Assembly: GCA_003281605.1 (NCBI GenBank)
Contig: QCBM01000005.1
Coordinates: 19,791-83,790, forward strand
Direction: 5' to 3'
Length of the DNA stretch: 64,000 nucleotides
From: Prochlorococcus sp. AG-347-I06
Lineage (GTDB): Bacteria > Cyanobacteriota > Cyanobacteriia > PCC-6307 > Cyanobiaceae
Part shown: in pieces, positions 1-64,000 of the stretch
How the letters are laid out: every line of letters starts with the position of its first letter
Position numbering within the stretch: position 1 is the stretch's first letter
Notes under the pieces: generated by a model
Database searches by the model: none
What the model was told of the DNA's origin: nothing
The model's input: only the letters and a program-made list of their open reading frames with translations
Program-made: the position numbers and the translations under genes

Positions 1-192
1 TAAGAATGCTAAATCACCAGTTCCGCAGCATAAATCAGCCCAATCTTCACCATTTAAAGGTTCCAATAAATTAACTAATTTCCTTTTCCATAATCTGTGC
101 AGCCCAAAACTTAATAGATTATTTAAAAAGTCATATTTATAGGAAATTTTATTAAATATATTTTTGACTTCGATAGTTTTTGTGAATTTCAT
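1..192 (-). CDS. menG: UbiE/MenG family methyltransferase, 5' part only (runs off the window)
   Basis: Manual translation from ATG at 192: MKFTKTIEVKNIFNKISYKYDFLNNLLSFGLHRLWK...DLCCGTGDL, with UbiE N-terminal and SAM-binding motifs. Confidence 0.85.
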   Translation of the reverse strand, partial: MKFTKTIEVKNIFNKISYKYDFLNNLLSFGLHRLWKRKLVNLLEPLNGEDWADLCCGTGDLAFL

Positions 193-235
193 TTTTAAAA
201 TTTTAACTTATTTTTTTGGGATTAAATTAAAATTT

Positions 236-1006
236 TTATTCATATGGTCTAATTAAAAGTTTTTTTTCGAGGAGGAAAGTTTTTATTTCTTTTAAAGTAA
301 GTTTCTTATCATGAAGTAATGATGCTAAAAGTGCTGCTGATGCCCTGCCTTCTTTGAAAACATCATAGATATCTTCTAGAGAGCCTGCTCCTCCTGAAGC
401 AATTACTGGGATATCAACAATATTTGCAACAGATTCTGTCAGATTCAAATCATATCCATTCTGTGTTCCATCACCATCCATTGAAGTAAGCAATATTTCC
501 CCCGCGCCTAACTCCTCAACTTTCTTTGCCCAACTTAATACATCTATACCAGTATTTTCTCGCCCTCCTTTTACATATACCTCCCACTCGCCACACTTAT
601 TAACTTTTCTTCGAGCATCAATTGCTATCACGATACATTGATTGCCAAATTCTTTAGAACTTTTGGAAATTAAATCTGGATTTCTAACTGCAGAAGAATT
701 CAAACTTACTTTATCCGCTCCAGCTCTTAAAAGATCATTAATTGAAGAAACAGAATCTATTCCTCCACCTACTGTAAATGGGATTTTTACTGATTTTGCC
801 GTCCTAGAGACAAGGTTAACTAATGTATTTCTATTTTCTACACTAGCTCTAATATCTAAGAATACCAATTCATCTGCGCCCTCATCAGAATACCTACAAG
901 CCAATTCAACAGGATCGCCTGAGTCTCTCAAGTTAACAAAATTTACACCTTTAACCACTCTGCCATGGGCGACATCTAAACAAGGAATTAAACGAAGAGC
1001 TACCAT
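236..1006 (-). CDS. hisF: Imidazole glycerol phosphate synthase cyclase subunit
   Basis: [19 protein letters not shown] and [10 protein letters not shown] motifs; ATG at 1006 preferred over the TTG at 1024. Confidence 0.97.
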
Positions 1007-1064
1007 TTTAGTAAAATTGTCCAAATGCTGTTAATCTTGCATAATAGCTTCCATTTTACCTCTT

Positions 1065-1289
1065 ATGGCTGAAACAAAATTATTACCCAAAATCGGTAGT
1101 AAAATCAAAATTAACATTAACAAAGTAAAAGATAGATTACCAGCTAAATTAATCGATCAAATATCCTCAAGTCCTAAAGCCGTAATAACAGGCTATAAAA
1201 TGACAGACGGCAGAAGTATTGGAATCACTGCAAAATTTCAGAATGGTGAGCAAAATTGGTTTTTCCCAGAAGAAATTGAGAAAGGTTAA
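1065..1289 (+). CDS. Conserved cyanobacterial small protein (DUF2862-like)
   Basis: 74 aa, VKDRLP...GYKMTDG...WFF pattern; usual position between hisF and chlG. Confidence 0.75.
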   Translation: MAETKLLPKIGSKIKININKVKDRLPAKLIDQISSSPKAVITGYKMTDGRSIGITAKFQNGEQNWFFPEEIEKG

Positions 1290-1297
1290 AGAAAAAA

Positions 1298-2245
1298 GTG
1301 AATGATCCAAAACAACTATTAGGAATTAAGGGTGCCTCTAAAACATCAAGTTTATGGAAACTGCGTATACAGTTAATGAAACCCATAACATGGATCCCTT
1401 TGATATGGGGAGTTATTTGTGGAGCAGCTGCAAGTGGAAATTTTGAATGGACATTTAGTAATGTTCTAGCTTCATTAGCATGTATGCTGATGAGTGGGCC
1501 GCTTCTGGCTGGTTATACCCAAACCATAAATGATTTTTTTGATAAAGAAATTGATGCAATTAATGAACCAAATAGACCAATTCCTTCTGGAAAAATTTCA
1601 ATTAAAGATGTAAAAATACAAATCTGGGTATTACTTATAGCGGGTTTAATAGTTGCTTTTCTATTAGATTTATATGCTAAGCACAGCTTCCCCTCCGTCT
1701 TAATTTTGGCATTAGGAGGTTCCTTTGTTAGTTATATATATTCTGCTCCACCACTCAAATTAAAACAGAATGGTTGGCTTGGAAATTATGCATTAGGAGC
1801 ATCTTATATAGCTTTACCTTGGTGGGCAGGACAAGCCTTGTTTGGGAAATTAACAATCGTGACGGCGATACTAACACTTGCTTATAGCCTCTCAGGACTT
1901 GGAATTGCTGTTATTAATGATTTCAAAAGTGTTGAAGGAGACTCAAAGCTAGGCTTGAATTCTCTACCAGTAGTATTTGGAATTAAAAATGCAAGTAGAA
2001 TAAGTGCAGGACTGATTGATATTTTTCAATTAGCAATGGTTGTAGTATTAGTCATTATTGGTCAACATTTAGCCTCTGTAATTTTGGTTTTATTGGTAAT
2101 TCCACAAATTACATTTCAAGATATGTGGTTACTAAGAGATCCTCTAAAGTTTGATGTCAAATATCAAGCAAGTGCCCAACCTTTCCTTATAACTGGGATG
2201 TTAGTTACAGCTTTAGCGATAGGACATAGTTTTTTAGTTGCTTAA
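1298..2245 (+). CDS. chlG: Chlorophyll synthase
   Basis: UbiA-family NDFFDKEIDAINEPNRPIPSG motif; QLMKPITW. Confidence 0.97.
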   Translation: MNDPKQLLGIKGASKTSSLWKLRIQLMKPITWIPLIWGVICGAAASGNFEWTFSNVLASLACMLMSGPLLAGYTQTINDFFDKEIDAINEPNRPIPSGKISIKDVKIQIWVLLIAGLIVAFLLDLYAKHSFPSVLILALGGSFVSYIYSAPPLKLKQNGWLGNYALGASYIALPWWAGQALFGKLTIVTAILTLAYSLSGLGIAVINDFKSVEGDSKLGLNSLPVVFGIKNASRISAGLIDIFQLAMVVVLVIIGQHLASVILVLLVIPQITFQDMWLLRDPLKFDVKYQASAQPFLITGMLVTALAIGHSFLVA

Positions 2246-4016
2246 GGTGCAAAAGATTAAATTCAAATCTTTTGTTTTAATAATTCCAATATTAATTTTT
2301 TCTGGAATATCTTTTTATTTTTTTAGTCTATTATTGAATACCTTAAAATTAGACGTTTCTAAAAATAAAAAGTCTCGGGAAACCAAATATTCTTACGTAA
2401 TTTCATCTTCTGATAATAAGATACTAAGCAAATTAAGCCGCAAATTTGAAATAGATAATAGTTATAATAAAATCCCAATTTTTCTTAAACATTCTTTTAT
2501 ATCTTCTGAGGATAAAAGATTTTATAAACATAATGGAATAGATTTAAAAAGTATTTCACGTGCCCTTATTCAAAATATTAGAAGTGGTTATGTTAAAGAG
2601 GGAGGAAGTACGATTACACAACAAGTTGCTAGATTACTTTTTCTAAATAATCATTTAAGTTTTCAAAGAAAAATCAAAGAAATATTTTTATCACTCATAC
2701 TTGAATTTAGATATAACAAAAATCAAATTTTAAAACTATATTTAAATAATATTTATCTAGGATCAGGAGCATACGGGGTAAACGAGGCTGCACAAATTTA
2801 TTTTGGAAAATTTATAGAAGAATTGACATTATCGGAGATCGCATTAATTGCAGGATTAGCTCCAGCTCCATCAATTTATTCACCTTATCAAAATTTTGAA
2901 CTAGCTATTAAAAATAGAAATAAAGTTCTTGAGTCAATGTATGTTGATGGATATATTTCTCTTGCAAATAAGAATAAGGCTATTCAAGAAAAAATAAAGT
3001 TAAATTATCAAACAGCTGGTAATTTTTTGGATGATAAATTACTAATAAACTTTATTCTTCAGGAAACAGATAAAAAAATTGGAATTAAAAAAGATTATAA
3101 GTTTTTAAGAATCAAATCTTCTATCAACAAAGATTGGCAAGAAAAAGGTCAAAAAATATCAAGATACGCAGGTCCTAAAGAACTTGAATTTGGTCTGTTA
3201 TCTATCGAATCAAACACAGGACTAATAAGGACAATGATAACCAGCAAAAATCCATCAATTAATGAATACAATAGAGTGATTTCATCTGTAAGACCTTTAG
3301 GTTCTACTTTTAAAATAATCCCTTATGCTGCTGCATTAATAGAAGGAATAAAATTAAGTGATAAATTTGAAGACTTACCAATATGCTGGAAAAGTTATTG
3401 CCCAAAAAATTTTTCAGAGGACTATAGAGGTTCAATATCTTTGATTGAATCATTTAAAAGTTCATCAAATATCGTTCCAATATCAATAACAAAAAAAATC
3501 GGCTTAAAAAATATTATTAATTTAGCGAATTCATTTGGACTAGGCTACGAGCAAGAGTTTGAGGAATTCCCATCATTAGCTATTGGCGCCTACGGAGATA
3601 ATCTTTTAAACATCACAAATGCATATTCTGCAATAAATAATAATGGGAAGATTCAAATCCCTGAAATCATAGAAACAATAGAATCATTTAAAAAACAACC
3701 TATTTGGGAAAATAAATCTTTTACCAAGAAAATATTAGATTTAAAAATAAACAAGAAAATAAATAAACTTCTTGAAAAATCTGTAAAAGAAGGCACTTCA
3801 AAAGCAGCCTTTATAAAAGGAAAGAAAATTTATGGGAAAACAGGGACATCTGATGAAAATAAAGATCTCTGGTTTATTGGTTCCATTGATAACCTTACAA
3901 CAGGGATCTGGATAGGTTACGACGATAACAAGGAATCTGAATTATCTAGTGGAAATGCAGCTTATTTATGGAAGAAGTTCATATCTGAAATTTATAAAAT
4001 TCCAATTAAAAAATAA
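2238..4016 (+). CDS. Class A penicillin-binding protein (transglycosylase/transpeptidase)
   Basis: EDKRFYKHNG, GGSTITQQ, RKIKE, GSTFK and KTGT motifs. Confidence 0.93.
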   Translation: MLKVQKIKFKSFVLIIPILIFSGISFYFFSLLLNTLKLDVSKNKKSRETKYSYVISSSDNKILSKLSRKFEIDNSYNKIPIFLKHSFISSEDKRFYKHNGIDLKSISRALIQNIRSGYVKEGGSTITQQVARLLFLNNHLSFQRKIKEIFLSLILEFRYNKNQILKLYLNNIYLGSGAYGVNEAAQIYFGKFIEELTLSEIALIAGLAPAPSIYSPYQNFELAIKNRNKVLESMYVDGYISLANKNKAIQEKIKLNYQTAGNFLDDKLLINFILQETDKKIGIKKDYKFLRIKSSINKDWQEKGQKISRYAGPKELEFGLLSIESNTGLIRTMITSKNPSINEYNRVISSVRPLGSTFKIIPYAAALIEGIKLSDKFEDLPICWKSYCPKNFSEDYRGSISLIESFKSSSNIVPISITKKIGLKNIINLANSFGLGYEQEFEEFPSLAIGAYGDNLLNITNAYSAINNNGKIQIPEIIETIESFKKQPIWENKSFTKKILDLKINKKINKLLEKSVKEGTSKAAFIKGKKIYGKTGTSDENKDLWFIGSIDNLTTGIWIGYDDNKESELSSGNAAYLWKKFISEIYKIPIKK

Positions 4017-4025
4017 ATTATATTT

Positions 4026-5342
4026 TTAAGATTTATAAGAAATTATTGCAGAATAAAATCCATCGCCAGGATAATCCAAGCTAGGCAAAATTTGCTTTTG
4101 GCTAATCAATTTTAAAGTTTTATTTTTTTCAATAAATCGTTCAACTAATAGATTATTTTCATCAGGACAAATCGTACAAGTTGAATAAACTAAAGTGCCA
4201 TCTTTTTTCAAAAGAGGGAAAATACTCTCCAAAAGTTTTTCCTGTAATAAAGTTAAAGATTTTATTTTTTCTTTACTTAAAGACCATCTAGAATCTGGAT
4301 TCCTGGAAAGAGTTCCAATGCCTGAACATGGAGCATCTAATAAAATCTTATCAAAATAAGATATAAACTTTGGATTTAATTCAATCAAACTCGTAGCATC
4401 AGCCTTAAGGGTATTAACAGATTTCAAATTTAACCTTTCTAAATTTGATTGCAGTATTTTCAATCTTTTTGCTGATCTATCTACGGCAATGATTTCAGCA
4501 CTATCATTTGTTAATTCTGCAAGGTGTGTAGACTTACTACCTGGAGCTGCACAAGCATCTAAAATCCTTTCACCTTCTTTTGGATTTAACAGAGGTGCTA
4601 TCCACTGAGAAGATCTATCTTGAATTGTCCAAAGTCCATCACTATATCCAGGTAAATTTTTTATAGATCTTGGATTAGATTTTAAAGTAATTCCATTATG
4701 TAAATCATTAATAATTTCAGCATCAATTTTATTTTCATGAAGTACTTTCAAAAAGTTATCTAAATTAGTTTTTAATTGGTTAATTCTCAAATCAATTGAT
4801 GGTTTTTTATTAAATGCCTTAATGATATTTTCAACCTCGCTATTACCTACCCATTTATAAAGATCCTTCACGAGCCATAATGGAAATGATTCAAGATAAG
4901 AAATTCTCTCTTTTCTATCAGAAGATAATTCCGGAAAAATTTTTTTTTCTAATTTTCTTGATGCATTTCTCAATATCGCATTTACAGTTCCCGCTAAACC
5001 ATTTAAATCTGTTTTTTTAGCTACTTCTACAGTGGTAGAAATAGCAGCGGGAAATGGGATTTTATCCATTTTCAATAGTTGATACAAACCTATATGTAGA
5101 AGCCATCTTAACTTTGGAGGCTGCTTTGTATGAGTAATTTTTGATGTGTGATCCGTCCAAAGATCAAGAAATTTTCTATACCTTATGCATCCAAAAGATA
5201 ATTCCGTAATAAAAGCTATATCAAGAGGATTAAATTGATAATTTTTTAAAACCTTTTCAAGAGCATGATCAGAAAAATCACCCGAACTAACTTTTAATAA
5301 AATTTCCCAAGCTGCCTTTCTTTGTAAATATCCTATGCTCAA
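4026..5342 (-). CDS. rsmB: 16S rRNA m5C967 methyltransferase (Sun/RsmB)
   Basis: NusB-like N-terminus; LDACAAPGSK, DAPCSG and YSTCT motifs. Confidence 0.95.
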   Translation of the reverse strand: MSIGYLQRKAAWEILLKVSSGDFSDHALEKVLKNYQFNPLDIAFITELSFGCIRYRKFLDLWTDHTSKITHTKQPPKLRWLLHIGLYQLLKMDKIPFPAAISTTVEVAKKTDLNGLAGTVNAILRNASRKLEKKIFPELSSDRKERISYLESFPLWLVKDLYKWVGNSEVENIIKAFNKKPSIDLRINQLKTNLDNFLKVLHENKIDAEIINDLHNGITLKSNPRSIKNLPGYSDGLWTIQDRSSQWIAPLLNPKEGERILDACAAPGSKSTHLAELTNDSAEIIAVDRSAKRLKILQSNLERLNLKSVNTLKADATSLIELNPKFISYFDKILLDAPCSGIGTLSRNPDSRWSLSKEKIKSLTLLQEKLLESIFPLLKKDGTLVYSTCTICPDENNLLVERFIEKNKTLKLISQKQILPSLDYPGDGFYSAIISYKS

Positions 5343-5393
5343 AATATAATTAATTTTTTAAAGATAACTTTAATATACTAAAAATTCAAAAAT

Positions 5394-5537
5394 TTAAACT
5401 ACTTTTTCAGTTACAGAATTGAACCAAATAAAACCTAATATAGAAATAAGTGAAAGATTAAATCCTAAAAAAAGAAAGATATTTAAAGAATGGATTCTTT
5501 CGCGAAAAAATATTTTTTTCTCTTTTTGATACTTCAT
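5394..5537 (-). CDS. Small putative membrane protein (47 aa), absent from ORF track
   Basis: Manual translation MKYQKEKKIFFRERIHSLNIFLFLGFNLSLISILGFIWFNSVTEKVV; one hydrophobic segment. Confidence 0.45.
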   Translation of the reverse strand: MKYQKEKKIFFRERIHSLNIFLFLGFNLSLISILGFIWFNSVTEKVV

Positions 5538-5556
5538 TATTAAAATAAAAACTTAT

Positions 5557-5736
5557 TCATAATTTCAAACGACAACCAATATTGATAGATCCTGCATCAA
5601 GCATTCTGCCTAATTTAATTGCTATGGATTCCTCCAACCTATTGAAATTAGATTGATGGGTAGTTATCCAATCTAATTCAGAAAAAGTGATGATTCCCGT
5701 CGAATTACTTTTTAAAAAAAGTGTTCCAATTTCCAT
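5557..5736 (-). CDS. Small conserved picocyanobacterial protein (59 aa), absent from ORF track
   Basis: Manual translation MEIGTLFLKSNSTGIITFSELDWITTHQSNFNRLEESIAIKLGRMLDAGSINIGCRLKL; resembles a recurrent marine cyanobacterial hypothetical. Confidence 0.7.
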   Translation of the reverse strand: MEIGTLFLKSNSTGIITFSELDWITTHQSNFNRLEESIAIKLGRMLDAGSINIGCRLKL

Positions 5737-5841
5737 TAGATAAATCTAATTTTTTCTAAGTTAACATCCGTACTTAATATTTCTTCGTAACATAATATTC
5801 TTTTAATTTTTCAAAGACAACTGTAGATTATTACTCTTAAT

Positions 5842-7332
5842 TTATTGAATATCTCTTAAAAATTTATCGGCCGTTTTTAAGTGATTATTTAATTTTTCCT
5901 CTGACATTTTATCGAGATTTCTCGTTAACATTGCCAGACGATATTGCTTTCTAAAAAAGCTTTCATTATCTTTAATAAATTTCCAAAATAAGCCATCCCA
6001 TATTTCACACCATGGACCACTTTTAAAATTAGACATTTTTTTTACATAATTAGAGCTTGATATATATGGCTTTGTTGAAAAGATACCACCATCACTAAAC
6101 TGACTCATTCCGTAAACATTTGGGACCATGACCCAATCATAGGAATCAATAAACATTTCCATAAACCATTTATAAACTTGGTTGGGGTGAATTCTACATA
6201 GAAGCATAAAGTTGCCAACAATCATTAGCCGCTCAATATGATGACAATAACCAAATTTAATAATATTTTTTATAACAACGTCTACTGGTTCAATTCCTGT
6301 ATTTCCTTGATAAAAAGATTTTGGAATCGGCTTATCTTCAAAATTCCAAAAATTACTGTTTCGCATCTTTGTTCCGTACTTTTTATAGACGAGGCAAATA
6401 AATTCTCTCCATCCAATAATTTGACGAATAAAACCCTCTAAAGAGTTAATAGGAACATTATTATTTTTTGCAAAAAGTAATGCCTTATTTACTACTACTT
6501 CTGGGGTTAATAAGCCGCTATTTAAAAGAGGAGAAAGTAAACTGTGCCATAAAAAAGAATTTTCTTTAGAAATAGCATCCTCATAATCTCCAAATAAGAA
6601 AAATCTATGTTTAAAAAAATCATTTAACCATTCATCTGCCTCTTCAAAATTAGTTGGATATAAAAAGTTATTACTTTCTCCAATAAACTCAATATCAAAA
6701 TTGGCTAATGACCTTTCTGCATTAACTACAAATTTATTTTTTTGTAATTTAGGTGTATCGGGTATATTTATTTTTTTTGGTAATTTTTTTCTGTTCATTT
6801 CATCGAAACTCCATTTACCACCTTCTGGAGTATCATCAGGATTAACTAAAATCTTTTGGCTCTTTCTTTGATTCTCATAAAATCTTCCCATAAGAGGTTT
6901 TTTTGGATTTGATGCAAATAAATCTTTTAAATCTTCACTGCTCATAAACATAGGAGAAGGCAAAATATTTAAAGCTAAATCATTACTTTCAACAAAATTA
7001 TTAATCCTCTTCATTATTAAAAAATCATGAGGGTCAATGAGATTTATCTTCTGATATTTATTTTTAATAAATTCCGATAAGTAATCAACTGTAGAAACAT
7101 TATTCTTGTTTTCGATATATAAAACTTTAAAGCCAGATATTTCTAAATAATTTTTATAAGCGAGCATAGATGCTCTATGAAAAACTAACTTATTTTTATG
7201 GTTAATTAATTTATGAAATTTATCATTTCCAAAAAATAATGAGTCTTCCAAAATCAAAACTTCACAATTTATTTTTAAGATTGCGCTTTCTCTAAAAAGT
7301 TGATTCGGGAAAATAATTGAAACTTGTTTCAT
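5842..7332 (-). CDS. Cryptochrome/photolyase, prokaryotic (6-4) photolyase (PhrB-like) class
   Basis: [44 protein letters not shown] and HHIERLM motifs. Confidence 0.9.
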
Positions 7333-7460
7333 CTTTGCGACTTCCTGTTACTGCATCTTTTTGAACAGTAGATAACATCATCCCAACAGTTTTTCCATTT
7401 TTTACGCCACTCAAACGGCCTATTGCAAACAGGACAAGTTTTAGTAGAAAGATTTTTCAA
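7329..7460 (-). CDS. DUF2256-like zinc-binding small protein (43 aa), absent from ORF track
   Basis: TTG start; [36 protein letters not shown]; ATGA overlap with the photolyase start. Confidence 0.85.
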
Positions 7461-7463
7461 AAT

Positions 7464-7700
7464 TTATAATTTTCTTTTATGAGTAGATTTAAATCTTGTT
7501 GAATCTTTAAGGGCCATATGTTTTGTATTTCTTCCCGAAACTCTCTTTCTCCAGACTTTGAAAGATTTGGGTTTAAGATTTTGACGCATAATTTTTATCG
7601 CATCTTCCTCTTTTAAACCAAATTGATACTTGATAGCTTCAAAGGGTGTTCTATCTTCCCAACACATTTCTATTATTCTGTCTATATCGATACTTTCCAT
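7464..7700 (-). CDS. TIGR03643/DUF2805 family protein
   Basis: RIIEMCWEDRTPFEAI...SFKVWRKRVSGR signature. Confidence 0.85.
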   Translation of the reverse strand: MESIDIDRIIEMCWEDRTPFEAIKYQFGLKEEDAIKIMRQNLKPKSFKVWRKRVSGRNTKHMALKDSTRFKSTHKRKL

Positions 7701-7702
7701 AT

Positions 7703-8107
7703 TTATTGTTCACATTGTGAGGTACAAAGTTTTTCAATATCTGATCTACCTGTAATTTGAAGTCTATATTTTGCCCAATATCTGTAAACCAATCTCAATA
7801 ATGGAGATAAGAGCTTAATCTTTAAGGGATAATAAACCCAACCTAAACCAACTAATTCATAAGAATATGCGAGTACATCTAGTCCCCTAATAATTTCACC
7901 ATTTTCAATAATCCCATGCAGGTTTGACATAGCTTTTGAATAAGAGATGTCATTAAAAAAACTTTGATCATAATCTTTACTATTAATATCTATAAATGCA
8001 ATTTGATTTAAGGTATCTCTTTTTTTAAGAAAATTTGTTTCTCTCAAACAAAGTGGGCAACCACCATCGAATAAAAATGTTAATTTAATTTTCATATTTT
8101 TATTCAA
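7703..8107 (-). CDS. DCC1/DUF393 thiol-disulfide oxidoreductase family protein
   Basis: FDGGCPLC (DxxCxxC) motif. Confidence 0.85.
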   Translation of the reverse strand: MNKNMKIKLTFLFDGGCPLCLRETNFLKKRDTLNQIAFIDINSKDYDQSFFNDISYSKAMSNLHGIIENGEIIRGLDVLAYSYELVGLGWVYYPLKIKLLSPLLRLVYRYWAKYRLQITGRSDIEKLCTSQCEQ

Positions 8108-8225
8108 ATATAGAAATTAAATAACTTTTTTGTGGAATAAAAGATTTTTTTTAGAGTACAAGCTTTATAAAGCCTTAATAATTGCCAGTTCTAATTTAGT
8201 GAAAATATATTATCTTATTAGTTAA

Positions 8226-8259
8226 TAAGCCATTGATTAAGGGATACATCAATGGCTTA
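8226..8259. repeat. Inverted repeat TAAGCCATTGAT-N10-ATCAATGGCTTA
   Basis: 12-bp arms read directly; lies just past the 3' end of the 67-aa ORF, possibly its terminator. Confidence 0.7.
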
Positions 8260-8272
8260 AAACTATTTATGA

Positions 8273-8476
8273 TTAGTCATCTAAAAGATGTACTCCTTCT
8301 CCTACGTCAGGAGTAAATTTACAATATTTTTCAAAAATAAGTCCAACGCCTCTCATTTTTTCTCCTAATTCATCGTTAAATTTATCCCATTCTTCTGAAT
8401 CACGATCAGGTAGATACCACCCTTGTTTTTCTACCATACTTGTTATTACTGTATAGTCCCATTCTATGTATGCCAT
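8273..8476 (-). CDS. Hypothetical protein (67 aa)
   Basis: Clean ORF filling an intergenic gap; no recognised motif. Confidence 0.55.
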   Translation of the reverse strand: MAYIEWDYTVITSMVEKQGWYLPDRDSEEWDKFNDELGEKMRGVGLIFEKYCKFTPDVGEGVHLLDD

Positions 8477-8571
8477 TGAGTTAATTTAAACTACCAAAAT
8501 ATTATAAACCAAGAGATTTAATAGGTAATCAATATTTTTTGAATATAATTTAAAAGTCAGAAAAATTATAA

Positions 8572-9243
8572 ATGTCAATTTTGCCAAGAAGATTTGAACG
8601 AATCAAAAGTGTTTTAGATTGCAGAATGAAAAACTTGACTGTTTTAGTTGAGGATGTCAATAAACCACATAATTTATCTGCAATATTAAGGACATGTGAT
8701 GCAGCAGGAGTTTTCGAAGCAAACTTTATTAGCAAAACGAATGCCGTTAAGACTTTTAATAGTACTGCTCAAGGAAGTCAAAAATGGGTAAAACTGAATA
8801 ATCATGAAAACACTATCACGGCAATATCTGATTTAAAAAATAAGGGTTTTAAATTATATGGAACGACTCTTAATGGTGAATCATTAGATTATAGAAATTT
8901 TGATTATTCTCAAAATACATGTTTTGTTTTAGGAGCAGAAAAATGGGGACTAAGTAATGAACTTATATCAATGGTTGATCAATCAATTTTTATACCTATG
9001 AGAGGCATGGTTCAATCTCTAAATGTTTCAGTTGCTGCTTCTATATTATTATTTGAAGCTGTTCGCCAAAGAAAAAATAAAGGTATACTGCCCGCTAATG
9101 GAGAAGGGTTAAATATGGAAGAATATCAAAAAACACTTTTTGAATGGTGTTACCCAGAATTAGCTGCGGTGTATAAAAAATCAGCCAAAGAATATCCAAA
9201 GTTGAATGATCAAGGAGTATTTGATTCTATTACAGAAAACTAA
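8572..9243 (+). CDS. trmH: tRNA (guanosine-18 2'-O)-methyltransferase, SpoU family
   Basis: PHNLSAILRTCDA, LGAEKWG and SLNVSVAA SPOUT motifs. Confidence 0.93.
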   Translation: MSILPRRFERIKSVLDCRMKNLTVLVEDVNKPHNLSAILRTCDAAGVFEANFISKTNAVKTFNSTAQGSQKWVKLNNHENTITAISDLKNKGFKLYGTTLNGESLDYRNFDYSQNTCFVLGAEKWGLSNELISMVDQSIFIPMRGMVQSLNVSVAASILLFEAVRQRKNKGILPANGEGLNMEEYQKTLFEWCYPELAAVYKKSAKEYPKLNDQGVFDSITEN

Positions 9244-9245
9244 AT

Positions 9246-10091
9246 TTATTCAGAATTTTGACTATCAAAAATTTCTTCAAGGTCCTCTCCTATAAAAGAA
9301 AGACCTAAAACTAAAAAAAACATTGCCAAACCTGGGAACAAAGCCGTCCACCAGATACCTGTAGGTAAAGCGGCAAGAGCCAGATTTAAATCACTTCCCC
9401 ACTCTGGGACATCTGCAGGAACGCCAAGGCCTAAAAATCCTAAACTTCCTAATACCAAAACAGCATCTGCAGCATTTAGGGTAAGTAGAATAGGCAATGG
9501 TGTTATTACATTTGGGAGAATATATTTAAAAATAATTTTTTTAACATCAGCTCCTGCAACTTGAGCTGCCTCCACATAAGTTTCGGATTTAACCAATATT
9601 GTCTGATTTCTGATTAATCTAAAATATTGAGGAGAGTAAACAATACACAATGCCAAAGCCGCGTTAAGGATACCCTTACCCAATACAAAAGCCACCACAA
9701 CTGAAAGCAAAATTACAGGTATTGAAAAAATAGTATCCATTATTAGTGATAAGCATTTATCAAAAAAACCACCAAAATATCCACTTAATAATCCCAATGG
9801 CAAACCCAAACTTAATGAAAAAAGAATAGCTAAGAATACAACTTCTATCGCCAATGATGATCCTTGCAAAGTTCTTAAGCAAACATCTCTTCCTAATCTA
9901 TCTGTGCCACAAAAATGATTAAGAGAAGGAGGGGCAAAGATATCATTGCTTAACATTGAAAATGAATAGCCAAAAAAATTATTGGCCTCTAAAAATTTCA
10001 TTATTAAAACCACAAGAAGATAAAAAAGTACAATTAAAAATCCTGCTTTTCTGATATTTGCGCCTACACGATTAAATGAGTTAATATCCAA
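9246..10091 (-). CDS. Peptide/nickel ABC transporter permease (DppC/OppC-like)
   Basis: GTDRLGRD, EAA loop (YVEAAQVAGA) and PEWG motifs. Confidence 0.9.
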   Translation of the reverse strand: MDINSFNRVGANIRKAGFLIVLFYLLVVLIMKFLEANNFFGYSFSMLSNDIFAPPSLNHFCGTDRLGRDVCLRTLQGSSLAIEVVFLAILFSLSLGLPLGLLSGYFGGFFDKCLSLIMDTIFSIPVILLSVVVAFVLGKGILNAALALCIVYSPQYFRLIRNQTILVKSETYVEAAQVAGADVKKIIFKYILPNVITPLPILLTLNAADAVLVLGSLGFLGLGVPADVPEWGSDLNLALAALPTGIWWTALFPGLAMFFLVLGLSFIGEDLEEIFDSQNSE

Positions 10092-10170
10092 AATCTTTTT
10101 TTAAAGATATAAATGAAATATACCCAATTCTCTTAAAAATAAATAGCTTAAAATTTTAAATTAAAAGAAA

Positions 10171-11979
10171 TTACTGGTTTAATTTCAAGACTGCCATAAA
10201 AGCTTCCTGAGGGACTTCAACTTTGCCCATTGCTTTCATCCTCTTTTTACCTTTGGCTTGTTTCTTTAAAAGTTTCTTTTTCCTAGAAATATCCCCTCCG
10301 TAACATTTAGATAAAACATCTTTTCGCAAAGCACTTATGCTTTCACTAGCAATAATCCTGCTACCGATTGATGCTTGAATAGGTATTTTAAATTGTTGTT
10401 TTGGAATAAGTTCTTTTAATTTCTCAACTAAACTTCTGCCAATTCCATAAGCCTTATCTTTATGAACAATAGAAGTTAATGGATCTGCTCTTTCTGAATT
10501 TATTAAAACATCTAATCTAACAAGGTCATTTTTTCTATAGCCAATCAAATGATATTCCATTGATGCATAACCTTGGGTTCTACTTTTCATCTGATCAAAG
10601 AAATCTGTAACAACTTCTGCTAATGGAATTTCATAAATCAAGGTAACTCGATCTGTTGTTATGTATTTCATATCTATAAATACTCCCCTTCTTTCTTGAC
10701 ATAAACCCATTAATGTTCCATTAAATTCATTGGGAGCATAAATTTCCATTTTCACATAAGGCTCTTCTATTGATTCTCTAAGTTGTGGATCAGGAATTGT
10801 AGAAGGATTATCAATAAAGATATGTTCCTTCTGATTTAAATTAACTTTATAAATAACTGATGGTGCCGTTACGATTAGATCCAAGTCATATTCTCTTTCT
10901 AATCTTTCTTGAACAATCTCCATATGAAGAAGTCCTAGGAATCCGCACCTAAATCCGAAGCCCATTGCGCTACTGGTTTCGGGCTCATATTTTAAAGCTG
11001 CATCAGATAATTGTAATTTTTCTAGTGATACTCTTAAATCTGGGAATTGATCAGCATCAGTCGGGAATAAGCCACAAAAAACCATAGGATTTGCTGTCTT
11101 ATATCCAGGCAAAGGATCATTGGCAGGTGAATTTAAAAGAGTAATCGTATCTCCCACTCTCGCATCAGCAACTGATTTTATAGAAGCAGCTAAATAACCA
11201 ACTTCTCCTGCATGTAATTCATCAACTTGCTGCTGATCAGGAGCCATTATTCCTATCTCATCTAGTTCATAATTTTTCTTACTTGCCATTAATAATATTT
11301 TTTCTCTCTTATTTAGAGACCCAGATATCACTCTGAAATAAACAATAACTCCCCTGTACGGATCATAATAAGAATCAAAAATCAGTGCCTTTGTAGGTAG
11401 TTTAATTTCATCTTGAGGAGGAGGCACTCTTCTTACGATTGCTTCCAGAATATCTTTAATACCAACTCCAGTTTTTGCTGAACAATTTATTGCATTAGAT
11501 GTATCAAGTCCAATAATTTCCTCTATTTCTTGTTTTATTTTTTCAGCATCAGCCCCTGGTAAATCAACTTTATTTAAAACAGGAATTATCTCAAGATTAT
11601 TTTCCAAGGCAAGATAAACATTAGCTAAGGTTTGAGCTTCTACTCCTTGACTTGCATCAACAACAAGTAAGGCGCCTTCACAAGCTTGAAGAGATCTACT
11701 AACCTCATAAGAGAAATCAACATGCCCTGGAGTATCTATTAAGTTCAAAACATATTCTTGGGAATCGTCAGCTTTATATTTCATCCTAGCGGCCTGTAAC
11801 TTGATAGTAATTCCTCTCTCTCTTTCAAGATCCATACTGTCCAAAAATTGTTCTTGCATATCCCTTTGCTGCACAGTACCAGTATCTTGAAGCAACCTAT
11901 CTGCAAGGGTAGATTTACCATGGTCAATATGAGCGATTATGCAGAAATTTCTAATTTTTGAAACCGATATATCAGTCAT
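10171..11979 (-). CDS. lepA: Translation elongation factor 4
   Basis: [20 protein letters not shown] and [10 protein letters not shown] motifs. Confidence 0.99.
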
Positions 11980-12034
11980 ATAGAAAGAAAAATTCTCCTC
12001 TTATTACATTTTGATTAATATTAGCTAATTAGAA

Positions 12035-13531
12035 TTATGGATGGAAACCTAAAATGGAATTATTTCTTTTTTTAATTTCTTTTATGAAGGTACTGTAATT
12101 TTCTGAGACTGATAGTTCTGGATAAATTAAGTCATTTATTTTTTTCTGAAGATTATGCTTATCTTTTAAAAATAAAACAGATTTTTCTAGAACCTCAACC
12201 ATAATTGAAACCGCAGTGCTTGCTCCGGGAGAAGCTCCCAACAAAGCAGATAATGATCCATCAGATGAATTTACAATCTCAGTTCCAAATTTCAAAGAAC
12301 CACCACCTTCAGTTTTTTTAATTATTTGGACTCTTTGACCAGCATTCTTTAAATACCAATCAGAAGGATTAGCTGATGGCATCATATTCTTTAAATTCTC
12401 AACTCTTGAGTTATGGTTCTTTAATGATTGTGATATTAGGTAATTAATTAAATCGTTGTTCTTGAAACCAACGTCTAACATAGAAAAAATATTATTCTTT
12501 TTAATTGAACTAAATAAGTCAAAGTATGAACTTTGTTTTAGAAATTTCGTTGTAAATCCAGCAAAAGGTCCATATAAAAGAAGTTTTTTATTATCAATCC
12601 ATCTGGTGTCTAAATGAGGCACAGACATTGGTGGCGATCCAATATCAGCTTTTCCATAAACTTTTGAGTTATGTTTTTCTGTTAGATCTTTTTTCTCGCA
12701 AATAAGCCATTTTCCACTAACAGGAAATCCACCATAACTTTTTGCTTCTGGAATTTTTGATTTTTGTAAATAATTTATTGTTTTTCCACCAGCACCAAGA
12801 AAAACGTAGCCAGTTCTAATTGAAGTTTTTCTACCTTCAGAACTGATTTCTAGTTCCCATTGTTTTTTATCAATTTTCTTTAAATCTACTAATTCTGTTT
12901 TGTATCTAATTTCAACATTTTTGTTTAAAGAAACTAATGACAAATACTCTTTAGTTAAAGCCTCAAAATTAATATCAGTTCCTCTAACTATTCTGGTAGC
13001 AGCAATTTGAGTAGATGGATTTCTATCTTTTGTTATAAGAGGAGCCCATGATGAAATTTCATCAAAAGATTTAGAGAATTCCATATCGATAAATTCAGGA
13101 TTTTCGGTCATTTTCTGAAATCTTTTTTTTAAAAAAGAAATATTATCCTGACCAGACACAAAGCTAATATGAGGAATAAATTTTAGAAACTTCTTAATAT
13201 CAATTTTCCCTACTTCATACAATGAGGCCCATAAAGACATGGATGTTTCAAAAGAACGATTTATTGAGAGCGCTTTATCTATTTTTAGATTTCCTTTTTC
13301 ATCTAAAGTGGTATAGTTTAATTCGCAATTAGCGGCATGTCCTGTACCTGCATTATTAAAAGCGCCAGTACTTTCACTTCCTGGAGCATTTAATTTTTCT
13401 ATAATAAGAATTTTTATATCTGGTAAAACTTCTGAAATCAGGAGGGCTAAAGTGCTACTCATTATCCCTGCCCCTACTAAGACTGCATCAAAGTAGCTAT
13501 TGTCATTAGTGGGATTTTTAAATGAAGTCAC
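12035..13531 (-). CDS. mqo: Malate:quinone oxidoreductase
   Basis: [31 protein letters not shown] and LLGASPGAS motifs. Confidence 0.96.
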
Positions 13532-13601
13532 AACAAAAAATTATCTTTTTTGCAATTAAACAGATTTCTTTCTAGGCTTATTATAAAGTTAATCCAGAAT
13601 T

Positions 13602-13847
13602 ATGAGTACTGAAACACTCCCGCTGACAAACGAAAATGTAGAAAAAGTCCTTGACGAGCTAAGACCTTTTTTAATTTCTGATGGAGGTAATGTAGAGATT
13701 GCAGAAATAGATGGTCCAATTGTCAAAGTCAGACTTCAAGGGGCATGTGGTAGTTGCCCAAGTAGCACTATGACTTTAAAAATGGGTATTGAAAGAAAGT
13801 TAAAAGAAATGATTCCTGAAATAAGCGAAGTTGTCCAAGTTTTATAA
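13602..13847 (+). CDS. NifU/NfuA-like Fe-S carrier
   Basis: [10 protein letters not shown]...GACGSCPSS. Confidence 0.93.
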
Positions 13848-13869
13848 AAATTTTTAACCGAAATATATA

Positions 13870-14127
13870 TTATTTAGTTTTTAATTCCTTCAACAAAGAT
13901 GATTCCATATCAAGGCAATCAATTGGAAGACCTTGACCAATAGCGATTAAAAGAGGTGCAAGAATTCCTAAAGTAAAAACTAAATTTGATTGGCTCACAT
14001 CATATTTACTCAAAGTAAAAGTTATCAAATAAATAATTGAAAAATAAGCATGTAGTGAAAAAAATTCTTTTGGCTTTAACACTGGCCACCTTAAAGTATT
14101 TCCCAAGAAATATAAAAAACCTGTCAT
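13870..14127 (-). CDS. Conserved hypothetical membrane protein
   Basis: 85 aa with two hydrophobic segments. Confidence 0.6.
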   Translation of the reverse strand: MTGFLYFLGNTLRWPVLKPKEFFSLHAYFSIIYLITFTLSKYDVSQSNLVFTLGILAPLLIAIGQGLPIDCLDMESSLLKELKTK

Positions 14128-14277
14128 AAATAAATAGTTACATCAAGATTAAATCAAATATAAACATAAACCTTTTTAGAGACTTTTTATAAAAAAATTT
14201 ACCTAAGATAATAATTAAAAAAACATTAAATCTTAGTTTCTATTTGTAAAAGCTAGACATGCAGTTAAAAATACGTT

Positions 14278-14303
14278 TATAATTATTTTGTAGCAATCGC
14301 TAC
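14278..14303 (+). promoter_or_regulatory. TATAAT -10 box (14278-14283) followed by NtcA box GTA-N8-TAC (14290-14303)
   Basis: GTAGCAATCGCTAC matches the NtcA consensus and overlaps the expected start site, the geometry of a repressed promoter. Confidence 0.8.
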
Positions 14304-14308
14304 TTTTT

Positions 14309-14358
14309 CGTTCACCTTCATTTGAGGGCGCAGTTCGAGTCATACCATGGAACGGGGG
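14309..14358 (+). ncRNA. Glutamine-II riboswitch (Downstream-peptide motif)
   Basis: CGTTC...GAACG outer stem, CCTTC-ATTT-GAGGG inner stem, GCGCAGTTCGAGTC...CCATGGAACGGGG pattern; sits upstream of a DUF4278-like gene. Confidence 0.85.
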
Positions 14359-14382
14359 ATGGCCGTGTTGTCACATCGAAAC

Positions 14383-14556
14383 ATGACTACTTTAACTTAC
14401 AGAGGTAAAAACTACGTTCAAAACAAAGAAGCTGCTAAAAAGCAACTTGTTGAACTTACCTACAGAAGAAACGTATACACCAACAGAATGGATGACGCTT
14501 CTTCAAGTAATGAAAAAGCAGAATTAAATTACAGAGGTGTTAATTACACTAAATAA
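14383..14556 (+). CDS. DUF4278-like small protein (57 aa)
   Basis: Three LxYR(G/R)xxY repeats; ATG 14383 preferred because the ATG at 14347 lies inside the riboswitch. Confidence 0.85.
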   Translation: MTTLTYRGKNYVQNKEAAKKQLVELTYRRNVYTNRMDDASSSNEKAELNYRGVNYTK

Positions 14557-14572
14557 TTTAATTAAACAAATT

Positions 14573-14601
14573 AAAAGCCCCTTTTTCAGGGGCTTTTTTT
14601 T
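14573..14601 (+). terminator. Intrinsic terminator
   Basis: AAAAGCCCC-loop-GGGGCTTTT followed by a T run. Confidence 0.9.
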
Positions 14602-14632
14602 GGCTATATTTATTTAGAGTCCTTTAAAAAAT

Positions 14633-15427
14633 ATGTCTGAAAGTTGCTGTAATACAAACACATCGAATAAAGCACCTGATCAATTCAATCATAAAGATGC
14701 GATTCAAGAAAGATATGGCTCAGCCGCACAAGAAAAAGAAAGTTGTCTTTGTACACCAGTTGGGTTTAATCCCGTTTTACTTGAAGCAATTCCTCAAGAG
14801 GTTATAGAAAGAGACTATGGGTGTGGTGATCCAACAAAATATGTTAAAAAAAATGATATAGTCTTAGATCTTGGAAGTGGTAGCGGCAAAAATGCTTTCA
14901 TTTGTGCCCAAATTATTGGGAAAGAAGGGAAAGTTATTGGAGTTGATCAGAATCCTGACATGCTTTCTTTATCAAGATCAGCCTCTAAAGAAGTTACAAA
15001 AAATATAGGTTTCAACAATACAGAATTTCTAGAAGGTTCAATTGAAAAACTTGATGAATTAGGTAAAGATTTAAATCCATTAATCGCAAATAAATCAGTT
15101 GATATCATCTTAAGTAATTGCGTTTTAAACTTGGTAAGTCCAGAATCTAGAAATAACCTTCTAAATAACATAAAAAGAGTTTTAAAAGATAATGGAAGAA
15201 TTGCAATTAGCGATATCGTCTCTAACAAAAAAGTTCCTTTAAGATTGCAAAATGATCATGATTTATGGACAGGATGTATTAGTGGAGCATGGTATGAGCC
15301 AGAGTTTATAAGTGATTTTAAAGAACTAGGATTTAAAAATTTAAAATTTGCAGAAAGGAGTGCTGAACCTTGGAAAGTAATTGAGGATATTGAATTTAGA
15401 ACAGTAACTTTAGTGGGCAATATTTGA
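14633..15427 (+). CDS. SAM-dependent methyltransferase, arsenite-methyltransferase (ArsM/AS3MT)-like
   Basis: N-terminal CC, YGCGDP, LDLGSGSG, SNCVLNL and WTGCISGA motifs. Confidence 0.75.
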   Translation: MSESCCNTNTSNKAPDQFNHKDAIQERYGSAAQEKESCLCTPVGFNPVLLEAIPQEVIERDYGCGDPTKYVKKNDIVLDLGSGSGKNAFICAQIIGKEGKVIGVDQNPDMLSLSRSASKEVTKNIGFNNTEFLEGSIEKLDELGKDLNPLIANKSVDIILSNCVLNLVSPESRNNLLNNIKRVLKDNGRIAISDIVSNKKVPLRLQNDHDLWTGCISGAWYEPEFISDFKELGFKNLKFAERSAEPWKVIEDIEFRTVTLVGNI

Positions 15428-15463
15428 AAAAATTCAAGAGTTGAAAATATAATATAAATTCCC

Positions 15464-16651
15464 ATGAGAAATAATCTAAGAGATCAAATACCCGCATTAA
15501 AAAATAAGTATTATTTCAACTATGGCGGTCAAGGACCATTACCAAAATCTTCTCTAGAAGCAATATTTAAAACTTGGGAAATTATCCAAGATTTAGGACC
15601 ATTTACCAATGATATGTGGCCTTTTATTTACAAAGAAATATTGAACACAAAAAGGATCATTGCGCAAAAATTAGGTGTCAATTCAAAGAATGTAGCTTTT
15701 ACCGAAAATATCTCTTCCGGTATGATTTTGCCCTTTTGGGGAATAAAAGTAGAAGAGGGAGAAGAGTTGTTAATTAGTGACTGTGAACATCCTGGAATAG
15801 TGGCTGCAAGTCGAGAATTTTGCAGAAGAAATAAATTAATATTCAAAATTTTGCCAATCCAAAAAATTAAAAATCTAAACGACGAAAATATAATTTTAGA
15901 GATTTTGAAAAATCTAAATTGTAAGACTAAGATCCTAATTATTTCTCATATCTTATGGAACTTTGGATATAAAATTCCTTTAAAACAAATTTCTATCGAA
16001 TTAAAAAATAATCGAGAAGACTCTTATTTACTTGTTGATGGTGCTCAAACCTTTGGGCACATAAATATTGAAAAAGAAGTTTTTTATTCTGATTTATATT
16101 CAATAACTTCTCATAAATGGGCATGTGGACCAGAAGGACTTGGAGCCATTTATGTCTCAGATAGATTTATTCATGAAACAAATCCAACAATAATTGGTTG
16201 GAAATCATTAAAAAAAGAACAAGGCATTTATGAGCCTTCAGATAATCTTTTTCATGATGATGCAAGGAAATTTGAAATAGCTACCTCTTGTATTCCTTTA
16301 CTTGCTGGGCTCAGGAATTCTTTAGATCTTTTGGATAAAGACTGCCATGAAAAAGAAAAAAACAAAACTATCAAAAAATTAAGTGGAAAACTTTGGGATG
16401 AATTAAATCAATCAAATGGTGTTGAATTAGTTTTAGAAAAAAAATATTTAAATGGGATTGTTAGTTTTAATATCGAAAAAATTAAAGATAAGGATAAATT
16501 TGTAAAGAAACTTGGAGAAAAGAAAATTTGGATTAGAGTTTTAGAAGATCCAAAATGGTTTAGAGCATGCGTACATCAAATAACTACAGAAGCTGAAATT
16601 GAATTACTTGCTAGAGAAATAAAAAAAATACTGACTTTAAATTGTAAATAG
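15464..16651 (+). CDS. Class V PLP aminotransferase / cystine lyase-like
   Basis: YFNYGGQGP, LVDGAQ and SHKWACGPEG motifs. Confidence 0.9.
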   Translation: MRNNLRDQIPALKNKYYFNYGGQGPLPKSSLEAIFKTWEIIQDLGPFTNDMWPFIYKEILNTKRIIAQKLGVNSKNVAFTENISSGMILPFWGIKVEEGEELLISDCEHPGIVAASREFCRRNKLIFKILPIQKIKNLNDENIILEILKNLNCKTKILIISHILWNFGYKIPLKQISIELKNNREDSYLLVDGAQTFGHINIEKEVFYSDLYSITSHKWACGPEGLGAIYVSDRFIHETNPTIIGWKSLKKEQGIYEPSDNLFHDDARKFEIATSCIPLLAGLRNSLDLLDKDCHEKEKNKTIKKLSGKLWDELNQSNGVELVLEKKYLNGIVSFNIEKIKDKDKFVKKLGEKKIWIRVLEDPKWFRACVHQITTEAEIELLAREIKKILTLNCK

Positions 16652-17038
16652 TCCAAATTATTTTCACTATAGATTTTCTAAGATCTTTATTTGTATAAAA
16701 AATTCTATATTTGCCCCCTTTCCTATCAGTTTCAAAAAAGGAATTAAAAAATTTTTGTTGAAATTTAAGCTATCCCCGTTTTTATTAATTGTAAAATTCT
16801 TAAATTATCATTCCTGTTGAAAAGAGTTATTGTTATTAGTAATAATGTTTGAAACCTTTCGAAATATGGCGCTTAATACCTTTTTGCTTATCTTATTGGT
16901 TATCGCAAATTTTACTAATTTATATCTAACGCATTTTAGAAAAAAGAAAAAGTAGTTCCTTTTATATTTTAAGAAAATTTTTATTAGATTAATTTTTTTT
17001 AATTTTCAGATCTATTAATATTGAGGAGGAAATTCTAT

Positions 17039-17743
17039 TTACCAAGGTATTTCTGAGCTATCCCATGCAATAAATTTTCCAGAAGATTCTGGAGTTTGAT
17101 TTTTAATAATTTTAATCAAAAATTGGGATGATTTTTCTTTACTAAATAATTTATGTTCTGGAACAAATTTATGAAAAGGTCGTGATAAATCAGTATCTAC
17201 TGTTCCTGGATGAAGCAATGTAATAGTGGCCTTTGGGAAACGTCTAGCCCACTCAATACTTAAAGATTTAAAAAACTGATTTTGGGCAGATTTTGCAGCT
17301 CTATATGAATACCAACCTCCAGTTTGATTGTCTCCAATACTTCCAACTCTTGCACTTATACTTGCAAAATTAAAATCAAAATCTTTTGGGATAAATTCTT
17401 CAATCGCTTTAGCTAACAAAATAGGAGAAAAGGCATTTATTGAGAAAATTTCCATCATATTTTTTTTATCAAGGTGTTGTAATCTTTTTTCTGGTTGAAG
17501 TGAATCACTATGAAGTCTCCCTGTAGCATTAAAAACTAACCTTAATTTTGAAGGATGATTTGATATTTTATTTTTCAACTGCAAAAGGGATTGAGAGTCC
17601 TCTATATCTAATTCCCAAAAAGAATCAAATTCACTTTCTCTTCCACACAAGACAACATCTAAATCTTTTTCACTTTCAGTCAAATCTCTAGCTAGTTGTG
17701 TTCCAATTCCTCCTGCGCCTACAACTAAGGCTAAGCCTTTCAT
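17039..17743 (-). CDS. Short-chain dehydrogenase (CsgA/C-factor-like)
   Basis: GAGGIG, SARVGSIGDN, YSYRAAK and LHPGTVDT motifs. Confidence 0.92.
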   Translation of the reverse strand: MKGLALVVGAGGIGTQLARDLTESEKDLDVVLCGRESEFDSFWELDIEDSQSLLQLKNKISNHPSKLRLVFNATGRLHSDSLQPEKRLQHLDKKNMMEIFSINAFSPILLAKAIEEFIPKDFDFNFASISARVGSIGDNQTGGWYSYRAAKSAQNQFFKSLSIEWARRFPKATITLLHPGTVDTDLSRPFHKFVPEHKLFSKEKSSQFLIKIIKNQTPESSGKFIAWDSSEIPW

Positions 17744-17823
17744 TTTATTAATAATAACTATATTTATTTTAAGAAACTTTTCTTGTGATTTGCGTAAAAT
17801 TCTTCTTATTTAATTCAGAAATT

Positions 17824-19359
17824 TTATTTAGATTTATTTTTTTCTTTTAATAATTTATAAGCTATTTTTCTATCATCAAAATTAATAACTTTATCATTGA
17901 GAATTTGGTAGTCTTCATGTCCTTTTCCTGCAATTAAAACAATATCTTCTTTACTAGCAAATTTAATAGATTCATTTATTGCTTTAAATCTATCAATTTC
18001 AATTGTTATTTTTTCTCTTTTTTTTATACCCATCAAAATATCATTAACTATCTTTTGGGGTTCTTCTGATCTTGGATTATCTGAAGTTATAAAAAGTTGA
18101 TCAGAAAACTCTTCAGCTATTGATCCCATTAAAGGCCTTTTAGTACGGTCTCGATCTCCCCCACAGCCAAAAACAGTTATGAGTTTCCCTTTACAAAGTT
18201 TTTTAATTGATTGCAAAACTTTTTTTAATCCATCAGGAGTGTGGGCATAATCAACAATTACTGTTGGAAGAGATCTTGAAGCTTCATTGTTATCGATTTG
18301 CATTTTCTCCATTCTCCCAGGAGCACCAGGGAAAGATTTAATTGACTTTGATAGATCTTTTAAAGAAAAATTTAGTTTATACAAAATTGTTATTGCTTGA
18401 ATTGCATTCATTAAATTAAATTCACCGACAAGTGGAACAAAAAGTTGAATTTTTTCTCTAGGTGTATGAAAAATACAGGTGGAACCACTTTCAGTAAATT
18501 TTTTCTCTGTTACGAAAAAACAATCATCATTTTCAAATTCACTGTCAGTAATCTTCGTCGAGACTAATGAAGATCTTTTTTCAAGATCAGATGATAATTT
18601 AGATATCCAAGGGTCATCATGATTTAATACACAAATACCATCTTTTTCTTTTAAGTAAGGTGGGAAAAATAATTTTCTTTTTGTTTGAAAATATGATTCC
18701 ATATCTGAGTGATAATCAAGATGATCTTGAGTTAAATTAGTAAAAATAGCCGCCTCAAATTCGCATCCTGATATCCTGTTTTGAGCAATAGAATGAGAAC
18801 TTACCTCTAATACCGCAAATTCAGATTCTGCCTCAAAAGCAGCATTTAATTTCTTTTGAAGTTTATCGGCGAAATCAGTTGTATGAGAAGCCACTTCTGA
18901 AAAGCCAGGCCATCTATTGAGCAAGGTCCCAAATAATGCAGTCTTTTTCCCTAATTTTTTTAAAAGATATTCCAATAAAAAAGTAATTGTCGTTTTTCCA
19001 TTTGTACCCGTAACACCAATAAGTTTAAGTTTTCTTGAAGGCCTATTCCAAAACTCAGCGACTATTTGACCAAAAATATAATCTAAATTATCCTCTATAA
19101 CCAAAATCCTTTCTCGATCAATAGATCCAATTTGTTCTTTTGCCGCAGACCCAATAATGGCAGCCTCTGCGCCATTTTCAATTGCCTCAATACAGTATTT
19201 TCCTCCATCAACATTTAAACCAGGCATACCTAAAAATAAAGTTCCTTTTTGAACTTCTTTAGAGTTAAAAGAAATATTATTGATTTCATGATCGATTAAA
19301 TCTAATGAAGGAATAATTCCTACCAAATCTAAAAGTTTATGTAATTTTATAGATCTCAT
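17824..19359 (-). CDS. murE: UDP-MurNAc-tripeptide synthetase
   Basis: GVTGTNGKTT, TNLTQDHLDYH, VDYAHTPD and DNPRSE motifs. Confidence 0.97.
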   Translation of the reverse strand: MRSIKLHKLLDLVGIIPSLDLIDHEINNISFNSKEVQKGTLFLGMPGLNVDGGKYCIEAIENGAEAAIIGSAAKEQIGSIDRERILVIEDNLDYIFGQIVAEFWNRPSRKLKLIGVTGTNGKTTITFLLEYLLKKLGKKTALFGTLLNRWPGFSEVASHTTDFADKLQKKLNAAFEAESEFAVLEVSSHSIAQNRISGCEFEAAIFTNLTQDHLDYHSDMESYFQTKRKLFFPPYLKEKDGICVLNHDDPWISKLSSDLEKRSSLVSTKITDSEFENDDCFFVTEKKFTESGSTCIFHTPREKIQLFVPLVGEFNLMNAIQAITILYKLNFSLKDLSKSIKSFPGAPGRMEKMQIDNNEASRSLPTVIVDYAHTPDGLKKVLQSIKKLCKGKLITVFGCGGDRDRTKRPLMGSIAEEFSDQLFITSDNPRSEEPQKIVNDILMGIKKREKITIEIDRFKAINESIKFASKEDIVLIAGKGHEDYQILNDKVINFDDRKIAYKLLKEKNKSK

Positions 19360-19367
19360 ATAAAAAA

Positions 19368-19670
19368 TTATTTCTCCAGAATGGTACTAATATTTTTTTG
19401 AAACCAATTCTTTAATTGATCATCTTTTAATCTTGGAGAAATGCGAGGCAATTCTATAATCTCCTCTGACCTAATTCCTTCAACAGCAATAACAGGTACT
19501 TCATAATCATATTTTTTATATTTATCTTTATATAAATCGACCCTATCAATATCAATTTCCTTAAGCTCCTCAAGATTAGGGAATAACTCATTAAGATTTA
19601 TTTTTGCTAGTTTGTTTTTTAATGAATCACATAGGCAACATCCCTGCCTAACAAAAATAAATATTTTCAT
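19368..19670 (-). CDS. Glutaredoxin-like (DUF836) protein
   Basis: CCLC motif and YDYEVPV; ATG 19670 (MKIFIF) preferred. Confidence 0.8.
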   Translation of the reverse strand: MKIFIFVRQGCCLCDSLKNKLAKINLNELFPNLEELKEIDIDRVDLYKDKYKKYDYEVPVIAVEGIRSEEIIELPRISPRLKDDQLKNWFQKNISTILEK

Positions 19671-19674
19671 CCAT

Positions 19675-19911
19675 TTAGTCAGGCACAGGGTCACATCCAC
19701 AGGGGGTTAAAGGATGACATCTGCTTAATCTTCTTAAAGTTAACCACCCTCCCTTCCAAGGTCCGTGTCTAGTAATTGCCTCATATCCATAAGAGCTGCA
19801 ACTTGGAATAAATCTGCATCTTGGTCCAAAAAAAGGAGAAAACCACTTTTGATAAAACGAAATCATAAAAAGAAGTACAGAAGTAATTGATTTATTAATA
19901 GTTTTGAACAC
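19675..19911 (-). CDS. yidD: Membrane protein insertion efficiency factor
   Basis: CRFIPSCSSY...RCHP...DPVP. Confidence 0.95.
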   Translation of the reverse strand: MFKTINKSITSVLLFMISFYQKWFSPFFGPRCRFIPSCSSYGYEAITRHGPWKGGWLTLRRLSRCHPLTPCGCDPVPD

Positions 19912-20006
19912 TTTAATGATGTAAAATAGTAGCTCAGTAGTAATTTAGTTTAATTGAATTTAATCAATTATCCAATTTATTGCAATTTTCTATTTAATTT
20001 AAAATT

Positions 20007-20615
20007 ATGTCAAGATACCGCGGCCCCAGATTAAGGGTTACGCGTCGCTTGGGAGAACTACCAGGTCTCACCAGGAAAGCTTCAAAGAAGTCTAATCCTC
20101 CAGGTCAGCACGGCCAAGCCCGTCGCAAGCGATCAGAATATGCAATTCGTCTAGAAGAAAAGCAGAAACTTAGGTTTAATTATGGAGTTTCTGAAAAACA
20201 ACTAGTCCGTTATGTAAAAAAAGCTAGAGCTCAAGATGGATCTACAGGAACTAACCTACTAAGACTTTTAGAAAATAGACTTGATAATGTTTGTTTTAGA
20301 TTAGGTTTTGGAGGTACCATTCCAGGCTCAAGACAATTAGTAAATCATGGCCATGTAACCGTTAATGGTAAGGTTCTTGATATTGCTGGTTATCAATGCA
20401 AATCAGGCGATGTAATCGGAATTAAAGAAAACAAAGCAAGCAAAAAACTTGTAGAAGGTAATATAGAATTCCCTGGTTTAGCAAATGTCCCACCTCATCT
20501 TGATTTAGACAAACCTAAATTAACGGGAAAAATAAATGGTAAATGCGATAGAGAGTGGGTGGCTCTTGAAATAAACGAACTACTAGTTGTTGAATATTAT
20601 TCAAGAAAAGTTTAA
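20007..20615 (+). CDS. rpsD: 30S ribosomal protein S4
   Basis: [20 protein letters not shown] and LVVEYYSR. Confidence 0.99.
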
Positions 20616-20690
20616 TCCTACTTTTCTTTGGATTATTAAATCTCTCTTTTAAAAATGAGAGATTTAATTTAATTCTTATTTTTAAAAATA

Positions 20691-21854
20691 ATGGAAAATA
20701 AGGAAAATAATATAAAAAAGCCAGGTTTTAAGACCTTATCCATTCACCATGGGGAAACATTTGCAGAAAACACTGGATGCGTTATGCCTCCTATTTTTTC
20801 TACATCTACTTTTAAACATGGAAATAAAGATAATTTCGACTACACCAGATCAGGCAATCCAAACTTTAGAATTCTAGAAAACGTCCTTAAATCAATTGAA
20901 GATTCTAAATACTGTACAGTTTTTGGATCTGGGATTAGCGCGGTAACTGCAATTTCATCAACACTAAAATCAGGTGACAAGATACTCTGCGAGTCAAATC
21001 TCTATGGTTGTACAGTAAGGATGTTTGAAAAAGTTTTCAAGAAATTTGGACTAGAAGTTTTATACACAGATTTTACAAACGAAAATAATATCAAAAAGAT
21101 TTCAAACTTCGAGCCAACCTTGATATGGCTAGAAAGTCCAACTAATCCACTTTTGAAGGTACTTGATATTAAGGCGATTTGTAATGAAGCGAAAAAACTA
21201 CAAATCCCAGTAGTAGTAGACAACACCTTTTCTACGGCACTTATTCAAAAACCATTGGACCTTGGTGCAACACTATCTCTAGTAAGCACAACAAAATTCA
21301 TCAATGGACATAGTGATGCACTTGGTGGAGCAGTACTGACAAATAATGAGGTATGGAATAGTAAGATACTTTTCTCTCAAAAAGCTCTAGGGCTTCAACC
21401 ATCTCCTTTTGATAGTTGGCTCATTACGAGAGGAGTAAAAACTCTTCCTTTAAGAATCGAACAACAAACGCAAAGTGCAAAATTAATTTCTGAAGAATTA
21501 GGGAATCAGAAAATAATTAGTAAAGTAATTTACCCTTTTAATCAAGAACATCCGCAATTTAATTTAGCAAAATCGCAAATGAAATCTGGAGGTTCAATGA
21601 TCACCCTAAAATTAAATTTAAATAAAGAGGATACCTTTAAATTTTGCAAATCTCTCAAATATTTCTCTCTAGCAGAAAGCCTTGGAGGAGTTGAAAGTTT
21701 AATTTGTCACCCTGCAACGATGACTCATGCTTCTGTTGATGACAAAACAAAAAATCTGCTAGGGATTGATGATGCTCTTGTGAGATTATCAATTGGATGT
21801 GAAGATACAAACGATTTAATCTCGGACATTTTATTTGCTTTAAATAAATTCTGA
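20691..21854 (+). CDS. metB: Cystathionine gamma-synthase/beta-lyase family PLP enzyme
   Basis: YTRSGNP, ESPTNP, VDNTF, STTKFINGHSD and SLGGVESL; exact specificity uncertain. Confidence 0.8.
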   Translation: MENKENNIKKPGFKTLSIHHGETFAENTGCVMPPIFSTSTFKHGNKDNFDYTRSGNPNFRILENVLKSIEDSKYCTVFGSGISAVTAISSTLKSGDKILCESNLYGCTVRMFEKVFKKFGLEVLYTDFTNENNIKKISNFEPTLIWLESPTNPLLKVLDIKAICNEAKKLQIPVVVDNTFSTALIQKPLDLGATLSLVSTTKFINGHSDALGGAVLTNNEVWNSKILFSQKALGLQPSPFDSWLITRGVKTLPLRIEQQTQSAKLISEELGNQKIISKVIYPFNQEHPQFNLAKSQMKSGGSMITLKLNLNKEDTFKFCKSLKYFSLAESLGGVESLICHPATMTHASVDDKTKNLLGIDDALVRLSIGCEDTNDLISDILFALNKF

Positions 21855-21857
21855 AAA

Positions 21858-23327
21858 TTGAGAGATTTACTTAAAAAACCTATATGGAAAAATTTAGAGT
21901 TGGGATATGCAATTCCTGATAGTATTCATGCCGTTTCCGTAGCATTACCAACTTGGAATGATGTAATAAATTACGAGGAAAAAGATCAAGAGTGCATGAA
22001 TTTATTGAAGTCCATTTACCCAAGATTCGGGCTAAATCCCATAGTGAAAAGATTATGCGAAAAAGTAAAAAAGGAAAATTACTACAACAATAAAAGTATC
22101 TGGCCATATCCGAATGAAAGCATAGCTTTTAAAGCTAAAAAATACATTGATAGAAATACTTCTGAACAATTCTCATTAATAGAAAAAAGAGGTAATTTAG
22201 CTTTCTTAATAACTGAAAAAGAAGGAAGTATTTATGCAAAATATTTTTGGCAACATACTGGTCTTGGTCTATCTTCAAGAGCTGCCGCTATAGAACTAGG
22301 TCTTGAAGATTGCCCTCCAAAATCTTATGTAAATGAATGTTCTCAAAGAATAAAAAATAGAATTTCTAAATCTACAAAAATTAACTCTAATGATATTCAC
22401 TTAACTTCATCTGGAATGTCTGCATTGCATACATCATTAGAAATCATATATAAATTATTTCCAGCTAAACCAACACTCCAAGTTGGTTTTCCATATGTAG
22501 ATGTACTTAAATTACCAATGAAAATCTTTCACGGAGCACAGTTAATTACAGAAGAAAATTGCGCGGATATTGAATTAGAAATCAAAAGAATAAATCCATC
22601 AGCATTAATTATTGAACTTCCAAGTAATCCAATGCTCAAATGTGTAAACATTAAAAAAATTTCAAAAATTGCAAAAAAATTAAATATTCCCTTAATTGTT
22701 GACGATACAATTGGTTCAAATTTAAATATAAATTCCATAGAACATGCAGATATAGTTTTTACTTCACTTACAAAAATTTTTTCAGGTAGTGGTGATATTC
22801 TTGCCGGATCATTAATACTAAATCCAAAAAGCAAATGGGTTGATCAATTTAGAAATGCATTAAACGAGATTAATCTTCCAATACTTTCCGATGGAGATAC
22901 AGTTTATCTAGAGAAAGTTAGTAGAGATGTAAATCTAAGAGTTTTTGAACAAAATAAAGCATGTTTAGAATTAAAAAAAAGATTAGAGACCCATAGCGAG
23001 ATTAAAAATATTTTCCATCCTGAAAATTGTCCAAATTTTAATTCTTTACTTACTTCTGATGGAGGATACGGCTGCTTATTATCATTTGAATTTAAGGGAG
23101 GATTGAAAAAAGCTAAGAAATTTTATGATTCTCTACAAGTATCTAAAGGACCTAGTTTAGGTACAAAATTTACTCTGGTTTGTCCTTATGTTTTACTAGC
23201 TCATTATGACGAGTTGGATTGGGCTGAAAGTTTTGGTATACCCTCGCACCTCATTAGAGTATCAGTTGGATTAGAAGACCAAGATCAATTATGGAAAAGC
23301 TTTTCTGAAGCACTAAATAATTTCTAA
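21858..23327 (+). CDS. Cystathionine gamma-synthase-like PLP enzyme (long form)
   Basis: HAVSVALPTW, GYPRF-like YPRFG, SLTKIFSG and GPSLGT motifs. Confidence 0.8.
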   Translation: MRDLLKKPIWKNLELGYAIPDSIHAVSVALPTWNDVINYEEKDQECMNLLKSIYPRFGLNPIVKRLCEKVKKENYYNNKSIWPYPNESIAFKAKKYIDRNTSEQFSLIEKRGNLAFLITEKEGSIYAKYFWQHTGLGLSSRAAAIELGLEDCPPKSYVNECSQRIKNRISKSTKINSNDIHLTSSGMSALHTSLEIIYKLFPAKPTLQVGFPYVDVLKLPMKIFHGAQLITEENCADIELEIKRINPSALIIELPSNPMLKCVNIKKISKIAKKLNIPLIVDDTIGSNLNINSIEHADIVFTSLTKIFSGSGDILAGSLILNPKSKWVDQFRNALNEINLPILSDGDTVYLEKVSRDVNLRVFEQNKACLELKKRLETHSEIKNIFHPENCPNFNSLLTSDGGYGCLLSFEFKGGLKKAKKFYDSLQVSKGPSLGTKFTLVCPYVLLAHYDELDWAESFGIPSHLIRVSVGLEDQDQLWKSFSEALNNF

Positions 23328-23412
23328 ATTTCTAGTATTTACCGTATAGAAACTTTTATACTCTTTTTTTGAATAATAGTTAGAATTGATATATATTTTC
23401 TCAATAATATAA

Positions 23413-24399
23413 ATGGCAAAAATTTATGAGGACAACAGTTTTGCTATTGGAAACACTCCATTAGTAAAATTAAAATCAGTTACTAAAAACGCGAAAGCTA
23501 CAGTACTTGCAAAAATTGAAGGTAGAAACCCAGCTTACAGTGTCAAATGTAGGATTGGCGCAAACATGATCTGGGATGCAGAGAAAAGTGGAAAGCTTAC
23601 AAAAGACAAAACCATTGTTGAGCCAACTTCTGGAAATACAGGAATTGCTCTAGCTTTTACTGCTTCAGCAAGAGGTTATAAACTGATCCTTACAATGCCA
23701 GAATCCATGTCAATTGAAAGAAGAAGGGTTATGGCAGTGTTGGGTGCTGAAATTGTTTTAACAGAGGCATCTAAAGGTATGCCTGGAGCAATAGCTAAGG
23801 CTAAAGAAATTGCAGATAGTAATCCTTCTCAATATTTCATGCCAGGTCAATTTGATAATCCAGCAAACCCTGAAATTCATTTCAAAACTACTGGACCAGA
23901 AATCTGGGATGATTGCGATGGCGAAATTGATGTCCTTGTTGCAGGGGTTGGAACTGGCGGCACAATTACAGGAGTTTCAAGATACATTAAGCAAGAGAAA
24001 GGCAAGAATATTACTTCTGTAGCTGTAGAACCATCACACAGTCCTGTTATTACACAGACAATGAATGGGGAAGAGGTTAAATCCGGACCACATAAAATCC
24101 AAGGAATTGGAGCAGGATTTATTCCAAAGAACCTTGACTTATCAATTGTTGATAAGGTCGAACAAGTAACAAATGACGAATCAATTGAGATGGCTCTTAG
24201 GTTAGCTAAAGAGGAAGGTCTATTAGTAGGAATATCTTGTGGGGCTGCCGCTGCTGCTGCTGTTAGATTAGCTGAACAAGATGAATATGCTGGGAAGACA
24301 ATTGTAGTTGTTCTACCTGATTTAGCAGAGAGGTATTTATCGTCAATTATGTTTACTGAAGTTCCAAGCGGAATCATTCAAGAACCAGTCAAAGCCTAA
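23413..24399 (+). CDS. cysK: Cysteine synthase A
   Basis: [24 protein letters not shown] and [10 protein letters not shown] motifs. Confidence 0.97.
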
Positions 24400-24401
24400 A
24401 T

Positions 24402-25526
24402 CTATTCTTTCTCCAGTATTGAATCTGGTGAAATATACATCGCATCGCCATAAGAGAAGAATCTAAATTTTTCTTTTATGGCTTTTTTATACAGATCTAA
24501 TAATCTTTCTCTACCAATCATTGCACTTACTAAAAGTAATAATGAACTTTTAGGGAGATGAAAATTAGTTAATAATCCATCAACCACTTTAAATTTATAA
24601 CCTGGCTTAATTACTAAATCTACATATTTAGCTATGGGAATAAAGTCATTAATTTCATGAGAATAACAACTTTCAAGAGCTCTTACGCTAGTTGTACCAA
24701 TAGCAATTATTTTTCTATCTGTTTTCTTTATTCTTTTTATTTCCTCCACTACTTCCTTATTAACACTTACCCATTCTTTATGAAGTTTTAAGTTACTTAA
24801 ATCTTCTTGATCAATTGGTTTGAATGTTCCATAACCCACGTGCAAAGTTATCGGTAAGATTATTACGCCTTTTTTTTTTAGATTGGAAATAAGACTTTTG
24901 CTTAAGTGTAAACCAGCTGTTGGTGCAGCAACTGCCCCCGGATTTGTTGCATACTCAGTTTGATAACTTTCATCATGAAAAGATTCTTCTTCGGAATTTT
25001 TTATATAAGGAGGAAGAGGGATTTCCCCGTATTTATCAAGAAGTTCATTCATTGAATTGAGACAAGTTATATTTTCCGGAAATTTAATAAATCTCCCTCC
25101 AGTTTCTTCATCAACTCCATCAACAATCAAATTAATATCTTGTGCTAATGGAGATTTTAATTTTAATTTTCTATTTATTTTTAACTTTTTTGCTGGCTTT
25201 GCCAAACATAACCAAACGCATTCATGGGATCTTTCTAAAACTAATAATTCGACTAATGTCTTATTTTCTAATTCAACCTTTAACCTAGCTTTCATTACCT
25301 TAGTATTGTTAACTACTACAAGATCGCCTTCTCTAAATTCATCTAAAAGATTCTTGGTAAATTTATTAGTTAAACAGTCTTCTTCTAAAACACTATTTCT
25401 AACTATCATCAATCTTGATTCATGTCTAATTGCAGAAGGTTTACTAGCAATTAATGAAGGATCAAGTAAATAATCATAAGATTCAAGCCTATAATCTCTT
25501 TCTTCTTTATTAATTTGAGAAATCAA
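24402..25526 (-). CDS. queA: S-adenosylmethionine:tRNA ribosyltransferase-isomerase
   Basis: PLPPYI, AAPTAGLH, LHVGYGTF, TNFHLPKSS and FFSYGDAM motifs. Confidence 0.97.
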   Translation of the reverse strand: MISQINKEERDYRLESYDYLLDPSLIASKPSAIRHESRLMIVRNSVLEEDCLTNKFTKNLLDEFREGDLVVVNNTKVMKARLKVELENKTLVELLVLERSHECVWLCLAKPAKKLKINRKLKLKSPLAQDINLIVDGVDEETGGRFIKFPENITCLNSMNELLDKYGEIPLPPYIKNSEEESFHDESYQTEYATNPGAVAAPTAGLHLSKSLISNLKKKGVIILPITLHVGYGTFKPIDQEDLSNLKLHKEWVSVNKEVVEEIKRIKKTDRKIIAIGTTSVRALESCYSHEINDFIPIAKYVDLVIKPGYKFKVVDGLLTNFHLPKSSLLLLVSAMIGRERLLDLYKKAIKEKFRFFSYGDAMYISPDSILEKE

Positions 25527-25532
25527 TTAAAT

Positions 25533-26900
25533 TTATGATACAAGTGTCTCTGGCTCATTTTCAATCAGGTTAGCCAAGTCTTTCAAGAATGAAGCACCAT
25601 CAGCTCCATAGATCACTCTGTGATCAGCTGTAAGATTTACCTGCATTATTTTTTTCACAGATATTGAACCATCACTATTAGCTACAACAGTTGGTTTCGA
25701 TGATGCTATCGCTAAGATCGCACCGGTCCCTGGGGGGAGTATTGCGTCAAATCTATCAACACCAAACATACCAAGGTTAGATAAGGTAAATGTTCCCGTT
25801 GAGTATTCTTCTGGTTCTAATTGTTTTGATCTCGATCTTTTTACGAGATCTTTCCATTCCCTAGATAATTCAAATAAATCAGTATTGCATGGTTCTTTTA
25901 ATACTGGAGTTATTAGTCCCCCATCTTCCATTGCAACAGCAACAGCAATATTTATATTTTCTGGATAAGAAATTCCATTTTCTGAAAATCTTGAGTTAAC
26001 TTGAGGATGTTTCTTTAGTGTCTTTGCAACTGCCTTTACAAGTAAAGCAGTCATAGTAACACCGTTCTGTTTTACCTTTTTGTAGAAATTATCCAATTTA
26101 TCTGTATTGATAGAGTAACCTACCCTAAAACATGGAACATCTAAACTAGATTCCATATTTTTATTTACCGCTTTTTGAAGAGTATTAAATTGAACTGTTT
26201 CTCCAGGATTACCAAAACTATTTCCTGAAGTTTCTGGTTTACTTTCAACTCCCAAATTTTCACCAGGAATACTTGCAGGAGAACCACCTTCTCCTATCCA
26301 TGGTATAGAAACAGGTTGGCCATTAGCTTTTAAAATATCATCGGCTTGAATCCTTCCGTGTGGGCCAGATCCATGAACCTTTGCTAAATCAACCCCCATT
26401 TGAGAGGCTAGTTTTTTAGCTCTTGGCGATGCAACTATTCTCGAAGAAGCATTACTTGTTGCGGCATTAATTTGATCGACATTAAAAGATGGGACAGGCT
26501 TTTCACTCTTTAAGACGACTTCTTCAGCTTCTTTATTGATATTTTCAGTCTGGGCTACTGTTTTTTCTTCAGTTTTATTGCTTACCAATTCAAGTTGGTC
26601 TGAACTAGAGACTTCGGGTTGATTTCCTTTATTTTGTTCTTGGACAGAAGCTATCTCATCCTCATTTTCTACAATGAGACCGATAGTTTCTCCAACAGGT
26701 GCAGTGCTGCCGGCAGGCATTAAAACTGCTGCAAGATATCCATCTTGAAAAGATTCAACATCCATATCTGCCTTATCAGATTCAACAACCAAGACAGATT
26801 CTCCTCTTTCAACCTTATCTCCTGGATTTTTCAACCATTCCACAATCTTGCCCTCCGTCATAGTAGAACTCAAGGCAGGCATGAATATTTCGTGAGACAT
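25533..26900 (-). CDS. pdhC: Pyruvate dehydrogenase E2 dihydrolipoamide acetyltransferase
   Basis: Lipoyl domain ESDKADM, ASPRAKKLA and DHRVIYG motifs. Confidence 0.97.
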   Translation of the reverse strand: MSHEIFMPALSSTMTEGKIVEWLKNPGDKVERGESVLVVESDKADMDVESFQDGYLAAVLMPAGSTAPVGETIGLIVENEDEIASVQEQNKGNQPEVSSSDQLELVSNKTEEKTVAQTENINKEAEEVVLKSEKPVPSFNVDQINAATSNASSRIVASPRAKKLASQMGVDLAKVHGSGPHGRIQADDILKANGQPVSIPWIGEGGSPASIPGENLGVESKPETSGNSFGNPGETVQFNTLQKAVNKNMESSLDVPCFRVGYSINTDKLDNFYKKVKQNGVTMTALLVKAVAKTLKKHPQVNSRFSENGISYPENINIAVAVAMEDGGLITPVLKEPCNTDLFELSREWKDLVKRSRSKQLEPEEYSTGTFTLSNLGMFGVDRFDAILPPGTGAILAIASSKPTVVANSDGSISVKKIMQVNLTADHRVIYGADGASFLKDLANLIENEPETLVS

Positions 26901-27120
26901 AGGAAATTAGTTATAGCAATGGTTTTCAAGGACTATCTACCAAAGTGTCTTTTATTTATGAGGTAAGACGCCTTTTAAACACTTGTTATTATTATACGAA
27001 ATCATGTTCTCAGTGAAAACTCTTAAAACTTAAGAAAGTAATAATTTAGATCGATTAGAATTTAAAACTTTTCGCCAATTCAAATTTACTTATTTTTATC
27101 AAAAATACTATATCTTCTCT

Positions 27121-27564
27121 TTAATTATTATCTATAGATTGAATAACTCCATCTTTAACCGTAATCGAGACTTGCATTTTTTCAATAAGATTGTCTCCCA
27201 CAGTGACATCACAGAAACTATCCACTTGCCCTTGATCAACAATTTCGTCCATTTTTAATTCGCGAACTTGACTCTGTTGTTGAAGAAGATTTCTTTTTTG
27301 TTCTTCAATTTCATTTCTTTTTGCTGCGACTTGTTGTTGCACCTGACTAACCTGTTCTTGAACTCTTGGATCTAGAGGATTAACCGATTGGGATCTAATA
27401 TTATTTACTATTTGCTGCCCCTCCTGCTCAAGTTGAGATAATTGCTGGTCAATGTTTGAAATTGCTTTACTTAATTCTTTTTCAGCATCTTCCTTCCAAG
27501 TTGGTGTAACTACAGCTTTAATAGCTATTGAGCGCTTTATAGATATTGAGTTTTTTGTTTCCAT
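27121..27564 (-). CDS. YlqD family protein
   Basis: KAVVTPTWKE, coiled coil, VGDNL...KDGVI. Confidence 0.85.
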   Translation of the reverse strand: METKNSISIKRSIAIKAVVTPTWKEDAEKELSKAISNIDQQLSQLEQEGQQIVNNIRSQSVNPLDPRVQEQVSQVQQQVAAKRNEIEEQKRNLLQQQSQVRELKMDEIVDQGQVDSFCDVTVGDNLIEKMQVSITVKDGVIQSIDNN

Positions 27565-27602
27565 AAAAAATTAAATTACCTTTTCAATATATATAGAACA
27601 AA

Positions 27603-29546
27603 TCAAATTTTCTTACTAAATTTGTTTTCATACATATTTTCTATTTGTAACGCATACTTTTTTTCTATTTCTTTTCTTTTTTGTTTAAGAGTTTGTGTTA
27701 ACAAGCCATTTTCTAGAGTAAAGGCATCAACAAAATAACAATCTAATATTTGTTCTTCTGATCTTGCTCCTAATCGACTTTTAAGCAAATTATTAATTTG
27801 TGATTTGAAAAATGAACAAATATTCTTATTCAGGTTTAATTTTGAAAGATCTTCTTCCAAAAACTTGCTTTTAACCAATTCGACATTAGGAACTACAAGG
27901 GCCGTTAAAAATTTCTTATCTTGTCCTACTAGTTGAATCTGATTAATAAATTCAGAACTAAGAATTTCAGTCTCTAGCGGATTCGGTTCTATATTTTCAC
28001 CACTTGATAGCACTATTGTATCCTTGGCTCTTCCTGTTATAAAGAGAGAGCCATTTGGTATTAGAAAACCTAAATCACCAGTATCAAACCACCCATCCTT
28101 GGATAAAACATCATTTGTAGCTATTTCATTATTAAGATAACCTTTCATTACTTGCGGCCCCCTAACAAGAATTTTCCCGACTTCTCTGAACTTCAGAATC
28201 TTTTTTTTATCGTCATTCACTATTTTGATTTCAGTAAATGAAAGAGGCTGCCCAGATGATCCTCTAACATTTAATTCTCTTCTCCTACAAGTTAATACTG
28301 GACTAGTTTCTGTGAGTCCATATCCCACCAAAACATCTACACCTAAAGATTCAAAAAAAAGATCTACATGTTCTGGCAATGCACCTCCACCGTTAATGGG
28401 AAATTTCAGTTTTTCTCCGCATAGTTGTCTAAGAATATTCGGCCATAAAAAAATAGTAGACAATTTATGTAAAGGATATCGGCTAATAACAGAACCCAGT
28501 AAGGGAATTTTTGATTTAAAAGTTATTTGATTTATATCTATATTTCTTATCTTTCTAAGACTTCTTTTGAAAACCGAACTATTGCTTATTAAAAACTTAA
28601 TAAGTTTTTGCTTTTTGGAAGGCATTTTTTTCAACGCCTGAAAAAAACCATCATGTATTGCTTCCCATAGTCTTGGTACAGTAGCCATGACAACTGGTTT
28701 TACTTGTGTAATATCATCTTTAAGAAATTTTGGAATTGTATAATATTGAGAACAACCACATGAAAAAAAGAAGTATTCAGCACTCCTCTCATAAGAATGC
28801 CAGATAGGCAAAACGCTTAATACAGAAGTCCCTGGTTCTGGATCAGCGATATAGGCTAAATTGATTATCTGATGTAAAAAATTTGCATGAGTCAAAGGCA
28901 CACCTTTAGGTTTTCCTGTTGTCCCAGAAGTGTAAAGAATAGTAGCGACGTCATCTATTTCTGGATTAAATTTTTCAAGATTATTATTTTGTGAATTTTC
29001 TTTTTCTGCTGAACTTATAAATTTACTCCAACTTATGAAACTTTCAAATTGTTCATCTTCTAAATTGATTATAAATTTCAGTCTTTTTTTTAATTCTTCT
29101 TTGTTGTTTAACTTTAGCCAAATCTCCTTAGATTGAACTATTAGACCTACTGAATTAGAGTGCTCAATAATATAGTCTAATTCTATTGAAGGAGAATTAA
29201 TACCTCTCACTGCATTTATAGCTCCTAGACGCATTAAGCCTTGATCAACTACTAGCCATCTTGGAGAATTTTCAGATATTACAGTAACTACATCCCCCTT
29301 TGCTAAACCATAATTTTTAAAAGAAAAAGAGACTTTTGTTATTAAATCAGCCAGCTCAGAATAAGAGAATTTTTCTTTGTATTTCCCTCTTAAATCGCAA
29401 ACAGCTAAAGTATCACCACACTTAAATTTTAATTTTTCCCAAATTTGATCTATATGATTAAGGTTCTTAATAAAATCTCTATTTTTAGCAAATTTATCTT
29501 TTTTAGAAAGAAGTTTGGCTGAAGGCCAGTATGCTAAATCACCCAT
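27603..29546 (-). CDS. Long-chain acyl-CoA/acyl-ACP synthetase
   Basis: YTSGTTGKPKG, GYGLTET, DTGDLG and GENIEP motifs. Confidence 0.93.
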   Translation of the reverse strand: MGDLAYWPSAKLLSKKDKFAKNRDFIKNLNHIDQIWEKLKFKCGDTLAVCDLRGKYKEKFSYSELADLITKVSFSFKNYGLAKGDVVTVISENSPRWLVVDQGLMRLGAINAVRGINSPSIELDYIIEHSNSVGLIVQSKEIWLKLNNKEELKKRLKFIINLEDEQFESFISWSKFISSAEKENSQNNNLEKFNPEIDDVATILYTSGTTGKPKGVPLTHANFLHQIINLAYIADPEPGTSVLSVLPIWHSYERSAEYFFFSCGCSQYYTIPKFLKDDITQVKPVVMATVPRLWEAIHDGFFQALKKMPSKKQKLIKFLISNSSVFKRSLRKIRNIDINQITFKSKIPLLGSVISRYPLHKLSTIFLWPNILRQLCGEKLKFPINGGGALPEHVDLFFESLGVDVLVGYGLTETSPVLTCRRRELNVRGSSGQPLSFTEIKIVNDDKKKILKFREVGKILVRGPQVMKGYLNNEIATNDVLSKDGWFDTGDLGFLIPNGSLFITGRAKDTIVLSSGENIEPNPLETEILSSEFINQIQLVGQDKKFLTALVVPNVELVKSKFLEEDLSKLNLNKNICSFFKSQINNLLKSRLGARSEEQILDCYFVDAFTLENGLLTQTLKQKRKEIEKKYALQIENMYENKFSKKI

Positions 29547-29573
29547 ATTAAATTTATTTTGAAATTTTAATTT

Positions 29574-30224
29574 CTATTGTGATACAAAATCAAAATTAAA
29601 TTCTTCCTGAATGATTTTTTTAACAATTCTCTTGACTTCTTTAATATTTATATTTTTGTTGTAATCAATCATATTTGCCATAAGACAATTTTCTATCCCG
29701 CAAGGAACAATTTTATTAAAGTTTTCTAATTCGCAATCAATATTGATTGAAAATCCATTTATTGTTATCCATCTTTTACAACCAATTCCAATTGAAGCAA
29801 TTTTCTTATTTCCTATCCAAACACCAGTGAAACCCTCTCTTGAATGACAGTTTATATTAAAAGTTCCAAGAATTTTTATAATAATTTCTTCAATTTTTCT
29901 CAAATACCAATTTAAATCTTTATTAAAATTTTTCAAATCTAAAACCAAGTAAGTTACTAATTGTCCAGGCATATGACAAGTAACCTCACCACCTCTATTA
30001 ATCTTAAAAAGATCATATTTATCATCATCCAAAGAAAATAGTAAATTATCGTAATTAGATCCTCTACCTAACGTGTAACAAAGTTGATGCTCCCCTATCC
30101 AAATAAAGTCAGGGTTAGAATTGTCTAAAATCAATGCCTCCTGATATTCTTTTTGTAATTTATAAACATCATTAAAAGAAGAAATATTATCAGGTTGTTT
30201 AATTATTGCTGTTCTATTTTCCAT
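29574..30224 (-). CDS. lipB: Octanoyltransferase
   Basis: [21 protein letters not shown] and IVPCG motifs. Confidence 0.95.
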
Positions 30225-30268
30225 ATTTAAGTAGATTTAGAAAGTAAGTAAATATTTTTATATTTGTT

Positions 30269-30853
30269 ATGAAAATTTTAATCCATGGAAAGAATCTTGA
30301 GCTCACTGGAGCATTAAAAGAATATACTGAGGCAAAGATAGAAAAAGCAACACATCACTATAAGGATATCGTTAAAGAAGCTGACATACACCTTTCAATT
30401 GAAAAGAACCCAAGAGTGTCGTTCCAAACTGCAGAAGTTACTATTTTTGCAAATGGTACCGTGATTAGAGCTGAAGAAAAAACTGAAAATCTATACTCAA
30501 GCATTGATTTAGTTTCAAATAAACTTTGTAGAAAATTACGTAAGTATAAAGAAAGAAACAATAAAACAATTCATAATAAACAATTTAAAAATAAAGATTT
30601 TTTACCAATTGAAAGTATGGAATCAAGTTTTTTAGATAAAGCTTTATTTGAAGAAGGAACTGAAGCAAGTCTGCCTGAACCATCCATTAAAAATAAATAC
30701 TTTGAAATGACTCCAATTTCATCAGAAGAAGCAAGAAAACAATTAGATCTAATTGATCATGATTTTTATGTTTTTCGAAATAAAAAAAATAATGAACTTC
30801 AAGTTATATATAAAAGGAATCATGGAGGTTATGGACTGATTCAATCTAAATAA
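30269..30853 (+). CDS. hpf: Ribosome hibernation promoting factor (LrtA)
   Basis: IHGKNLELT, LYSSIDLV and HDFYVF motifs. Confidence 0.95.
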   Translation: MKILIHGKNLELTGALKEYTEAKIEKATHHYKDIVKEADIHLSIEKNPRVSFQTAEVTIFANGTVIRAEEKTENLYSSIDLVSNKLCRKLRKYKERNNKTIHNKQFKNKDFLPIESMESSFLDKALFEEGTEASLPEPSIKNKYFEMTPISSEEARKQLDLIDHDFYVFRNKKNNELQVIYKRNHGGYGLIQSK

Positions 30854-30860
30854 GTTTTAA

Positions 30861-31520
30861 ATGCCCAATATTGAATATGAATTAAACGAGAAAATTCATG
30901 CGATAATTATTAACCCTTATCTATCCTGGGAAGATTTCTGTGTGAATTGCGATTTGATAAGAAAATACAATATCAAAAATATTTCTACTTCACTGAATTA
31001 TTTAACTGATCTTAAAAACTGTTTGGGTAATTACAGTGCGGATATAAACGCACTAATTTCTTACCCTTTAGCAGATTTACCAGTCTCATTTATTGAAGAA
31101 TTAGTTTGTTTTGCAAAAGATAAGGGTGCAAAAGGAATTGAATATATCCCAAACTTTATAAATTTATCCAAAAGAAATTTAGAAACTTTCGCTACTGAAA
31201 TTGACCAGGTTAAATTATCTGGATTACCAGTTTCAATAATCATAAATAAATCAAAACTAAAAGAAGAAGTTTTTATTAATGCGATAGAAATATGTTTGGA
31301 ATTAGGAATAAAAAATTTTCAATTCGGCGACGGGTTTGGGTCTCCTCTTACATCAAATGATGTTTCCGAAATACTAAAAATAACAGGATCACAAAATCAA
31401 ATCAAAGTTGTAGGTGGTATAAAAAATCTGACGCAAGTAATTGATTTATTTGATAATGGAATTAGTTGCGTGGGTACTTCCAATTTTTGTGAAATTTTTG
31501 AAGAAGTAAACGTTATTTAA
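30861..31520 (+). CDS. deoC: Deoxyribose-phosphate aldolase
   Basis: TIM-barrel DeoC-like pattern (YPL, GFG, KVVGGIK, VGTS); conserved position between hpf and recO. Confidence 0.8.
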   Translation: MPNIEYELNEKIHAIIINPYLSWEDFCVNCDLIRKYNIKNISTSLNYLTDLKNCLGNYSADINALISYPLADLPVSFIEELVCFAKDKGAKGIEYIPNFINLSKRNLETFATEIDQVKLSGLPVSIIINKSKLKEEVFINAIEICLELGIKNFQFGDGFGSPLTSNDVSEILKITGSQNQIKVVGGIKNLTQVIDLFDNGISCVGTSNFCEIFEEVNVI

Positions 31521-32306
31521 ATGTCTGGTTCTGGTGAGTGCAGACTAAAAGGTCTCTGTATTAAAGCTTCTCCATTAGGCGAGAATGATAGATTAATAAC
31601 TATCCTTACCGATGAGCAAGGGATTGTTAGATTAGCGGTACCTGGTGCTAGGCGTCCTAAAAGTAGTCTTGCCGCAGCTACTCCTTTAACATATTTAAGT
31701 CTGCAGATTTTTAGGAAAAGAAATCTTAAATCTGTACGTCAAATTAAAATATTAAAAAGCTATTCTGGCCTAGGTAAAAATATTGAATGTCTTGCAGCCG
31801 CACAAGCAATAACTGAATTAACATTTTTATTAGTAGGTAATAATGACAAGCAACAAGACTATTTATCTTGCGTTCTTGCACATCTTGATAGGATTTATTT
31901 ATATAAGGAGTCTCAAGAAGAAGATATTAAAATGCTCTCGATGAGTATTCAATCTTTAATCCATCTATTAGCCATCGGGGGTATTAATTTACCAATTCAT
32001 CATTGTTGTAAAACTGGAGAACCTATTATTCCACCTTTAGGAAATTGGGAATGGAGTTGTTATTATTTGCCAAGTGAAGGGTTTTCATCCATAGAAGATC
32101 CTCAAAGTAACCTAAAAATAAATGCATCTGAAGTTGCTCTATTACAGAGACTTCTTTTCCCAGAATTACCAATCAAATCTAATGGAGAGTTGTTGGGTCC
32201 CAAAAAAGTCTGGCTTAAAATATTATTCATTATTGAGACATGGATCTCTACTCAATTAGAGAAAGATCTATCTTCACTAAAAATGTTGAGAGAAATATAT
32301 AGTTAG
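31521..32306 (+). CDS. recO: DNA repair protein RecO
   Basis: LGENDRLITILT...AVPGARRPKS. Confidence 0.93.
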   Translation: MSGSGECRLKGLCIKASPLGENDRLITILTDEQGIVRLAVPGARRPKSSLAAATPLTYLSLQIFRKRNLKSVRQIKILKSYSGLGKNIECLAAAQAITELTFLLVGNNDKQQDYLSCVLAHLDRIYLYKESQEEDIKMLSMSIQSLIHLLAIGGINLPIHHCCKTGEPIIPPLGNWEWSCYYLPSEGFSSIEDPQSNLKINASEVALLQRLLFPELPIKSNGELLGPKKVWLKILFIIETWISTQLEKDLSSLKMLREIYS

Positions 32307-32391
32307 CATTTTCATGAAGCATTAAAAAATTTAAAAAATATGATCATGGCGCCTTTGCCTGTTAACTTTATAAATAGTTAATTCAATTAAT

Positions 32392-33549
32392 GTGGTTCAT
32401 ATTGCCTGGTTGGGAAAAAAATCCCCTTTTTGTGGAAATGTAACTTACGGTAACTTAACTACTAAGGAATTAAAGGCCAGAGGATATAAAATTAGTTTTA
32501 TTCATTTCGATAATCCCTCTAGTTCAAATTCATCAAAACCATTATTTCTTGCAAATGATCCTGATGTAAGTCTCCCATATTTAATTAAATCTCAAGTATA
32601 TACAATACCCTCTCCAAGGGCAGAAAAAGAGCTGAGGCTATCATTGGAAAGATTAAAACCTGACATAGTACATGCAAGCCTAACTTTATCTCCTTTAGAC
32701 TTTAGACTTCCAGAGCTTTGTAATAAAATTAATGTTCCTCTTATAGGAACATTTCATCCACCATTTGATGCAAAAAATAGAAATCTTACTGCTAGCACAC
32801 AACAATTAACGTATCAACTTTATGCTCCCTCTTTAGCAAAGTTCGATAAGATAATTATTTTTTCTGAACCTCAAAAAAATGTTCTTGAGAAATTAGGAGT
32901 ACCTAAAGAAAAACAAATAATTATTCCAAACGGAGTTGATGAAAATATTTGGCAACCTTTTTGCGAAAAAAGTAAAAAATATAATCAGGTTAAAAACAAA
33001 CTTGGAAATGAAAGAATCTTTTTATACATGGGAAGGATTGCAAATGAAAAAAATATAGAGGCACTTTTACGTTCTTGGCGCCAAACAAGAACTCAAAATT
33101 GCAAATTAGTTATTGTTGGAGATGGACCAATGAAGCCAACACTTGAAAATAGTTTTTCTAACCTTGGTAATGAGAAATTAATTTGGTGGGGTGCCGAATT
33201 AGATTTAGAAACTAGGATAGCAATAATGCAAATAGCAGAAGTATTTTTCTTGCCAAGCTTAGTAGAAGGTTTATCATTATCACTTTTAGAGGCAATGTCG
33301 GCTGGTACTGCTTGTGTAGCTACAGATGCAGGAGCGGATGGTGAAGTTTTAGATAACGGAGCAGGAATAGTAATTTCAACTGATAATGTGGCTGCACAAT
33401 TAAAAACTATAATCCCAATTCTTGTAGAACACCCTTCATTTACAAAAGATCTTGGAGAAAAAGCTAGAGAACGTGTACTTGAGAGATACACAATTACTAA
33501 AAATATAAATTCACTTGAAAAAGTTTATATGAACTTAAAAGATAATTGA
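32392..33549 (+). CDS. Glycosyltransferase family 4
   Basis: IPNGVD, YMGRIANEKN, EGLSLSLLEAM and TDAGADGE motifs. Confidence 0.92.
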   Translation: MVHIAWLGKKSPFCGNVTYGNLTTKELKARGYKISFIHFDNPSSSNSSKPLFLANDPDVSLPYLIKSQVYTIPSPRAEKELRLSLERLKPDIVHASLTLSPLDFRLPELCNKINVPLIGTFHPPFDAKNRNLTASTQQLTYQLYAPSLAKFDKIIIFSEPQKNVLEKLGVPKEKQIIIPNGVDENIWQPFCEKSKKYNQVKNKLGNERIFLYMGRIANEKNIEALLRSWRQTRTQNCKLVIVGDGPMKPTLENSFSNLGNEKLIWWGAELDLETRIAIMQIAEVFFLPSLVEGLSLSLLEAMSAGTACVATDAGADGEVLDNGAGIVISTDNVAAQLKTIIPILVEHPSFTKDLGEKARERVLERYTITKNINSLEKVYMNLKDN

Positions 33550-33554
33550 AAAAA

Positions 33555-34367
33555 CTAACGAAACTCTTTACTTCGATTACTAGCTGAAACTATTGATTCA
33601 ATTAATGCTGACCTTACACCCTTTTTTTCTAAAACCCTTAAAGCAGAGATAGTTGTTCCACCTGGAGAGGTTACTAAATTTTTCAGCTCAGAAGTAGTAA
33701 GTTTATTTTCCTTTATTAAACAAATAGTCCCTAATATCATTTCCATAACAAGTTCCTCTGAATTTTTTTTTGGTAATCCCCCGCTTAATCCTCCATCACT
33801 TAATGCTTCTATAATCAAAGCAATAATTGCAGGACCTGATGAAGTTAAAGCTAAAAATATATCAAGGTAATCTTCAGTAAATTCATAAATTTTGCTAGTA
33901 TTTTCAAATAATTTTTTTGTAAATTGTTTCTGATCTTCTGTAATTTCTTCTCCCCAAGAAATCCCTGTTAAACCTTTTCCAATAGTTATTGGAATATTTG
34001 TAACCACCCTCACACATTTATGATTAGGAAACTTTTGGGTAAGTCTTTTTATTGAAACCCCAGCAAGAATTGAAACTAATAAATTGTCCTTATTTTTTAT
34101 TTGATGGTCCTCACTTATATCATCTAATTGTTGGGGTTTTATCGAAAGAAGTTTATATTGACAATCCCAAATTATTTTTGACTCTTTAGAGCCTGATTTA
34201 TAAACGTTTATATTATGTTTATAATTTTTTTTTATGTTTTCTAAACTTTTTTCTGTATTTACAACACAAAAAACATTCTCTGGCTGAATTAATTTGTTAT
34301 CTAGTAGAGGGGTAACTATGGCACTTGCAATATTTCCAAAACCAATAATCGCAATTTTATCTGTCAC
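33555..34367 (-). CDS. proC: Pyrroline-5-carboxylate reductase
   Basis: GFGNIA, SSGPA and VTSPGGTT motifs. Confidence 0.95.
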   Translation of the reverse strand: MTDKIAIIGFGNIASAIVTPLLDNKLIQPENVFCVVNTEKSLENIKKNYKHNINVYKSGSKESKIIWDCQYKLLSIKPQQLDDISEDHQIKNKDNLLVSILAGVSIKRLTQKFPNHKCVRVVTNIPITIGKGLTGISWGEEITEDQKQFTKKLFENTSKIYEFTEDYLDIFLALTSSGPAIIALIIEALSDGGLSGGLPKKNSEELVMEMILGTICLIKENKLTTSELKNLVTSPGGTTISALRVLEKKGVRSALIESIVSASNRSKEFR

Positions 34368-34374
34368 AGATTAA

Positions 34375-34950
34375 TCATGAATAAGCACTTAATTTAGAAT
34401 TTCCCCATGCTGGTTCAGGAGTAGTATTTTTGCCAAAACTATATTGTGGTGTGTTTTCTGAAGACACGGAAGAAGGAGAAGCTTCTTCTGGGGAAGAACT
34501 AGTTACATTTACACAACTTGGGGCAAAAAGAAAAATACTTTCACCAACTCTCTCTTGATGTCCATCAATTGCATATGTACCACCAGCAATAAAATCAACC
34601 GCTCTTTGAGCTTGATCAGGATCCATCATAGTTAAATTGAGAATTACAGTTTTTCTCTCTCTTAATGCTTGTATAGCTTGAGGCATCTCATCAAAACTTC
34701 TTGGTTCCATTAAACTTACTTCTGAAGATGAATTTGAGATTCCAGGCATACCAACTACTTTTGATGATCTGTTATTATTCATAAAATCGAATGGATTTGA
34801 ATTTGCAAGGGCATTTGCATTCTTTGGATTTTGTTTGAAATTATTAATATCATTTAATTCATCCTCTGAAGGATAATCCAACTCATCAAAATCATCATCG
34901 AGATACTCATCCCCTGCAACAACTGCCTTTAATCTAGAAATAAGTGACAC
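34375..34950 (-). CDS. sepF: Cell division protein SepF
   Basis: EPRSFDE...[17 protein letters not shown]. Confidence 0.95.
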
Positions 34951-35101
34951 CTTTTAAATCCTCTTGAAATTGATTACTAAGGTTTAAGAACCTTGAGTAA
35001 TTGATTCATTTTTTAAATGAATAAACTACCTATACTTAGATAACGTTAGTTGAACTTTACTGCAAGTTTATAGATAAGATTTTTATAAAAAAAATAACTT
35101 A

Positions 35102-35737
35102 TTAGGATCTATCTCCAAAAATCAATGATCCTAATCTTAACCAAGTTGATCCAGCGTCAATAGCTTCCTCCCAATCACCTGACATACCCATGGAACAATC
35201 TGGTAGTTGCAGAGAATCAGCGAGAGCACGACATTTTTTGAACAACCCTGAATTTTCTTTAGAGCTAAGTCCTTTAGGATTAATAGTCATCAAACCGATT
35301 AATGAAATATTTTTCAAATCTTGAATTTCTCTCCATTTCAAAATTAAAAATTCAGGGTTAAAGCCTCCTTTAGAAGGGTCATCACTCAACTTAACCTGCA
35401 ACATAATTAATGGATTTTTCTTCTCTTCACTTGAAATATTAGAAATCTTTTGCAACTTTTCAAATGAATCTACTGAATGAATATATTTAAAATTTTGAAC
35501 AATTTTTCTTATTTTATTACTTTGTATTCTTCCAATAAAATGCCAATTAATTTGTTTAAGATCTATTAAGGTTAATTGTTTTTCAAGCGCCTCTTGAACC
35601 TTACTTTCACCAAAATCATTCTGACCTATATTTTGAATAGTCTTGATTTCTTGACTTTTAAATCCTTTACTTACCGCAAGAATATTTACATTTGATGGTA
35701 TTTTATTTTTTATTTTTAAATAATTTTCAGGGTTCAC
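35102..35737 (-). CDS. yggS: PLP homeostasis protein
   Basis: LAVSK, FGESKVQE, WHFIGRIQSNK and SMGMSGD motifs. Confidence 0.95.
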   Translation of the reverse strand: MNPENYLKIKNKIPSNVNILAVSKGFKSQEIKTIQNIGQNDFGESKVQEALEKQLTLIDLKQINWHFIGRIQSNKIRKIVQNFKYIHSVDSFEKLQKISNISSEEKKNPLIMLQVKLSDDPSKGGFNPEFLILKWREIQDLKNISLIGLMTINPKGLSSKENSGLFKKCRALADSLQLPDCSMGMSGDWEEAIDAGSTWLRLGSLIFGDRS

Positions 35738-35740
35738 CTT

Positions 35741-36007
35741 TTATAAGAAAGTTTGCGTAAATAAATTCTCCCATTTAGATAGTTCCTCAGATCCTTTTCT
35801 TCTAGCTTTTTGAAGATTTAATTCGGCCTGATTACGAGCATCTAAATAAGGTATAACTTCAAAAAAAACTTCTCTTTGTCGAACTTCTACCAAAAAAAAC
35901 ATTTTTTGAGCGTATAAAGTCGCATAAATATCTCTCCCATCATTTCCAGGAGAAACTTGGTATAGCATGCCAAATGTTGGATGGTTTAAATAACGCTCAG
36001 AACTCAA
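35741..36007 (-). CDS. pipX: PII-interacting protein X
   Basis: ERYLNHPTFGMLY...FATLY-like YATLYAQKMFF. Confidence 0.95.
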   Translation of the reverse strand: MSSERYLNHPTFGMLYQVSPGNDGRDIYATLYAQKMFFLVEVRQREVFFEVIPYLDARNQAELNLQKARRKGSEELSKWENLFTQTFL

Positions 36008-36026
36008 ACCTAAAATATTGTGTTAT

Positions 36027-36941
36027 TTATAATGCACCATACAGTTTTCTAAGAAAAATTGCTATGCAAATAAAACAAATCGATAATGTATTAACAATTA
36101 CATTGAGAGATTTTGAAGGATAAAGAGTTCTAAATCTGTTGGTTTTTATAATAATTTTTTTCTTTGAGAGTAATGATTCTGCTCCTTGATCAATTCTCAG
36201 AAATATATTTTGAAATAATCTTTCTACTAAGATTAATAAAACATTAAAGGATTTCTTTAATCCTAAATTTCGAAAATTTATTGATCTAACTGACACTGAT
36301 TTAATGATATTTTGAAATTCTTCCTGCACTAGAGGAATAAAACGTAATGCAATTAACAACTGAAAAAGCCACTTACTAATTGGCAATCCAATCTTTCTTA
36401 ATGGATACATAAACCAACTTAATCCCCATACAATATCTTCCTGCAATGTGGTTAAAAGCATCAAATTCACACTATGAATAACGGTAAATATCAAAGTAGA
36501 GGTTTTTATTCCTAGTTCAAAGGCTTTTCTTGATAAGTTAAAGGGACCTAAATTAAAAAACCATATCTTCTGAGAAGGAATTTGCAAAATATTCCATTCT
36601 TTTTGGCTTTCCAGTACTACGTCCAACTCATTGGGATTTCTTAAGTAGCCATCAAGAGATTGAATATCAGAAGAAGCAAGTATTGATATACATCCAATTA
36701 ATAGTGATAAAAATGAGAGAAAAAATAAAGATCGCCACCATACTCTAGATGGCAATAAACTTAAAAAAGTAATTAATAATAAAAAACCAACTAAACTCAA
36801 TCTCCATATTGGACCTGCCCAAATTGGAGTGATTAAAAATATCATTACGATGATTATTTTTAATCGACTGTCTATAATTCTCAGCCAACTTCTATTACCA
36901 TGAACGTATTGACCAACAGAAAATTTGGTTAGCAAATTCAT
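36027..36941 (-). CDS. ECF transporter transmembrane component (CbiQ/EcfT)
   Basis: Multiple TM segments; ALRFIPLVQEE. Confidence 0.85.
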   Translation of the reverse strand: MNLLTKFSVGQYVHGNRSWLRIIDSRLKIIIVMIFLITPIWAGPIWRLSLVGFLLLITFLSLLPSRVWWRSLFFLSFLSLLIGCISILASSDIQSLDGYLRNPNELDVVLESQKEWNILQIPSQKIWFFNLGPFNLSRKAFELGIKTSTLIFTVIHSVNLMLLTTLQEDIVWGLSWFMYPLRKIGLPISKWLFQLLIALRFIPLVQEEFQNIIKSVSVRSINFRNLGLKKSFNVLLILVERLFQNIFLRIDQGAESLLSKKKIIIKTNRFRTLYPSKSLNVIVNTLSICFICIAIFLRKLYGAL

Positions 36942-38314
36942 TAATCTTTTTGAATTAACTCAATATTTTCCCTTTCGACTTCTTTATTTAAAGCTCTCTG
37001 CTGTTTTCCCCTCCAAAGTAAAATGAGGGGTGTGCCTTCAAAGCCTAAATTTACTCTAATTTGTTTTTCAATATATCTTCTATAAGTTATTCCGAATAAT
37101 TTAGGGTCATTTACAAAAAGAGTAAAAGTTGGAGGTTTGTTCTTTACTTGAGTACCGTAATAAAGTCTACCTTGCTTGCCGCTTCTCTTCGTTGGAGGAT
37201 TTTTCCAACTGATTGATTCTTTAAGTACTTCATTAACTACTGATGTTGTAACTCTTCTTCTATGTTGATTTACAGCGTTAAGAGCATGTTCAAAAATATT
37301 ATCAACTCTTTGACCAGTTAGGGCCGATATAAAAATCATTTTTGACCAATGTAAAAAATAAAGTTTAGATCTAAGTTCTTTTTCTACTTGATAAATTGTT
37401 GAACTATTTTTTTCTACAAGATCCCATTTATTAACAACAATTATGCAAGCTCTGCCTTGTTCTTCAATGCGCCCAGCCAGCTTCTGATCTTGATCAGTTA
37501 CTCCGTCAACCGCATCTATAACTAAAACACAAACATCACTTCTATCTATTGATTTAAAAGCCCTATTAATACCAAAGAATTCAGTACCATATTTAACATT
37601 TTTCTTTCTTCTAATCCCTGCAGTATCAATAATTTTCCAATGATTATCACCTTTTTTAATAAGCGTATCTATTGAATCAGTTGTCGTACCACTAATATCA
37701 CTAACTATTGCTCTCTTTTCTCCACAGATTGAATTTAACAAACTAGATTTACCAACATTTGGCCTACCAATAATTGACATCATTATCTTTTCTTCATCAT
37801 CCTCGATATTATTTTCAGGAAGTTCGCCAATAACGAGATCTAAAAGATCTCCAGTACCTGAACCATGAATAGCCGAAACAGGGTTAGGTTCGCCCAATCC
37901 TAATTTCCAGAACTCTGAAGCTAAGGATATTCCAAGAGTAGTCGATTCGCATTTATTAACAGCAACAATTGTTTTACAGCTTGAGTTTCTTAACCATTTT
38001 GCTATTGATAAATCACCATCGGTAACGCCTTGATTCCCATCTACTACCAGTAAAGCTAGTGAAGCCTCTTCTAGAGCCAAGAAAACTTGTGTCCTTATCT
38101 CGGGGAGAAATTCACTATCATCATCAAAAACTAAACCTCCAGTATCAACTATCTGGAATTCCTTACCTCCCCATGAAGCATTTTGATAAGTTCTATCTCT
38201 TGTAACACCTGGCTTATCAAATACTATTGCATCATTACTTTGGCAAAGACGATTTACTAAGGTAGATTTCCCAACATTAGGTCTTCCGATGATTGCTATT
38301 GTAGGAAGAATCAA
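36941..38314 (-). CDS. der: Ribosome biogenesis GTPase Der (EngA)
   Basis: Two GRPNVGKS P-loops; PPTF KH-like tail. Confidence 0.98.
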
Positions 38315-38388
38315 TTCTTCTCTCCAAAGAAATTAGTATCCATTACAACTATACCTTTAATAGAATCATTTACCTTTTTCAAAAAAAC

Positions 38389-38874
38389 TTATTTAATTTC
38401 TGGATCGCCAAAATGCCCTTTAACTGGATTAACAGGGGGTGAACTAGGACTTGGCATTAATCCACTTTCTTTTGAAAAACAATCATTTTCAATCGCCCAA
38501 TAAATCAACCAATTTACTGCCGTCGCTCTTCTAGTTCTTCTTGGATAGAGTTCATTAATCTTATAGCCTTTAAAATTAAGAAAATTTTTCAATCCCTGTT
38601 TATACTCTTTTGGAATTGATCGAGTCAAATGTACTGAGGCTGGTCGCTCTGAAATGATTTGTGGAGCTTTTTCAAATTTCTCTGACCAATAAGAAGGAGT
38701 TAATGAGCTGGAAACCCAATTATTTAAAGTTATTTCTCTAGTATAAAAAAGTCTTTCCCAAACTAATTCACAAACAAATACGTCACTAACCTTATCTTCA
38801 AGAACAAAAAATAATAGATCCTTACATATTGTCCATGTAAATTGATTTTCAACTAATTTTTCTTTTTTATACAT
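38389..38874 (-). CDS. DUF1823 family protein
   Basis: VHLTRSIPKEYKQ...YPRRTRRATAVNWL. Confidence 0.85.
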   Translation of the reverse strand: MYKKEKLVENQFTWTICKDLLFFVLEDKVSDVFVCELVWERLFYTREITLNNWVSSSLTPSYWSEKFEKAPQIISERPASVHLTRSIPKEYKQGLKNFLNFKGYKINELYPRRTRRATAVNWLIYWAIENDCFSKESGLMPSPSSPPVNPVKGHFGDPEIK

Positions 38875-39629
38875 TAATCGAACCTTATCAAAATCAAAGA
38901 AAAATAAGGCATAAATTCCTTTTTATATTGAGATGCATATTGAATAATTTGATCAGGCATACCAACACTCAAAGCTATTAATGATTTATTGATGATATCC
39001 TCTTTTTTTAAAATTTCCCTGACTAAATTCCATCTTTTGCCAACTTTCATAATGGCTAATACGGTTTTATTGGCCTTACTTTCCCTAATTAGGGTTGTTA
39101 ATTCAGATTCTAAGGAAGGGCATTCTTTGATGATCAAAGTCTCGCCTTTTTTTACCAAATCAAAATCATTCAAAGCTGCTGCTGCCGCAATAGAGGAAAT
39201 ACCAGGTATGGTTTTGGTAATAATTTCAGCATGATTTTTTTTTATTAACCTCAAAATATTAGAAGAGCTTGCAAATAGTGAAGTATCTCCAAGACAAAGT
39301 AAAACAACTGATTCTCCATTTTTTATAAATTTCACAATTTTATCTACTGCGTTAGACCATATTTCATCTGGATCAAAATCCTTCCTAGCCATTGGAAAGA
39401 TGATAGGTATATTTTTTTTAAATTTGGTGTATTTCTTGACTATTTCCGCAGCGAAGCTCTTTTTATTATCATCTGATATTGGAAAAACTATAACTTTCGC
39501 TTTTTTTATTGCATCCACAGCAGCAAGTGTTAAAAGCGATGGATCTCCAGGGCCTACACCAACGATTGTGAATGTTGGTAAATCAGTTTTATATCGATTA
39601 AGTAAACTTAAAAACTTGTTTATTATCAT
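38874..39629 (-). CDS. cobI: Precorrin-2 C20-methyltransferase
   Basis: VGVGPGDPSLLT, LGDTSLF and PGISS motifs; ATG 39629 preferred. Confidence 0.9.
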   Translation of the reverse strand: MIINKFLSLLNRYKTDLPTFTIVGVGPGDPSLLTLAAVDAIKKAKVIVFPISDDNKKSFAAEIVKKYTKFKKNIPIIFPMARKDFDPDEIWSNAVDKIVKFIKNGESVVLLCLGDTSLFASSSNILRLIKKNHAEIITKTIPGISSIAAAAALNDFDLVKKGETLIIKECPSLESELTTLIRESKANKTVLAIMKVGKRWNLVREILKKEDIINKSLIALSVGMPDQIIQYASQYKKEFMPYFSLILIRFD

Positions 39630-39645
39630 TTTTATTTTATTAACT

Positions 39646-40254
39646 TTAGCTATGTACCCTTGGTAATACAAAAGTTTCTGCTAATATTGATGACTCTATT
39701 TCAGACAATTCCTGTAACCTTTTGAAAGTTTGATTTTTGGAGAATTTAGTTTGCGCTAGTTTCCAGTAAACTCCAAAATGTCTTGCCTCACTCTCAAGCA
39801 GAGACTCATAAAGGGATTTAAATGATTTATCTTCAGAATTCAGCGCAAGCAAACTTAATCTTTCATGACTTCTTGCTTCAATAAGTCCTGCTATTAAGAA
39901 ACTATCAAGCATTCTATTGGGCTCTTCCTTTCTTATGTTCTTGGACAATTCAGCTCCATATGGAGGCGGTTTTAAGGACTCAAGAGAATGTCCAAGATCC
40001 TTTAAAAAATAAAGTATTTTTTCAAAATGCTCTAATTCCTCTCTCGCTATTGGACTTAGAACTTCTGCCAGATTTGGTTCTGATGGATATCTAAACATTA
40101 ATTGAATAGCTACTCCTGCTGCTTTTCTTTCACAATGAGCATGGTCAATAAGAATATCAATTGGATTAGATAATGCGAGTTTGATCCACTCATCTGAGGT
40201 AAATGACGATAGGTATTTAATATGAGAAGTTGGCCTTTTGAAATCGACTAACAT
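39646..40254 (-). CDS. miaE: tRNA ms2io6A hydroxylase
   Basis: DHAHCERKAA, EELEHF, IEARSHER and SEARHF diiron motifs. Confidence 0.95.
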   Translation of the reverse strand: MLVDFKRPTSHIKYLSSFTSDEWIKLALSNPIDILIDHAHCERKAAGVAIQLMFRYPSEPNLAEVLSPIAREELEHFEKILYFLKDLGHSLESLKPPPYGAELSKNIRKEEPNRMLDSFLIAGLIEARSHERLSLLALNSEDKSFKSLYESLLESEARHFGVYWKLAQTKFSKNQTFKRLQELSEIESSILAETFVLPRVHS

Positions 40255-40701
40255 TTAATCTTTACTATTTAGATATCCAATAATTCCTTCAAGAGCTAAG
40301 GAATAACTTGATATGCCGAACCCACTAATAATCCCTATAGCCTTATCTGTAAGAAAAGATTCTTTACGAAAATCCTCTCTACTGAAAATATTTGAAATAT
40401 GTAACTCTACAAACGGAATTTTTGATCCAATTAAAGCATCACGAATAGAAATCGAGGTATGAGTAAAAGCGCCAGCATTTATAAGAATACCTTGGATACT
40501 TTTGACAGATTCTTGAATTTTATCTACTATTTCTCCTTCATGATTACTTTGAAAACATACAAGATTAATACTTTTTTCTTTAGCAACTTTAGTTAAATCT
40601 TTTTCTATATCACAAAGTGTTTTATTACCATATATTTCAGGTTCTCTAGTTCCCAAAAGATTTAGATTCGGTCCATTTATCAATAAGATATTCATCATCA
40701 A
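40255..40701 (-). CDS. aroQ: Type II 3-dehydroquinate dehydratase
   Basis: [17 protein letters not shown] and ELHISN motifs. Confidence 0.98.
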
Positions 40702-40796
40702 TAAAGTCTTTTCTATTAAATGCTATCTAGAAAGAAACAAAAAAACCAAAACATTTTCACACAAAGTGACCATTAACTGATAAGTTCAAATAGTGG

Positions 40797-40878
40797 GGGT
40801 CGGTGCCCGAGTGGTTAAAGGGGGCGGACTGTAAATCCGCTGGCTCTGCCTACGTTGGTTCAAATCCAACCCGGCCCA
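40797..40878 (+). tRNA. tRNA-Tyr(GTA)
   Basis: GGGTCGG/CCGGCCC acceptor stem, CTGTAAA anticodon loop, long variable arm, GGTTCAAATCC T arm. Confidence 0.98.
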
Positions 40879-40888
40879 CTTTAAAATT

Positions 40889-40960
<72 letters not shown>

Positions 40961-41088
40961 TGGCCAAAAGCATTGCTACAATAGAAGTTATAAGAAATTA
41001 GTTAAAATTGATTATTAGCCAGATATATCTAGATATGTCGACAATATAGCAATTCTGCACTAATATTTGCACTAATTACACTTTTAAA

Positions 41089-42438
41089 ATGACAAGTGCT
41101 AACAGCACTTCTTGGGAAAAAGAATTAAGAAAAAATATCTGCACTAATTTTGGTCGTGGAATTAGGGTTAATGGCGAAAATAGCGGTAGAACAAAACTTT
41201 TATATGTTTATAACGAAGGGCTAGGTTCTGCCAACAAAAGAACCTCTCAAACCTTACCCATCGAATGGAAGAAAACCTCAGGTATAGAAATCCTAAAAGC
41301 TATCGAATTTATAAAACCATTAATAGTTGAAAAAAACCTAACTCTTAAAGAAGCCACTAGAAGATGGAAAGCTCAATTCATTGGAGAAGCAACGAAACAA
41401 CCTAATAAAAGTTGGAATGATTTCTTATTAATAAGGCCTCTAAATAAAAATGATGCCAACTATGAAAAGGACTTAAAAGTTTATCTAAATACTGCATCAA
41501 AGGTTGATCAGTTCATGCAAACCAAACAAGGTTTAACAAGTAAAACTGAAAAAGATTGGGCTAGAAGAATTAGTAGATTCTTAGAAGAAATGAATAATAA
41601 TCCCTCTCCAAATACAGGAGTTGAACTTATAAAGAAATTATCGGATAAATACCTTATTGATATAGAACCTGATGAGAGGAAAAGATATATCAATGCTTGG
41701 TGTGAGATTTTAAAGTATGGAATCGAAAGACATTCACAGAACGAAAAAAGATGGCAACCGCCAAGCGAAGACTATAGAAAAGAACTAATTGGAAAATCTA
41801 ATAGGACTAAACAAGATAAATTAACTCCATATATAGAGGAGCATGATTTACTTAGATTATTAGATGATCTTGAATCAAGAGATTCTTCATTATTTCTAGC
41901 AGTTGGCTTAATTTCTATTTTTGGCTTAAGGCTTTCTGAACTTGCAGTTCTTAGAGCTGTAGATGGCAAACTATATGTTGGTAATATCAAAAATAATATA
42001 AACACAAAAGCAAAAAAGGAAGATAGAAGAGTTTTTCCTATGGATCTTTTGGCGAGGAAAAACCTCGGCCAAAACCTTATAGAACTATTCGAATCAAAAA
42101 AGATTACATTACCGATGCCAGTCTTAAATCAAATAGAAATGGTAAAAGATAAAAATAAATATGGTGATGTTGGTCAATCACTAAGGCAATTAATTGAAAG
42201 GAATAAGGTATGGAGAGAAATAATTAAAACTAACCCTGAAATAACACCTTATAGTTTGAGACATAGATATGCCCATCAATGTCATAAGGGTTCCACTATC
42301 CCAATATCAGTAAAAGATGCGGCGGCGGCAATGGGTCATTCTGTTGAAACTCATAATTCTTTTTATGGTTCTTACACAACGGAACTTAGCTTAGAAAAAG
42401 CATTTGAAAGACATTTAAAAAACAGGATTGAGGTTTAG
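41089..42438 (+). CDS. Tyrosine recombinase/integrase
   Basis: GLRLSEL (catalytic R), YSLRH, MGHS and HNSFY (catalytic Y). Confidence 0.92.
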   Translation: MTSANSTSWEKELRKNICTNFGRGIRVNGENSGRTKLLYVYNEGLGSANKRTSQTLPIEWKKTSGIEILKAIEFIKPLIVEKNLTLKEATRRWKAQFIGEATKQPNKSWNDFLLIRPLNKNDANYEKDLKVYLNTASKVDQFMQTKQGLTSKTEKDWARRISRFLEEMNNNPSPNTGVELIKKLSDKYLIDIEPDERKRYINAWCEILKYGIERHSQNEKRWQPPSEDYRKELIGKSNRTKQDKLTPYIEEHDLLRLLDDLESRDSSLFLAVGLISIFGLRLSELAVLRAVDGKLYVGNIKNNINTKAKKEDRRVFPMDLLARKNLGQNLIELFESKKITLPMPVLNQIEMVKDKNKYGDVGQSLRQLIERNKVWREIIKTNPEITPYSLRHRYAHQCHKGSTIPISVKDAAAAMGHSVETHNSFYGSYTTELSLEKAFERHLKNRIEV

Positions 42439-42775
42439 TTTTAACTGACGTAGGAAGGAATATATGTAGACATATCAATAAGCAGTATTAATATATATTT
42501 AACGCTTAGCGTTCTTCAAAAAAGTGGCTGAGAATTGACCAAATGGTTATGACAGCTTAAGAGCTTATGTTGGTAAAGAGTAGTTGATGTCAAATATCAT
42601 CACCCCAACAGGCAGCCACATAATTGCCAGCCCTAGTACCACCTACGACAAATTTTGGGGTCTTGAAGCATAGTTAAAAAATACTATCGGTTGCTCAGCC
42701 AAGGTACTACAGACTGAGAGACTTATTCATTATTGAGAACGAGTTTGAAGGTCGGGAAAAATATTTTTTAATCTT

Positions 42776-43024
42776 ATGAATAATCAAACTTGGCTGCCCA
42801 CAAGGGAAGCAAAAATAGTTCTAGGTTGTAGTGCCCAATTCCTAAAGAAAAATCGCGATATTTACGGTGGTTTTCTTAGAGAGGAAGACCATTATATTTT
42901 TGGCGCTAGTGTAAACTCTTCCATTCTTTGGAACGTAAAAGAAATTTTAAAAGAGTTTCACTATAGAGGACGGCTTATCAGGAAGGGTCAAGACTTAATA
43001 AGTGAATTACAAAAGGAGGTTTAA
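42776..43024 (+). CDS. Excisionase-like/HTH DNA-binding protein
   Basis: WLPTREAKIVLGCSAQFL winged-helix-like start; lies between integrase and helicase. Confidence 0.65.
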   Translation: MNNQTWLPTREAKIVLGCSAQFLKKNRDIYGGFLREEDHYIFGASVNSSILWNVKEILKEFHYRGRLIRKGQDLISELQKEV

Positions 43025-43026
43025 AA

Positions 43027-44121
43027 ATGAACCCCTCAGATTACACAGGTTGCGACATTGATAAAATACAGCTAATTGATAATGAAAATTATCAAAATCG
43101 TTATCACAATAAATCTTTAAAAGACTACTCCTCGGATGTAGGAAAAGGTCCTGAAAATATAGCTGATTTATTAAAAACAAAAAGTTCAAAAGAATGGATT
43201 GTCGATTCCTTTGGAGCTGGAGGTTCATGCGTTTTACTTGCGGGCGAAACAGGATCTGGTAAAACCTCATTTATTTATCAAATGGCTTATGCAATATCTA
43301 CGGGGAATATTTTTTTGGAAGAAATCACTACCCAAAAAAATAAAGTACTAGTTGTTCAATCAGATGAAAGTAAAAATAATGCTCTTGATAAGTTGGAGTT
43401 AATGGATATAGATGGACCAAACTCCAACCTTTATTTCTATTTCGCAGAAGATGGATGGGACAGACTAAATATTAAAAATCTGAAAGAGGTAGTTTTAAAT
43501 CATTCTTTTAAAGTTGTATTGCTTGATAGCGTTACAACATTATTAACCAATAATGGTCGTTCAATGCGAGATCCTGAATTTGCAACGCCTCTTTATGAAT
43601 TAAATAAATTAGCAAGTGAATTAAATATCCTTATTATTTGTACAGCGCATTTAAGAAAGCCAGAGGGAATTAGACATGAAGTATCTATACATGATGTAAT
43701 TGGAGCAATTACACAGAGTGGAGCTGTTAGCGATATTTGGGGTATTTGGGTACCAACAAAACAAAGCCATGAAAATCACTTTATTTTGAAATGCTTAGGG
43801 AAAAGAAACTGTAGAAAAGGAATTATTTGGAATTTAAAAGGCGATGAAGAAGATTTCAGTTTCACTTTAGAAAGTGTAGGAGAAGGAGAATTATTACCCT
43901 CCAAGAATCAAGAATTAAGTTTCTTGATTCTTGATTTCTTACATACAAAAAATGAATTTAAAACGATAAGAGAAATTGCTAATGCGACTTCGTTTAATCA
44001 GGAACATACTAGACGAATTTGTAAAAAACTTTTTCTAGAAAAAGAAATTTCTAGGGATAAAGATATCTCTAAAGGAGGAAGACCAGCCTGGAGGTACGGA
44101 CCTAAGACTTTTCCTACTTAA
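43027..44121 (+). CDS. RepA/DnaB-like AAA ATPase (replicative helicase-like) with C-terminal wHTH
   Basis: GETGSGKT Walker A, VLLDS Walker B, AHLRK; C-terminal TIREIANAT...RRICKKL...GGRP. Confidence 0.8.
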   Translation: MNPSDYTGCDIDKIQLIDNENYQNRYHNKSLKDYSSDVGKGPENIADLLKTKSSKEWIVDSFGAGGSCVLLAGETGSGKTSFIYQMAYAISTGNIFLEEITTQKNKVLVVQSDESKNNALDKLELMDIDGPNSNLYFYFAEDGWDRLNIKNLKEVVLNHSFKVVLLDSVTTLLTNNGRSMRDPEFATPLYELNKLASELNILIICTAHLRKPEGIRHEVSIHDVIGAITQSGAVSDIWGIWVPTKQSHENHFILKCLGKRNCRKGIIWNLKGDEEDFSFTLESVGEGELLPSKNQELSFLILDFLHTKNEFKTIREIANATSFNQEHTRRICKKLFLEKEISRDKDISKGGRPAWRYGPKTFPT

Positions 44122-44160
44122 GGCCTGTAGTTTAGAAATTTAATTTCTTTAGACAAAAAA

Positions 44161-44184
44161 AAGCCATTTGATATCAAATGGCTT
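44161..44184. terminator. Perfect 24-bp palindrome between convergent genes
   Basis: AAGCCATTTGAT|ATCAAATGGCTT; adjacent A run gives a T tail on the minus strand. Confidence 0.75.
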
Positions 44185-44215
44185 AAGTCCTTTTAATTTT
44201 GAGAGTAGGGTTCAT

Positions 44216-46117
44216 TTATAGAACCCTCCTCAATTCGTCTTCCCCACATTTTTCTATGAAACTTTTTAACTTAGCTGGTGGCCATCCAGTTTTAGCTGTC
44301 AAGATTTTGAATTTTTCTAATTCTTTAATCTCTATTCTTTGGCCATCATAAATATGATGGGTTTCTTTACCACTAGCTGAATGCGTTTCAGCAGATATTG
44401 AGATTGAATCTCTATCACCACCTTCAGAAGGAGGACGATTTCGATCTTCATGCTCAACTACAGATTCGAATTGTGCTTTCTCATCCATTAATGATTCAGC
44501 AAACAATTTGATGTTTACGCTCTCTGGAGATAAGTCTCCATTATCATCAGGGACCAAATCAATTCCATCTTCATACTGGTAGAAGTATGCTGTCTGCATA
44601 TCATGAGATAAGTCAGATTCAGTTCTTAGTATTCTTCCAAGTATTTGAGTCCATCTTAATGATGCCTGAATTGTGGTTAAATAAACTCCAACTCTAAGGA
44701 ACTTAATATCTACTCCTTCAGAAATTTTGCCTACGGCAATAATCCATTTAGGTCTATTCTTAGTTCTATTCGTCTTGAAGTTTTTAATAGCGCGTTTGTC
44801 GTCACCAGTTTCTGAATGAACAACAACAGCTTCTTCATTGGTCCACTTTTTTAAGGCCTTCGCAACTGCATCAGCATGGGGAATACTGTCACAAATAATT
44901 AATCCTCCAGCCCATTCATGCGATCTTCTACATTCATCTAATTGATCGTTTGCAGCGATCAAAATATTACGAACATATTCTGTACCATGTGGATGCCTTT
45001 CAGTACCGCATTCAATACAAGCCTTTCTTCTCAACCTTTTAATGATTTTTCTAAGCCTTCTATTGTCAACGATCCTCTCACCTGTAACTGAATCAAACTG
45101 ACATTCGTAAATTTGATCAATATTATCGGTAAGTTTGTGTTTAACTTTTTGTGCTGAAACAAGTTGGCCATCACGCTTTTCTTTAATAGTAAAATCAACA
45201 ACTCCGTTCCATTGTTTAATAACAACATCTCGGACAACTTGATCACCTAAAGCGCAATACCTCGTATTCCATTTCGTTATTCCATATCCATAGGAATATG
45301 CATGGGGTGGACTTAATTCAATTTGGTTCCTGTAATATCTCACCCAAGGTAATTTTTGACGATCACTTCTAAATGGAGTTCCACTTGTCATTAATCGAGC
45401 AACCGTATTACCAAAAGCTAAAGAGAAACATTCTCCCCATCTTTTTTGTTCACCTAAGTGATGACATTCATCAGCAATAATTAATGTCTTATACCTCTTA
45501 CAAACATCTCGTAAGATTTCAGCATTAACCATATTTCCAGAATCATTGTTCCGATAACCTATTTTTGCGTAAGTAGTAACGATACCGTCAAAACCTTCTG
45601 CGCAAGAATTTTTCTTATTAAGATGCAGACCAATTGTTCTAGCATCATCTTCCATTTGATCTCTTAAAAAATCACTTGGAACAGTAACAATAATTTTTTC
45701 TATAAAACCTTGCTCCTTTAAATATGCACCTATAAGTAGAGAGGCAAGAGTTTTTCCTGATCCTGGGAATGCGTGAAGAATAAAAGCATTTATATCTTCT
45801 TTTGGCTTGTTTATCTGCTGAACCATAGACATATAGCATCTTTGAAGAAATTCTTCTTGCCATTTCCTAAGTTCAAAGCCAGGGGGAAGCCAATTACTTA
45901 CATCTATTTTTAAAGATGCTGATTTTTTAAGATTGCATGATCGGCATAGAGCTTGACCATTACTTAATTCAGTTTTTCCTCCTAATGAATAAGGAGTTAT
46001 GTGATCAGCGTGAAAGTCATCGAGACTTATTTCACATGAGCAATTTTGGCATTTACCTTTTGCTCTTAAAAACAATTCTTGTCTTTGTGATTGAGTAAAG
46101 AATCTGTTGTCAGTCAT
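44216..46117 (-). CDS. HNH endonuclease fused to SF2 (ResIII/DExH-like) helicase
   Basis: CQNC...HADHITP...SNGQALCRSCN; AFPGSGKT, DECHH, SGTPFRSD, EGVDI and QILGRILR. Confidence 0.9.
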   Translation of the reverse strand: MTDNRFFTQSQRQELFLRAKGKCQNCSCEISLDDFHADHITPYSLGGKTELSNGQALCRSCNLKKSASLKIDVSNWLPPGFELRKWQEEFLQRCYMSMVQQINKPKEDINAFILHAFPGSGKTLASLLIGAYLKEQGFIEKIIVTVPSDFLRDQMEDDARTIGLHLNKKNSCAEGFDGIVTTYAKIGYRNNDSGNMVNAEILRDVCKRYKTLIIADECHHLGEQKRWGECFSLAFGNTVARLMTSGTPFRSDRQKLPWVRYYRNQIELSPPHAYSYGYGITKWNTRYCALGDQVVRDVVIKQWNGVVDFTIKEKRDGQLVSAQKVKHKLTDNIDQIYECQFDSVTGERIVDNRRLRKIIKRLRRKACIECGTERHPHGTEYVRNILIAANDQLDECRRSHEWAGGLIICDSIPHADAVAKALKKWTNEEAVVVHSETGDDKRAIKNFKTNRTKNRPKWIIAVGKISEGVDIKFLRVGVYLTTIQASLRWTQILGRILRTESDLSHDMQTAYFYQYEDGIDLVPDDNGDLSPESVNIKLFAESLMDEKAQFESVVEHEDRNRPPSEGGDRDSISISAETHSASGKETHHIYDGQRIEIKELEKFKILTAKTGWPPAKLKSFIEKCGEDELRRVL

Positions 46118-47063
46118 TTTTAAATACCTCCAAAATTTGGTTTGCTAATTGAATTGCGGAATTTTTTCCGATTCTTTTGATAATTTTTTTTGCGACTACT
46201 GATGCGTTACCTCTTACACCTACATAGCTGTAAGTTCCATACGCTTTAGCAAGTCCTGCTTCTCTTTCTGCTGCTGCTACCGAGGGAATTAAACCTCTTA
46301 AAAGTCTGTCCAAAGTATTAGATACTCTTTCAGTAGAGGTCCCTTTGCTTTTGCATAAAGAGGGGTTATTTTTTAATTTTGTTAACCTGCTTATCAAGCG
46401 AGTTTTACTATCACTTGGAAGTGAGTCTTTATCTTTTAAATAACTACTCGATGCTTCAAAGAGATTTGTTTGTACTGGGGCATCTCCTGCTGGTGATGTA
46501 TCTAAGGAATTTAATAATTCCTTTAAACGTTCATGTGCTTTAGACCATTCAGGATCAACTTGTTTCATTAAAGAGAGAAGTGTTTCCCATCCGATCATTT
46601 TGGATTTACCAAATCTAAAATCATCACTTAGCTGCTCCAAAGTATTAGGTTCTTCAGTAGCAATAAGTTCTATTAGATAAGTCACTGCCTCACTTGCATC
46701 TTTAGCTGAAGGTTGATGACCAGTTAAGGTTCTCATCAATTCATCAGGTTCAACGCCAAGACAATCTCTTATCCACTCAACAGCTCTTTTGTATTCCCTT
46801 ACTTCTCTCCTACTTTTGATAGAAGGCATAAAGGCAACTTTTTCCCAAGCTTTTTGCTTGAAACAATCAACTAAGGCAGTTGAAAGTGCTGCTGAATTTT
46901 TAGTAGTCCAGTGCTCTTTGAGTATTTGCGTACTCAGAGTTTTAATTTGTGTATCTCTTGGTAGAGAGGACAACCAGCTTTGAGCTTCAATGGTTGCAGT
47001 TTTTTCGTGTAATGTGTTCACTTTGTTCCTGGGGCTAGGTTTAGATGTAAGCCTTAAGCTCAC
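46110..47063 (-). CDS. Hypothetical protein, translationally coupled to the HNH-helicase
   Basis: 8-bp overlap with the helicase start; GTG at 47063 preceded by GGGAGAG (ORF track starts at TTG 47087). Confidence 0.8.
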   Translation of the reverse strand: MSLRLTSKPSPRNKVNTLHEKTATIEAQSWLSSLPRDTQIKTLSTQILKEHWTTKNSAALSTALVDCFKQKAWEKVAFMPSIKSRREVREYKRAVEWIRDCLGVEPDELMRTLTGHQPSAKDASEAVTYLIELIATEEPNTLEQLSDDFRFGKSKMIGWETLLSLMKQVDPEWSKAHERLKELLNSLDTSPAGDAPVQTNLFEASSSYLKDKDSLPSDSKTRLISRLTKLKNNPSLCKSKGTSTERVSNTLDRLLRGLIPSVAAAEREAGLAKAYGTYSYVGVRGNASVVAKKIIKRIGKNSAIQLANQILEVFKND

Positions 47064-47102
47064 AATCAAATACTCTCCCAAAAGCAACTAAAATATATTT
47101 TT

Positions 47103-47119
47103 TACGTGCGAAAAACCAA
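47103..47119 (-). promoter_or_regulatory. 17-bp motif copy A (TTGGTTTTTCGCACGTA on the minus strand)
   Basis: Exact reverse complement of 49318-49334; upstream of the leftward operon. Confidence 0.75.
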
Positions 47120-47189
47120 TTTTTATGCCAGGATTAGCTTATTAAAATTAAAAAATTTAATTATCAAGTAAATATTTTTTTATCTAAAA

Positions 47190-49316
47190 ATGAATGAGAG
47201 ACTAAGATGTCATATGTTTATTGGAATACCTGCAAGCGGGAAATCAACTCTTGCAAATGAACTGGCGCCATTGATAAATGCAGAGATTTTATCAACAGAC
47301 AAAATTAGAGAAGAACTTTATAAAGACGAAACGATTCAAGGAAATTGGAACGAAATTGAATCTTTACTTCATGAAAGACTTAAAGAATACATAAGACAAA
47401 ATAAGCCAGTTATCCTAGATGCTACTTTTGCAATGAGACCTTGGCGTCTAACAATTACTCAAAATCTTTTATTTGATAAAGAAATTGAATGGATTGGCTG
47501 GTGGTTTAAAACACCATTAGAAATTTGCCTTGAATGGAATCAATTAAGAGAGAGGAAAGTCGATGATCCAGTAATTAAAAGATTTGCGGCAGCCCTCTCA
47601 AATAAAATTTTCTCGCCAGATTTATCTGAAGGTTTTGCAACTTTAATAAATATTGATCCATCATCAACAGAAGATATTACAAAAGAAATTAAAAGCAGAC
47701 TTTCGAATTTAGATAGAAATATTACCCAAAGAAAAAATAAAGATTCAATAAAAGAATTGCACGGATACTCAAAATTATTAGATTTTGAGAGACTTCTATA
47801 TCTAATGCAACTGTTAATTAGATTTCCAGATTTAAGTGCGGATGATAAAAAAACAAAATTAGAAATGGAACAAATATGTAACCCAATACCTCAAGGATCT
47901 ATTGAAAACAAAGCCTCTAAATTTTTAAGTACTTTGCATGGCAGTTGTTATTCTGATATTGAAAAATTACATGATGATCTCAAGTGGCTTGATAAGCAGG
48001 GATTTATTAACCATAAAGAAGCAACAGGTAAGCTTGAGCCGCCTCCTGAAGACAAAAATTTTAATAGAGAACTTGGAGGGCTATCAAGATATTCAGAAAA
48101 AGATGCATTTATTAGAGTCATGTCTTTAATCAGATATATCTTACATAACCCTTTTGATGACAAAAGAATTAAAGATGAAAACAATAAGAAGGGTATTAGT
48201 TTGCACGAACACTATATTTCTAAATTAGAAAATATTTATTTCAAAGAGGAAAGAGATACTCTTAGAAAAGATATTGAAAAAATTCTAACTCCATACGGAT
48301 TTAGGGATAAAAATGATAATACAAGGCATGGTTATGTATTAGGAACTGCAGTTTTATCAAGGAACAGACTTGAAGATATTTTTCAGATTATTGATCAAGC
48401 AAAAAATAAATTAAATGATCCAACCATTTCAAGTGTGCACACTAAATTAAAAGAAAGGTTTAAGTGGGCTGGATTTAATTTAGACAATTATCCAGTCAGA
48501 TCATTTGCAAACAAATCTGTTATTAATCCAACTTTTACAAAAAAAGATTCCTTAGCAGTTGATACAAATACTGAAGAACTTGAAAATGCTATAAAGAATG
48601 GTTTTTTAATTGAAATTGAGTTTTTTAGAAGTGCAGGTAAATTTAACGAAGAAGAAAAAGAAGGTTCTCAAAACAAATTGGTTTGGCCAATCCAACTACT
48701 TTTTAATAATATTGGTTGGTATTTGGCCTATGAAGAAAAAACCTTTAGGGATGAACCTGGTCTTTTAAAAACTGAAAGAATTGATCGTATTGCTCTTAGG
48801 AGAATTGATAACTCAAAAATAAGAAATAGAAAAGATAGAGACAAAGCACTTAGAAAAGTTCAAAAATTGGTAGAAATTTCGGGGAGTATTTATTTTGGTG
48901 AAACTGTTGAAAAACAAATTGCAGTACTAAAAAGTAGTGAAGAAAATATTAAAAAATTACTTATTACAGTTCGCTTCAGAACAACTGAAAAAATATTTCG
49001 CTTTCTTCGAGAAGAACTTCAAAGATATCCCTTAAATCAAATGCGTTTAGCAAAGGGTTCAAAGAAAGTATTTTATGAAAATTGGGAAGAACCAGAAAGT
49101 GGGAACTTTGTACTAGAAATGATTAAAGATGATCCTTACCCATATCCAGTTGAGATAGATTTACCTTCATGGACAGTAAAAAATGATAACGATTTTAGAA
49201 GATGGCTATTAGGTTTTAGAGAGGGAATAATTATTGAAAGTCCTACAGAATTTGTAGAAGAGATTAAGTCAAACATATCAAAACTAGGAGAAATATACAA
49301 AACCAAAAATAATTAA
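47190..49316 (+). CDS. AAA_33/PNK-like P-loop kinase fused to HTH-WYL-WCX domains
   Basis: GIPASGKST, STDKIR and ILDAT; WPIQLLFNNIGWYLAY; FRRWLLGF...IESP. Confidence 0.85.
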   Translation: MNERLRCHMFIGIPASGKSTLANELAPLINAEILSTDKIREELYKDETIQGNWNEIESLLHERLKEYIRQNKPVILDATFAMRPWRLTITQNLLFDKEIEWIGWWFKTPLEICLEWNQLRERKVDDPVIKRFAAALSNKIFSPDLSEGFATLINIDPSSTEDITKEIKSRLSNLDRNITQRKNKDSIKELHGYSKLLDFERLLYLMQLLIRFPDLSADDKKTKLEMEQICNPIPQGSIENKASKFLSTLHGSCYSDIEKLHDDLKWLDKQGFINHKEATGKLEPPPEDKNFNRELGGLSRYSEKDAFIRVMSLIRYILHNPFDDKRIKDENNKKGISLHEHYISKLENIYFKEERDTLRKDIEKILTPYGFRDKNDNTRHGYVLGTAVLSRNRLEDIFQIIDQAKNKLNDPTISSVHTKLKERFKWAGFNLDNYPVRSFANKSVINPTFTKKDSLAVDTNTEELENAIKNGFLIEIEFFRSAGKFNEEEKEGSQNKLVWPIQLLFNNIGWYLAYEEKTFRDEPGLLKTERIDRIALRRIDNSKIRNRKDRDKALRKVQKLVEISGSIYFGETVEKQIAVLKSSEENIKKLLITVRFRTTEKIFRFLREELQRYPLNQMRLAKGSKKVFYENWEEPESGNFVLEMIKDDPYPYPVEIDLPSWTVKNDNDFRRWLLGFREGIIIESPTEFVEEIKSNISKLGEIYKTKNN

Positions 49317-49317
49317 T

Positions 49318-49334
49318 TTGGTTTTTCGCACGTA
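49318..49334 (+). promoter_or_regulatory. 17-bp motif copy B (TTGGTTTTTCGCACGTA)
   Basis: Runs into TAGAAT (49333-49338, -10-like) upstream of the rightward operon. Confidence 0.75.
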
Positions 49335-49371
49335 GAATATTTTTTTTTAATAAAATTTTGAGATTCTAAGG

Positions 49372-49866
49372 ATGTCTCACATTAATCCAATGACATCCAA
49401 CAACAAATTCAACAGCTCTGAAAATGATCACCCTGAAAATCAGGGAGACTTTCAAAGCAGCAATCCAAATGTTCCTAATTCTTATTTTGAATTACTTGCC
49501 ATGCAAGGCGGAGTTAATACAAAAACAAAGAACATTAACGAAATTCAGGATCTACCTGAATTAATTCCAGTTATAGAAAACTGTCTTAACTTAATTGCTC
49601 GTACTAAGGAGAAAAGTATTCGCAAACTAAATGAGAATATGCGACTTCTTGATGAGTTAAAAATTATCGAATCTAAGCGGTTTCAAAAAATGAGGCATAT
49701 TAATTCTCATTTAATTGATGAAGAAATTCATGAGCTTATGAAGGACCAACATTATCTTGATAAATTAATTCAACTACTTGATATGAGTGATTGCAATCTG
49801 CATCGATTCATACCCCAATTAATTGATATTGAAAAAGTACTTAAAAACCTAAACGCGGAGATTTAA
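49372..49866 (+). CDS. Hypothetical protein (orphan A); start may be ATG 49390
   Basis: Helical C-terminus; N-terminal motif shared with the next gene. Confidence 0.75.
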   Translation: MSHINPMTSNNKFNSSENDHPENQGDFQSSNPNVPNSYFELLAMQGGVNTKTKNINEIQDLPELIPVIENCLNLIARTKEKSIRKLNENMRLLDELKIIESKRFQKMRHINSHLIDEEIHELMKDQHYLDKLIQLLDMSDCNLHRFIPQLIDIEKVLKNLNAEI

Positions 49867-49870
49867 CCTA

Positions 49871-50329
49871 ATGACAAACAACAAAAACAATGATGAGATC
49901 AAAAGCACTCATCCCGAAGCCTTTGAAGATATAAAGGTTAGCGATTCTGTTCCTAATTCTTATAAAGAACTTTTAGAACTTCAAAAACCAAAGATTGAAT
50001 CTATTGATGATCTTGTAAGTGAAGGCAAAATTGATCCTGAAAAAGCTAAATTTTTAAAGCTATGTACAGAAACTTTTCAATCAGTTCTTGATCTTTTAAA
50101 TAAATTAAAATCTAGTCCTGGTCAAGATATCTTTATTGCAACTATGCTTATTCAAAGAGTTTACTTATTTAATAAAACTTACTTAGAAAAAGCGCAAAAA
50201 AATAAAGAGTTATCAGAACATGAGTTTAATAACTTATCGGAAAGTAATGCCAAATTAAAATGCATATTTCATATGCTCGTTCCGGGAGATGGAGAACTTG
50301 GCGAAAATGGACTCAATTTTACTGTTTAA
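49871..50329 (+). CDS. Hypothetical protein (orphan B)
   Basis: 4 nt after orphan A; shares HPE...VPNSYxELL. Confidence 0.75.
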   Translation: MTNNKNNDEIKSTHPEAFEDIKVSDSVPNSYKELLELQKPKIESIDDLVSEGKIDPEKAKFLKLCTETFQSVLDLLNKLKSSPGQDIFIATMLIQRVYLFNKTYLEKAQKNKELSEHEFNNLSESNAKLKCIFHMLVPGDGELGENGLNFTV

Positions 50330-50341
50330 GGAGGGAAGTAA

Positions 50342-51388
50342 ATGACGAACTCAAAATTAAACAATCCGGGTATTATTTATTTCGTGCAAGAAAAAGATCT
50401 TCTCGGATACAGCACTCCTAATTACGTAAAAATTGGCTTAGTTAAAAGCAATGAGATTGGGCGATCAGGAGAGGATAGAAAGGATGAACACCAAACAGGA
50501 AATCCTAGACCTCTCTACATAGCCCACTCAATTACAACTAAAGCAAGTGTTTCAAAATTAGAAAGTTTAATACACCAAAAACTTTCGCTTCACAGGCACA
50601 GAGGTGAGTGGTTTGTAAAACCAAATGGAGAAATAGATCCCTTCATTAAAGAATCAAATCTTATAAATGAACAACTTCAAGATCAATTAAAAAATGATCT
50701 TAAAATTGAAGAACTAAATTCTCAAGTTAGTTCAGGTAAAACCACAAAACCCTCTTCTGAAGCTCAAGACATTCACAATGAATTGCTTAGAGTTATTAAA
50801 GAAAAAAAAGAAATCGAAACTCAAAAGAAAATTATTGAACTAAAGCTAAGACTATTATCTGGTAGTTCAAATAATTCTATTGAGGGAGTATTTCAATGGA
50901 TTTTAAAAAGAGAATCACAAAGATTTGATGCCAAGAATTTTGAAAAAGAAAATCCTGAATTATTTGAAAAATATGCAAAAGAATCTCAAAGCTCAATCTT
51001 TAGAATCCAAAAAATAAATTCCAATATCAATAAAGAATTAATAGAAGAATTAAATAGTAAAGTTAGCCATTTAGATGCCTCTGAAAAGAGCACAAAAATT
51101 GCAAGAAGCAATGAAGCAGAGGATCTTCACAGAGAGTGGCTTACTTTGCTTTCACAACAACAACCTCTTGAACTTAAGAAAGAAAATCTTGTAAATCAAC
51201 TTAAAATATTATGTGATAATAATTCAGGCCTTGAGAATATATGCTCTTGGAAAAGAGAACCAATTAAAAAAATTAAGAAAAGTGATCTATCAGAATTAGA
51301 TAAAGATATAGTTAATAAATATCTTGTAAAGGTAAAATCAACTTCCTCCTTTATGTTAAATACCTTTAGAGCATATAAATTTAAGTAA
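50342..51388 (+). CDS. GIY-YIG superfamily (T5orf172/MUG113-like) nuclease with coiled-coil tail
   Basis: IIYFVQE...VKIG...QTGNP...LESLIHQKL...RGEWF; SD GAGGGAAG. Confidence 0.85.
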   Translation: MTNSKLNNPGIIYFVQEKDLLGYSTPNYVKIGLVKSNEIGRSGEDRKDEHQTGNPRPLYIAHSITTKASVSKLESLIHQKLSLHRHRGEWFVKPNGEIDPFIKESNLINEQLQDQLKNDLKIEELNSQVSSGKTTKPSSEAQDIHNELLRVIKEKKEIETQKKIIELKLRLLSGSSNNSIEGVFQWILKRESQRFDAKNFEKENPELFEKYAKESQSSIFRIQKINSNINKELIEELNSKVSHLDASEKSTKIARSNEAEDLHREWLTLLSQQQPLELKKENLVNQLKILCDNNSGLENICSWKREPIKKIKKSDLSELDKDIVNKYLVKVKSTSSFMLNTFRAYKFK

Positions 51389-51401
51389 GGAGTATATTCT
51401 A

Positions 51402-54380
51402 ATGGCAAAGGAAAATTTTCCATATCAACTTTTCATTGTTGGAGCAGAATATTCCAGAAATGATATTAATCAAAGACTTGTCAATTCAAAAGTAAGTCAG
51501 CAGAGTGGAGTTTCAAGTTTTGCGGATTCATTAATTCTTTTTGCAACATTAGAAAAAGAAGGAAGACCTGAAGAAATACAGTATAAAGATTTTTTTAAAT
51601 TTAAAAACAAAATATTTAGTGAATTAAAGAAAAAAAAAGGAACTTCTGTTTTACCTGTAGAAGGCTATTTCCCAATATTTGAAAAGGGAGAAATTAAATT
51701 TTTCTGGGAAAGTCAAAATCCTTCAGGAAACTTTGGAACCCCAGAAAAACCATTGCTTTCCAAATTAATTAAAGGAGAGCTTAAAGGTTATTTATTTGCT
51801 CGAATTGAGGAGAAAACAAAAGGTAAAAGTAATCGATTTTTATACTGTGGTTCGATAGAAGCAGAAAGTTATGACGACAAAGCAAATGGAGAAAGACCTT
51901 TTGGAGTTAAATTTTCTTGTAATGATATAGGGCCAAAGCATGTAAAAAATGATTTAAAGATTTTACTGGAATGGCGTCCAAAAGATATTTCGACAATTAC
52001 TAAAGCAGAAGAACTTGCTTCTTCTTGTTTGGCAAATGAAAAAGTAAAACTTAAGGAAATAGAGAATGAGCTTTTTTGGAGTGGTTTTGAAACTCCAGAA
52101 TTGGCAACAAAGATATTACTAGAAAAATTTAATAAATACTCACTAGAACCTTCACCATATATATTTACGAAACTTGTCTGTAGACACTTTTCTGGTATCA
52201 ATAAATCCTCTTTTTTTACGCCACAAGTCTTAGAAAATTTTATTTGCAACTTTCTAAAAAATTTAAAAATAAAATCTGTTCTTGATCCATCAATGATAAA
52301 TGGAAGTACTTTATATAAAATTTCAAAAGAATTAAAACCTCAAGAGATTTATGGGTATGAAATAAATAAAGACCTCTTTAGACTATCTGAAGTTTTTAAT
52401 AAAAATGCCACGCTTAAAAATGAATATTTCCCAATTAATCAAGACTTAGAAAAAAGATTTGATTTAATAGTTTCTTTTCCTCCGATGATGATGAGGCATC
52501 CCTCAGTAAATAAAGAGATAATAATAAATGATAAAAAACTTGCATTTAATCTTCACAGAGAGACTGAAATCATATTTTCTTCTTTAAGAAATTTATCTGA
52601 TAATGGTTTAGCATTATTTATTGTTTCTCCAGGCTTTTTATTAAAAACTAGAAGTAGAAATATTTTTGAATTTATAAAAGATATTGGATTCAGTTTAGAA
52701 GGAATTTTTTATATCCCTGCTGGGACTTTCAAACCTTTTTCTGGAATTGAAGGCAGATTGGTAATAATTAAGAAAAAAATTCAATCTAAATTTATATTTG
52801 AAGGACAATTATCTTTTAATAAAGACAGAGATCAAAAATTAATAAATAATTTTTATGAATCTAAAGCTGATGAAGATCCTGAATTAGGTTTTTTAAGAGA
52901 ATTTGAAAGTAAAACTGATTTAAGAGAAGCTATCTTCCTTGAAAAGTTATCGCTAATTAATAAAAATATTGATATTGAGGTTAAACATTTAGAAGAAATA
53001 TCTGAAAGTATTTTCTATGCGACTTTAGAGAAAATAATAGAACATCAAAATTCTATATTTATTTTTCTCAATGGAAATAATAATGTATATGAATATGTAG
53101 CTGACATTGATACCAAAAAATTTGATTCTGGAATTAGGAATCAATCTATAGCGCAAGTAGTTATAAACCCTAAAAGAATTAATAAAAAAGTTTTAGTAAA
53201 AATCCTACAAAGTAAAAGAGGTAAACTTGCTTTTCAAGCTTTAACATCTTCTTTTGCTTCTCCTGGAAGAACAAGAATTTCTTTAAGTTCAATAGGTAAA
53301 TTACTTTTATGTATACCTGATAAAAAAGAGCAAGATCAATTAGAAATAATCGATCAAAAATTATTCGATATTAAATTTAAATTAAGTAACTTCGAAAATA
53401 ATCTTTGGGAAAAAATAGATCAACCCAAAGAATCTATTAAAGAATTTAATAAGATTATTAATCAAAAATATCAAAAGGAAACTAAAGATGATTTAGATAT
53501 AAGAATACTTCCCTTTCCATTGGCAAGTATTCTTCAAACAGTAAAAAGTTTTAATGGTATTCCTATAAAAATGTCATTACATATTGAATATTTCTTTGAG
53601 GCTCTTAGTCAATTTTTGGCAATTTATATAATGAGTGGTTTTTATATTAACGAAGAAGAATTTAATTCAATATGGACAGAAGTCTCAAATTTTCTAAAAG
53701 AAAAAAATCATAATATTGGCTCAAGTACTTTTGGTACCTGGAATATAATTTTTAACCTACTAACGAAAAAAATAAACCAAGATATAAAGGAGGAAGAAAG
53801 TATGAAAGAAGTTTGGCTCAGTAGATTAGCAATAGAAAGCGAAGAATTTTTAAATGTATTAACCGGTAAAAAATTACTTGGGATTTTAATGAGGGCAAAC
53901 AGATTTAGAAATATGTGGAGAGGACATTCAGGAGCAATTGGAGATGATAATGCAAAAGAGAGATACAACACATATAACGAAATGGTAAAAGAAGTTTTAA
54001 ACTTATTTAGAAATTTTTGGATTGAGTCGCCTCTTGTGATTCCTGGAGAAAGTACATATAAAGACGGAAAGTTTGATTATTTTTGCCAATCTGCAATGGG
54101 AGTTACAATGCCCTTACCAAGAAATAAATACAGTTTAAAACAACCTCTTGAAGATGGAATGATGCATATAGTTTCTACTGTAAGTGGGAAATCATGTAAA
54201 TTACTCCCATTAATTAAATTTGGAGAAAGCCCAAGCAAAGTTGATAATGCATGTTATTTCTATAACAGGCGTGATAATGACCAATCACAAAGATGGATTT
54301 CTTATCACAATGAAAATAAACCTGAGAGACCATTTAGTGATCCTGAAGTAAATGCATTACTAGATAAATTAAGTAACTAA
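51402..54380 (+). CDS. DUF3427-like + degenerate N6-adenine methyltransferase + TRD-like + HEPN-like fusion
   Basis: YSRNDI...FFWESQ...FLYCG; FFTP, VLDPSMINGS, YGYEIN, DLIVSFPPM; LLLCIPDKKEQ; RNMWRGH. Confidence 0.7.
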   Translation: MAKENFPYQLFIVGAEYSRNDINQRLVNSKVSQQSGVSSFADSLILFATLEKEGRPEEIQYKDFFKFKNKIFSELKKKKGTSVLPVEGYFPIFEKGEIKFFWESQNPSGNFGTPEKPLLSKLIKGELKGYLFARIEEKTKGKSNRFLYCGSIEAESYDDKANGERPFGVKFSCNDIGPKHVKNDLKILLEWRPKDISTITKAEELASSCLANEKVKLKEIENELFWSGFETPELATKILLEKFNKYSLEPSPYIFTKLVCRHFSGINKSSFFTPQVLENFICNFLKNLKIKSVLDPSMINGSTLYKISKELKPQEIYGYEINKDLFRLSEVFNKNATLKNEYFPINQDLEKRFDLIVSFPPMMMRHPSVNKEIIINDKKLAFNLHRETEIIFSSLRNLSDNGLALFIVSPGFLLKTRSRNIFEFIKDIGFSLEGIFYIPAGTFKPFSGIEGRLVIIKKKIQSKFIFEGQLSFNKDRDQKLINNFYESKADEDPELGFLREFESKTDLREAIFLEKLSLINKNIDIEVKHLEEISESIFYATLEKIIEHQNSIFIFLNGNNNVYEYVADIDTKKFDSGIRNQSIAQVVINPKRINKKVLVKILQSKRGKLAFQALTSSFASPGRTRISLSSIGKLLLCIPDKKEQDQLEIIDQKLFDIKFKLSNFENNLWEKIDQPKESIKEFNKIINQKYQKETKDDLDIRILPFPLASILQTVKSFNGIPIKMSLHIEYFFEALSQFLAIYIMSGFYINEEEFNSIWTEVSNFLKEKNHNIGSSTFGTWNIIFNLLTKKINQDIKEEESMKEVWLSRLAIESEEFLNVLTGKKLLGILMRANRFRNMWRGHSGAIGDDNAKERYNTYNEMVKEVLNLFRNFWIESPLVIPGESTYKDGKFDYFCQSAMGVTMPLPRNKYSLKQPLEDGMMHIVSTVSGKSCKLLPLIKFGESPSKVDNACYFYNRRDNDQSQRWISYHNENKPERPFSDPEVNALLDKLSN

Positions 54381-54422
54381 ATCTAGTGATACAAATTTAC
54401 TTCTTGCTGAACATTATTTTCT
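54329..54422 (+). repeat. 94-bp direct repeat, copy 1 (hairpin 54345-54403)
   Basis: 87/94 identical to 57546-57639 by manual alignment. Confidence 0.95.
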
Positions 54423-54432
54423 TTAATGCTAT

Positions 54433-57390
54433 CTACAGTGATGAATTTATATTTAGGATTAGAAGTCTCCTGGCAAGTGAATGATTTGTATAGTATTTAT
54501 AAACATCAGCATTCAATTTTATTTTATTAGAAAACCTAAAATAATTTGGTAATTTCCCTTTTGTACTTTCATTCCTACTAGCATAAAAGTCATATGCAGA
54601 ACTTGTTATGCTGTAAGTCTTATTATCATTATCTTCAAAAATAGCTGATTTTTTATCCAATCCTGCATAATTTTTAAATTTTAAAATTACATTTTTCCTC
54701 TCATACCATCTTGTATTTAATATTTCTAGTTTATTGTAGTTGGATATTTGTTTAAGCTCTTTAAGCAAAAAGATAATATCTTCAAAAAATTCTTTAGTTG
54801 TTGTCACTTTAATAAGCTGTTCATTCAGCTTTGAACCACTATATTTTTTTTGTTGATAATAATAACTTTCATTATATGCCTGTGAAAAATAATTTTTATT
54901 AAGCAGGAGAACCATTTTACAAAAATCTTCTTTGAAAAATAGATTAACTGTTTTACTTAAAGATTTTCTTGTAAACGCATTAACAGAAGAAATTAACCAC
55001 CACATAAGACTATTTCTGTTTGATGAGTAATAAGGTGAATTTCCATCAATATCTAGATGTTCATAACATTTCAAAAGTAGATCACTAATATTGTCAAAAT
55101 ATTCTTGGTTAATGTTTTCACCTACCATTTCATTCATAAGGTGCCGTGCATGTCGGTTATATGCATCTGCTATAAGTGTCAAAAACAAAGATTTACTTGT
55201 ATCTTTTCTTTCTGACCAATCTTCAGTGACTTTATAGACATCCTCAAATTTATTTTGCCTGATCAATAGTCTTGCAAATGCAGTCATAAATTTAGAGTAT
55301 GGTAATGAGTCAGGAAGAGGGGTATCTAGCGAATCAAAAAATCTGAATCCATATTCACAAGCTCTACTATCTTTAAGTGCATCAAATCTATAAAAAAGCG
55401 TTAATAAAGCATTAGGATCATTTCCATCAGCTGCAAGCTGTAAGTGCTTTATACATTGAAGTTGATCATTAAATTCTTGATAAATCAAACCTATAAGACG
55501 ATAAACAGCAGGTGGGACTGATTGAGCTCTATTTATATCTTTAAAATCCTCAAGATCTTTCAATGCATCTCTTAGTTTTGCAAATGCAACTTCTTTTAAA
55601 TCGTTAGAAACAAGGTCTTCATCTTTAATTTTATAAAAATGTCCTAATGCACCAATTGCCTCATTACAAATCACCCTACAAGTATCATCAACCTGTGTTT
55701 CAGGTCTTAGAAAGCTGAATTTCATCTGATTTGACCAACTATTATTTTCAGAATTTAGTATCGAAATATTCTTATTAATTTGATCATCCTTATAAATATT
55801 CAACCTAAATCTAAGATCTTCATTTAAAGGATATATGCTTAAATAAGATCTAAAGTTATCATTCAATTTTATACAATCCATAGAAGATGTACCCCTGAAG
55901 GCCAATCCCAAGTCCTCAATTTCTGCAATGGATTCAGTAACACTGTCAATATCAACTGAAAGTCTCTTATTAATATCTATTTTTCTAGATTCTCCTAAAA
56001 CAAAAAGTACCTCAAGACAGTCTTTACTTACATTAGATAATGAACCTACAAGTTTTGTAAATGAGAATGAAATAATACTATCTGCACCACATTGAACTGA
56101 TTCAATTAAGCTTGTATTATTTTTCTTTTGGTATCCAATTGCATTTTTTATTGCAAGTGGGTTACAAAATAATTTATTAGAGTAGTCTGAAGCTTCTTCG
56201 TATGAAATTTTTTTTCCTAATTTATCTAAATAAACTTTTTGGAATAATTTTGCAGCACTTTTAAGTTCTAAAGGTCCTAGTGAAATAATACTGCTAGATT
56301 CTCTAATTCTTATTCTTGAAGTTATTATAATTTTCCAATCTCTTGGTAACTCATTTTCAAATTCAGAAAACACCTTATAAATATCACTGGACAGTGTCTC
56401 AAGATTATCTACCCATAATAAAAATCTGTAGTTTCCAAAGGTATTTAAGAAGTCTTCCCAAAGTGAATTAATATCTTTTCCATCTTCAAAGTTAAATACT
56501 TCTTGAAAAATATTATTTTCGCTAAATTCTGTATTAGCGAATTTATAACCTTGCAATAATTGCTCTTTAATTCCCTCCATTGTTAAATTAATAATATCTT
56601 TTCTGACTACACCCTCCTCTAAATATTCCTCTTTCAGTGATGAGTATAAAATACAATCAATTTCTTTAGAATCTTCATCAGAAAACTTTAATTCATTTAA
56701 AACAGACAATGTTAAAGCTGTTTTACCTGTTCCTCCAGCACCAAAAATACTTACACTTGGTTTTCTTGGATTTAATAAATAATTTTTTATTTCCTCTGAA
56801 AGTTTTTCTCTCCCGATAATTTCATCGTAATCAGGCATTGGTAAATTATTCGGAATTTCAGTTAATTTACTCTCTTCTATTTCAACTAGATCAAGGTTCC
56901 CTTTTTTTGCTGCATAATATCTTTCAATTACATTTATAAAACCCAGTTGTTTAATTACAGGATCAAGTGCTAAAGCTTGTACTCTTAGCCAATGAACTGG
57001 GTGATATTCATTCCCAGGGTGAGCGAAAGATTGAGATCTTGTTTTATAAATTTGTAAAACATTTATCAATTGATCTAACCTTTCATAGTATTTTTGTTTC
57101 GAACTTCCCTGTGAAACTTGTTTCGCTAAAGATGGCAATTGAGAAAGATTTGATTTTCTGATTAACTCTTCTTTATTTCTTGGGTTCCTTCTATATGTTT
57201 CTGAGAAATATCTTTTACATTTTAGGCCTGCTCCAGATTCAGTATCAACCGAATCTATATTAGAAATTATTTTATCTACCAAACTTTTCTCTAGAGAACC
57301 TAGAACCATTTGTATTCTAGTTGCATCTAGGAATTGATCATCTTGATCAAACGAGTAGATCTCTTCATTTTCTACTGCGCTTAAAGTCAC
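54433..57390 (-). CDS. NLR-like STAND protein: HEPN-like N-terminus, NB-ARC NTPase, helical C-terminus
   Basis: RSQSFAH (Rx5H); PNNLP...IIGRE; GAGGTGKT; LWVDNLET; IITSR; CNPLAI; TPR-like helices. Confidence 0.8.
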   Translation of the reverse strand: MTLSAVENEEIYSFDQDDQFLDATRIQMVLGSLEKSLVDKIISNIDSVDTESGAGLKCKRYFSETYRRNPRNKEELIRKSNLSQLPSLAKQVSQGSSKQKYYERLDQLINVLQIYKTRSQSFAHPGNEYHPVHWLRVQALALDPVIKQLGFINVIERYYAAKKGNLDLVEIEESKLTEIPNNLPMPDYDEIIGREKLSEEIKNYLLNPRKPSVSIFGAGGTGKTALTLSVLNELKFSDEDSKEIDCILYSSLKEEYLEEGVVRKDIINLTMEGIKEQLLQGYKFANTEFSENNIFQEVFNFEDGKDINSLWEDFLNTFGNYRFLLWVDNLETLSSDIYKVFSEFENELPRDWKIIITSRIRIRESSSIISLGPLELKSAAKLFQKVYLDKLGKKISYEEASDYSNKLFCNPLAIKNAIGYQKKNNTSLIESVQCGADSIISFSFTKLVGSLSNVSKDCLEVLFVLGESRKIDINKRLSVDIDSVTESIAEIEDLGLAFRGTSSMDCIKLNDNFRSYLSIYPLNEDLRFRLNIYKDDQINKNISILNSENNSWSNQMKFSFLRPETQVDDTCRVICNEAIGALGHFYKIKDEDLVSNDLKEVAFAKLRDALKDLEDFKDINRAQSVPPAVYRLIGLIYQEFNDQLQCIKHLQLAADGNDPNALLTLFYRFDALKDSRACEYGFRFFDSLDTPLPDSLPYSKFMTAFARLLIRQNKFEDVYKVTEDWSERKDTSKSLFLTLIADAYNRHARHLMNEMVGENINQEYFDNISDLLLKCYEHLDIDGNSPYYSSNRNSLMWWLISSVNAFTRKSLSKTVNLFFKEDFCKMVLLLNKNYFSQAYNESYYYQQKKYSGSKLNEQLIKVTTTKEFFEDIIFLLKELKQISNYNKLEILNTRWYERKNVILKFKNYAGLDKKSAIFEDNDNKTYSITSSAYDFYASRNESTKGKLPNYFRFSNKIKLNADVYKYYTNHSLARRLLILNINSSL

Positions 57391-57545
57391 AAAATTCTAA
57401 ACATTTTTTTTATGATAATCACTTTTTTTTTCAGTATCAAAAATTGTTATTTTCTAAAAATATTTATTTAGATATTAGATCAAAGACTTTAAATCATCTC
57501 TTGAAAAATAATCTTTTATTTTCTACAGCAAAACTAACCGACGAT

Positions 57546-57639
57546 ACCATTTAGGGGTCCTGAAGTAAATGCATTACTAGATAAATTGAGTAACTAAATC
57601 TAGTAATACAAATTTACTTCTTGCTGCATATTATTTCCT
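57546..57639 (+). repeat. 94-bp direct repeat, copy 2 (hairpin 57562-57620)
   Basis: 3217 bp downstream of copy 1; non-coding here. Confidence 0.95.
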
Positions 57640-57793
57640 CTGGCAATATAAGTAACCGACTCCAAAATTGGCACATCAACATAAGATGTTTCCCTTAATG
57701 GCCAAAAAGAACTGAAGGATTTGAGATCAGGGGATTTAATATTTTTCTTTCGGTTCAGCTGTTAAAAAGCTCCTACACACATACTGATAGACA

Positions 57794-58576
57794 ATGAAAT
57801 TTATTAAGAGACTCAGGTCGCTGCCGGGCGATTCTCTGAGCGTTATACGCCGCACACCGCCACTTGTTTTTGCAATGGCTGTATTATCACTTGGTGGTTT
57901 TATTGGGGCATCAACCGTTCTCGTAAGAGGTTTTCGGATGGTTGAAAATTCAATCACTGTTACTGGTGCTAGTACGGAAAGTTTTGAAAGTGATATTGCC
58001 AAATGGTCCGTTCAGGTCAGGGCTACTGGTAAAACTCAAATTGACTCTTTTAATAAGCACAAAGAGTCAATGAAAAAGACTATAAATTTCCTGAAAGCCA
58101 ATGGAATTGAAGATGGCATTAAACAAGAAGTTTATCTTGGACCAGCGAGCATCAAGGAATATGAAACCAAGCATCCGAAGACAAATGAAATCATAAGAAC
58201 GGAATGGATTACCTATCAGAGTATAGAAATACAAAGCAATGATGTTTATCGCATTCAAAAGACCCACAGCAAGATAACTGAACTTCTTGGTGATGGTGTT
58301 TTAGTAAGACCAAGTTCACCAGAATTTACATATTCAAAGCTTGCTGATAAAAGAGTAGACATGCTCGCCAAGGCTGCAAAAGATGCACGTATCAGAGCTG
58401 AAGCGATTGCTCTTCAGGCAGGATCTGAAGTGGGAGGTTTGAAGAAAGTGAACACTGGAGTATTCCAAATCACAGTTCCTAATTCCACTAGAGTAAGTAG
58501 CTGGGGATCTTATGATACTACAACAATCAAGAAAGATATTACTGCTGTAATGGGGGTAACTTTCGCTGTTAAATAA
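57794..58576 (+). CDS. SIMPL (DUF541) domain periplasmic protein
   Basis: ITVTGAS, AAKDARIRAEAIA, GVFQI and KDITAV motifs; N-terminal TM. Confidence 0.88.
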   Translation: MKFIKRLRSLPGDSLSVIRRTPPLVFAMAVLSLGGFIGASTVLVRGFRMVENSITVTGASTESFESDIAKWSVQVRATGKTQIDSFNKHKESMKKTINFLKANGIEDGIKQEVYLGPASIKEYETKHPKTNEIIRTEWITYQSIEIQSNDVYRIQKTHSKITELLGDGVLVRPSSPEFTYSKLADKRVDMLAKAAKDARIRAEAIALQAGSEVGGLKKVNTGVFQITVPNSTRVSSWGSYDTTTIKKDITAVMGVTFAVK

Positions 58577-58673
58577 TTGAATTAGGGAGTCTTCTTTTTA
58601 CCTTTGAGGATCATCAATAAAGGTAATCCAATAAGCATTAGACTCCCATCAATTAACAAAAAAATGTTCAGGT

Positions 58674-58865
58674 TCATTTATCCTTACCTTCATTAATTTC
58701 AAAATATAGAGGGATACCTTTTTTTACTGGATCTTTCTTCATATCTTCCATTTCTTTCCTTAATTTCTTGTAGTATGCAACTTCCTCAGGATCATCAGAG
58801 CCAAGACCATAACCCATCGTTGCTGCTAGATAAATCCTATGCATTCTGTAAGAACTTAAAGTCAT
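58674..58865 (-). CDS. Small conserved hypothetical protein
   Basis: HRIYLAATMGYGLGSDDPEEVAYYKKLRKEM resembles a recurrent Prochlorococcus island protein. Confidence 0.65.
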   Translation of the reverse strand: MTLSSYRMHRIYLAATMGYGLGSDDPEEVAYYKKLRKEMEDMKKDPVKKGIPLYFEINEGKDK

Positions 58866-58929
58866 ACTGAGATCATAAACAATTAAATTTTAAATCAGAA
58901 AAAAATTATTTTTAAATCCTTCTATCAAA

Positions 58930-59436
58930 ATGAAAAAATTATTTCTTCTATCAATATTAATAAGTTTAATTTCTCCAATTAAAACTTCTGCTGGTTTTCC
59001 AGAGGGAGAAAAAGGTTATGACTTAAAGAAAATTGAGGAGTCATTCAAGTTGCCTTGTGATGAAATAGGTAATGATGAATGTATTGCAAGAGCTTTTGGA
59101 GTAGGTGCTTGCACATGGGTATTTGGGATTAAAAATGGAAAAGATTCAAAAGAAGCACTAAGAATTGCTGATAGCGTATTGATTGCTCTTTTGAAGGGAA
59201 ATAATCTCGATATAAATTCTATTTTTGAAAAAGATGGGTCAATTAAAGAAACCATTCAAAAAGAGTCAGTTTATAGAATCAATTTTTGTAAAGATGCTAC
59301 AAAATTGGCTATCCCAAAATTAATAAAAAAACTGCCCGAAGGGGTTGAGTTAGATGCTGAAAGGATTGAAAACTTAGCGGATGTATTTCCTCTTCAATAC
59401 CTAACAATGTTTGAACAAATGAGGAAAGGTAATTAA
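58930..59436 (+). CDS. Exported hypothetical protein
   Basis: MKKLFLLSILISLISPIKTSA signal peptide; four Cys. Confidence 0.75.
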   Translation: MKKLFLLSILISLISPIKTSAGFPEGEKGYDLKKIEESFKLPCDEIGNDECIARAFGVGACTWVFGIKNGKDSKEALRIADSVLIALLKGNNLDINSIFEKDGSIKETIQKESVYRINFCKDATKLAIPKLIKKLPEGVELDAERIENLADVFPLQYLTMFEQMRKGN

Positions 59437-59475
59437 CTTTAAAACAGTCATTTAAAGCAACTCAAAATTTTATTA

Positions 59476-61206
59476 GTGGAAAATGATGAAATAAAATATA
59501 AAAAAGATATACCTCTTGAATGGCTCAAGATGCCCTCAAGTGCAAAGGAAGCTGAAAAATTAAATATAAAAAAATATTTTAATGGTTTAATGTGCAGAAA
59601 AGGTAGTCATTACTCTCCTCTTTATCAAAGTAATGGACAAGGTAAAGGTTGTGTAACGTGTAAATCAATTAGATCAAAAGAAAAAACAAGATTAAAAAAT
59701 GAAAAACTAGGAATTGAGCCATATACCCTTGAGAGTTTTATAAGAGAAGCAAATGAAGTTCATAACGGGTATTACTCTTACGATCTAATTAATTCTTTTC
59801 GTTTTAAAAAAGATTATTATTTGATAAATTGTCCAGACCCAGAGCATAAGCCATTTAGACAAAGAGGAACTAAACATTTAACAGGACAAGGATGTAAATT
59901 ATGTAATCAAAAAAAATGGATTTCAAAGCAAGTTCTACCTTTTGATAAGTTTATTGAGCGATGTAAAAAAATCCATAATGAGAGATATGACTTATCGAGA
60001 ATTTCTTACAGAAATTTACATGACAAGATAAAAGTTGGTTGCAAAATTGAGGGCCATGGATTTTTTGAGACTGAAGCAAATAATTTTATGCGAGGCTTAA
60101 GTAATTGCAAATTATGTTCTGCTAAAGCAACTAGTATTAGATGTAGAAAAACAACCGAAGAGTTTATTAAAAAAGCTAAGAAAAAGCATAGAGATAATTA
60201 TGATTATTCATTAGTAAATTACATAACAAATAAAACTAATATTCTTATCAAATGTAAAAAGCCAGATCATGGAATATTTCCTCAATTACCTCATACTCAT
60301 TTAAAAGGGGTTGGTTGCCCTAAATGTGCAAAAGAATTAACGGCTAAAAAACTTTCTCTTACGATGGATGAATTTTTAAGAAGAGCAAAAGAAAAACATG
60401 GAGATCTTTATGATTACTCAAAAGTTAAGTTATCAAAAAAATCGCCTTCTCATTCTCCTGTTCAAATAATCTGCAGGGTACATAAAGAATTTAATCAAAC
60501 ACCTTCACTTCACTTCAGGAGTGGTTGTAGAAAGTGTCATATGGAATATTTATGGAATGAGTTGAGACCCATTGGTAAAGAGGAGTGGATAAGAAAATCA
60601 CAAGAACAACATTCAAATAAATATTCTTATGAATTAGTAAAAGATTTCTCGAAAGTTACTCAAAACAGAGTAAAAATAACCTGCCCATTGCATGGACCTT
60701 TTGAACAACAAGCGAGGGATCATATGAGTGGAAGAGGATGCCAAAAATGTGGTGATTTAAATAGAGGAAGAGACTCATACAATACTTTTAAATCTGATGA
60801 ATTATGGGCCTCAATCCCAACTGATTTTTATTTTGTCGAAGTTGATAATAGTTATTTAAAATTTGGCATCACAGTTGACTTTGAAGATCGCTCTAGGTCT
60901 AGGTATACAGATTGTTTTTATCGAATTGAGCTTGATAGAGCTAGTGCTTGGACGTTAGAACAGTATATGTATCTCGTTACCTTATGGGCTAAACCCACCT
61001 CACTGCCAGATACATTGGCTTCATGGGGCGGAAATACTGAGTTAAGAACTAAAGAATTGCCAATAAAAGAAATTATTGAAAGTCTAGATAATCTTATTTC
61101 AATTATCGAACAAAAAGGATGGGAAGATTTTTTAAATACCTATGTCTTATCGAATAGCTTGCTATCATCTCTTCCCTTGAATCAAAAAATTAGATTAACT
61201 GAATAA
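59476..61206 (+). CDS. DUF723-like zinc-finger repeat protein with C-terminal GIY-YIG-like domain (homing-endonuclease-like)
   Basis: Five F-x3-(A/C)-x3-H-x3-Y...C-x-x-H...CxxC repeats; FYFVEV...LKFGIT...R...EQ. Confidence 0.75.
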   Translation: MENDEIKYKKDIPLEWLKMPSSAKEAEKLNIKKYFNGLMCRKGSHYSPLYQSNGQGKGCVTCKSIRSKEKTRLKNEKLGIEPYTLESFIREANEVHNGYYSYDLINSFRFKKDYYLINCPDPEHKPFRQRGTKHLTGQGCKLCNQKKWISKQVLPFDKFIERCKKIHNERYDLSRISYRNLHDKIKVGCKIEGHGFFETEANNFMRGLSNCKLCSAKATSIRCRKTTEEFIKKAKKKHRDNYDYSLVNYITNKTNILIKCKKPDHGIFPQLPHTHLKGVGCPKCAKELTAKKLSLTMDEFLRRAKEKHGDLYDYSKVKLSKKSPSHSPVQIICRVHKEFNQTPSLHFRSGCRKCHMEYLWNELRPIGKEEWIRKSQEQHSNKYSYELVKDFSKVTQNRVKITCPLHGPFEQQARDHMSGRGCQKCGDLNRGRDSYNTFKSDELWASIPTDFYFVEVDNSYLKFGITVDFEDRSRSRYTDCFYRIELDRASAWTLEQYMYLVTLWAKPTSLPDTLASWGGNTELRTKELPIKEIIESLDNLISIIEQKGWEDFLNTYVLSNSLLSSLPLNQKIRLTE

Positions 61207-61226
61207 ATCTTAGAAAGTAGAAGTCA

Positions 61227-61274
61227 TCGGGGCTAAAGGATTCGAACCTGCGACCTAGTGCTCCTAAAGCACCC
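61227..61274 (-). pseudogene. Degenerate 3' fragment of a tRNA, most like tRNA-Pro(TGG)
   Basis: Minus strand GGGTGCTTTAGGAGCACTAGGTCGCAGGTTCGAATCCTTTAGCCCCGA: anticodon arm, T arm and acceptor 3' strand; no D arm or 5' strand. Confidence 0.8.
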
Positions 61275-61481
61275 ATACGACAAATTGAGACAGTAGGTTA
61301 AATAATCAAGTGAGGCTATAGCTTGTTAGTTTCTATATCTACAAAATTACGAGTCTTAAAAATAGGCCAAAGTTATACAAAATTATCCTTAGATATACAA
61401 TTAATCGCTAAATAATCGCTAAACAAAGACCTAGTGCTTTAGGAGCTGTAAAATATCATTGATTGACAGTCGATCCAACAT

Positions 61482-61504
61482 AGAGGGATAAAACCCTCTT
61501 TTTT
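61482..61504 (+). terminator. Intrinsic terminator-like hairpin
   Basis: AGAGGG-ATAAAA-CCCTCT followed by a T run. Confidence 0.65.
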
Positions 61505-61653
61505 ATGCAAGTAATAATCGTTTAAAAAGAGCGAACAGGTCGTATATATCAAGAATTATTGATTATATCAAAATATTTTGATGTATTTCTTAACCTTTGA
61601 ATTTCGTCTTTTGTTTGATGCTATAAATGAATTGACTTTAATCAAAGTGGCTA

Positions 61654-62625
61654 ATGAGTATTTTCAAAAAAACTCTCATTTTATCTTCTGCAATTTCATT
61701 AATACTTGCTCCATCTGCGATGGCTTCAAAAAGATTGAGTGGAGCTGGTGCATCTTTCCCTTCGAAAATTTATACCAGGTGGTTTTTTGACTTAGCTAAA
61801 TCTGGAGGTCCTAGAGTTAATTATCAAGCAGTAGGTTCAGGATCTGGAAGAAAAGCTTTCATAGACGAAACTGTTAGTTTTGGTGCATCAGATGATCCAA
61901 TGAAAGATTCTGATATAGAGAAAGTTAAAAGAGGACTCGTACAAATACCGATGGTTGGTGGAACAATTGCGTTTGGATATAACTATGATTGCGATTTGAA
62001 ATTAACTCAAGAGCAGGCTGTTCAAGTAGCAATGGGAATGATAAAAAATTGGAAGGAATTAGGATGTAAGTCAGGTAAATTAACTTGGGCGCATCGTTCT
62101 GATGGCTCAGGCACGACCAAAGCTTTTACAAATTCGATGGAGGCTTTCTCTAAAACCTGGAATTTAGGTACTGGTAAATCAGTTAAATGGCCTTCGGGAG
62201 TTGGCGCAAAAGGTAATTCTGGTGTTGCAGGTGTTATTCAAAATACTCCAGGTGCAATTGGTTATGTAAACCAGTCATACATTAAAGGTAATGTTAAGGC
62301 TGCTGCACTTCAAAATCTTTCTGGTGAATTCGTTACCCCTAATACTGAATCAGGTGCAATAGCTTTAAATGGAATAAATCTTGATGAAAACTTGGCTGGT
62401 AAAAATCCCAATCCTACTGCTAAAGGAGCTTATCCAATAGCAACATTGACTTGGATACTTGCTTACGAAAGAGGTAATGGAAGAAATACTAAGGCAATTC
62501 AAGATACATTCTATAAATTGCTCAGCGATGAATATCAAGATAAAGCTCCTGCCTTAGGTTTCGTTCCCTTGAAAGGAGAAATTTTAAAAAAATCAATTGA
62601 GGCTGTTGGAAGAATAGGAAGGTAA
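61654..62625 (+). CDS. pstS: Phosphate ABC transporter substrate-binding protein
   Basis: Signal peptide; GAGASFP, GSGSG, FGASD, RSDGSGTT and AYPI motifs. Confidence 0.97.
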   Translation: MSIFKKTLILSSAISLILAPSAMASKRLSGAGASFPSKIYTRWFFDLAKSGGPRVNYQAVGSGSGRKAFIDETVSFGASDDPMKDSDIEKVKRGLVQIPMVGGTIAFGYNYDCDLKLTQEQAVQVAMGMIKNWKELGCKSGKLTWAHRSDGSGTTKAFTNSMEAFSKTWNLGTGKSVKWPSGVGAKGNSGVAGVIQNTPGAIGYVNQSYIKGNVKAAALQNLSGEFVTPNTESGAIALNGINLDENLAGKNPNPTAKGAYPIATLTWILAYERGNGRNTKAIQDTFYKLLSDEYQDKAPALGFVPLKGEILKKSIEAVGRIGR

Positions 62626-63849
62626 TTTAGAACTAGTAAGCCAAGCAATAAAAATCAAAATAGAGGAAGTATATAAACAATACTGCATACCTATAGTGGC
62701 ATTTTTACCGAGCATAAATAACAAGCCAGATAGTAGGGTTCCAAACAATCTTCCAGCTGCATTAGCCATATAGTAATAACCAACATTTAAACTTACTTTC
62801 TCATTATCTGAATAAGCCAAAATCAAGTACGAATGAGTAGATGAATTCATTGCAAAAATAAAGCCGAATATTATTAATCCAATAACAATTACAGGACCTA
62901 ATGATTTATCACCGTTTAATGCTCCAGCAATAAATAAAGGAATAAAAGTTAAGATAAGTCCCCAAAATTGAACGGTAGTTTTTGTTGGGCTATTATTTTT
63001 CCCCCATACTTTTCTAAGTAATGGAGCTAACACTTGAAAGAAACCATAGATTATTATCCATCCACCCAAGAAGAGTCCTATTTTTAAATAATCCCATCCA
63101 AAAGAAATGTCTAAAAATACCGGAAGAGCTACTACAAACCAGACATCTCTTGCTCCAAATAAGAAAAACCTGGCACTTGAAAGAATATTAATACCTTGAG
63201 ACTTTGAATAAAGATCTTTAAAGATTGGCTTTCTTTTCATTTTCCCTGAATCTTTAGGAAGACATAAAGTTAAGAAGAATGCCAAGCATAGACCTAAACC
63301 CATTATTCCAACTGCATTATTAAAGCCCAATAGCTTGTATAAGAGACCCCCTAGGAAGAAGCCAACACCCTTGAGTGCATTTTTGGATCCTGTTAGAACT
63401 GAAACCCACTTAAACAATTGTTTTTGACTATTTTGATTATTCTCTCCTGAATCTGGAACTATTGATTTAACAGCACTTTTTGCACTCATTTTATTTAAAT
63501 CTTTTGCTACCCCACTAAGCGCTTGGGCTAACATAACGTATGAGACGCTAAAGATTACTGACCAATTCTCTTTGACTGGAATCAGCATAAAAAGAGCAAG
63601 AATTTGCAGAATTGTTCCTATCCATAAAGTAAGTCTTAAACCATATCTTGCCCCTATCCAGCCTCCAAAAAGATTTGTAATTATTCCAAAAAATTCATAG
63701 AAAAGAAAAAGTAAAGCAATTTGCAGAGTTGAATAACCAAGTTCATGAAAATGACCAACAACTAGTATCCTCAATGCACCGTCAGTAAGAGTAAATGCCC
63801 AATAGTTTGCGGTAACGACACTATATTGTTGAAGGCTAGATAACTTCAT
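62593..63849 (-). CDS. arsJ: Organoarsenical efflux MFS transporter
   Basis: YWAFTLTDGALR, FLFYEFFG, DLNKMSAKS and FLFGARDVWFVV; directly downstream of a GAPDH. Confidence 0.92.
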   Translation of the reverse strand: MKLSSLQQYSVVTANYWAFTLTDGALRILVVGHFHELGYSTLQIALLFLFYEFFGIITNLFGGWIGARYGLRLTLWIGTILQILALFMLIPVKENWSVIFSVSYVMLAQALSGVAKDLNKMSAKSAVKSIVPDSGENNQNSQKQLFKWVSVLTGSKNALKGVGFFLGGLLYKLLGFNNAVGIMGLGLCLAFFLTLCLPKDSGKMKRKPIFKDLYSKSQGINILSSARFFLFGARDVWFVVALPVFLDISFGWDYLKIGLFLGGWIIIYGFFQVLAPLLRKVWGKNNSPTKTTVQFWGLILTFIPLFIAGALNGDKSLGPVIVIGLIIFGFIFAMNSSTHSYLILAYSDNEKVSLNVGYYYMANAAGRLFGTLLSGLLFMLGKNATIGMQYCLYTSSILIFIAWLTSSKLPSYSSNSLN

Positions 63850-63854
63850 AAAAA

Positions 63855-64000
63855 CTAAAATTGCTTTTCTTTTTCAATTACATAAGAAGTAAGATCTGCA
63901 AGCCTGCAACTATAACCCCACTCATTGTCGTACCAAGCATAAATCTTTAATAATTTTGAATTTACAACCATCGTTGAAAGCCCATCAATTATTGAACTTC
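63855..64000 (-). CDS. gap: ArsJ-associated glyceraldehyde-3-phosphate dehydrogenase, 3' end only
   Basis: Manual translation ...[36 protein letters not shown]...*. Confidence 0.93.

Follow-up and report, generated by a model that had tools for sequence, protein, structure and literature searches.

We analyzed a 64,000-nt stretch of DNA (hereafter the window) from a high-light (HLII) Prochlorococcus. On its plus strand, a tRNA-Thr(GGT) gene was recognized by Rfam at 40889–40960 (tRNA, 72.1 bits) and by ARAGORN with coordinates one base off. A tRNA-Tyr (40797–40878, Rfam) lies just 5′ of it. The tRNA-Thr gene is the integration target and the left boundary of a variable segment, which carries an integrase, a small ORF, a DnaB-like ATPase and a long stretch of genes with defense-type domains. 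Across the end of this tRNA gene, GGGCA|TGGCC can be read as an imperfect inverted repeat.

The sequence right after the tRNA-Thr (40961–41018, plus strand) is a variable “arm”, here of class C (TGGCCAAAAGCATTGCTAC...). In metagenomes, its first ~20 nt exceeded the rest of the element several-fold in abundance; along the arm, the depth dropped from 1519 to about 200. The junction classes of 78 genomes showed that these ~20 nt persist as scars where the integrase has been lost. The conserved region upstream of the integrase gene (41019–41148, plus strand) is common to other arm classes too. It contains the palindromic CCAGATATATCTAGATAT at 41019–41036 and three exact copies of TGCACTAAT (at 41056, 41068 and 41140), which are candidate arm-type or operator sites.

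The integrase and its neighboring genes

The integrase is an intact ORF of 449 aa on the plus strand (41089–42438). It begins 128 nt past the tRNA and reads inward, away from it, in agreement with the original prediction, which had placed a tyrosine integrase directly after tRNA-Thr. No Pfam model matched the protein, not even Phage_integrase. Matches were obtained with the PHROG 216 integrase (1e-4) and with NCBIfam XerA (1.5e-7). A profile of 53 integrase sequences matched in the PDB the XerC-like 4a8e (2.8e-8), and also Tn1549 Int, XerA and IntI4. An alignment-based AF2 model (pLDDT 89) retrieved XerA, lambda Int, XerH and Cre in Foldseek, all with probability 1.0. The conserved residues R281, K301, R391, H417 and Y426 are present, and in the HxxR box a Tyr (Y388) stands in place of the first His. 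Profile and fold searches thus confirm the predicted enzyme class. The protein is a deep-branching tyrosine recombinase of the lambda-Int/Xer type, with a modeled lambda-Int-like beta domain at its N-terminus.

With the heterobivalent integrases of the lambda-Int type, which target tRNA 3′ ends, it shares the catalytic fold, the R-K-R-H-Y residues and the tRNA target. Its predicted N-terminal three-stranded beta domain resembles the arm-binding domain of lambda Int, and full-length 1z1b aligned with it over 430 columns. In contrast to the solved integrases of this type, to which it is 10–16% identical, it has no Pfam Phage_integrase match and carries Y388 in the HxxR box. The enzyme belongs to a small family (327 representatives in 1.84 billion proteins). 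The integrase itself is highly conserved: its cluster has over 120 representatives with 93–99% identity, every one 449 aa long. All relatives with a readable upstream flank were located right after tRNA-Thr, and those that could be assigned came from Prochlorococcus SAG or isolate genomes.

In all sibling elements, an 82-aa ORF (orf82; 42776–43024, plus strand) lies between the integrase gene and an ATPase gene. Homologues of orf82 with 42–91% identity were found at 15 loci. The sole match to an excisionase was a non-significant one to RdfS (E 0.65), and the Pfam search was empty. From its position, orf82 may be an excisionase/RDF or a regulator. The ATPase gene (43027–44121, plus strand) encodes an AAA_25/DnaB-C-like P-loop protein (PF13481, 2.2e-17), with PHROG matches to primase/helicase and DnaB-like proteins. 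In the siblings it always comes directly after orf82, and the order integrase, orf82, AAA_25 is kept at eleven other loci, among them L058, L096, L116 and L117. Judging from its sequence, the ATPase would be the hallmark of a replication module. Together, the integrase, the Xis-like ORF and the putative replication ATPase would form a mobility module.

Cargo genes and their exchange

The following ~13 kb, from about 44.2 to 57.5 kb, are cargo with defense-type domains. An HNH-SF2 helicase gene (44216–46117, minus strand; ResIII, HNH and Helicase_C matches) overlaps an ORF of 325 aa with no assigned function (46110–47087, minus strand). This segment (44216–47087) gave partial PADLOC matches only (PbeA, Cas3 and REase), and its synteny is maintained in L058, L115, L117 and L119. 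On the plus strand there follow an AAA_33 kinase-WYL protein (47190–49316), two small ORFs (49372–49866 and 49871–50329) and a T5orf172/MUG113 protein (50342–51388). Within this block (47190–51388), PADLOC detected the WYL domain (4.3e-15). The four genes have the identical order in L102, L115, L117 and L119. From 44624 to exactly 51388, the window and L119 are 97.1% identical at the nucleotide level.

Next to this block is a gene for an N6-adenine methyltransferase of 992 aa with a type-I-specificity-like region (51402–54380, plus strand; PF02384, PADLOC MTase_I/II and Specificity_I). It is a rare, swappable cassette: we found eight homologues, its 90% cluster has five members, and in L119 it is replaced by an Eco57I-type gene (965 aa) on the opposite strand. 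In L121 and L104 a 783-aa gene comes after the methyltransferase. In the window this place is taken by a STAND-NTPase cassette with sharp ends (54413–57470, minus strand), whose gene (54433–57390, 985 aa) had weak AAA_16 and NB-ARC matches. The cassette is flanked by a 125-nt direct repeat (54298–54422 and 57515–57639, 84% identical), which includes the last codons of the methyltransferase. L102, L103 and L119 carry it in different insertion contexts, with 96–98.6% identity; in L119 the identity was 98.6% over 54413–57470, followed by divergence. The cargo is a mosaic of swappable cassettes, with the methyltransferase exchanged for the Eco57I-type gene and the 783-aa gene for the STAND cassette. 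Cassette swapping is probably the way in which it evolves.

The helicase, methyltransferase, WYL, T5orf172 and STAND genes support, as domain-level predictions, the defense-like cargo that had been proposed. The cargo resembles defense islands (RM, BREX, DISARM-like and Avs-type STAND) in its N6-methyltransferase with specificity-like region, its HNH-SF2, WYL, T5orf172 and STAND genes, and in that sibling elements carry an Eco57I-type gene or SNF2/DUF1156/HEPN sets as exchanged cassettes. It differs from known defense systems in that PADLOC recognized no complete one in it, giving generic domain matches only, and none for the STAND and T5orf172 proteins. Naming a system through PADLOC, NCBIfam, Pfam and PDB sequence searches likewise gave domain-level matches only. 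Against PDB sequences, the methyltransferase and STAND proteins had no significant match, and the helicase matched HNH nuclease domains only. Since no cargo protein completes a PADLOC system, the defense role stays putative.

The element is similar to PICIs and other phage satellites in having a size of 10–20 kb, a site-specific integrase, a putative replication module and a possible anti-phage role. In contrast to PICIs, no capsid, terminase, head or packaging match was found when ten of its ORFs, from the integrase to T5orf172, were compared with PHROGs. A second difference is that no copy was detected in viral contigs: searches of IMG/VR with the integrase protein, the arm sequence and the predicted attP found nothing.

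The ends of the element

The segment from 40961 to about 57.5 kb was variable and of low abundance in metagenomes. The depth was about 20000 in the flank, about 300 in the integrase gene, 14–120 in the cargo and about 2000 in the SIMPL gene further downstream, with the step from 14–120 to about 2000 at about 57618. The extent proposed originally (40960–57707) is thus roughly right, with the exception of its right end.

That end had been set by the 10-mer ATGGCCAAAA, of which the window has exactly two copies, at 40960 and 57698. In this model, a 16.7-kb element of a non-tycheposon class is bounded by 10-bp repeats, the crossover consists of the discriminator base plus 9 nt, and the empty site joins tRNA-Thr to AGAACTGAAGG...SIMPL. 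Besides the exact repeat, the model has in its favor the inverted repeat across the tRNA end and the fact that some insertions at tRNA-Thr use only the last 11 nt of the tRNA. We consider it almost certainly wrong, for several reasons. The match is at chance level: 0.39 copies of ATGGCCAAAA are expected, 5 of 100 shuffles gave at least two, and any of the 40 ten-mers spanning the tRNA 3′ end had an exact match in 52% of Markov-simulated downstream sequences. Furthermore, the copy at 57698–57707 (plus strand) sits within a conserved block upstream of the SIMPL gene (TTAATGGCCAGATAGAACTGAAGG), which is present in 22 other loci, in either orientation and with or without the element. In 21 of these 22 blocks ATGGCCA is invariant. 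The window departs from the block consensus ATGGCCAGAT by two substitutions and is the only locus with the exact 10-mer at SIMPL, the nearest analogues being ATGGCCAGAT and ATGGCCAAAT.

The SIMPL gene itself (57794–58576, plus strand; PF04402, E 2.7e-23) belongs to a cluster of 1349 members. Together with a 63-aa ORF (58674–58865, minus strand) it forms a module (57601–58853, plus strand), whose conserved start at 57601–57604 is about 95–100 nt to the left of the second ATGGCCAAAA. About 20 genomes without the integrase carry this module, mostly inverted and adjoining the tRNA. The SIMPL module is island DNA outside the element, and the second ATGGCCAAAA is a coincidence within its conserved upstream region, not an attachment site.

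The junctions of related genomes agree with this. Among 78 genomes that retained the tRNA-Thr end, none joined it to GAACTGAAGG...SIMPL, so that the empty sites differ from the predicted one. After tRNA-Thr, the genomes without integrase mostly read CTCGCGGGATAGC (20 genomes) or CTTGAGCAATTG (7 genomes). SIMPL always retained the ~95 nt of extra conserved upstream DNA and in most cases had the opposite orientation to the tRNA. Neither of the predicted junctions, attB or attP, occurred in any of 115 loci. The attR, attB and attP sites proposed originally therefore have to be abandoned, as has the right end at 57698–57707, all the more since the DNA shared with siblings reaches only to 57470.

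A crossover at the extreme 3′ end of the tRNA, also part of the original prediction, was indeed seen for some insertions at tRNA-Thr. These were flanked by an 11-nt repeat, CGACGAGGGCA, which lies inside the tRNA and not downstream of it. No second copy of CGACGAGGGCA (with up to two mismatches) was found in the 23 kb downstream, nor were longer tRNA-Thr 3′ pieces, including the longer repeat that could have marked a right end further downstream. We also scanned both strands of the whole window for tRNA-Thr pieces of 11 to 30 nt, allowing mismatches. No such piece was found, and the sole tRNA-like match, at about 61.2 kb on the minus strand, was a Pro-like fragment. Partial tRNA-Thr copies were readily found in other genomes. 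Every sibling that could be read had none within 9.7–11.5 kb of the tRNA, and L096, read through the whole island, had no partial tRNA. Due to this absence, the right attachment site is undetectable, and the flanking repeat that delimits tycheposons is missing.

The shorter cores GAGGGCA and GGGCAT and a 12-mer (with up to three mismatches) gave chance matches within genes or in the repeat of the methyltransferase 3′ end. The best core candidate near 57470–57600 was CGACGATACCAT at 57539 (3 of 12 positions mismatched), and it is explained by the same methyltransferase repeat. At the right end of the element, no cluster of GTCATAAC, TGCACTAAT or CCAGATATATCTAGATAT was detected; GTCATAAC was found at the right ends of miniature insertions. 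We place the right limit of the element at about 57470–57600, between the end of the DNA common to siblings and the edge of the resident SIMPL module.

Mobility and relation to tycheposons

Integrase and cargo appear to have been transferred horizontally. The integrase of L117 is 94% identical to that of the window (protein), the cargo region 44176–50844 is 94.3% identical (DNA), and the backbones are about 80% identical. The arm of L117 is of a different class, despite the similarity of the integrases. From about 41019 onward, the identity rises from about 80% to 90–97%. The contrast between this value and the 80% backbone indicates that integrase and cargo have moved as a unit, presumably between divergent Prochlorococcus lineages. 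The jump occurs within 60 nt of the tRNA end, pointing toward transfer via the att site rather than by homology in the flanking core.

An opposing view is that the segment is no longer an element, and consists of ordinary island DNA that homologous recombination and the exchange of cassettes have shaped, with an integrase module left over and linked to it by coincidence. The sharp cassette junctions, reused in other contexts and orientations, the 125-nt repeat around the STAND cassette and the lack of an attR would all fit. A point against the tycheposon reading in general is that parts of the cargo are also found away from any integrase, as in L038, where their order is inverted, and that the integrase depth is 3–10 times that of the cargo, signifying that the linkage is loose. 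We nevertheless find the opposing view very unlikely: L117, L058 and the window have the genes from the integrase through T5orf172 in collinear order, the ORF of the integrase is intact, and the identity jump so close to the tRNA, in a backbone of about 80% identity, speaks for transfer via the att site.

The opposite extreme is a fully active tycheposon with a cryptic right site, in which the region from 40961 to about 57470 excises and transfers as one unit. If the integrase needed only a very short overlap with the 3′ end of the tRNA, no recognizable partial tRNA would be left, and eleven-nt cores do exist at tRNA-Thr. The intact and highly conserved integrase, the signs of horizontal transfer, and the lack of a partial tRNA also in siblings with the same integrase type, including L096, are in line with such activity. 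Full activity is still rather unlikely, given that nothing core-like was found at or near 57470–57600, that neither TGCACTAAT nor another left-arm motif clusters at the right end, that the depth across the segment is uneven, and that many genomes have arm deletion scars instead of clean empty sites. No circle junction was found in metagenomic Logan contigs, which instead contained rearranged cassettes and deletion variants (40996 to 58571 and 41011 to 57604). All metagenome loci whose upstream flank reached the tRNA had the integrated form, and searches for an excised or viral-particle copy of the element found none. In the reading that we prefer, the copy in the window would be anchored or decaying, or would use a core too short to see.

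Based on its target, integrase fold and gene order, the segment is probably an integrative element of the tycheposon family, located in the genomic island at tRNA-Thr(GGT) of this HLII Prochlorococcus. By the published definition, 910 of 937 tycheposons carry tyrosine recombinases, which form a specific monophyletic lineage described as “deep-branching”. Their seven target tRNAs are Pro-tgg, Ser-tga, Ala-ggc, Thr-ggt, Arg-tct, one Met-cat and tmRNA. Their limits are set by the complete tRNA on one side and a partial copy of it on the other (attL and attR), and degenerate elements with no clear boundaries have been described as well. The cargo is expected to serve local adaptation or phage interference. 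The tycheposon preprint highlights nutrient-acquisition and PICI-like cargo and makes no mention of restriction or methyltransferase genes. Large serine recombinases are therefore not what defines tycheposons, and the premise from which a different class had been deduced is incorrect.

The element in the window shares with tycheposons the host genus, the tRNA-Thr(ggt) target and an inward tyrosine recombinase that standard models miss. The small, Pfam-invisible integrase family would fit the “deep-branching” lineage. Adjoining the integrase is the small putative replication module with its AAA_25 primase-helicase-like ORF, and over 10 kb of cargo come next. Within the genomic island, the element occupies the tRNA-proximal end; degenerate remnants and partial tRNAs are found in related genomes. 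It differs from tycheposons in the missing partial tRNA at its flank and in its cargo of helicase, methyltransferase, WYL and STAND genes. As in the tycheposon family, the lambda-Int-like recombinase would act on a site borne by the element and on the 3′ part of the tRNA gene. The integrated copy would therefore start where the tRNA ends, with its integrase facing inward. The value of these results is mainly corrective: the element is of an already known kind, here with defense-like genes, and the attachment sites proposed for it were wrong.

Prochlorococcus is the most abundant phototroph of the ocean. Its flexible genes have been proposed to arrive mainly on tycheposons. To our knowledge, it lacks plasmids, prophages and most classical defense systems. 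A tycheposon with helicase, methyltransferase, WYL and STAND genes would widen the picture of these elements from nutrient acquisition to phage defense, and would supply concrete candidate systems against cyanophages. As a tentative suggestion, tRNA-Thr tycheposons with this integrase type could be mobile anti-phage “cassette racks”, spreading between clades, possibly via a minimal scarless core. The conserved block of helicase, 325-aa ORF, kinase-WYL protein, two small ORFs and T5orf172, with a swappable methyltransferase and STAND cassette, could then be an undescribed multi-gene defense system. The 90–97% identity between hosts with backbones of about 80% would also support the widening to phage defense, as would the other gene sets that siblings carry at the same position. 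These are the Eco57I-type gene and, in L116, which has the same integrase type, a SNF2/NOV_C helicase, a DUF1156 protein and a HEPN protein.

The integrase and its target

The element is flanked by aroQ (dehydroquinase, 40255–40701), whose protein is 93–97% identical to the nearest of many Prochlorococcus single-cell genomes, and likewise to Prochlorococcus MIT 9302 and SB. The G + C content of the window is ~31%. Judged by sequence, the host chromosome is that of a high-light (HLII-type) Prochlorococcus. It also carries, at 14306–14363, a Glutamine-II riboswitch aptamer (Rfam RF01704, 63.7 bits), with no relation to the element. At the left edge, tRNA-Tyr (40797–40878) and tRNA-Thr(GGT) (40889–40960) were both confirmed. 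As originally noted, the integrase comes right after tRNA-Thr, as a 449-aa ORF on the + strand starting 128 nt past the tRNA.

This ORF had no Pfam match, even at E = 10, and matched XerA in NCBIfam (1.5e-7) and “integrase” in PHROGs (1e-4). Only 327 relatives emerged when 1.84 billion representative proteins were scanned exhaustively with HMMER. Residues R281, K301, R391, H417 and Y426 were conserved in a 53-sequence alignment of the family, and the alignment profile matched solved structures of XerC-like proteins, Tn1549 Int, XerA and IntI4 (top E-value 2.8e-8). Foldseek with the AlphaFold model (pLDDT 89) retrieved XerA, lambda Int, XerH and Cre, full-length lambda Int chains included, with probability 1.0. 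Together, the family matches, conserved residues and predicted fold indicate a deep-branching, lambda-Int-type tyrosine recombinase, in line with the tyrosine integrase first proposed.

Tycheposons target seven tRNAs, Thr-ggt among them (10.1101/2020.12.28.424599). Their layout agrees with that in the window: tRNA-Thr, integrase, a conserved 82-aa ORF and an AAA_25 primase/helicase-like ATPase, with the cargo behind them. The element had been set apart from tycheposons because these were thought to be defined by large serine recombinases; relative to the same preprint, that premise is reversed. The window element is most likely a further instance of the already known tycheposon kind.

Extent and horizontal exchange

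Among the related loci (L-numbers), L117 (GCA_003279405.1) carries the integrase (94% protein identity), the 82-aa ORF, AAA_25, one additional gene, and then cargo matching that of the window: HNH-helicase, 303-aa ORF, kinase-WYL, two small ORFs and T5orf172. Over window positions 44176–50844 the two cargoes are 94.3% identical, the host backbones only ~80%. The identity rises from ~41019, <60 nt past the tRNA end, the 58 nt in between being of another class than the window's. We take this as direct evidence that integrase and cargo moved together into divergent hosts.

In L119 (GCA_003280515.1), 97.1% identity to 44624–51388 stops exactly at the T5orf172 stop, and an opposite-strand 965-aa Eco57I-type gene replaces the 992-aa methyltransferase. 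Identity returns at 98.6% over 54413–57470, the STAND cassette, beyond which lie unrelated genes without SIMPL. In L121 and L104 a 783-aa gene comes after the methyltransferase, followed in L104 by SIMPL on the + strand. In metagenome contigs, depth was ~20000 in the tRNA flank, ~300 in the integrase, 14–120 in the cargo and ~2000 in SIMPL, with a step at ~57618. The sibling limits and this step put the start of the co-transferred segment immediately behind the tRNA and its end at 57470–57600. The segment originally proposed was roughly correct in location. SIMPL is resident island DNA outside the element.

Attachment sites and fate of the element

The right end had been placed at a 10-mer, ATGGCCAAAA, which is present exactly twice (40960 and 57698) but is statistically weightless: 0.39 copies are expected, two or more occur in 5 of 100 shuffles, and 52% of Markov-simulated sequences match downstream once all 40 ten-mers that cross the 3' end of the tRNA are admitted. 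In 80 related genomes retrieved around aroQ, the sequence 3' of tRNA-Thr sorted into several classes. The tRNA continues as CTCGCGGGATAGC in 20 genomes and as CTTGAGCAATTG in seven, all without integrase. The window's variable arm (40961–41018, class C), TGGCCAAAAGCATTGCTAC, is common to ~15 genomes, four of which (L006, L026, L058, L074) have the full integrase at 97–98% identity; the remaining classes hold more distant integrases. The predicted empty site, tRNA-Thr joined to GAACTGAAGG...SIMPL, was seen in none of the related genomes, which by the prediction's own terms refutes it. The predicted attB and attP junctions occurred in 0 of 115 loci, and attP was also missing from viral contigs. 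In 22 other loci a TTAATGGCCAGATAGAACTGAAGG block precedes SIMPL, with ATGGCCA invariant in 21, and two substitutions relative to its consensus give the window's exact 10-mer. With the junctions absent and the 57698 copy inside this conserved block, the attachment sites were wrongly placed.

Other genomes have two kinds of repeat at tRNA-Thr. An 11-nt repeat, CGACGAGGGCA (acceptor 3' strand plus discriminator), brackets small integrase-free insertions in L004, L007, L057 and L076, and L047, L053, L007 and L040 carry tRNA copies, partial or whole, of at least 45 nt. The tRNAs of L021, L040, L072 and L086 have an element-type T arm. Neither repeat kind was found downstream of tRNA-Thr in the window, nor in the same-integrase siblings as far as readable, including L096, readable from the integrase past SIMPL.

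No attR was found at the right end of the window element, so precise excision of this copy is doubtful; that it is still active through a minimal core too cryptic to recognise seems improbable to us. Many genomes keep just the first 20–75 nt of the arm as deletion scars, suggesting that decay by deletion is common. Most likely, this is a tycheposon that its integrase recombined into the 3' end of tRNA-Thr, that has been exchanged horizontally and whose cargo is remodelled by cassette replacement.

The integrase-free insertions (0.25–1.7 kb; also in metagenome run X1) could be miniature non-autonomous elements that depend on mobilisation in trans. They have in common a GTCATAAC motif near the right end. 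L066 has five added bases (TGGCA), similar to the start of the window's arm, between the tRNA-Thr end and the common CTCGCGGG flank, possibly a footprint of imprecise loss. L106 (6860–7000) and loose ends at window 40865 show a 15-nt 3' tRNA-Tyr piece plus full tRNA-Thr in part of the population, preceded by non-syntenic genes (methyltransferase, Glu/Leu/Phe/Val (ELFV)-type dehydrogenase, DAO oxidase, PDDEXK nuclease). The arrangement suggests that insertions also occur at tRNA-Tyr, which is not one of the seven tRNAs named for tycheposons (10.1101/2020.12.28.424599).

Cargo and island neighbours

Domain-level matches in the cargo were HNH, ResIII and Helicase_C (44216–46117), AAA_33 kinase with WYL/WCX (47190–49316), T5orf172/MUG113 (50342–51388), N6_Mtase with a type-I-specificity-like region (51402–54380) and an AAA_16/NB-ARC STAND NTPase (54433–57390). 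They make “defence-like” a fair description, the defence role being putative. PADLOC found no known system complete in the cargo, and PDB sequence searches added solely HNH-domain matches for the helicase. The methyltransferase is rare, with eight homologues found and a 90% cluster of five members, versus 1349 for SIMPL. L116 (13482–21350), with a 97% identical integrase of the same type, has other cargo at the same position: a 1170-aa SNF2/NOV_C helicase, a 967-aa DUF1156 protein and a HEPN_Swt1 protein of >1000 aa, another defence-like set.

The STAND cassette (54413–57470), a 3.06-kb single-gene unit with sharp ends, is 96–98.6% identical in L102, L103 and L119 and appears in three different insertion contexts. 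In the window it is bracketed by 125-nt direct repeats (54298–54422, 57515–57639) containing the methyltransferase's last codons. In L119, two pieces of the small-ORF module lie on either side of it, as though a circle had opened at another point.

The SIMPL module (57601–58853: SIMPL plus a 63-aa ORF) is present in ~20 of the related genomes, mostly inverted and near the tRNA. Its left boundary is constant (57601–57604), and with identical boundaries it occurs both ways round relative to tRNA-Thr. It has the + orientation behind the class-C arm (window, L046, X1) and behind the same integrase-and-cargo type (L096, L104); most other genomes have it on the − strand adjoining the tRNA. The sequence of its left edge, AATACAAAnnTACTTCTTGC, is also found after the methyltransferase stop codon. 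A 57-nt terminator-like junction sequence at 61448–61504, TTGATTGACAGTCGATC followed by a hairpin and T-run, recurs directly after the SIMPL module in L096; a more divergent form lies behind the arm in L032.

Just left of pstS (61654–62625), a partial tRNA-like fragment (61228–61286, − strand) covers the anticodon arm through the 3' end, ...AGCCCCGA, with a weak Rfam tRNA match (13.4 bits, E 9.3). We take it to be tRNA-Pro, its loop TTTAGGA being one change from Pro UUUGGGA. It looks like what remains of the distal attachment site of a second island, seeded at tRNA-Pro and facing the Thr island. L102 and L103 have a similar fragment immediately beside the STAND cassette. The 576-aa ORF at 59476–61206 has three internal repeats of ~210 nt (60157–60641). 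It matches PHROG 681 “endonuclease” (3e-71) and genes present in multiple copies in Klebsiella and Vibrio phages, and looks like a phage-type homing-endonuclease-like gene inside the island.

Follow-up and report, generated by a model that had tools for sequence, protein, structure and literature searches.

A conserved 17-bp word beside a predicted kinase-WYL regulator gene marks two operon heads in a Prochlorococcus genomic island

The 17-mer TTGGTTTTTCGCACGTA occurs twice in the window, the 64-kb stretch of Prochlorococcus DNA that was analyzed, and each copy heads one of two operons that point away from each other. Between the copies lies a gene for a 708-residue protein (47190–49316, plus strand) that combines a polynucleotide kinase-like domain with a WYL regulator module, termed here the kinase-WYL protein. 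The pairing of word and regulator is found in both marine and freshwater picocyanobacteria, and sequence comparison indicates that the two very likely constitute a dedicated transcriptional switch. The switch probably serves defense against phage or nucleic acid damage. We lean toward the view that the kinase-WYL protein is a one-component activator that acts on the two operons through both 17-mers. WYL regulators adjacent to defense genes are already known. The kinase-WYL family adds an apparently active polynucleotide kinase domain, suggesting that nucleic acid end chemistry is coupled directly to transcription.

The two exact matches listed in the earlier note were reproduced at 47103–47119 (minus strand) and 49318–49334 (plus strand). 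The expectation is 0.12, and none of 100 dinucleotide shuffles contained two matches. A third site was not found in the window even when three mismatches were allowed. When the entire window was scanned with a PWM, both sites scored 26.2 and the runner-up 14.7. The conserved portion of the word is a 15-nt core, TTGGTYTTTCGCAYG, located at 47105–47119 in the left copy and 49318–49332 in the right copy. The copies share one orientation relative to the operons they head, as had been claimed, with the kinase-WYL ORF between them. The left copy is 70 nt 5′ of the kinase-WYL ATG and faces the p303/HNH-helicase operon; the right copy begins 2 nt past the kinase-WYL stop codon and faces p164. Same-place counterparts of the left copy, identical or with one mismatch, are present in L001, L002, L003, L161, L203, L208, L209, and L330–333. 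The right copy is a conserved island within an otherwise diverged junction in the seven loci compared. A weak hairpin at the right copy (AAAACCAAA/TTTGGTTTT) was considered as a terminator and dropped because it is not conserved in L001. The motif is asymmetric: its dyad, TTTCG-N2-CGAAA, is partial, although certain loci have a perfect version. This asymmetry counts against the activator model, since WYL regulators mostly form symmetric dimers.

The earlier note had proposed a search for the motif at homologous loci, and the motif is present there. The comparison set consisted of 89 loci encoding relatives of the 708-residue protein (937 kb, 31–65% GC). These loci contain 122 PWM matches compared to 2.8 in shuffles, and 66 pattern matches compared to 0.75 in shuffles. 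The motif is nearly always located at an operon head in a fixed orientation. A site is found within 300 nt 5′ of the kinase-WYL gene in 56 of 73 loci and in none of 365 control windows, and the regulator's own gene is preceded by a site in most lineages (30 instances). The motif is upheld from 31% GC Prochlorococcus to ~65% GC Cyanobium/Vulcanococcus, whose proteins are just 40–50% identical. The copies in high-GC genomes form divergent pairs 5′ of the kinase-WYL gene. Both copies in L205–207 are within one intergenic region, which is divergent in L205, and none is 3′ of the kinase-WYL gene. The motif follows the operon heads in L330–333 despite rearrangement, and a third copy precedes a MUG113 gene there. 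Judged by these positions, the motif tracks promoters and not the ends of the kinase-WYL gene. Scans of metagenome contigs with a 14-mer (GTTTTTCGCACGTA) and of viral contigs with a 15-mer were not used as evidence because the matches are at about the level estimated for chance in collections of that size; among the matches listed, L161 is the only real locus and the rest are single matches.

The inverted repeat is longer than the 17-mer and extends over 33 nt at 85% identity (47090–47122 and 49315–49347). Identity to L003 is 96–100% outside the repeats and 62–88% between them, which fits the alternative in the earlier note that the repeats bound an invertible or mobile WYL segment, a cassette that recombination at the repeats would invert or exchange. 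Metagenome assembly graphs also fork at 47119/47134 and 49338–49359, metagenome depth over the kinase-WYL gene is 2–4 times below that of its flanks, and a tyrosine recombinase gene is 5 kb away. However, the segment has one orientation in all of at least 12 assemblies, and metagenome contigs contain no opposite-strand joints. The L205–207 layout, with both copies upstream of an operon and none after the gene, contradicts this alternative, as do the divergent pairs of the high-GC genomes. We regard it as very improbable. The kinase-WYL gene is internally mosaic in P0002, which points to ordinary homologous recombination with conserved sequence as its anchor. The regulator gene is a population-level polymorphic cassette between near-invariant targets, a pattern that phage-driven selection on a sensor would be expected to give.

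The copies had been described as bracketing a WYL gene. A WYL module is present, but the gene is not a plain WYL gene and encodes a fusion of kinase, wHTH, WYL, and WCX domains (Pfam AAA_33, 2e-19; PADLOC WYL, 4e-15; Foldseek 4gp6, 2.6e-8). The approximate boundaries are a Pnkp-like P-loop kinase (residues 1–175), an extra helical or wHTH-like domain (190–290), a wHTH (300–395), a WYL domain (456–565), and a WCX domain (566–708). The kinase motifs GIPASGKST, STD37KIR40, and ILD77AT align with GSSGSGKST, SSDFCR, and VVDAT of CthPnkp. All 24 sequences compared retain the P-loop, Asp37, Arg40, and Asp77 unchanged, and the kinase domain superimposes on 4gp6 with a Foldseek TM of 0.74. These features suggest that the polynucleotide kinase domain is active. 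A phosphatase or ligase domain was not detected in the protein. The top Foldseek matches to the C-terminal 529 residues are all WYL transcription factors, including the PafBC–RNAP complex (9fnd, 4e-6), DriD (9cu3, 2e-4), CapW (7tb6), and BrxR (7qfz). Pfam HTH models did not match the protein or its family members; the wHTH N-terminal to WYL is recognized from Foldseek alignments of 260–390 columns to whole PafBC, DriD, CapW, and BrxR chains. The best-conserved part of the protein is the wing/recognition region of this wHTH, TLRKDIEKILTPYGFR..NDNxRHGY. The PADLOC WYL model matches residues 453–698 (4.3e-15), the Pfam WYL match is weak (13 of 24 members), and the structural model has a β-barrel at residues 472–544. 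Pfam WCX matches 21 of 24 family members (best 1.1e-5), and the match to the window protein (E 0.008) is under the curated cut-off. Profiles and the structural model together indicate a complete wHTH-WYL-WCX module, with one WYL-WCX unit in a single gene. A kinase-less relative of 426 residues is encoded in L202. A sequence search of the PDB with the kinase-WYL protein returned nothing useful, and no account of the family turned up in the literature linking WYL to Prochlorococcus, Synechococcus, or polynucleotide kinase. Within the sampling used here, its members occur in picocyanobacteria only; cultured carriers of the locus include Synechococcus sp. A15-28 and CBW1107.

The left operon begins with p303 (46110–47021, minus strand; GTG start at 47021, mechanical ORF to 47087), an orphan family of 303–305 residue homologs found in marine picocyanobacteria only and lacking a Pfam match. 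It is always paired with the next gene, which encodes a 633-residue fusion of an HNH endonuclease and an SF2 helicase (ResIII/Helicase_C; 44216–46117, minus strand). The HNH-helicase assignment was borne out by Pfam HNH (9e-12) and ResIII (1e-13) matches and a PHROG DNA helicase match (2e-34). A bidirectional terminator-like hairpin (44161–44184) closes the operon. The divergent neighbor at freshwater loci, F1, has a weak LysR-type HTH_1 match (E 0.018) and could be a DNA binder. This match raises the idea that the motif is read by another factor, such as p303, F1, a global regulator, or an alternative sigma factor, and that the kinase-WYL gene is merely co-inherited. A protein of ~300 residues and a helicase-nuclease are indeed paired at every motif-bearing locus. 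However, p303 and F1 have no detectable homology (hhalign probability 0.1%), although the motif is alike at their loci, and among the encoded proteins kinase-WYL alone is shared by every locus that has the motif. The lack of window sites beyond the kinase-WYL locus argues against a global regulator. Reading by another factor is thus improbable in our estimate.

The right operon begins with two small helical proteins, p164 (49372–49866) and p152 (49871–50329), both on the plus strand and adjacent to each other in six loci. Neither has a family match in Pfam, NCBIfam, PADLOC, or PHROGs (PADLOC none or marginal). Profile comparison of p164 with F13 and of p152 with F12 revealed no homology, and in the absence of profile homology the p303/F1, p164/F13, and p152/F12 neighbors are analogous rather than orthologous. 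The third gene (50342–51388, plus strand) encodes a 348-residue GIY-YIG nuclease-like protein of the T5orf172/MUG113 type, as the earlier note had recognized (Pfam MUG113, 2e-6; T5orf172, 2e-5); in L331–333 a GIY-YIG gene comes after HNH-helicase instead. The fourth gene (51402–54380, plus strand) encodes a 992-residue protein that had been read as a HEPN-like fusion. That reading is unsupported, as no HEPN model in Pfam, NCBIfam, PADLOC, or PHROGs matched it. The matches are to Pfam N6_Mtase (1e-8) and PADLOC MTase_I, MTase_II, and Specificity_I, identifying an N6-adenine methyltransferase with a specificity-like region. The methyltransferase is a variable cassette that is only 68% identical in L003 and is replaced in L002.

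A search for canonical sigma-70 promoters was negative at both window sites. TAAAAA and TAGAAT, the hexamers proposed earlier as −10 elements, are present and abut the motif, yet the better-conserved GAGAGT and GAGATT lie 27 nt further on. The abutting hexamer is probably not a −10 element, as high-GC loci have A at +1 and C at +6. The −10-like GAGAGT of the left promoter (47072–47077, minus strand) is 27 nt past the core and predicts a TSS at ~47063–47066. GAGATT of the right promoter (49360–49365, plus strand) places the predicted TSS on the first base of the p164 start codon (49372) or close to it, and the p164 mRNA would then be leaderless. The predicted starts are ~40–43 nt past the core, and the kinase-WYL mRNA would be leaderless as well. 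GAGAGT, GAGATT, and the nAnGCT of 97 high-GC instances share one register relative to the core. The −10-like A-N3-T at +32/+36 is present in 83–93% of these 97 instances compared to 2.3% of background. TTG occupies the −35 position of 93% of the regulator's own promoters compared to 6% of target promoters, and the ATG is 40–42 nt past the motif in 23 of 30 of the regulator's own promoters. Relative to the predicted TSS, the site would be located at about −40 to −57, some 27–30 nt 5′ of the −10-like hexamer. Target promoters without a −35 element, a site at about −40 to −57, and fixed spacing to the −10 indicate an activator-type architecture. Two other promoter readings were rejected. TTGGTT as a −35 with a 16–18-nt spacer gives no consistent −10, and a sigma-54-type arrangement of GG/GC elements has the wrong spacing. 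To our knowledge, sigma-54 is absent from cyanobacteria.

Both operons are transcribed in the sea. The longest metatranscriptome contig over the left operon ends at 47064 and none extends further (8 runs), and the contigs over the right operon start at 49380 or later; these ends fall inside the predicted starts. One contig from freshwater L032 runs 18 nt beyond the predicted left-operon start in fragmented data, as would be seen if the start were more proximal or if DNA had been carried over. The RNA contig X1 (48907–49340) crosses the right motif copy, which falls near the 3′ end of the kinase-WYL transcript, and would suit a motif that works in RNA as a leader or 3′-UTR element and not as a DNA site. 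However, the operon transcripts stop short of the motif, it has no conserved pairing partner, and it keeps a constant spacing to the −10 and −35 elements. We give an RNA element hardly any credence.

A repressor is a more serious rival, though still rather unlikely. The same protein would bind the same site in the manner of BrxR and CapW and silence the operons, along with its own gene in most lineages, until freed by a ligand. The best-studied defense-island WYL regulators are repressors, the BrxR (7qfz) and CapW (7tb6) folds match this protein too, the site contains a partial dyad that some loci perfect, and a site 5′ of its own gene, as in the 30 instances above, is expected for negative autoregulation. 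The promoter geometry argues against repression. The site is upstream of the −35 position and does not cover the −35, the −10, or the start. The −35 is absent from the targets and present in the regulator's own promoter, and the orientation and −10 spacing are fixed, an arrangement typical of activator-dependent promoters. Metatranscriptomes also readily show both operons. The p303 operon is abundant in marine metatranscriptomes (depth 100–550 in X4) and kinase-WYL transcripts of the window allele are nearly absent, a comparison confounded by allelic divergence of the regulator gene. By appearance, then, the targets are not tightly silent in situ, which counts against the activator model.

In the activator model, the protein encoded between the 17-mers would bind them as two oriented promoter-proximal sites, each made up of the core and an A-rich tail. 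This protein would be a one-component regulator that couples its polynucleotide kinase-like domain to a wHTH-WYL-WCX module of the PafBC/DriD/BrxR type and recruits RNA polymerase to promoters without a −35. The putative targets are p303 and HNH-helicase on the left and p164, p152, GIY-YIG, and the methyltransferase on the right. The trigger would be a nucleic acid signal sensed by the WYL domain, the kinase domain, or both; candidate signals are single-stranded or 5′-OH-ended DNA or RNA arising from phage infection or damage. The earlier idea of one WYL sensor acting through a shared cis-element on two nuclease/accessory operons is strongly supported by co-occurrence, orientation, and spacing in the genomes compared, but a simple WYL gene, a HEPN protein, and the original −10 elements are not.

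PafBC, a mycobacterial activator that works by "sigma adaptation," provides the top structural match to the C-terminal module (9fnd). Its site, like this one, is oriented and asymmetric and keeps a set spacing to the −10 of promoters that lack a −35 (PMC8635444). Both have two HTH-type domains per functional unit, and the kinase-WYL protein may by analogy share the response of PafBC to single-stranded DNA. In contrast, PafBC is actinobacterial, pairs PafB with PafC in a kinase-free heterodimer that has two WYL-WCX units compared to one unit in a single gene here, and controls a chromosome-wide DNA-damage regulon. Its motif, tGTCgg-N10-tAnnnT, is unrelated in sequence, and its element is at −26, whereas the predicted −40 to −57 location here does not fit sigma adaptation. 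DriD of Caulobacter is the third-ranked structural match (9cu3_B, E 2e-4) and has the highest target-normalized TM-score (0.59). The DriD site is also positionally conserved: it adjoins or covers the place of the absent −35 and does not vary in its spacing to the −10 (PMC13004042). DriD is activated by ssDNA, again a property the kinase-WYL protein might share. Unlike the kinase-WYL protein, DriD is a homodimer of ~330-residue subunits that recognizes a palindromic box, lacks a kinase domain, and regulates DNA-damage genes rather than an adjacent island. BrxR and CapW share the wHTH-WYL-WCX fold (7qfz, 7t8k, 7tb6), and their genes are next to and regulate mobile defense genes (BREX, CBASS, and others), usually with autoregulation. 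They are ~290-residue repressors without an enzymatic domain, compared to 708 residues with a 300-residue N-terminal kinase plus extra domain here. Their operators overlap the promoter, whereas this site is upstream of the inferred core promoter, and the genes near kinase-WYL are not those of any named system. The kinase-like N-terminal domain can be aligned to Clostridium thermocellum Pnkp of the Pnkp/T4 Pnk 5′-kinase clade, with the P-loop, Asp, and Arg conserved; unlike Pnkp, the kinase-WYL protein lacks phosphatase and ligase/adenylyltransferase domains, and its kinase activity is a prediction. RtcR offers an analogous layout, a nucleic acid end-sensing domain fused to a transcription activator of an RNA-repair operon. 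RtcR relies on a CARF domain and sigma-54.

The locus context is a tycheposon-like island by its tRNA-recombinase-replication gene layout, with tRNA-Thr at 40888–40961, a recombinase at 41089–42438, and an AAA_25/primase-helicase-like gene at 43027–44121. Tycheposons are defined by a tRNA-adjacent, inward-facing tyrosine recombinase and replication gene(s) (10.1101/2020.12.28.424599). The gene set fits no defined anti-phage system in PADLOC, which returned only generic helicase, HNH, MTase, and WYL matches and no match or a marginal match to p303. A tentative extension of the activator model is that kinase-WYL proteins represent a new sensor-activator class. The active kinase and the WYL domain would jointly read broken or 5′-OH ends from phage attack, and the wHTH would recruit RNA polymerase from about −50 to the −35-less promoters of an unrecognized multigene defense system. 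That system would consist of p303, the helicase-nuclease, and two small coiled-coil proteins, with GIY-YIG and the methyltransferase as swappable cargo. If so, the motif could be used to look for new defense genes across Prochlorococcus, Synechococcus, and Cyanobium ("guilt by operator").

Picocyanobacteria are the most abundant phototrophs and their antiviral repertoire is poorly known. The kinase-WYL family is common in ocean metagenomes, and one p303 variant alone is found in 46 indexed blocks of a metagenome collection. A cis-element kept over a two-fold GC range gives a precise promoter model and a means to enumerate the regulon, including a number of orphan families. A stem-loop, GUGAGC-UUAAG-GCUUAC (47047–47063, minus strand), is located where the p303 mRNA is predicted to begin. 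The form UGAGC-N5-GCUCA is kept in L205, L208, and L331; of the 7 predicted pairs, one is changed on both sides.

The gene bracketed by the two motif copies (ORF 47190-49316(+)) encodes a 708-residue protein that the earlier note had correctly assigned to the WYL family; profile and structure matches identify it as a kinase-wHTH-WYL-WCX fusion rather than a plain WYL regulator. Residues 1–175 belong to the polynucleotide-kinase clade of P-loop kinases, with matches to Pfam AAA_33 (2e-19), NCBIfam bacter_Pnkp (5e-8), and the PHROG polynucleotide kinase family (8e-12). Foldseek matched the kinase domain to Clostridium thermocellum Pnkp (4gp6; E 2.6e-8, TM 0.74), and the P-loop, Asp37, Arg40, and Asp77, which line up with Pnkp motifs, do not vary among 24 relatives. 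Residues 180–708 were modeled alone, and the best structural matches were all WYL transcription factors, headed by PafBC-RNA polymerase (9fnd, 4e-6), DriD (9cu3), PafBC (6sj9), CapW, and BrxR. The PADLOC WYL model matches the protein at 4e-15, and Pfam WCX matches 21 of the 24 relatives. An extra helical wHTH-like domain (residues ~190–290) lies N-terminal to the canonical wHTH, whose recognition helix and wing are the most conserved part of the family. Databases call the relatives only "AAA family ATPase," "predicted kinase," or "WYL domain-containing protein," and literature searches found no paper describing the family. The kinase-WYL system would be a so far undescribed variant of WYL-regulated defense or damage regulons, and its kinase fusion, taxonomic restriction, and deeply conserved promoter grammar merit experimental follow-up. 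A contig classed as viral (IMG/VR 3300022752_006144) encodes a kinase-less, 426-residue relative (L202, 5983-7263) that aligns to residues 307–692, the wHTH-WYL-WCX portion only, so this module can stand alone.

The 17-mer TTGGTTTTTCGCACGTA occurs exactly at 47103-47119(-), inside the divergent region between ORF 46110-47087(-) and ORF 47190-49316(+), and at 49318-49334(+), two bases past the regulator stop codon and 37 nt ahead of the ATG of ORF 49372-49866. This bracketing pair, reported in the earlier note, was confirmed by sequence search, and none of 100 dinucleotide shuffles contained two matches. There was no third site in the window at up to three mismatches. When the full 64 kb was scanned with a weight matrix, both sites scored 26.2 and the runner-up 14.7. 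The inverted repeat around the 17-mer reaches 33 nt at 85% identity.

Full-length relatives were found in Prochlorococcus, marine Synechococcus, and freshwater Cyanobium, Vulcanococcus, and Synechococcus. One-genome-per-species contigs contained 245 confirmed places; 80 of these were retrieved, and further metagenome loci were added. The motif recurs in these homologous loci, where the earlier note had proposed to look for it. Its 15-nt core, TTGGTYTTTCGCAYG, reads TTGCTCTTTCGCAGG in high-GC genomes and occurs at ≤1 mismatch 66 times in 937 kb of the relatives' loci compared to 0.75 in shuffles. The weight matrix gave 122 matches compared to 2.8, but it was built from the same loci, so the pattern count is the cleaner statistic. 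Of 73 loci, 56 have a site ≤300 nt 5' of the regulator gene, and none of 365 control windows taken from within the gene has one. At the right junction, the motif is an island of identity with diverged flanks on both sides.

Gene order varies around the motif. Loci L205-207 carry HNH-helicase and 317-aa genes diverging from 249-aa, 146-aa, and kinase-WYL genes; the sole divergent intergenic region contains the two copies, back to back, and there is none 3' of the regulator gene. An abundant marine variant (L330-333) has the GIY-YIG gene relocated behind the helicase and keeps the two motif positions. In L330, a third copy, TTGGTTTTTCGCATT (1867-1881, minus strand), stands at the head of a gene for a 123-aa MUG113/GIY-YIG protein ~5 kb away from the regulator, so the regulon can reach past the two flanking operons. 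High-GC genomes have a divergent motif pair upstream of the regulator, and extra copies head a convergent F13/F12 operon. The genes 3' of the motif are the regulator (30 instances), F1 (39), the p303 family (7), the p164 family (6), and F13 or its leader ORF (6). F1 is a ~310-aa protein with a weak LysR-type HTH, often followed by a SNF2 helicase that has a NOV_C nuclease-like domain in the member scanned. Profile comparison detected no homology between p303 and F1, p164 and F13, or p152 and F12. With no homology detected within these pairs, the kinase-WYL protein is the only common denominator of the motif loci. Judged from sequence, the motif tracks promoters, not the regulator gene.

Across 97 high-GC instances, an A-rich tetrad comes after the core and precedes the hexamer nAnGCT at +31 to +36 from the core; its A (+32) is present in 76% and its T (+36) in 71%. 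The A-N3-T pattern falls within one base of register in 83–93% compared to a 2.3% background, and A at +43 is also common. Among the regulator's own promoters (n = 30), 93% also show a TTG at +5 to +11, a -35 with a 17-nt spacer, compared to only 6% of target promoters (n = 67). The regulator ATG lies 40–42 nt past the core in 23 of 30, implying leaderless regulator mRNAs. The window promoters have -10-like hexamers in matching register, GAGAGT (47072-47077, minus strand) with a predicted start at ~47064, and GAGATT (49360-49365, plus strand) with a predicted start at the p164 ATG (49372). A canonical sigma-70 promoter was not detected at either window site. These predicted starts place TAAAAA and TAGAAT, which abut the motif and were read earlier as -10-like, at about -40 to -35, as part of the predicted binding site rather than of the -10. 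Contigs from eight marine metatranscriptomes span 44351-47064 and 49380-50668; the longest left-operon contig stops at 47064, and no contig extends from an operon across its motif. A small stem-loop, UGAGC-N5-GCUCA (47047-47063, minus strand), is predicted at the 5' end of the p303 mRNA and is kept in diverged marine loci; it could be an mRNA stabilizer or a second regulatory site. High-GC F1 leaders have an analogous inverted repeat, GCGCTG...CAGCGC.

The WYL activators PafBC (PMC8635444) and DriD (PMC13004042) are described as acting from an oriented site at a fixed position, immediately 5' of where a -35 is missing. The target promoters have the same pattern, although the exact position differs, and by this analogy we tentatively favor activation over repression of the BrxR/CapW type. 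A caveat is that a freshwater metatranscriptome contig extends past the predicted left start. The motif would be an upstream activator-type element rather than an operator fused to a -10. We infer motif binding, start sites, direction of control, signal, and defense role; the regulon proposed in the earlier note appears largely right, apart from its plain WYL protein, fused operator, and HEPN-like protein.

The alternative that the repeats end an invertible or mobile WYL segment was weighed against allele structure. Between the window and L003, another locus with the motif, DNA identity is 96–100% in both target operons, 62–88% in the regulator gene, and 56–87% in the methyltransferase gene. 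The regulator allele P0002 is a mosaic, 70–78% identical across residues 1–395 and 98–100% for the remainder. In four marine metagenomes, regulator-gene depth is 2–4 times lower than that of the flanks, branch points at 47119/47134 and 49338-49359 lead contigs into sequences matching other alleles, and no opposite-strand joints were found. These data indicate that several regulator alleles coexist between near-identical targets, with exchange anchored on conserved sequence. The repeats thus resemble cassette ends, and neither inversion nor transposition is needed; the L205-207 copies, moreover, are not at the gene ends.

The left operon consists of p303, a 303-aa orphan protein (GTG start 47021, minus strand; homologues 303–305 aa), and a 633-aa HNH-SF2 helicase fusion, and is closed by a putative bidirectional terminator (44161-44184). 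The right operon (plus strand) encodes p164 and p152, two small helical proteins (164 and 152 aa) that match no family, then a GIY-YIG/T5orf172 protein identified by profile matches, and a 992-aa protein (51402-54380). The earlier note read the last as a HEPN-like fusion; profile matches make it an N6-adenine methyltransferase with a specificity-like region, and no evidence for a HEPN domain emerged. This slot is hypervariable (window, 51402-54380; L002, 10271-12295; L003, 10204-13194). L003 has a 68% allele, and in L002 (Prochlorococcus sp. AG-355-P18) the opposite strand carries an unrelated (25%) methyltransferase-like gene, next to GIY-YIG and STAND genes that are still 88–98% identical. 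A direct repeat of ~90–125 nt (54298-54422 / 57515-57639; 84% overall, near-identical across ~90 nt) is made up of the final ~50 nt of the methyltransferase gene and sequence 3' of it; its copies lie on either side of a convergent gene (54433-57390, minus strand) for a 985-aa STAND/NB-ARC-like NTPase. The repeat has the look of a scar left by, or an anchor for, the insertion or exchange of a cassette.

Upstream of the cluster, tRNA-Tyr/tRNA-Thr (40797-40961) are followed by a tyrosine recombinase (41089-42438) and an AAA_25 primase/helicase-like gene, a layout resembling that described for tycheposons (10.1101/2020.12.28.424599). The nearest genome match, AG-355-P18 (97% DNA identity across the cassette), lacks 40987-44039, which holds the recombinase, an 82-aa ORF, and most of the AAA_25 gene; its tRNA-Thr region joins straight to 44040 with a 7-nt overlap, and a C-terminal AAA_25 remnant remains. 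The segment represents the gain or loss, beside tRNA-Tyr/tRNA-Thr, of a tycheposon-like integration/replication module. GTDB titles for 12 MAG contigs (L005, L010, L018, L021, L031, L035, L041, L051, L052, L059, L071, and L074) name unrelated organisms, including Chitinophaga pinensis, Bradyrhizobium ivorense, Bifidobacterium breve, and Bordetella parapertussis; these look mislabeled, as the loci are clearly picocyanobacterial. The window itself (~31% GC) also carries a Glutamine-II riboswitch aptamer, a feature that helped to assign it to marine picocyanobacteria, at 14306-14363(+), scoring 63.7 bits against a gathering score of 33.

What the first reader, a model, noticed from the sequence alone, without database searches (positions are those of the whole stretch)
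51402..54380. Modified-base reader + pseudo-methyltransferase + TRD + HEPN-like domain in one protein
Seen: an HsdM-like fold with both key motifs altered. The SAM motif DPxCGSG reads DPSMINGS and the catalytic NPP(Y/F) reads FPPM. It is followed by an HsdS-like segment and an RNMWRGH (Rx5H) motif, with an N-terminal DUF3427-like domain. Known: DUF3427 is a PUA-superfamily domain found in modification-dependent restriction enzymes; Rx4-6H marks HEPN RNases. Inference: a decoy RM-like sensor that detects modified phage DNA or anti-restriction DNA mimics and triggers an abortive RNase.
Basis: partly seen in the sequence, partly recalled or inferred. Interest (0 to 1): 0.82.

Follow-up and report, generated by a model that had tools for sequence, protein, structure and literature searches.

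The report
Dead methylase sensor fused to RNase-like module
A Prochlorococcus gene encodes a protein made of a modified-DNA reader, a catalytically dead copy of the DNA-recognition parts of a Type I restriction enzyme, and a conserved RNase-like tail; its relatives form a large unnamed family that in other bacteria sits inside Type I restriction operons and is labelled "N-6 DNA methylase".

Summary
ORF 51402-54380 (+, 992 aa) has four parts. The N-terminus is DUF3427-like. Next comes an HsdM-like fold with both key motifs altered (DPSMINGS, FPPM). An HsdS-type recognition domain follows. The last ~290 residues carry an invariant R-N-x4-H.

It is not a one-off. The dead-methylase + recognition-domain + tail core is a large unnamed family of ~770-aa proteins (447 clusters at E<1e-30). 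Only 1 of 145 members keeps [ND]PP[YFW], against 19 of 21 true HsdM genes next to them. Of 26 family loci with good flanks, 23 lie co-oriented inside hsdM/S/R operons, the slot PrrC occupies. RefSeq calls members "N-6 DNA methylase".

The tail folds confidently (pLDDT 94-95) but matches no solved structure. Support for HEPN is the motif, its position at a helix end, and repeated weak Pfam hits (HEPN_Swt1, Abi_2, Csm6_HEPN).

The Prochlorococcus copy has no Type I genes within 64 kb. It gained the DUF3427 head and sits in a conserved cluster with a T5orf172 nuclease-like gene.

Best reading: a restriction-derived sensor fused to an RNase effector for abortive defence. The trigger, the RNase activity and the defence phenotype are untested.

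The parts
51402..54380 (+). Whole ORF, 992 aa: DUF3427-like + dead HsdM-like + HsdS-type recognition domain + HEPN-like/beta tail
51402..52016 (+). aa 1-205, DUF3427-like domain (putative modified-DNA reader). Carries a variable 29-aa insert at aa 66-94.
   Evidence: 37% identity, E=5e-46, to the L004 DUF3427+NOV_C protein, which hits PF11907 at E=7e-10. Precomputed PF11907 on P0007/P0008. No direct Pfam hit on the window protein.
52194..52811 (+). aa 265-470, HsdM-like Rossmann (N6_Mtase) fold, predicted catalytically dead
   Evidence: Pfam N6_Mtase E=1.2e-8. Family profile against PDB HsdM E=4e-21. Motif statistics.
52284..52307 (+). Motif I remnant DPSMINGS. Canonical form is (D/E)PxxGxG; the first Gly is lost.
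52476..52487 (+). Motif IV remnant FPPM. Canonical form is (N/D)PP(Y/F/W).
52812..53486 (+). aa 471-695, single HsdS-type target-recognition domain plus the conserved coiled-coil helix (IPDKKEQDQL...NLWEKI)
   Evidence: PADLOC Specificity_I aa 509-658. Family hits to solved HsdS and to Pfam Methylase_S.
53496..54029 (+). aa 699-876, all-helical domain, HEPN-like candidate. Conserved LPFPLASIL, FFEA, FGTW and RNxWxGH.
   Evidence: AF2 pLDDT 95.4. Family conservation. Weak Pfam hits to HEPN_Swt1, Abi_2 and Csm6_HEPN. No Foldseek or PDB match.
53907..53927 (+). RNMWRGH. R836 and H842 are invariant in 145/145 relatives and N837 in 143/145. The motif lies at the end of a helix, with H842 at the helix end or start of the following loop in the two models.
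   Evidence: HEPN motif criteria from PMC3710099
54030..54341 (+). aa 877-980, beta-rich domain of unknown fold (conserved G900, ACYFYNR, SYH), followed by a terminal helix
   Evidence: AF2 model pLDDT 94.2. Conservation. No structural match.
50342..51388 (+). Upstream gene, 348 aa, T5orf172/MUG113 domain (GIY-YIG-related nuclease-like). Separated from the ORF by a 13-nt gap. Found adjacent to (L001-L003, L019) or ~2.4 kb downstream of (L010) the target's marine relatives.
49372..50329 (+). Two small ORFs (164 and 152 aa) that share a PNSY.ELL..Q motif by eye. Conserved in the cluster.
47190..49316 (+). First gene of the co-oriented run: 708 aa, P-loop kinase (AAA_33) + WYL/WCX. Shows the same deep allelic divergence as the target.
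54433..57390 (-). Convergent 985-aa STAND-like NTPase (weak AAA_16/NB-ARC). Conserved beside the target in two TARA contigs, absent in L003.

Best explanation
The ORF encodes a single-chain defence protein in which a DNA-reading head is fused to an RNase-type effector tail.

The head has three parts: a DUF3427-like modified-base reader, an HsdM-like fold that has lost its catalytic motif, and one HsdS-type recognition domain with its coiled-coil helix. The tail has a helical HEPN-like domain with an invariant R-N-x4-H, followed by a beta domain.

The protein is an N-terminally extended offshoot of a large, unnamed family of ~770-aa proteins. In most bacteria that family is co-transcribed inside Type I hsdM/S/R operons, the genomic slot of the anticodon nuclease PrrC.

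Proposed working: the dead M/S head keeps the tail silent. A trigger then engages the head. The trigger could be foreign or modified DNA bound through DUF3427 and the recognition domain, or, for the operon-embedded relatives, a DNA-mimic or other anti-restriction protein docking on the M/S surface. Engagement changes the oligomeric state so that two tails form an active HEPN site. RNA is then cut and the infected cell stops growing.

Shown: the architecture, the loss of the catalytic motif, purifying selection on every domain, the family size and the association with Type I operons.

Inferred: RNase activity, the identity of the trigger, dimer-dependent activation and the abortive outcome.
For: - Architecture.
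- Dead methylase: [ND]PP[YFW] in 1/145 family members against 19/21 adjacent HsdM; motif II acid in only 25/145.
- Selection: dN/dS 0.26 on the methylase-like domain, 0.27 on the recognition domain, 0.07 on the helical tail, 0.11 on the beta domain.
- Family size: 447 clusters at E<1e-30, matching query positions ~260-990 in one stretch.
- Context: 49/80 loci have co-oriented hsd genes; 23/26 with at least 3 kb on both flanks; 44/80 immediately adjacent. Orders are MSXR, MSRX and RMSX, with 4-nt ORF overlaps in L005.
- Tail as catalytic module: R and H invariant in 145/145, N in 143/145, spacing Rx5H (132) or Rx4H (13).
- Motif position: at the end of a helix, with H842 at the helix end or start of the following loop in the two models. 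PMC3710099 places Rx4-6H there and notes a polar residue after R.
- Pfam sub-threshold hits to HEPN_Swt1 in 3/64, 5/102 and 6/80 members. In the last set, which holds helical-domain fragments only, it is the most frequent family, joined by Abi_2 (E=1.5e-4) and Cas_Csm6_HEPN.
- The tail is a mobile module. It is also fused to Ser/Thr kinases, echoing kinase-KEN in Ire1/RNase L.
- A relative carries a Schlafen AlbA_2 domain in the tail's place.
- Precedents: PrrC and Ronin, where the HsdMS sensor does not need methylation.
Against: - No fold or sequence match of the tail to any solved HEPN: Foldseek best E=9e-3 at TM 0.16 and E=1.3; PDB profile search gave 0 hits at E<=10.
- All HEPN Pfam hits are below the curated thresholds.
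- The window has no hsdM/S/R homolog, so the guardian logic of the wider family may not apply to this copy.
- An adjacent conserved T5orf172 nuclease-like gene could be the real effector.
- Motif I is kept in about 45% of the family, so SAM binding, or even some unusual catalysis, is not excluded for those members.
- No experiment on any member was found in the paper library.
Confidence: 0.5

Rival explanations
1. Type IV-like, modification-dependent DNA restriction. The target is only the DNA reader (DUF3427 plus dead M/S head), and it recruits or licenses the adjacent T5orf172 nuclease-like protein to cut modified phage DNA. The C-terminal module is an adaptor or regulatory domain, not an RNase.
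For: - DUF3427 is the specificity domain of SauUSI and of McaZI-type enzymes that restrict 5hmC phage.
- A DUF3427 + PD-(D/E)xK (NOV_C) protein exists in another Prochlorococcus.
- T5orf172 lies adjacent to (L001-L003, L019) or ~2.4 kb downstream of (L010) the target's marine relatives.
- T5orf172 domains act as nucleases in phage and satellite systems.
Against: - The ~770-aa core family works without DUF3427 and without T5orf172.
- The tail has enzyme-like invariant residues and the lowest dN/dS in the protein.
- The T5orf172 Pfam hits are weak (E=2e-5 to 2e-6).
Confidence: 0.2
2. The conserved C-terminal module is a sensor or regulatory domain, for example one that binds a phage protein or a nucleotide. 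The variable N-terminal parts (kinase, dead M/S head) are then the output. Here the head would act by binding DNA, for instance by blocking replication or recruiting HsdR.
For: - The module combines with very different N-termini, including active-looking Ser/Thr kinases.
- No structural match to RNases was found.
- The beta domain has no assigned function.
Against: - An invariant R-N...H at a helix end is typical of HEPN catalysis.
- Weak but repeated HEPN Pfam hits.
- A Schlafen-type domain sits in the same position in a relative.
- A dead methylase makes a poor effector.
Confidence: 0.15
3. It is what databases call it: an active N-6 DNA methyltransferase, either an orphan or a Type IIG-like M-S fusion with unusual motifs.
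For: - Pfam N6_Mtase scores above its cut-off.
- RefSeq labels relatives "N-6 DNA methylase".
- SPP[FW] variants occur in a few relatives, and SPPY/F is used by some N4-cytosine methyltransferases (own knowledge).
Against: - The window protein has FPPM and DPSMINGS.
- The residue before PP varies freely across the family (C, A, S, F, V...), with 1/145 canonical against 19/21 in adjacent HsdM.
- The motif II acid is not conserved.
- A true HsdM is usually encoded next door.
Confidence: 0.05

Closest known systems
PrrC anticodon nuclease of the EcoprrI Type Ic restriction-modification locus
   Same: It is an accessory gene embedded in an hsdM-hsdS-X-hsdR operon. It has a HEPN-type RNase tail with an Rx4-6H motif. 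It acts as a second line of defence that fires when restriction is inhibited. The core family here occupies the same slot.
   Different: PrrC's regulatory N-terminus is an ABC-ATPase-like domain, not a dead HsdM/HsdS head. There is no sequence similarity. The Prochlorococcus copy is not in an hsd operon. Activity here is untested.
Ronin (HsdS + HsdM + RonA) decoy immunity, Silas et al. bioRxiv 10.1101/2023.04.06.535777
   Same: A Type I-derived M/S module without HsdR serves as the sensor of anti-restriction proteins, and methylation activity is dispensable.
   Different: Ronin keeps separate HsdM and HsdS subunits, and its HsdM has an intact NPPF. Its effector is a 61-aa membrane protein. Here the M/S parts are fused, motif IV is lost family-wide, and the candidate effector is a fused HEPN-like module.
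Single-chain M-S enzymes and HsdM (gamma-class N6-adenine methyltransferases; e.g. 7eew, EcoR124 M, RM.BsaXI)
   Same: Homologous Rossmann fold followed by an HsdS-type recognition domain. This is the basis of the public label "N-6 DNA methylase".
   Different: The catalytic (N/D)PP(Y/F/W) is absent, and motifs I and II are degraded in the window protein. No endonuclease domain is present. The extra ~290-aa tail is unknown to Pfam, NCBIfam and PADLOC.
DUF3427 Type IV restriction enzymes (SauUSI; McaZI-type DUF3427 + PD-(D/E)xK)
   Same: The N-terminal domain is homologous to that of a Prochlorococcus McaZI-type protein. DUF3427 proteins bind 5mC/5hmC DNA and restrict T4gt.
   Different: The partner domains are a dead methylase, a recognition domain and a HEPN-like tail, not PLD/helicase or PD-(D/E)xK.
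Abi2 (AbiD/AbiF) / Swt1-like clade of HEPN RNases; kinase-KEN proteins (Ire1, RNase L)
   Same: An R-N-x(3-4)-H type motif at a helix end. Abi2 genes are often in R-M operons. The weak Pfam hits go to HEPN_Swt1 and Abi_2. Relatives of the tail are fused to Ser/Thr kinases.
   Different: All matches are below curated thresholds. There is no structural match. The tail has an extra conserved beta domain.

Membership tests
N6-adenine DNA methyltransferase (HsdM-like, Pfam N6_Mtase) | Homologous class I SAM-methyltransferase fold | tested here: met
   PF02384 E=1.2e-8, 35.1 bits against a 20.4-bit cut-off, aa 267-461. Family profile against 7eew E=4e-21.
N6-adenine DNA methyltransferase (HsdM-like, Pfam N6_Mtase) | Catalytic motif IV (N/D)PP(Y/F/W) | tested here: not met
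   FPPM in the window protein. Canonical in 1/145 relatives against 19/21 adjacent true HsdM.
N6-adenine DNA methyltransferase (HsdM-like, Pfam N6_Mtase) | SAM-binding motif I (D/E)PxxGxG and motif II acidic residue | tested here: not met
   DPSMINGS: the first Gly is replaced in all 8 close homologs. Motif I is kept in 65/145 of the wider family. The motif II acid is present in the window protein but varies E/G/N/S among close homologs and is kept in only 25/145.
N6-adenine DNA methyltransferase (HsdM-like, Pfam N6_Mtase) | Transfers methyl groups to DNA | not testable with these tools
   Needs an in-vitro assay or a methylome.
HsdS-type target-recognition domain | Sequence homology to Methylase_S / Type I specificity subunits, followed by the conserved helix | tested here: met
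   PADLOC Specificity_I E=3e-4, aa 509-658. Family profile hits HsdS of 7vru, 5ybb, 3okg, 1yf2 and EcoKI. Methylase_S matches 15/64 and 10/102 relatives.
DUF3427 (PF11907) | Match to the Pfam model | tested here: inconclusive
   No direct hit at E<=1 on the window protein. Homology is transitive: 37% identity, E=5e-46, to a protein that hits PF11907 at E=7e-10, model positions 122-244 only. Precomputed hits exist on P0007/P0008.
DUF3427 (PF11907) | Binds modified cytosine in DNA | not testable with these tools
   Known for SauUSI and McaZI-type proteins. Not tested for this clade.
HEPN RNase superfamily | Rx4-6H motif with a polar residue after R, conserved across the family | tested here: met
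   RNMWRGH. R and H are in 145/145 and N in 143/145. Spacing is 5 in 132 and 4 in 13. Criterion from PMC3710099.
HEPN RNase superfamily | [quoted passage not shown] | tested here: inconclusive
   In two AF2 models (pLDDT 94-95) the motif ends a long helix, with H842 at the helix end or start of the following loop. A conserved Glu (FFEA) lies in an earlier helix. The 3D topology could not be inspected.
HEPN RNase superfamily | Detectable profile or structural similarity to known HEPN domains | tested here: inconclusive
   Sub-threshold Pfam hits: HEPN_Swt1 in 3/64, 5/102 and 6/80 (best E=0.004); Abi_2 E=1.5e-4; Csm6_HEPN E=0.024. Foldseek on PDB and BFVD found no hit, and the PDB profile search gave 0 hits.
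HEPN RNase superfamily | Metal-independent RNA cleavage | not testable with these tools
   Biochemistry is needed.
PrrC-type restriction guardian | Gene embedded in a Type I hsd operon | tested here: not met
   Met for the core family (23/26 well-flanked loci). Not met for this locus: no hsd homolog in the 64-kb window.
PrrC-type restriction guardian | N-terminal ABC-ATPase-like regulatory domain | tested here: not met
   No ATPase domain was found.
Ronin | Separate hsdS and hsdM genes plus the small membrane toxin ronA | tested here: not met
   The protein is a fused chain. The neighbours are T5orf172, two 150-160-aa proteins, a kinase-WYL protein and a STAND-like protein.

The most novel reading that the evidence does not exclude
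A widespread, so far unrecognised class of Type I restriction "guardians". These would be catalytically dead HsdM/HsdS decoy heads fused to a HEPN-type RNase module, mis-annotated as N-6 DNA methylases. They would sense anti-restriction proteins, or failure of the cognate restriction complex, and trigger abortive infection. In Prochlorococcus the module would have been uncoupled from restriction and re-armed with a DUF3427 modified-DNA reader.
Probability: 0.3. Interest if true: 0.85.

Novelty: new variant of a known kind. Interest (0 to 1): 0.7.

Why it matters
If right, a very common extra gene in Type I restriction operons is an infection sensor fused to an effector, not a methylase. It is present as hundreds of 50%-identity clusters and currently carries the label "N-6 DNA methylase". 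That would extend the PrrC and Ronin logic of guarding or mimicking restriction complexes to a new and far more widespread architecture. It would define a new ~290-aa effector module that also pairs with Ser/Thr kinases. It would give Prochlorococcus, a host with few recognised defence systems, a candidate abortive-infection gene carried on a variable island. It also warns against inferring methylomes from "N-6 DNA methylase" annotations.

Tried and rejected
- **Direct PDB sequence search** with the protein: 0 hits.
- **Word-indexed homolog search with the 150-sequence alignment** returned almost only the 8 close homologs. The family was recovered instead through the representative search, the tail-only profile and the metagenome scan.
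- **Foldseek** of the tail (303 aa) and of the helical part alone (178 aa) against PDB, and of the tail against BFVD, gave only noise: TM 0.1-0.3, with a HEPN toxin (7ae6) at rank 36 and E=4.8.
- **PDB profile search** with the tail alignment: 0 hits at E<=10.
- **hhalign** of the helical-domain profile against the N-terminus of the neighbouring STAND-like protein, which has an RSQSFAH motif: no relation, probability 0.2%.
- **Island boundary**: no repeat of the tRNA-Thr 3' end was found in the window.
- **Promoter and terminator scan** of the cluster was uninformative.
- **Phage genomes** contain no copy of the tail module.
- **Literature searches** found no description of this architecture. 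This library misses most subscription journals, so absence is not proof.
- **Pseudogene or decaying methylase** was considered and rejected: dN/dS is 0.26 on the methylase-like domain.
Full report
**1. The observation**

The window holds an uninterrupted ORF at 51402..54380 on the + strand, 992 aa. Direct translation of the cited spots gives:
- DPSMINGS at aa 295-302
- FPPM at aa 359-362
- RNMWRGH at aa 836-842

Evidence for each domain:
- **Methylase-like fold.** Pfam N6_Mtase matches aa 267-461 above its curated cut-off (E=1.2e-8).
- **Recognition domain.** PADLOC gives Type I methyltransferase and Type I specificity-subunit models, the latter over aa 509-658.
- **N-terminus.** Pfam does not see DUF3427 in the window protein itself. 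However, aa 6-223 are 37% identical (E=5e-46) to the N-terminus of a 342-aa Prochlorococcus protein. That protein hits DUF3427 at E=7e-10 and NOV_C, a PD-(D/E)xK nuclease domain, at E=6e-13. It is therefore a McaZI-type enzyme as described by Lutz et al. 2019.

**2. Organism and locus**

The closest genomic relatives are Prochlorococcus single-cell assemblies, and the gene is present in many marine metagenomes. The gene is the last of five tightly spaced co-oriented ORFs:
- 708-aa P-loop kinase + WYL
- 164 aa
- 152 aa
- 348-aa T5orf172/MUG113
- the target

A convergent 985-aa STAND-like gene follows. An HNH-helicase, a 325-aa ORF and an AAA_25 gene lie upstream. All of this sits just after tRNA-Tyr and tRNA-Thr. 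The cluster recurs in L003, and in part in two TARA contigs.

**3. It belongs to a large unnamed family**

A profile of the 8 close homologs was scored against 1.84 billion representatives. It found 1800 proteins at E<1e-3 and 447 at E<1e-30. Nearly all are 740-800 aa long and match query positions ~260-990 in a single stretch.

So methylase-like + recognition domain + tail is a conserved core, and the Prochlorococcus clade adds the DUF3427 head. Neither PADLOC nor NCBIfam has a model for the whole protein, and these two libraries and Pfam all lack one for the tail. RefSeq names members "N-6 DNA methylase".

**4. The methylase domain is dead across the family**

In a 145-sequence alignment the residue before the PP of motif IV is C, A, S, F, V and others. 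The aligned tetrapeptide is canonical [ND]PP[YFW] in 1 of 145 members. As a control, 19 of 21 true HsdM genes encoded next to family members have it.

The motif II acid is kept in 25/145, and motif I in 65/145. In the window protein and its close homologs the first glycine of motif I is lost.

The family profile still recognises solved HsdM structures (E=4e-21) and HsdS recognition domains.

The domain is not decaying. Between the window and L003 alleles, dN/dS is 0.26 for the methylase-like part and 0.27 for the recognition domain. The fold is therefore kept for a non-catalytic job. The obvious candidates are DNA, SAM or protein binding.

**5. Genomic context of the family**

Eighty metagenomic loci were fetched. 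Their ORFs were clustered locally and the clusters identified with nine reference HsdM, HsdS and HsdR proteins.

| Measure | Result |
|---|---|
| Loci with co-oriented hsd genes | 49 of 80 |
| Same, among loci with at least 3 kb on both flanks | 23 of 26 |
| Loci with an hsd gene immediately adjacent | 44 of 80 |

The typical gene orders are M-S-X-R, M-S-R-X and R-M-S-X. In L005 the ORFs overlap by 4 nt on both sides. A Gordonia plasmid shows M-S-R-X, with X split into two "N-6 DNA methylase" CDSs.

This is the genomic niche of PrrC. By contrast, the 64-kb window has no hsdM/S/R homolog.

**6. The tail**

AlphaFold2 with about 100 homologs gives confident models:
- aa 690-992: pLDDT 94.2, pTM 0.93
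- aa 699-876: pLDDT 95.4

The models show eight helices, then a beta domain and a terminal helix. The tail is the most conserved part of the family:
- LPFPLASIL, FFEA, S745, FGxW
- R836 and H842 in 145/145, N837 in 143/145
- G900, ACYFYNR, SYH

It also has the lowest dN/dS in the protein, 0.07-0.11.

*For HEPN.* The motif is Rx5H in 132 members and Rx4H in 13. It sits at the end of a long helix, with H842 at the helix end or the start of the following loop in the two models. Anantharaman et al. 2013 place Rx4-6H there and note a polar residue, mostly N, D or H, after the R. Pfam scans of three sets of relatives return sub-threshold HEPN_Swt1 hits in 3/64, 5/102 and 6/80. The last set holds helical-domain fragments only. 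There HEPN_Swt1 is the most frequent family, joined by Abi_2 (E=1.5e-4) and Cas_Csm6_HEPN.

*Against HEPN.* Foldseek against PDB and BFVD gives only noise, and a profile search of PDB sequences gives nothing.

I rate HEPN, in the Abi2/Swt1 neighbourhood, as likely at about 0.7, but not established. The beta domain has no assignment.

**7. The tail is a mobile module**

The tail-only profile finds it in three other settings:
- behind Ser/Thr kinase domains (P0258, P0262, P0268, P0271, P0273, P0287)
- behind other unannotated N-termini
- in recognition-domain + tail forms in complete genomes

The kinase + HEPN-like layout recalls Ire1 and RNase L (own knowledge). One relative, P0177, keeps the back of the methylase fold and the recognition domain but carries a Schlafen AlbA_2 domain where the tail should be. 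Such swapping is what one expects of an effector position.

**8. Evolution within Prochlorococcus**

The window and L003 cassettes were compared gene by gene.

| Genes | Amino-acid identity | dS |
|---|---|---|
| Flanking genes | 90-99% | 0.02-0.19 |
| Target | 68% | 0.96 |
| Kinase-WYL gene | 67% | 0.97 |

The target and the kinase-WYL gene are therefore old, divergent alleles sitting in an otherwise young cassette. That pattern suggests recombinational allele exchange and a possible functional pairing of the two genes.

Within the target, divergence concentrates in the linker, the methylase-like domain and the recognition domain. The DUF3427 head and the tail are conserved.

**9. Mechanism**

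The best-supported reading is a restriction-derived sensor head fused to an RNase-type effector. The wider family guards or monitors Type I restriction complexes in the way PrrC does. Possibly it acts as a decoy for DNA-mimic anti-restriction proteins, as shown for Ronin, where methylation is dispensable.

In Prochlorococcus the same core is uncoupled from restriction and gains a DUF3427 reader. That points to modified DNA as the cue, and the T5orf172 protein is a possible co-effector.

The trigger, the RNase activity and the abortive outcome are all inferred. Section 10 gives the rivals.

**10. Rival readings**

- A Type IV-like DNA restriction complex with T5orf172 as the nuclease.
- The tail as sensor rather than effector.
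- A genuine methyltransferase, which is unlikely.

**11. Comparison and novelty**

The closest known systems are:
- PrrC: same niche and probably the same effector class, but a different regulatory domain.
- Ronin: same sensor logic, but separate active subunits and a membrane toxin.
- HsdM/HsdS and single-chain M-S enzymes: same fold, but catalysis lost here.
- SauUSI and McaZI: same DUF3427 head.
- Abi2/Swt1 HEPN proteins.

The protein fails defining features of each family (see the membership table). It works like a restriction-linked abortive-infection sensor-effector without being a member of any named one. I found no paper that describes the architecture, though the library lacks most subscription journals.

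I classify it as a new variant of a known kind, with interest 0.7.

Noticed in passing
window 47190-49316 (+) and 51402-54380 (+), compared with L003: Between two Prochlorococcus cassettes, the kinase-WYL gene and the target both show dS of about 0.96-0.97 and 67-68% amino-acid identity. The three genes between them and the upstream genes show dS 0.02-0.19 and 90-99% identity. The two divergent genes look like co-varying old alleles in a young cassette.
   Followed up: partly
window 54433-57390 (-): A convergent 985-aa STAND-like NTPase (weak AAA_16/NB-ARC hits) has an RSQSFAH (Rx5H) motif at aa 118. It is 96% identical beside the target's 52%-identical homologs in two TARA contigs and is absent in L003. 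hhalign finds no relation between its N-terminus and the target's helical domain.
   Followed up: partly
window 50342-51388 (+); L001, L002, L003, L010, L019: A 348-aa T5orf172/MUG113 (GIY-YIG-related) protein lies adjacent to the target's marine relatives in L001-L003 and L019. In L010 it lies about 2.4 kb downstream of the 790-aa form that lacks DUF3427.
   Followed up: partly
window 49372-49866 and 49871-50329 (+): Two small adjacent ORFs (164 and 152 aa) share a PNSY.ELL..Q motif by eye and may be paralogs. Neither has a Pfam, PADLOC or NCBIfam match.
   Followed up: no
window 40797-47087: tRNA-Tyr and tRNA-Thr are followed by a 449-aa ORF with no Pfam hit, an AAA_25 (RepA/DnaB-like) gene, an HNH + SF2 helicase and a 325-aa ORF. 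This looks like a tRNA-proximal variable island, possibly a mobile element. No repeat of the tRNA-Thr 3' end was found in the window.
   Followed up: partly
L004 9956-10984: Another Prochlorococcus genome encodes a 342-aa DUF3427 + NOV_C (PD-(D/E)xK) protein, a McaZI-type candidate modification-dependent restriction enzyme. Its head is the donor-like relative of the target's N-terminus.
   Followed up: yes
P0258, P0262, P0268, P0271, P0273, P0287; L014 7001-8422: The ~290-aa tail module also occurs behind Ser/Thr protein kinase domains in other bacteria, an Ire1/RNase L-like layout.
   Followed up: partly
P0177 (590 aa, ENA metagenome): This relative keeps the back half of the methylase fold and the recognition domain, but has a Schlafen AlbA_2 domain in place of the tail module.
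   Followed up: partly
L096 6354-8873 (Gordonia sp. JH63 plasmid pJH63-1); L095 7504-10335 (Streptomyces plasmid): Family members in RefSeq are annotated "N-6 DNA methylase". The Gordonia copy follows hsdM-hsdS-hsdR and is split into two CDSs. The Streptomyces copy (943 aa) has EIPY at motif IV and stands near a Pycsar effector gene.
   Followed up: partly
window 51597-51683 (aa 66-94 of the target): A 29-aa lysine-rich insert in the DUF3427-like domain is present in some close homologs and absent in P0004, P0007, P0008 and the L004 protein.
   Followed up: no

What the first reader, a model, noticed from the sequence alone, without database searches (positions are those of the whole stretch)
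54329..57639. NLR-like gene packaged as a 3217-bp cassette between 94-bp hairpin-forming direct repeats
Seen: two 94-bp copies (87 identical) enclose exactly one gene and its upstream region. Each holds an imperfect 59-bp palindrome, GAAGTAAAT-GC-ATTACTAGAT-loop-ATCTAGT(A/G)AT-ACAA-ATTTACTTC, with a 2-nt bulge and a mismatch. Copy 1 encodes the last residues and stop of the 992-aa gene (PFSDPEVNALLDKLSN*), so excision would leave that gene intact. Inference: a cassette-exchange slot for defence genes, reminiscent of folded single-strand recombination sites but lacking the attC RYYYAAC/GTTRRRY ends. The element's own integrase, or RecA, could be the catalyst.
Basis: partly seen in the sequence, partly recalled or inferred. 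Interest (0 to 1): 0.85.

Follow-up and report, generated by a model that had tools for sequence, protein, structure and literature searches.

The report
Duplicated island border flanking a STAND gene
The two hairpin repeats around this NLR-like defence gene are real, but they look like a scar of two gene swaps at the edge of a Prochlorococcus genomic island, not a dedicated cassette-recombination site.

Summary
Two copies sit 3217 bp apart (87/94 identical). Each forms a 59-nt imperfect hairpin. They enclose one 985-aa STAND/NLR-like gene and its promoter. Ten or more independent Tara metagenome contigs show the same layout, so it is not an assembly artefact.

The repeat is composite, not a recombination site. 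Its left half is the last codons and 3' UTR of the 992-aa N6-methyltransferase gene. Its right half is the first ~40 nt of the conserved flank that marks the distal border of the tRNA-Thr island in every Prochlorococcus genome examined. Copy 2 is a decayed relic of that methyltransferase end. Other genomes carry relics of about 45 nt (L027) and 455 nt (L031) at the same border.

The same STAND module (98.3-98.6% identical) also occurs with one hairpin (L043) or none (L032, L005). The copy-1/STAND joint lies in a 12-nt microhomology, ATTATTTTCTTT. The two copies differ 7-16%, against about 1.5% for the cargo, and keep their diagnostic differences in all contigs.

Single-repeat alleles do exist, so the slot is variable. 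Ordinary homologous plus microhomology-mediated recombination explains it. No attC boxes, linked integrase or circle junction were found.

The parts
54298..54424 (+). Repeat copy 1 (hp1): real 3' end and stop of the 992-aa methyltransferase gene, its 3' UTR, and a second copy of the first ~42 nt of the island-border flank
   Evidence: an X2 contig carries hp1-specific bases up to 54424 and then continues into flank
54345..54403 (+). Hairpin 1 (stop codon lies in the loop). The inner stem has a T-G pair, so it is fully paired only as + strand RNA
54413..54424 (.). ATTATTTTCTTT: 12-nt microhomology at the hp1/STAND-module joint, shared by the border flank of the single-repeat allele and by the STAND module end in hairpin-free contexts
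54413..57465 (-). STAND module (gene plus about 75 nt of promoter region), the unit shared at 98.3-98.6% with L005, L032/L033 and L043 in other contexts
54433..57390 (-). 985-aa STAND/NLR-like NTPase gene; this lineage lacks the T5orf172 partner gene that overlaps the stop codon in its 59-74% relatives
57412..57440 (-). Promoter-like site of the STAND gene (TTGATA, 17 nt spacer, TATCAT)
57466..57523 (.). 58-nt filler of unknown origin between the STAND module and the relic; 2-3 times deeper than STAND in four metagenomes, so it also occurs in other contexts
57515..57641 (+). Repeat copy 2 (hp2): decayed in-frame relic of a methyltransferase 3' end (to 57599), plus the native start of the conserved flank
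57562..57620 (+). Hairpin 2
57600..57793 (+). Start of the conserved flank, i.e. the distal border of the tRNA-Thr island. Homology with 7 species-representative genomes and with L003/4, L027 and L031 begins at 57548-57604
51402..54380 (+). 992-aa N6-adenine methyltransferase-like gene (defence-type), preceded by a T5orf172 gene at 50342-51388
57794..58576 (+). SIMPL/DUF541 gene, first gene of the conserved flank
40888..40961 (+). tRNA-Thr(GGT), the proximal anchor of the island
41089..42438 (+). Tyrosine recombinase next to the tRNA, followed by an AAA_25/DnaB-like gene at 43027-44121: tycheposon-type hallmark genes

Best explanation
The window is a Prochlorococcus genomic island anchored at tRNA-Thr(GGT). 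It is of the tycheposon-associated kind, and its distal border lies at about 57600. In one island lineage the last gene was the 992-aa methyltransferase, so its 3' end abutted the border. The gene's last codons (GAAGTAAAT..ATTACTAGAT) pair with its 3' UTR and the first flank bases (ATCTAGTRAT..ATTTACTTC). That gives a hairpin spanning the stop codon, most likely an mRNA 3'-end or terminator-type structure. This functional assignment is inferred, not shown.

Two separate replacement events then produced the repeat.

Event R: in one genome, incoming DNA carrying the STAND module replaced the methyltransferase gene except for its last ~68 coding nt and the hairpin. That left relic-hp2-flank.

Event L: DNA of that type recombined with a genome that still had methyltransferase-hp1-flank. 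It recombined homologously on the flank side. On the other side it joined illegitimately through the 12-nt microhomology ATTATTTTCTTT, which is shared by the end of the STAND module and the recipient's flank 42 nt beyond the border. This is the pattern of homology-facilitated illegitimate recombination.

The product has the border region twice, as two diverged alleles, around the STAND gene. The repeats are therefore a by-product. RecA-type recombination between them could still delete the gene, but no evidence of that was found.

Shown: the composite nature of the repeat, the border, the relics, the alternative contexts, the microhomology and the single-repeat alleles. Inferred: the order and mechanism of the events, the route of DNA entry, and the role of the hairpin.
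For: The flank begins at 57600-57604 in 7 species-representative Prochlorococcus genomes and in L003/4, with unrelated sequence to its left. Other methyltransferase homologues end in GAAGTAAATACACTCTTAGATAAG and continue into other downstream sequence. Relics of the methyltransferase 3' end at the same border have different lengths: L027 about 45 nt, lying after a 783-aa gene; the window about 68 coding nt; L031 455 nt, lying directly after tRNA-Thr. The STAND module is 98.3-98.6% identical in L005, L032/L033 and L043, where it has no hairpin or only hp2. The junction sequences share ATTATTTTCTTT. hp1 and hp2 differ by 7/94 to 21/127, while the cargo differs by only ~1.5% between contexts. So the copies were already different alleles when they were joined. 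The hp1/hp2 diagnostic bases are fixed in every two-copy contig that shows them, with no hybrids. The X2 single-repeat contig carries hp1 bases and a flank allele different from hp2's, as expected for a recipient-type allele and not for a pop-out product. Depths fit a rare STAND variant: flank 700-4900, methyltransferase 3' end 30-290, STAND 7-18.
Against: The STAND module ends at the same nucleotide (within 3 nt) in three different right-hand contexts and two left-hand contexts. Random illegitimate joints would not obviously do that; I attribute it to trimming back to the promoter edge and stop codon in a streamlined genome, which is an assumption. L043, the predicted intermediate, could be a metagenome assembly chimera across the shared 3-kb gene. 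The hairpin (61/63) is better conserved between the copies than the adjacent flank (17/21), so it is under some constraint whose nature was not tested. Prochlorococcus is not known to be naturally transformable, so the DNA entry route is unknown. The single-repeat evidence from read archives rests on short, low-depth contigs (depth 3-5).
Confidence: 0.62

Rival explanations
1. RecA-dependent cassette. A 3.2-kb circle carrying the STAND gene plus one copy of the ~95-nt repeat integrates into, and excises from, the methyltransferase 3' end by homologous (Campbell-type) recombination. The repeats would then act as a portable homology patch that keeps the methyltransferase gene intact.
For: Direct repeats enclose exactly one gene with its own promoter. 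Single-repeat alleles exist. The copies are diverged alleles, as expected if one came from an incoming molecule.
Against: The hp1/STAND joint still needs a prior illegitimate event at the 12-nt microhomology, and that event alone explains the structure. The same module occurs without the repeat. No back-joint (576xx to 544xx) was listed in eight metagenome runs. No hybrid repeats appear among the two-copy contigs. The X2 single-repeat contig has hp1 bases right up to the last shared nucleotide and a different flank allele, which is unlike a crossover product.
Confidence: 0.17
2. Site-specific cassette system. The folded hairpins are attC-like single-strand recombination sites cut by the island's tyrosine recombinase or another enzyme.
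For: The hairpins are imperfect, with an asymmetric internal loop, and are better conserved than their surroundings. A tyrosine recombinase is present in the island.
Against: No RYYYAAC/GTTRRRY boxes on either strand. Only two copies exist in 64 kb. The left-arm 21-mer is absent from JGI metagenome contigs, and the loop plus right-arm pattern hit only one contig there. The arms are coding sequence and universal flank. Relic and cargo boundaries differ between genomes. The recombinase sits 13 kb away beside tRNA-Thr and recurs in L001, where no hairpin repeat was found. hp1 has a T-G pair that is a mismatch in DNA and in the bottom strand.
Confidence: 0.03
3. The STAND gene is a discrete mobile module with defined ends, moved by an unknown mechanism that targets short AT-rich cores (ATTATTTT-like). 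The hairpin repeat is incidental to its landing site.
For: The module ends are identical in the window, L005, L032 and L043 contexts: left ATTATTTTCTTTAA, right ..TTATTTTCTAAAAATA. A 9-nt direct repeat TTATTTTCT lies at or near both ends, and ATTATTTT is present at both kinds of left target.
Against: A simple core-recombination model predicts right-hand flanks that are not observed (my check of the sequences printed). There are no terminal inverted repeats and no transposase or recombinase in the 3-kb unit. No joint skipping 54422 to 57456 appeared in eight runs. Only 2-3 independent contexts are known, and homologous exchange inside the 3-kb gene can reshuffle left and right contexts.
Confidence: 0.12
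4. In-situ duplication (target-site duplication or slippage), or an assembly artefact.
For: None beyond the existence of the repeat.
Against: The copies differ 7-16% whereas the cargo differs ~1.5% from its copies elsewhere. The layout is reproduced in more than ten independent assemblies. The copies share no 31-mer that could collapse a k=31 assembly graph: the longest exact shared run is 30 nt, by my count of the alignment.
Confidence: 0.01

Closest known systems
Prochlorococcus genomic islands remodelled by tycheposons (Hackl et al., bioRxiv 10.1101/2020.12.28.424599)
   Same: The island is anchored at tRNA-Thr(GGT), one of the seven target tRNAs. A tyrosine recombinase and a DnaB-like replication gene lie next to the tRNA. 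The cargo is variable, with remnants of earlier occupants. The paper separates mobile 'element genes' from 'island genes' that move by co-transfer or recombination.
   Different: The repeats here are not partial tRNA att sites. No partial tRNA-Thr copy is present in the window. The STAND gene sits at the distal border, far from the integrase, and behaves as an 'island gene'.
Homology-facilitated illegitimate recombination (one homologous anchor plus a microhomology joint; described for Acinetobacter and Streptococcus pneumoniae; from my own knowledge)
   Same: Foreign DNA is inserted with one side in conserved homology (the flank) and the other joined at a short microhomology (12 nt here). The result is a duplication of recipient sequence.
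   Different: Inferred from sequence only. Prochlorococcus is not known to be transformable, and the delivery route (vesicles, transduction, tycheposon co-transfer) is unknown.
Integrative elements that insert in the 3' end of a gene and supply a replacement end (e14 and phage 21 in icd; tRNA-targeting islands; from my own knowledge)
   Same: A duplicated, diverged gene 3' end flanks the insert, so the host gene stays intact. The distal copy is a non-functional relic.
   Different: The 3.2-kb insert has no integrase. The insert occurs elsewhere without the duplicated end, and relic lengths vary between genomes.
Integron gene cassettes and attC sites
   Same: Imperfect hairpin-forming repeats bracket a single gene in a variable array-like slot.
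   Different: No R/L boxes, no IntI/attI/Pc platform and only two copies. The arms are derived from coding sequence and a conserved flank, and the cargo carries its own promoter.
Bacterial STAND/NLR-like antiviral ATPases (Avs family and relatives)
   Same: The cargo protein has a helical N-terminal domain, a P-loop NB-ARC-type NTPase and a long helical repeat region. Its fold matches NLR resistosomes, Avs3, MalT and Apaf-1/CED-4. Relatives are paired with a T5orf172 nuclease-like gene.
   Different: No PADLOC model matches. Pfam hits are below the curated cut-offs. This lineage has lost the adjacent T5orf172 partner. A defence role has not been tested.

Membership tests
Integron attC / gene cassette | Conserved R''/R' core boxes (RYYYAAC ... 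GTTRRRY) at the ends of the site | tested here: not met
   No match on either strand of either copy
Integron attC / gene cassette | Adjacent intI integrase with attI and Pc, and an array of cassettes each ending in an attC | tested here: not met
   The only tyrosine recombinase is at 41089-42438 beside tRNA-Thr. It gives a weak generic XerA/integron-integrase match (31 bits against a cut-off of 220) and no Pfam hit. Only two hairpin copies exist in 64 kb.
Integron attC / gene cassette | Imperfect hairpin with extrahelical bases that mark the recombining strand | tested here: inconclusive
   The hairpin has an asymmetric 2-nt/4-nt internal loop, but nothing shows that it is used.
Tycheposon-associated Prochlorococcus island | Located at one of seven target tRNA/tmRNA genes | tested here: met
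   tRNA-Thr(GGT) at 40888-40961; the target list is in the paper
Tycheposon-associated Prochlorococcus island | Tyrosine or large serine recombinase plus a replication module next to the tRNA | tested here: met
   Recombinase at 41089-42438; AAA_25/DnaB_C protein at 43027-44121
Tycheposon-associated Prochlorococcus island | Element flanked by a partial copy of the tRNA (att repeat) | tested here: not met
   No second copy of the tRNA-Thr 3' part with up to 3 mismatches. Partial or extra copies do occur in L012, L014 and L016.
Homology-facilitated illegitimate recombination product | Microhomology at the illegitimate joint | tested here: met
   12 nt (ATTATTTTCTTT) are shared by the module end (L005, L032) and the single-repeat flank allele
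Homology-facilitated illegitimate recombination product | Extended homology on the other side serving as the anchor | tested here: met
   The flank from 57600 onward is 81-93% identical across genomes
Homology-facilitated illegitimate recombination product | Uptake of linear foreign DNA by the recipient | not testable with these tools
   No experimental access
Intrinsic (Rho-independent) terminator | G+C-rich stem with a short loop, followed by a U run | tested here: not met
   The consensus scan does not flag either hairpin. The stems are A+T-rich, the loop is 15 nt, and the tail CTTGCTGAACATTATTTTCTTT becomes T-rich only 10-14 nt after the stem (my reading of the sequence).
STAND / NLR-like NTPase (cargo gene) | NB-ARC-type P-loop NTPase followed by helical and winged-helix domains and a repeat sensor region | tested here: met
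   Weak AAA_16/NB-ARC hits at residues 191-260. The model has pLDDT 82.5. Fold matches to NLR resistosomes, Avs3, MalT, CED-4 and Apaf-1 have E 1.7e-9 to 1e-6.

The most novel reading that the evidence does not exclude
Defence-gene modules in Prochlorococcus islands, here the STAND gene with its promoter, have nucleotide-exact ends and are moved between sites by an undescribed mechanism that joins short AT-rich cores (ATTATTTT-like). Structured island borders such as this hairpin would then serve as preferred landing or breakage points.
Probability: 0.1. Interest if true: 0.7.

Novelty: new member of a known kind. Interest (0 to 1): 0.3.

Why it matters
This is a worked example, resolved to the nucleotide, of how a streamlined marine cyanobacterium swaps defence genes at an island border without any dedicated recombination site. 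It shows relics of previous occupants, a microhomology joint, and a duplicated border that could later mediate loss of the gene. It also warns that hairpin-bearing direct repeats around a single gene need not be attC-like sites. Separately, the cargo belongs to a Prochlorococcus STAND/NLR-like family that PADLOC does not recognise and that is rare in the field: about 0.2-3% of the flank depth in eight metagenomes. If the residual oddity (identical module ends in several contexts) proved general, it would point to an unrecognised route of cassette shuffling in the ocean's most abundant phototroph.

Tried and rejected
- The left-arm 21-mer is absent from JGI metagenome contigs. The loop plus right-arm pattern gave one contig, L031.
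- The right-arm scan of viral contigs gave only chance hits. Protein-based scans of viral contigs for the STAND gene and the methyltransferase found nothing. blastn against phage records found nothing.
- Rfam gave no family at either hairpin or in 54-62 kb.
- The consensus terminator scan did not flag the hairpins.
- I considered that the flank has its own conserved terminator hairpin, replaced in this lineage. I dropped it because flank-only folds are weak and inconsistent (z -0.1 to -2.0).
- PADLOC has no model for the STAND protein. phmmer against PDB matched only the P-loop.
- The window's 348-aa T5orf172 protein is not a detectable relative of the 452-aa STAND partner.
- Exact look-up of the window's methyltransferase found nothing on record.
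- No source was found for the 58-nt filler 57466-57523.
- A core-recombination model on TTATTTTCT was rejected because the predicted right-hand flanks are not observed (sequences).
- No circle junction or hybrid repeat was found.
- No raw-read runs were available, only assembled contigs, so rare excision products could not be sought.
Full report
**Observation**

The repeat finder reports a pair at 54298-54422 and 57515-57639, 3217 bp apart. Identity is uneven:

| Segment | Identical bases |
|---|---|
| 54298-54328 | 18/31 |
| 54329-54340 | 10/12 |
| 54341-54403 (hairpin) | 61/63 |
| 54404-54424 | 17/21 |
| outside the repeat | about 34% (chance level) |

Each arm occurs only twice in the 64-kb window, where shuffles give 0.00-0.01. 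Both copies fold into the described imperfect hairpin: -21.2 and -20.8 kcal/mol as + strand RNA, z -4.2 and -2.7, and -8.9 to -12.6 kcal/mol with DNA parameters. Copy 1 holds the last 16 codons and the stop of the 992-aa gene. Copy 2 keeps the same frame with two amino-acid changes. Between the copies lies one ORF, 54433-57390 on the minus strand, with a promoter-like site at 57440-57412.

**Context**

- G+C is about 31%.
- tRNA-Tyr and tRNA-Thr(GGT) lie at 40797-40961.
- Next to them come a tyrosine recombinase (41089-42438) and an AAA_25/DnaB-like gene.
- Defence-type genes follow: an HNH-helicase, a kinase-WYL protein, a T5orf172 protein, the 992-aa N6-methyltransferase and the 985-aa gene.
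- Beyond them lie a SIMPL gene and pstS.
- The nearest relatives of the DNA are Prochlorococcus single-cell genomes and marine metagenomes.
- tRNA-Thr(GGT) is one of the seven tRNA targets of tycheposons, the integrative elements that remodel Prochlorococcus islands (bioRxiv 10.1101/2020.12.28.424599).

The 985-aa protein is a STAND NTPase. Pfam gives weak AAA_16/NB-ARC hits. An AlphaFold model has mean pLDDT 82.5, and its best fold matches are plant NLR resistosomes, MalT, Avs3, CED-4 and Apaf-1. 'NLR-like' is therefore fair.

**What the repeat is made of**

I scanned one genome per species for the right arm. That returned seven Prochlorococcus genomes (L012, L013, L014, L016, L019, L025, L026). 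In all of them, and in contigs L003/L004, homology with the window starts at 57600-57604 and runs on through the SIMPL gene. Everything to the left differs.

So the outer right arm of the hairpin (ATACAAATTTACTTC) is the first stretch of a conserved flank, which marks the distal border of the island. In L014/L016/L026 another gene stops 3 nt before this border, and in L013 a 758-aa ORF ends 37 nt before it.

The left arm is the coding end of the methyltransferase. Homologues of that gene at 69-80% identity (L027-L030) end in GAAGTAAATACACTCTTAGATAAG or a near variant. They continue into other sequence: a 783-aa gene that overlaps the stop codon in L027, the same reading frame starting right after the stop in L030, or the region downstream of SIMPL in L028/L029.

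The repeat is therefore a composite. It is the junction 'methyltransferase 3' end | island border', present twice.

**Copy 2 is a relic**

Three genomes carry a piece of the methyltransferase 3' end at this border, each of a different length:

| Locus | Relic | Setting |
|---|---|---|
| L027 | about 45 nt, starting at CCTGAAG | after T5orf172, methyltransferase and a 783-aa gene; followed by flank |
| window (copy 2) | about 68 coding nt, upstream part heavily mutated | after the STAND module and the filler |
| L031 (1.1-kb JGI contig) | last 455 nt of the gene | tRNA-Tyr/Thr plus 40 nt, then a short stretch, then relic, weaker hairpin and flank: an almost empty island |

Other metagenome contigs carry less-decayed versions of the window's relic. 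Three different left breakpoints at one border indicate independent replacements or deletions, not cutting at a fixed site.

**The cargo travels without the repeat**

The cluster of STAND proteins at 90% identity or more occurs in several contexts:

| Loci | Layout | Hairpins |
|---|---|---|
| L034-L042, L044 (Tara contigs, more than ten samples) | same as the window, about 98% identical (89.6% for L034, which includes a whole 996-aa methyltransferase) | two |
| L032/L033 (single-cell genome GCA_003280515.1) | same left-hand island as the window (97% over 44624-51388), then a different 965-aa Eco57I-type methyltransferase on the other strand, a 61-aa gene, STAND, a terminator-like segment resembling window 58571-58688, and a 484-aa gene | none |
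| L005 | 61-aa gene side on one end, a third sequence on the other | none |
| L043 | 61-aa gene side joined to STAND, then filler, relic/hp2 and flank | one |

In all of these, homology with the window is 98.3-98.6% and runs from 54413 to 57465-57470. The module ends therefore do not coincide with the repeat. On the right, a 58-nt filler (57466-57523) separates the module from the relic. On the left, only the last 10-12 nt of copy 1 overlap the module.

**The joints**

At the left joint the sequences read:

| Source | Sequence |
|---|---|
| window | ...CTTGCTGAACATTATTTTCTTT\|AATGCTATC |
| hairpin-free module (L032) | ...CAAATTATTTTCTTTAATACTATC |
| 80-nt X2 metagenome contig | exact hp1 bases to 54424, then GGCAATATTAGTAACCGACTC (flank) |

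The module end and the single-repeat flank allele thus share 12 nt, ATTATTTTCTTT. I estimate roughly a 1e-6 chance per alignment position at this base composition. That is the signature of a microhomology joint.

The flank allele in the X2 contig differs from the flank allele next to hp2. It therefore looks like a recipient-type allele and not like a deletion product of the window arrangement.

**Divergence argument**

hp1 and hp2 differ at 7/94 to 21/127 positions. The cargo differs by about 1.5% from its copies in other contexts. With 1.5% divergence about 1.4 differences are expected in 94 nt, and by my Poisson estimate seven or more has a probability below 0.001. The two copies were therefore already distinct alleles when they were brought together.

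That excludes in-situ duplication. It fits recombination between two genomes. The copies also keep their diagnostic bases in every two-copy contig that shows them, with no hybrid:

| Copy | Diagnostic bases |
|---|---|
| hp1 | GTGAT; GAAC..TTTT(C/A)TTT |
| hp2 | GTAAT; GCAT..TTTCCTCT |

So there is no sign of ongoing exchange between the copies.

**Population data**

In eight marine metagenome runs the flank is 640-4900 deep, the methyltransferase 3' end 30-290, and the STAND gene 4-18. The STAND arrangement is thus a rare variant.

One X3 contig joins 54413 to 57631, skipping 3217 bp. Its sequence is of the L031 type. No joint running back from about 57640 to about 54423, as a circle junction would, was listed in any of the runs. 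These are assembled contigs, so rare products would be missed.

**Most likely history and mechanism**

1. An island lineage had the methyltransferase as its last gene. The hairpin spanning its stop codon probably serves as an mRNA 3'-end structure. The T-G pair in hp1 keeps the stem intact only in the + strand RNA. The hairpin is also better conserved than its surroundings. Both are weak arguments. The hairpin is not a canonical terminator.
2. In one genome, a replacement brought the STAND module in and left the last ~68 coding nt plus the hairpin as a relic at the border.
3. That arrangement then recombined with a genome that still had methyltransferase-hairpin-flank. It used the conserved flank as a homologous anchor on one side and the 12-nt microhomology as an illegitimate joint on the other.

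The outcome is the border region in two diverged copies around the STAND gene. I give this model a confidence of 0.62.

**Rivals**

| Rival | Confidence | Main point |
|---|---|---|
| RecA-dependent circle (Campbell-type) | 0.17 | Still needs the illegitimate joint first, and no circle or hybrid repeat was found |
| Discrete STAND module with defined ends | 0.12 | Supported only by the coincidence of ends in 2-3 contexts; a simple core model fails on the observed flanks |
| attC-like site-specific system | 0.03 | Fails on core boxes, copy number, origin of the arms, variable boundaries and lack of a linked integrase |
| In-situ duplication or assembly artefact | 0.01 | Refuted by copy divergence and by independent assemblies |

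**Caveats**

- L043 may be an assembly chimera across the shared 3-kb gene.
- The single-repeat contigs from the read archive are short and shallow. L031 is the solid case.
- The order of the two events cannot be fixed.
- How DNA enters Prochlorococcus cells is unknown.
- The identical right-hand end of the module in three contexts (within 3 nt, about 25 nt upstream of the -35 box) is only provisionally explained, by trimming to functional boundaries in a streamlined genome.

**Verdict**

The 'folded recombination site / integrase cassette' part does not. This is a new, well-resolved example of a known kind of event: a mosaic island border with relics and a microhomology joint. Its interest is modest.

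Noticed in passing
L001 10001-14327; L002 190-4492; L003 305-4616: Relatives of the STAND gene (59-74% nucleotide or protein identity) are followed by a 452-456-aa T5orf172/MUG113 (GIY-YIG-like) gene that overlaps their stop codon by 8 nt, a likely two-gene defence system. The window/L032 lineage has lost this partner cleanly, about 20 nt after the stop.
   Followed up: partly
window 50342-54380; L027 3-5707; L030: T5orf172 (348 aa) and the 992-aa N6-methyltransferase form a conserved pair. In L027 and L030 a third gene (783 aa, no Pfam hit) starts at or immediately after the methyltransferase stop codon. This may be an undescribed three-gene restriction/defence system; the window has the two-gene form.
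   Followed up: partly
window 58571-58912 (63-aa ORF 58674-58865, minus strand): A small gene and its terminator-like downstream segment recur in islands next to different genes: after the methyltransferase stop in L028/L029, beside tRNA-Thr copies in L012/L014, and on both sides of the STAND module in L032. It looks like another recurrent junction segment.
   Followed up: partly
L014 1802-1938 (reverse-complement coordinates); L016 1676-1781; L012 7440-7485: Extra full or partial copies of tRNA-Thr lie near the same border, in inverted orientation in L014 and L016. This suggests past integrations and an inversion in those genomes.
   Followed up: no
L005 about 260-340 and L019 left of the border: A sequence of about 70 nt (TATGTACGGTTTGAGG..TATACGGATAAAGGATCAACAATTGAA..TTGAATATGGTTAAAATA) occurs next to the STAND module in L005 and next to the island border in L019. 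I did not establish its orientation in the two loci, and its nature is unknown.
   Followed up: no
window 57454-57534: The filler between the STAND module and the relic is 2-3 times deeper than the STAND gene in four metagenomes. In run X4 it lies inside a 2962-nt contig that otherwise does not match 54200-57760, so it has another, unidentified native context.
   Followed up: no
window 14306-14363: A Glutamine-II riboswitch aptamer (Rfam RF01704, 63.7 bits), as expected for a marine picocyanobacterium.
   Followed up: no
window 51388/51389 versus L032: Homology between the window and L032 (97%) stops exactly at the T5orf172 stop codon. In L032 a convergent 965-aa Eco57I-type methyltransferase ends 2 nt away, so module joints here fall right at gene ends.
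   Followed up: no
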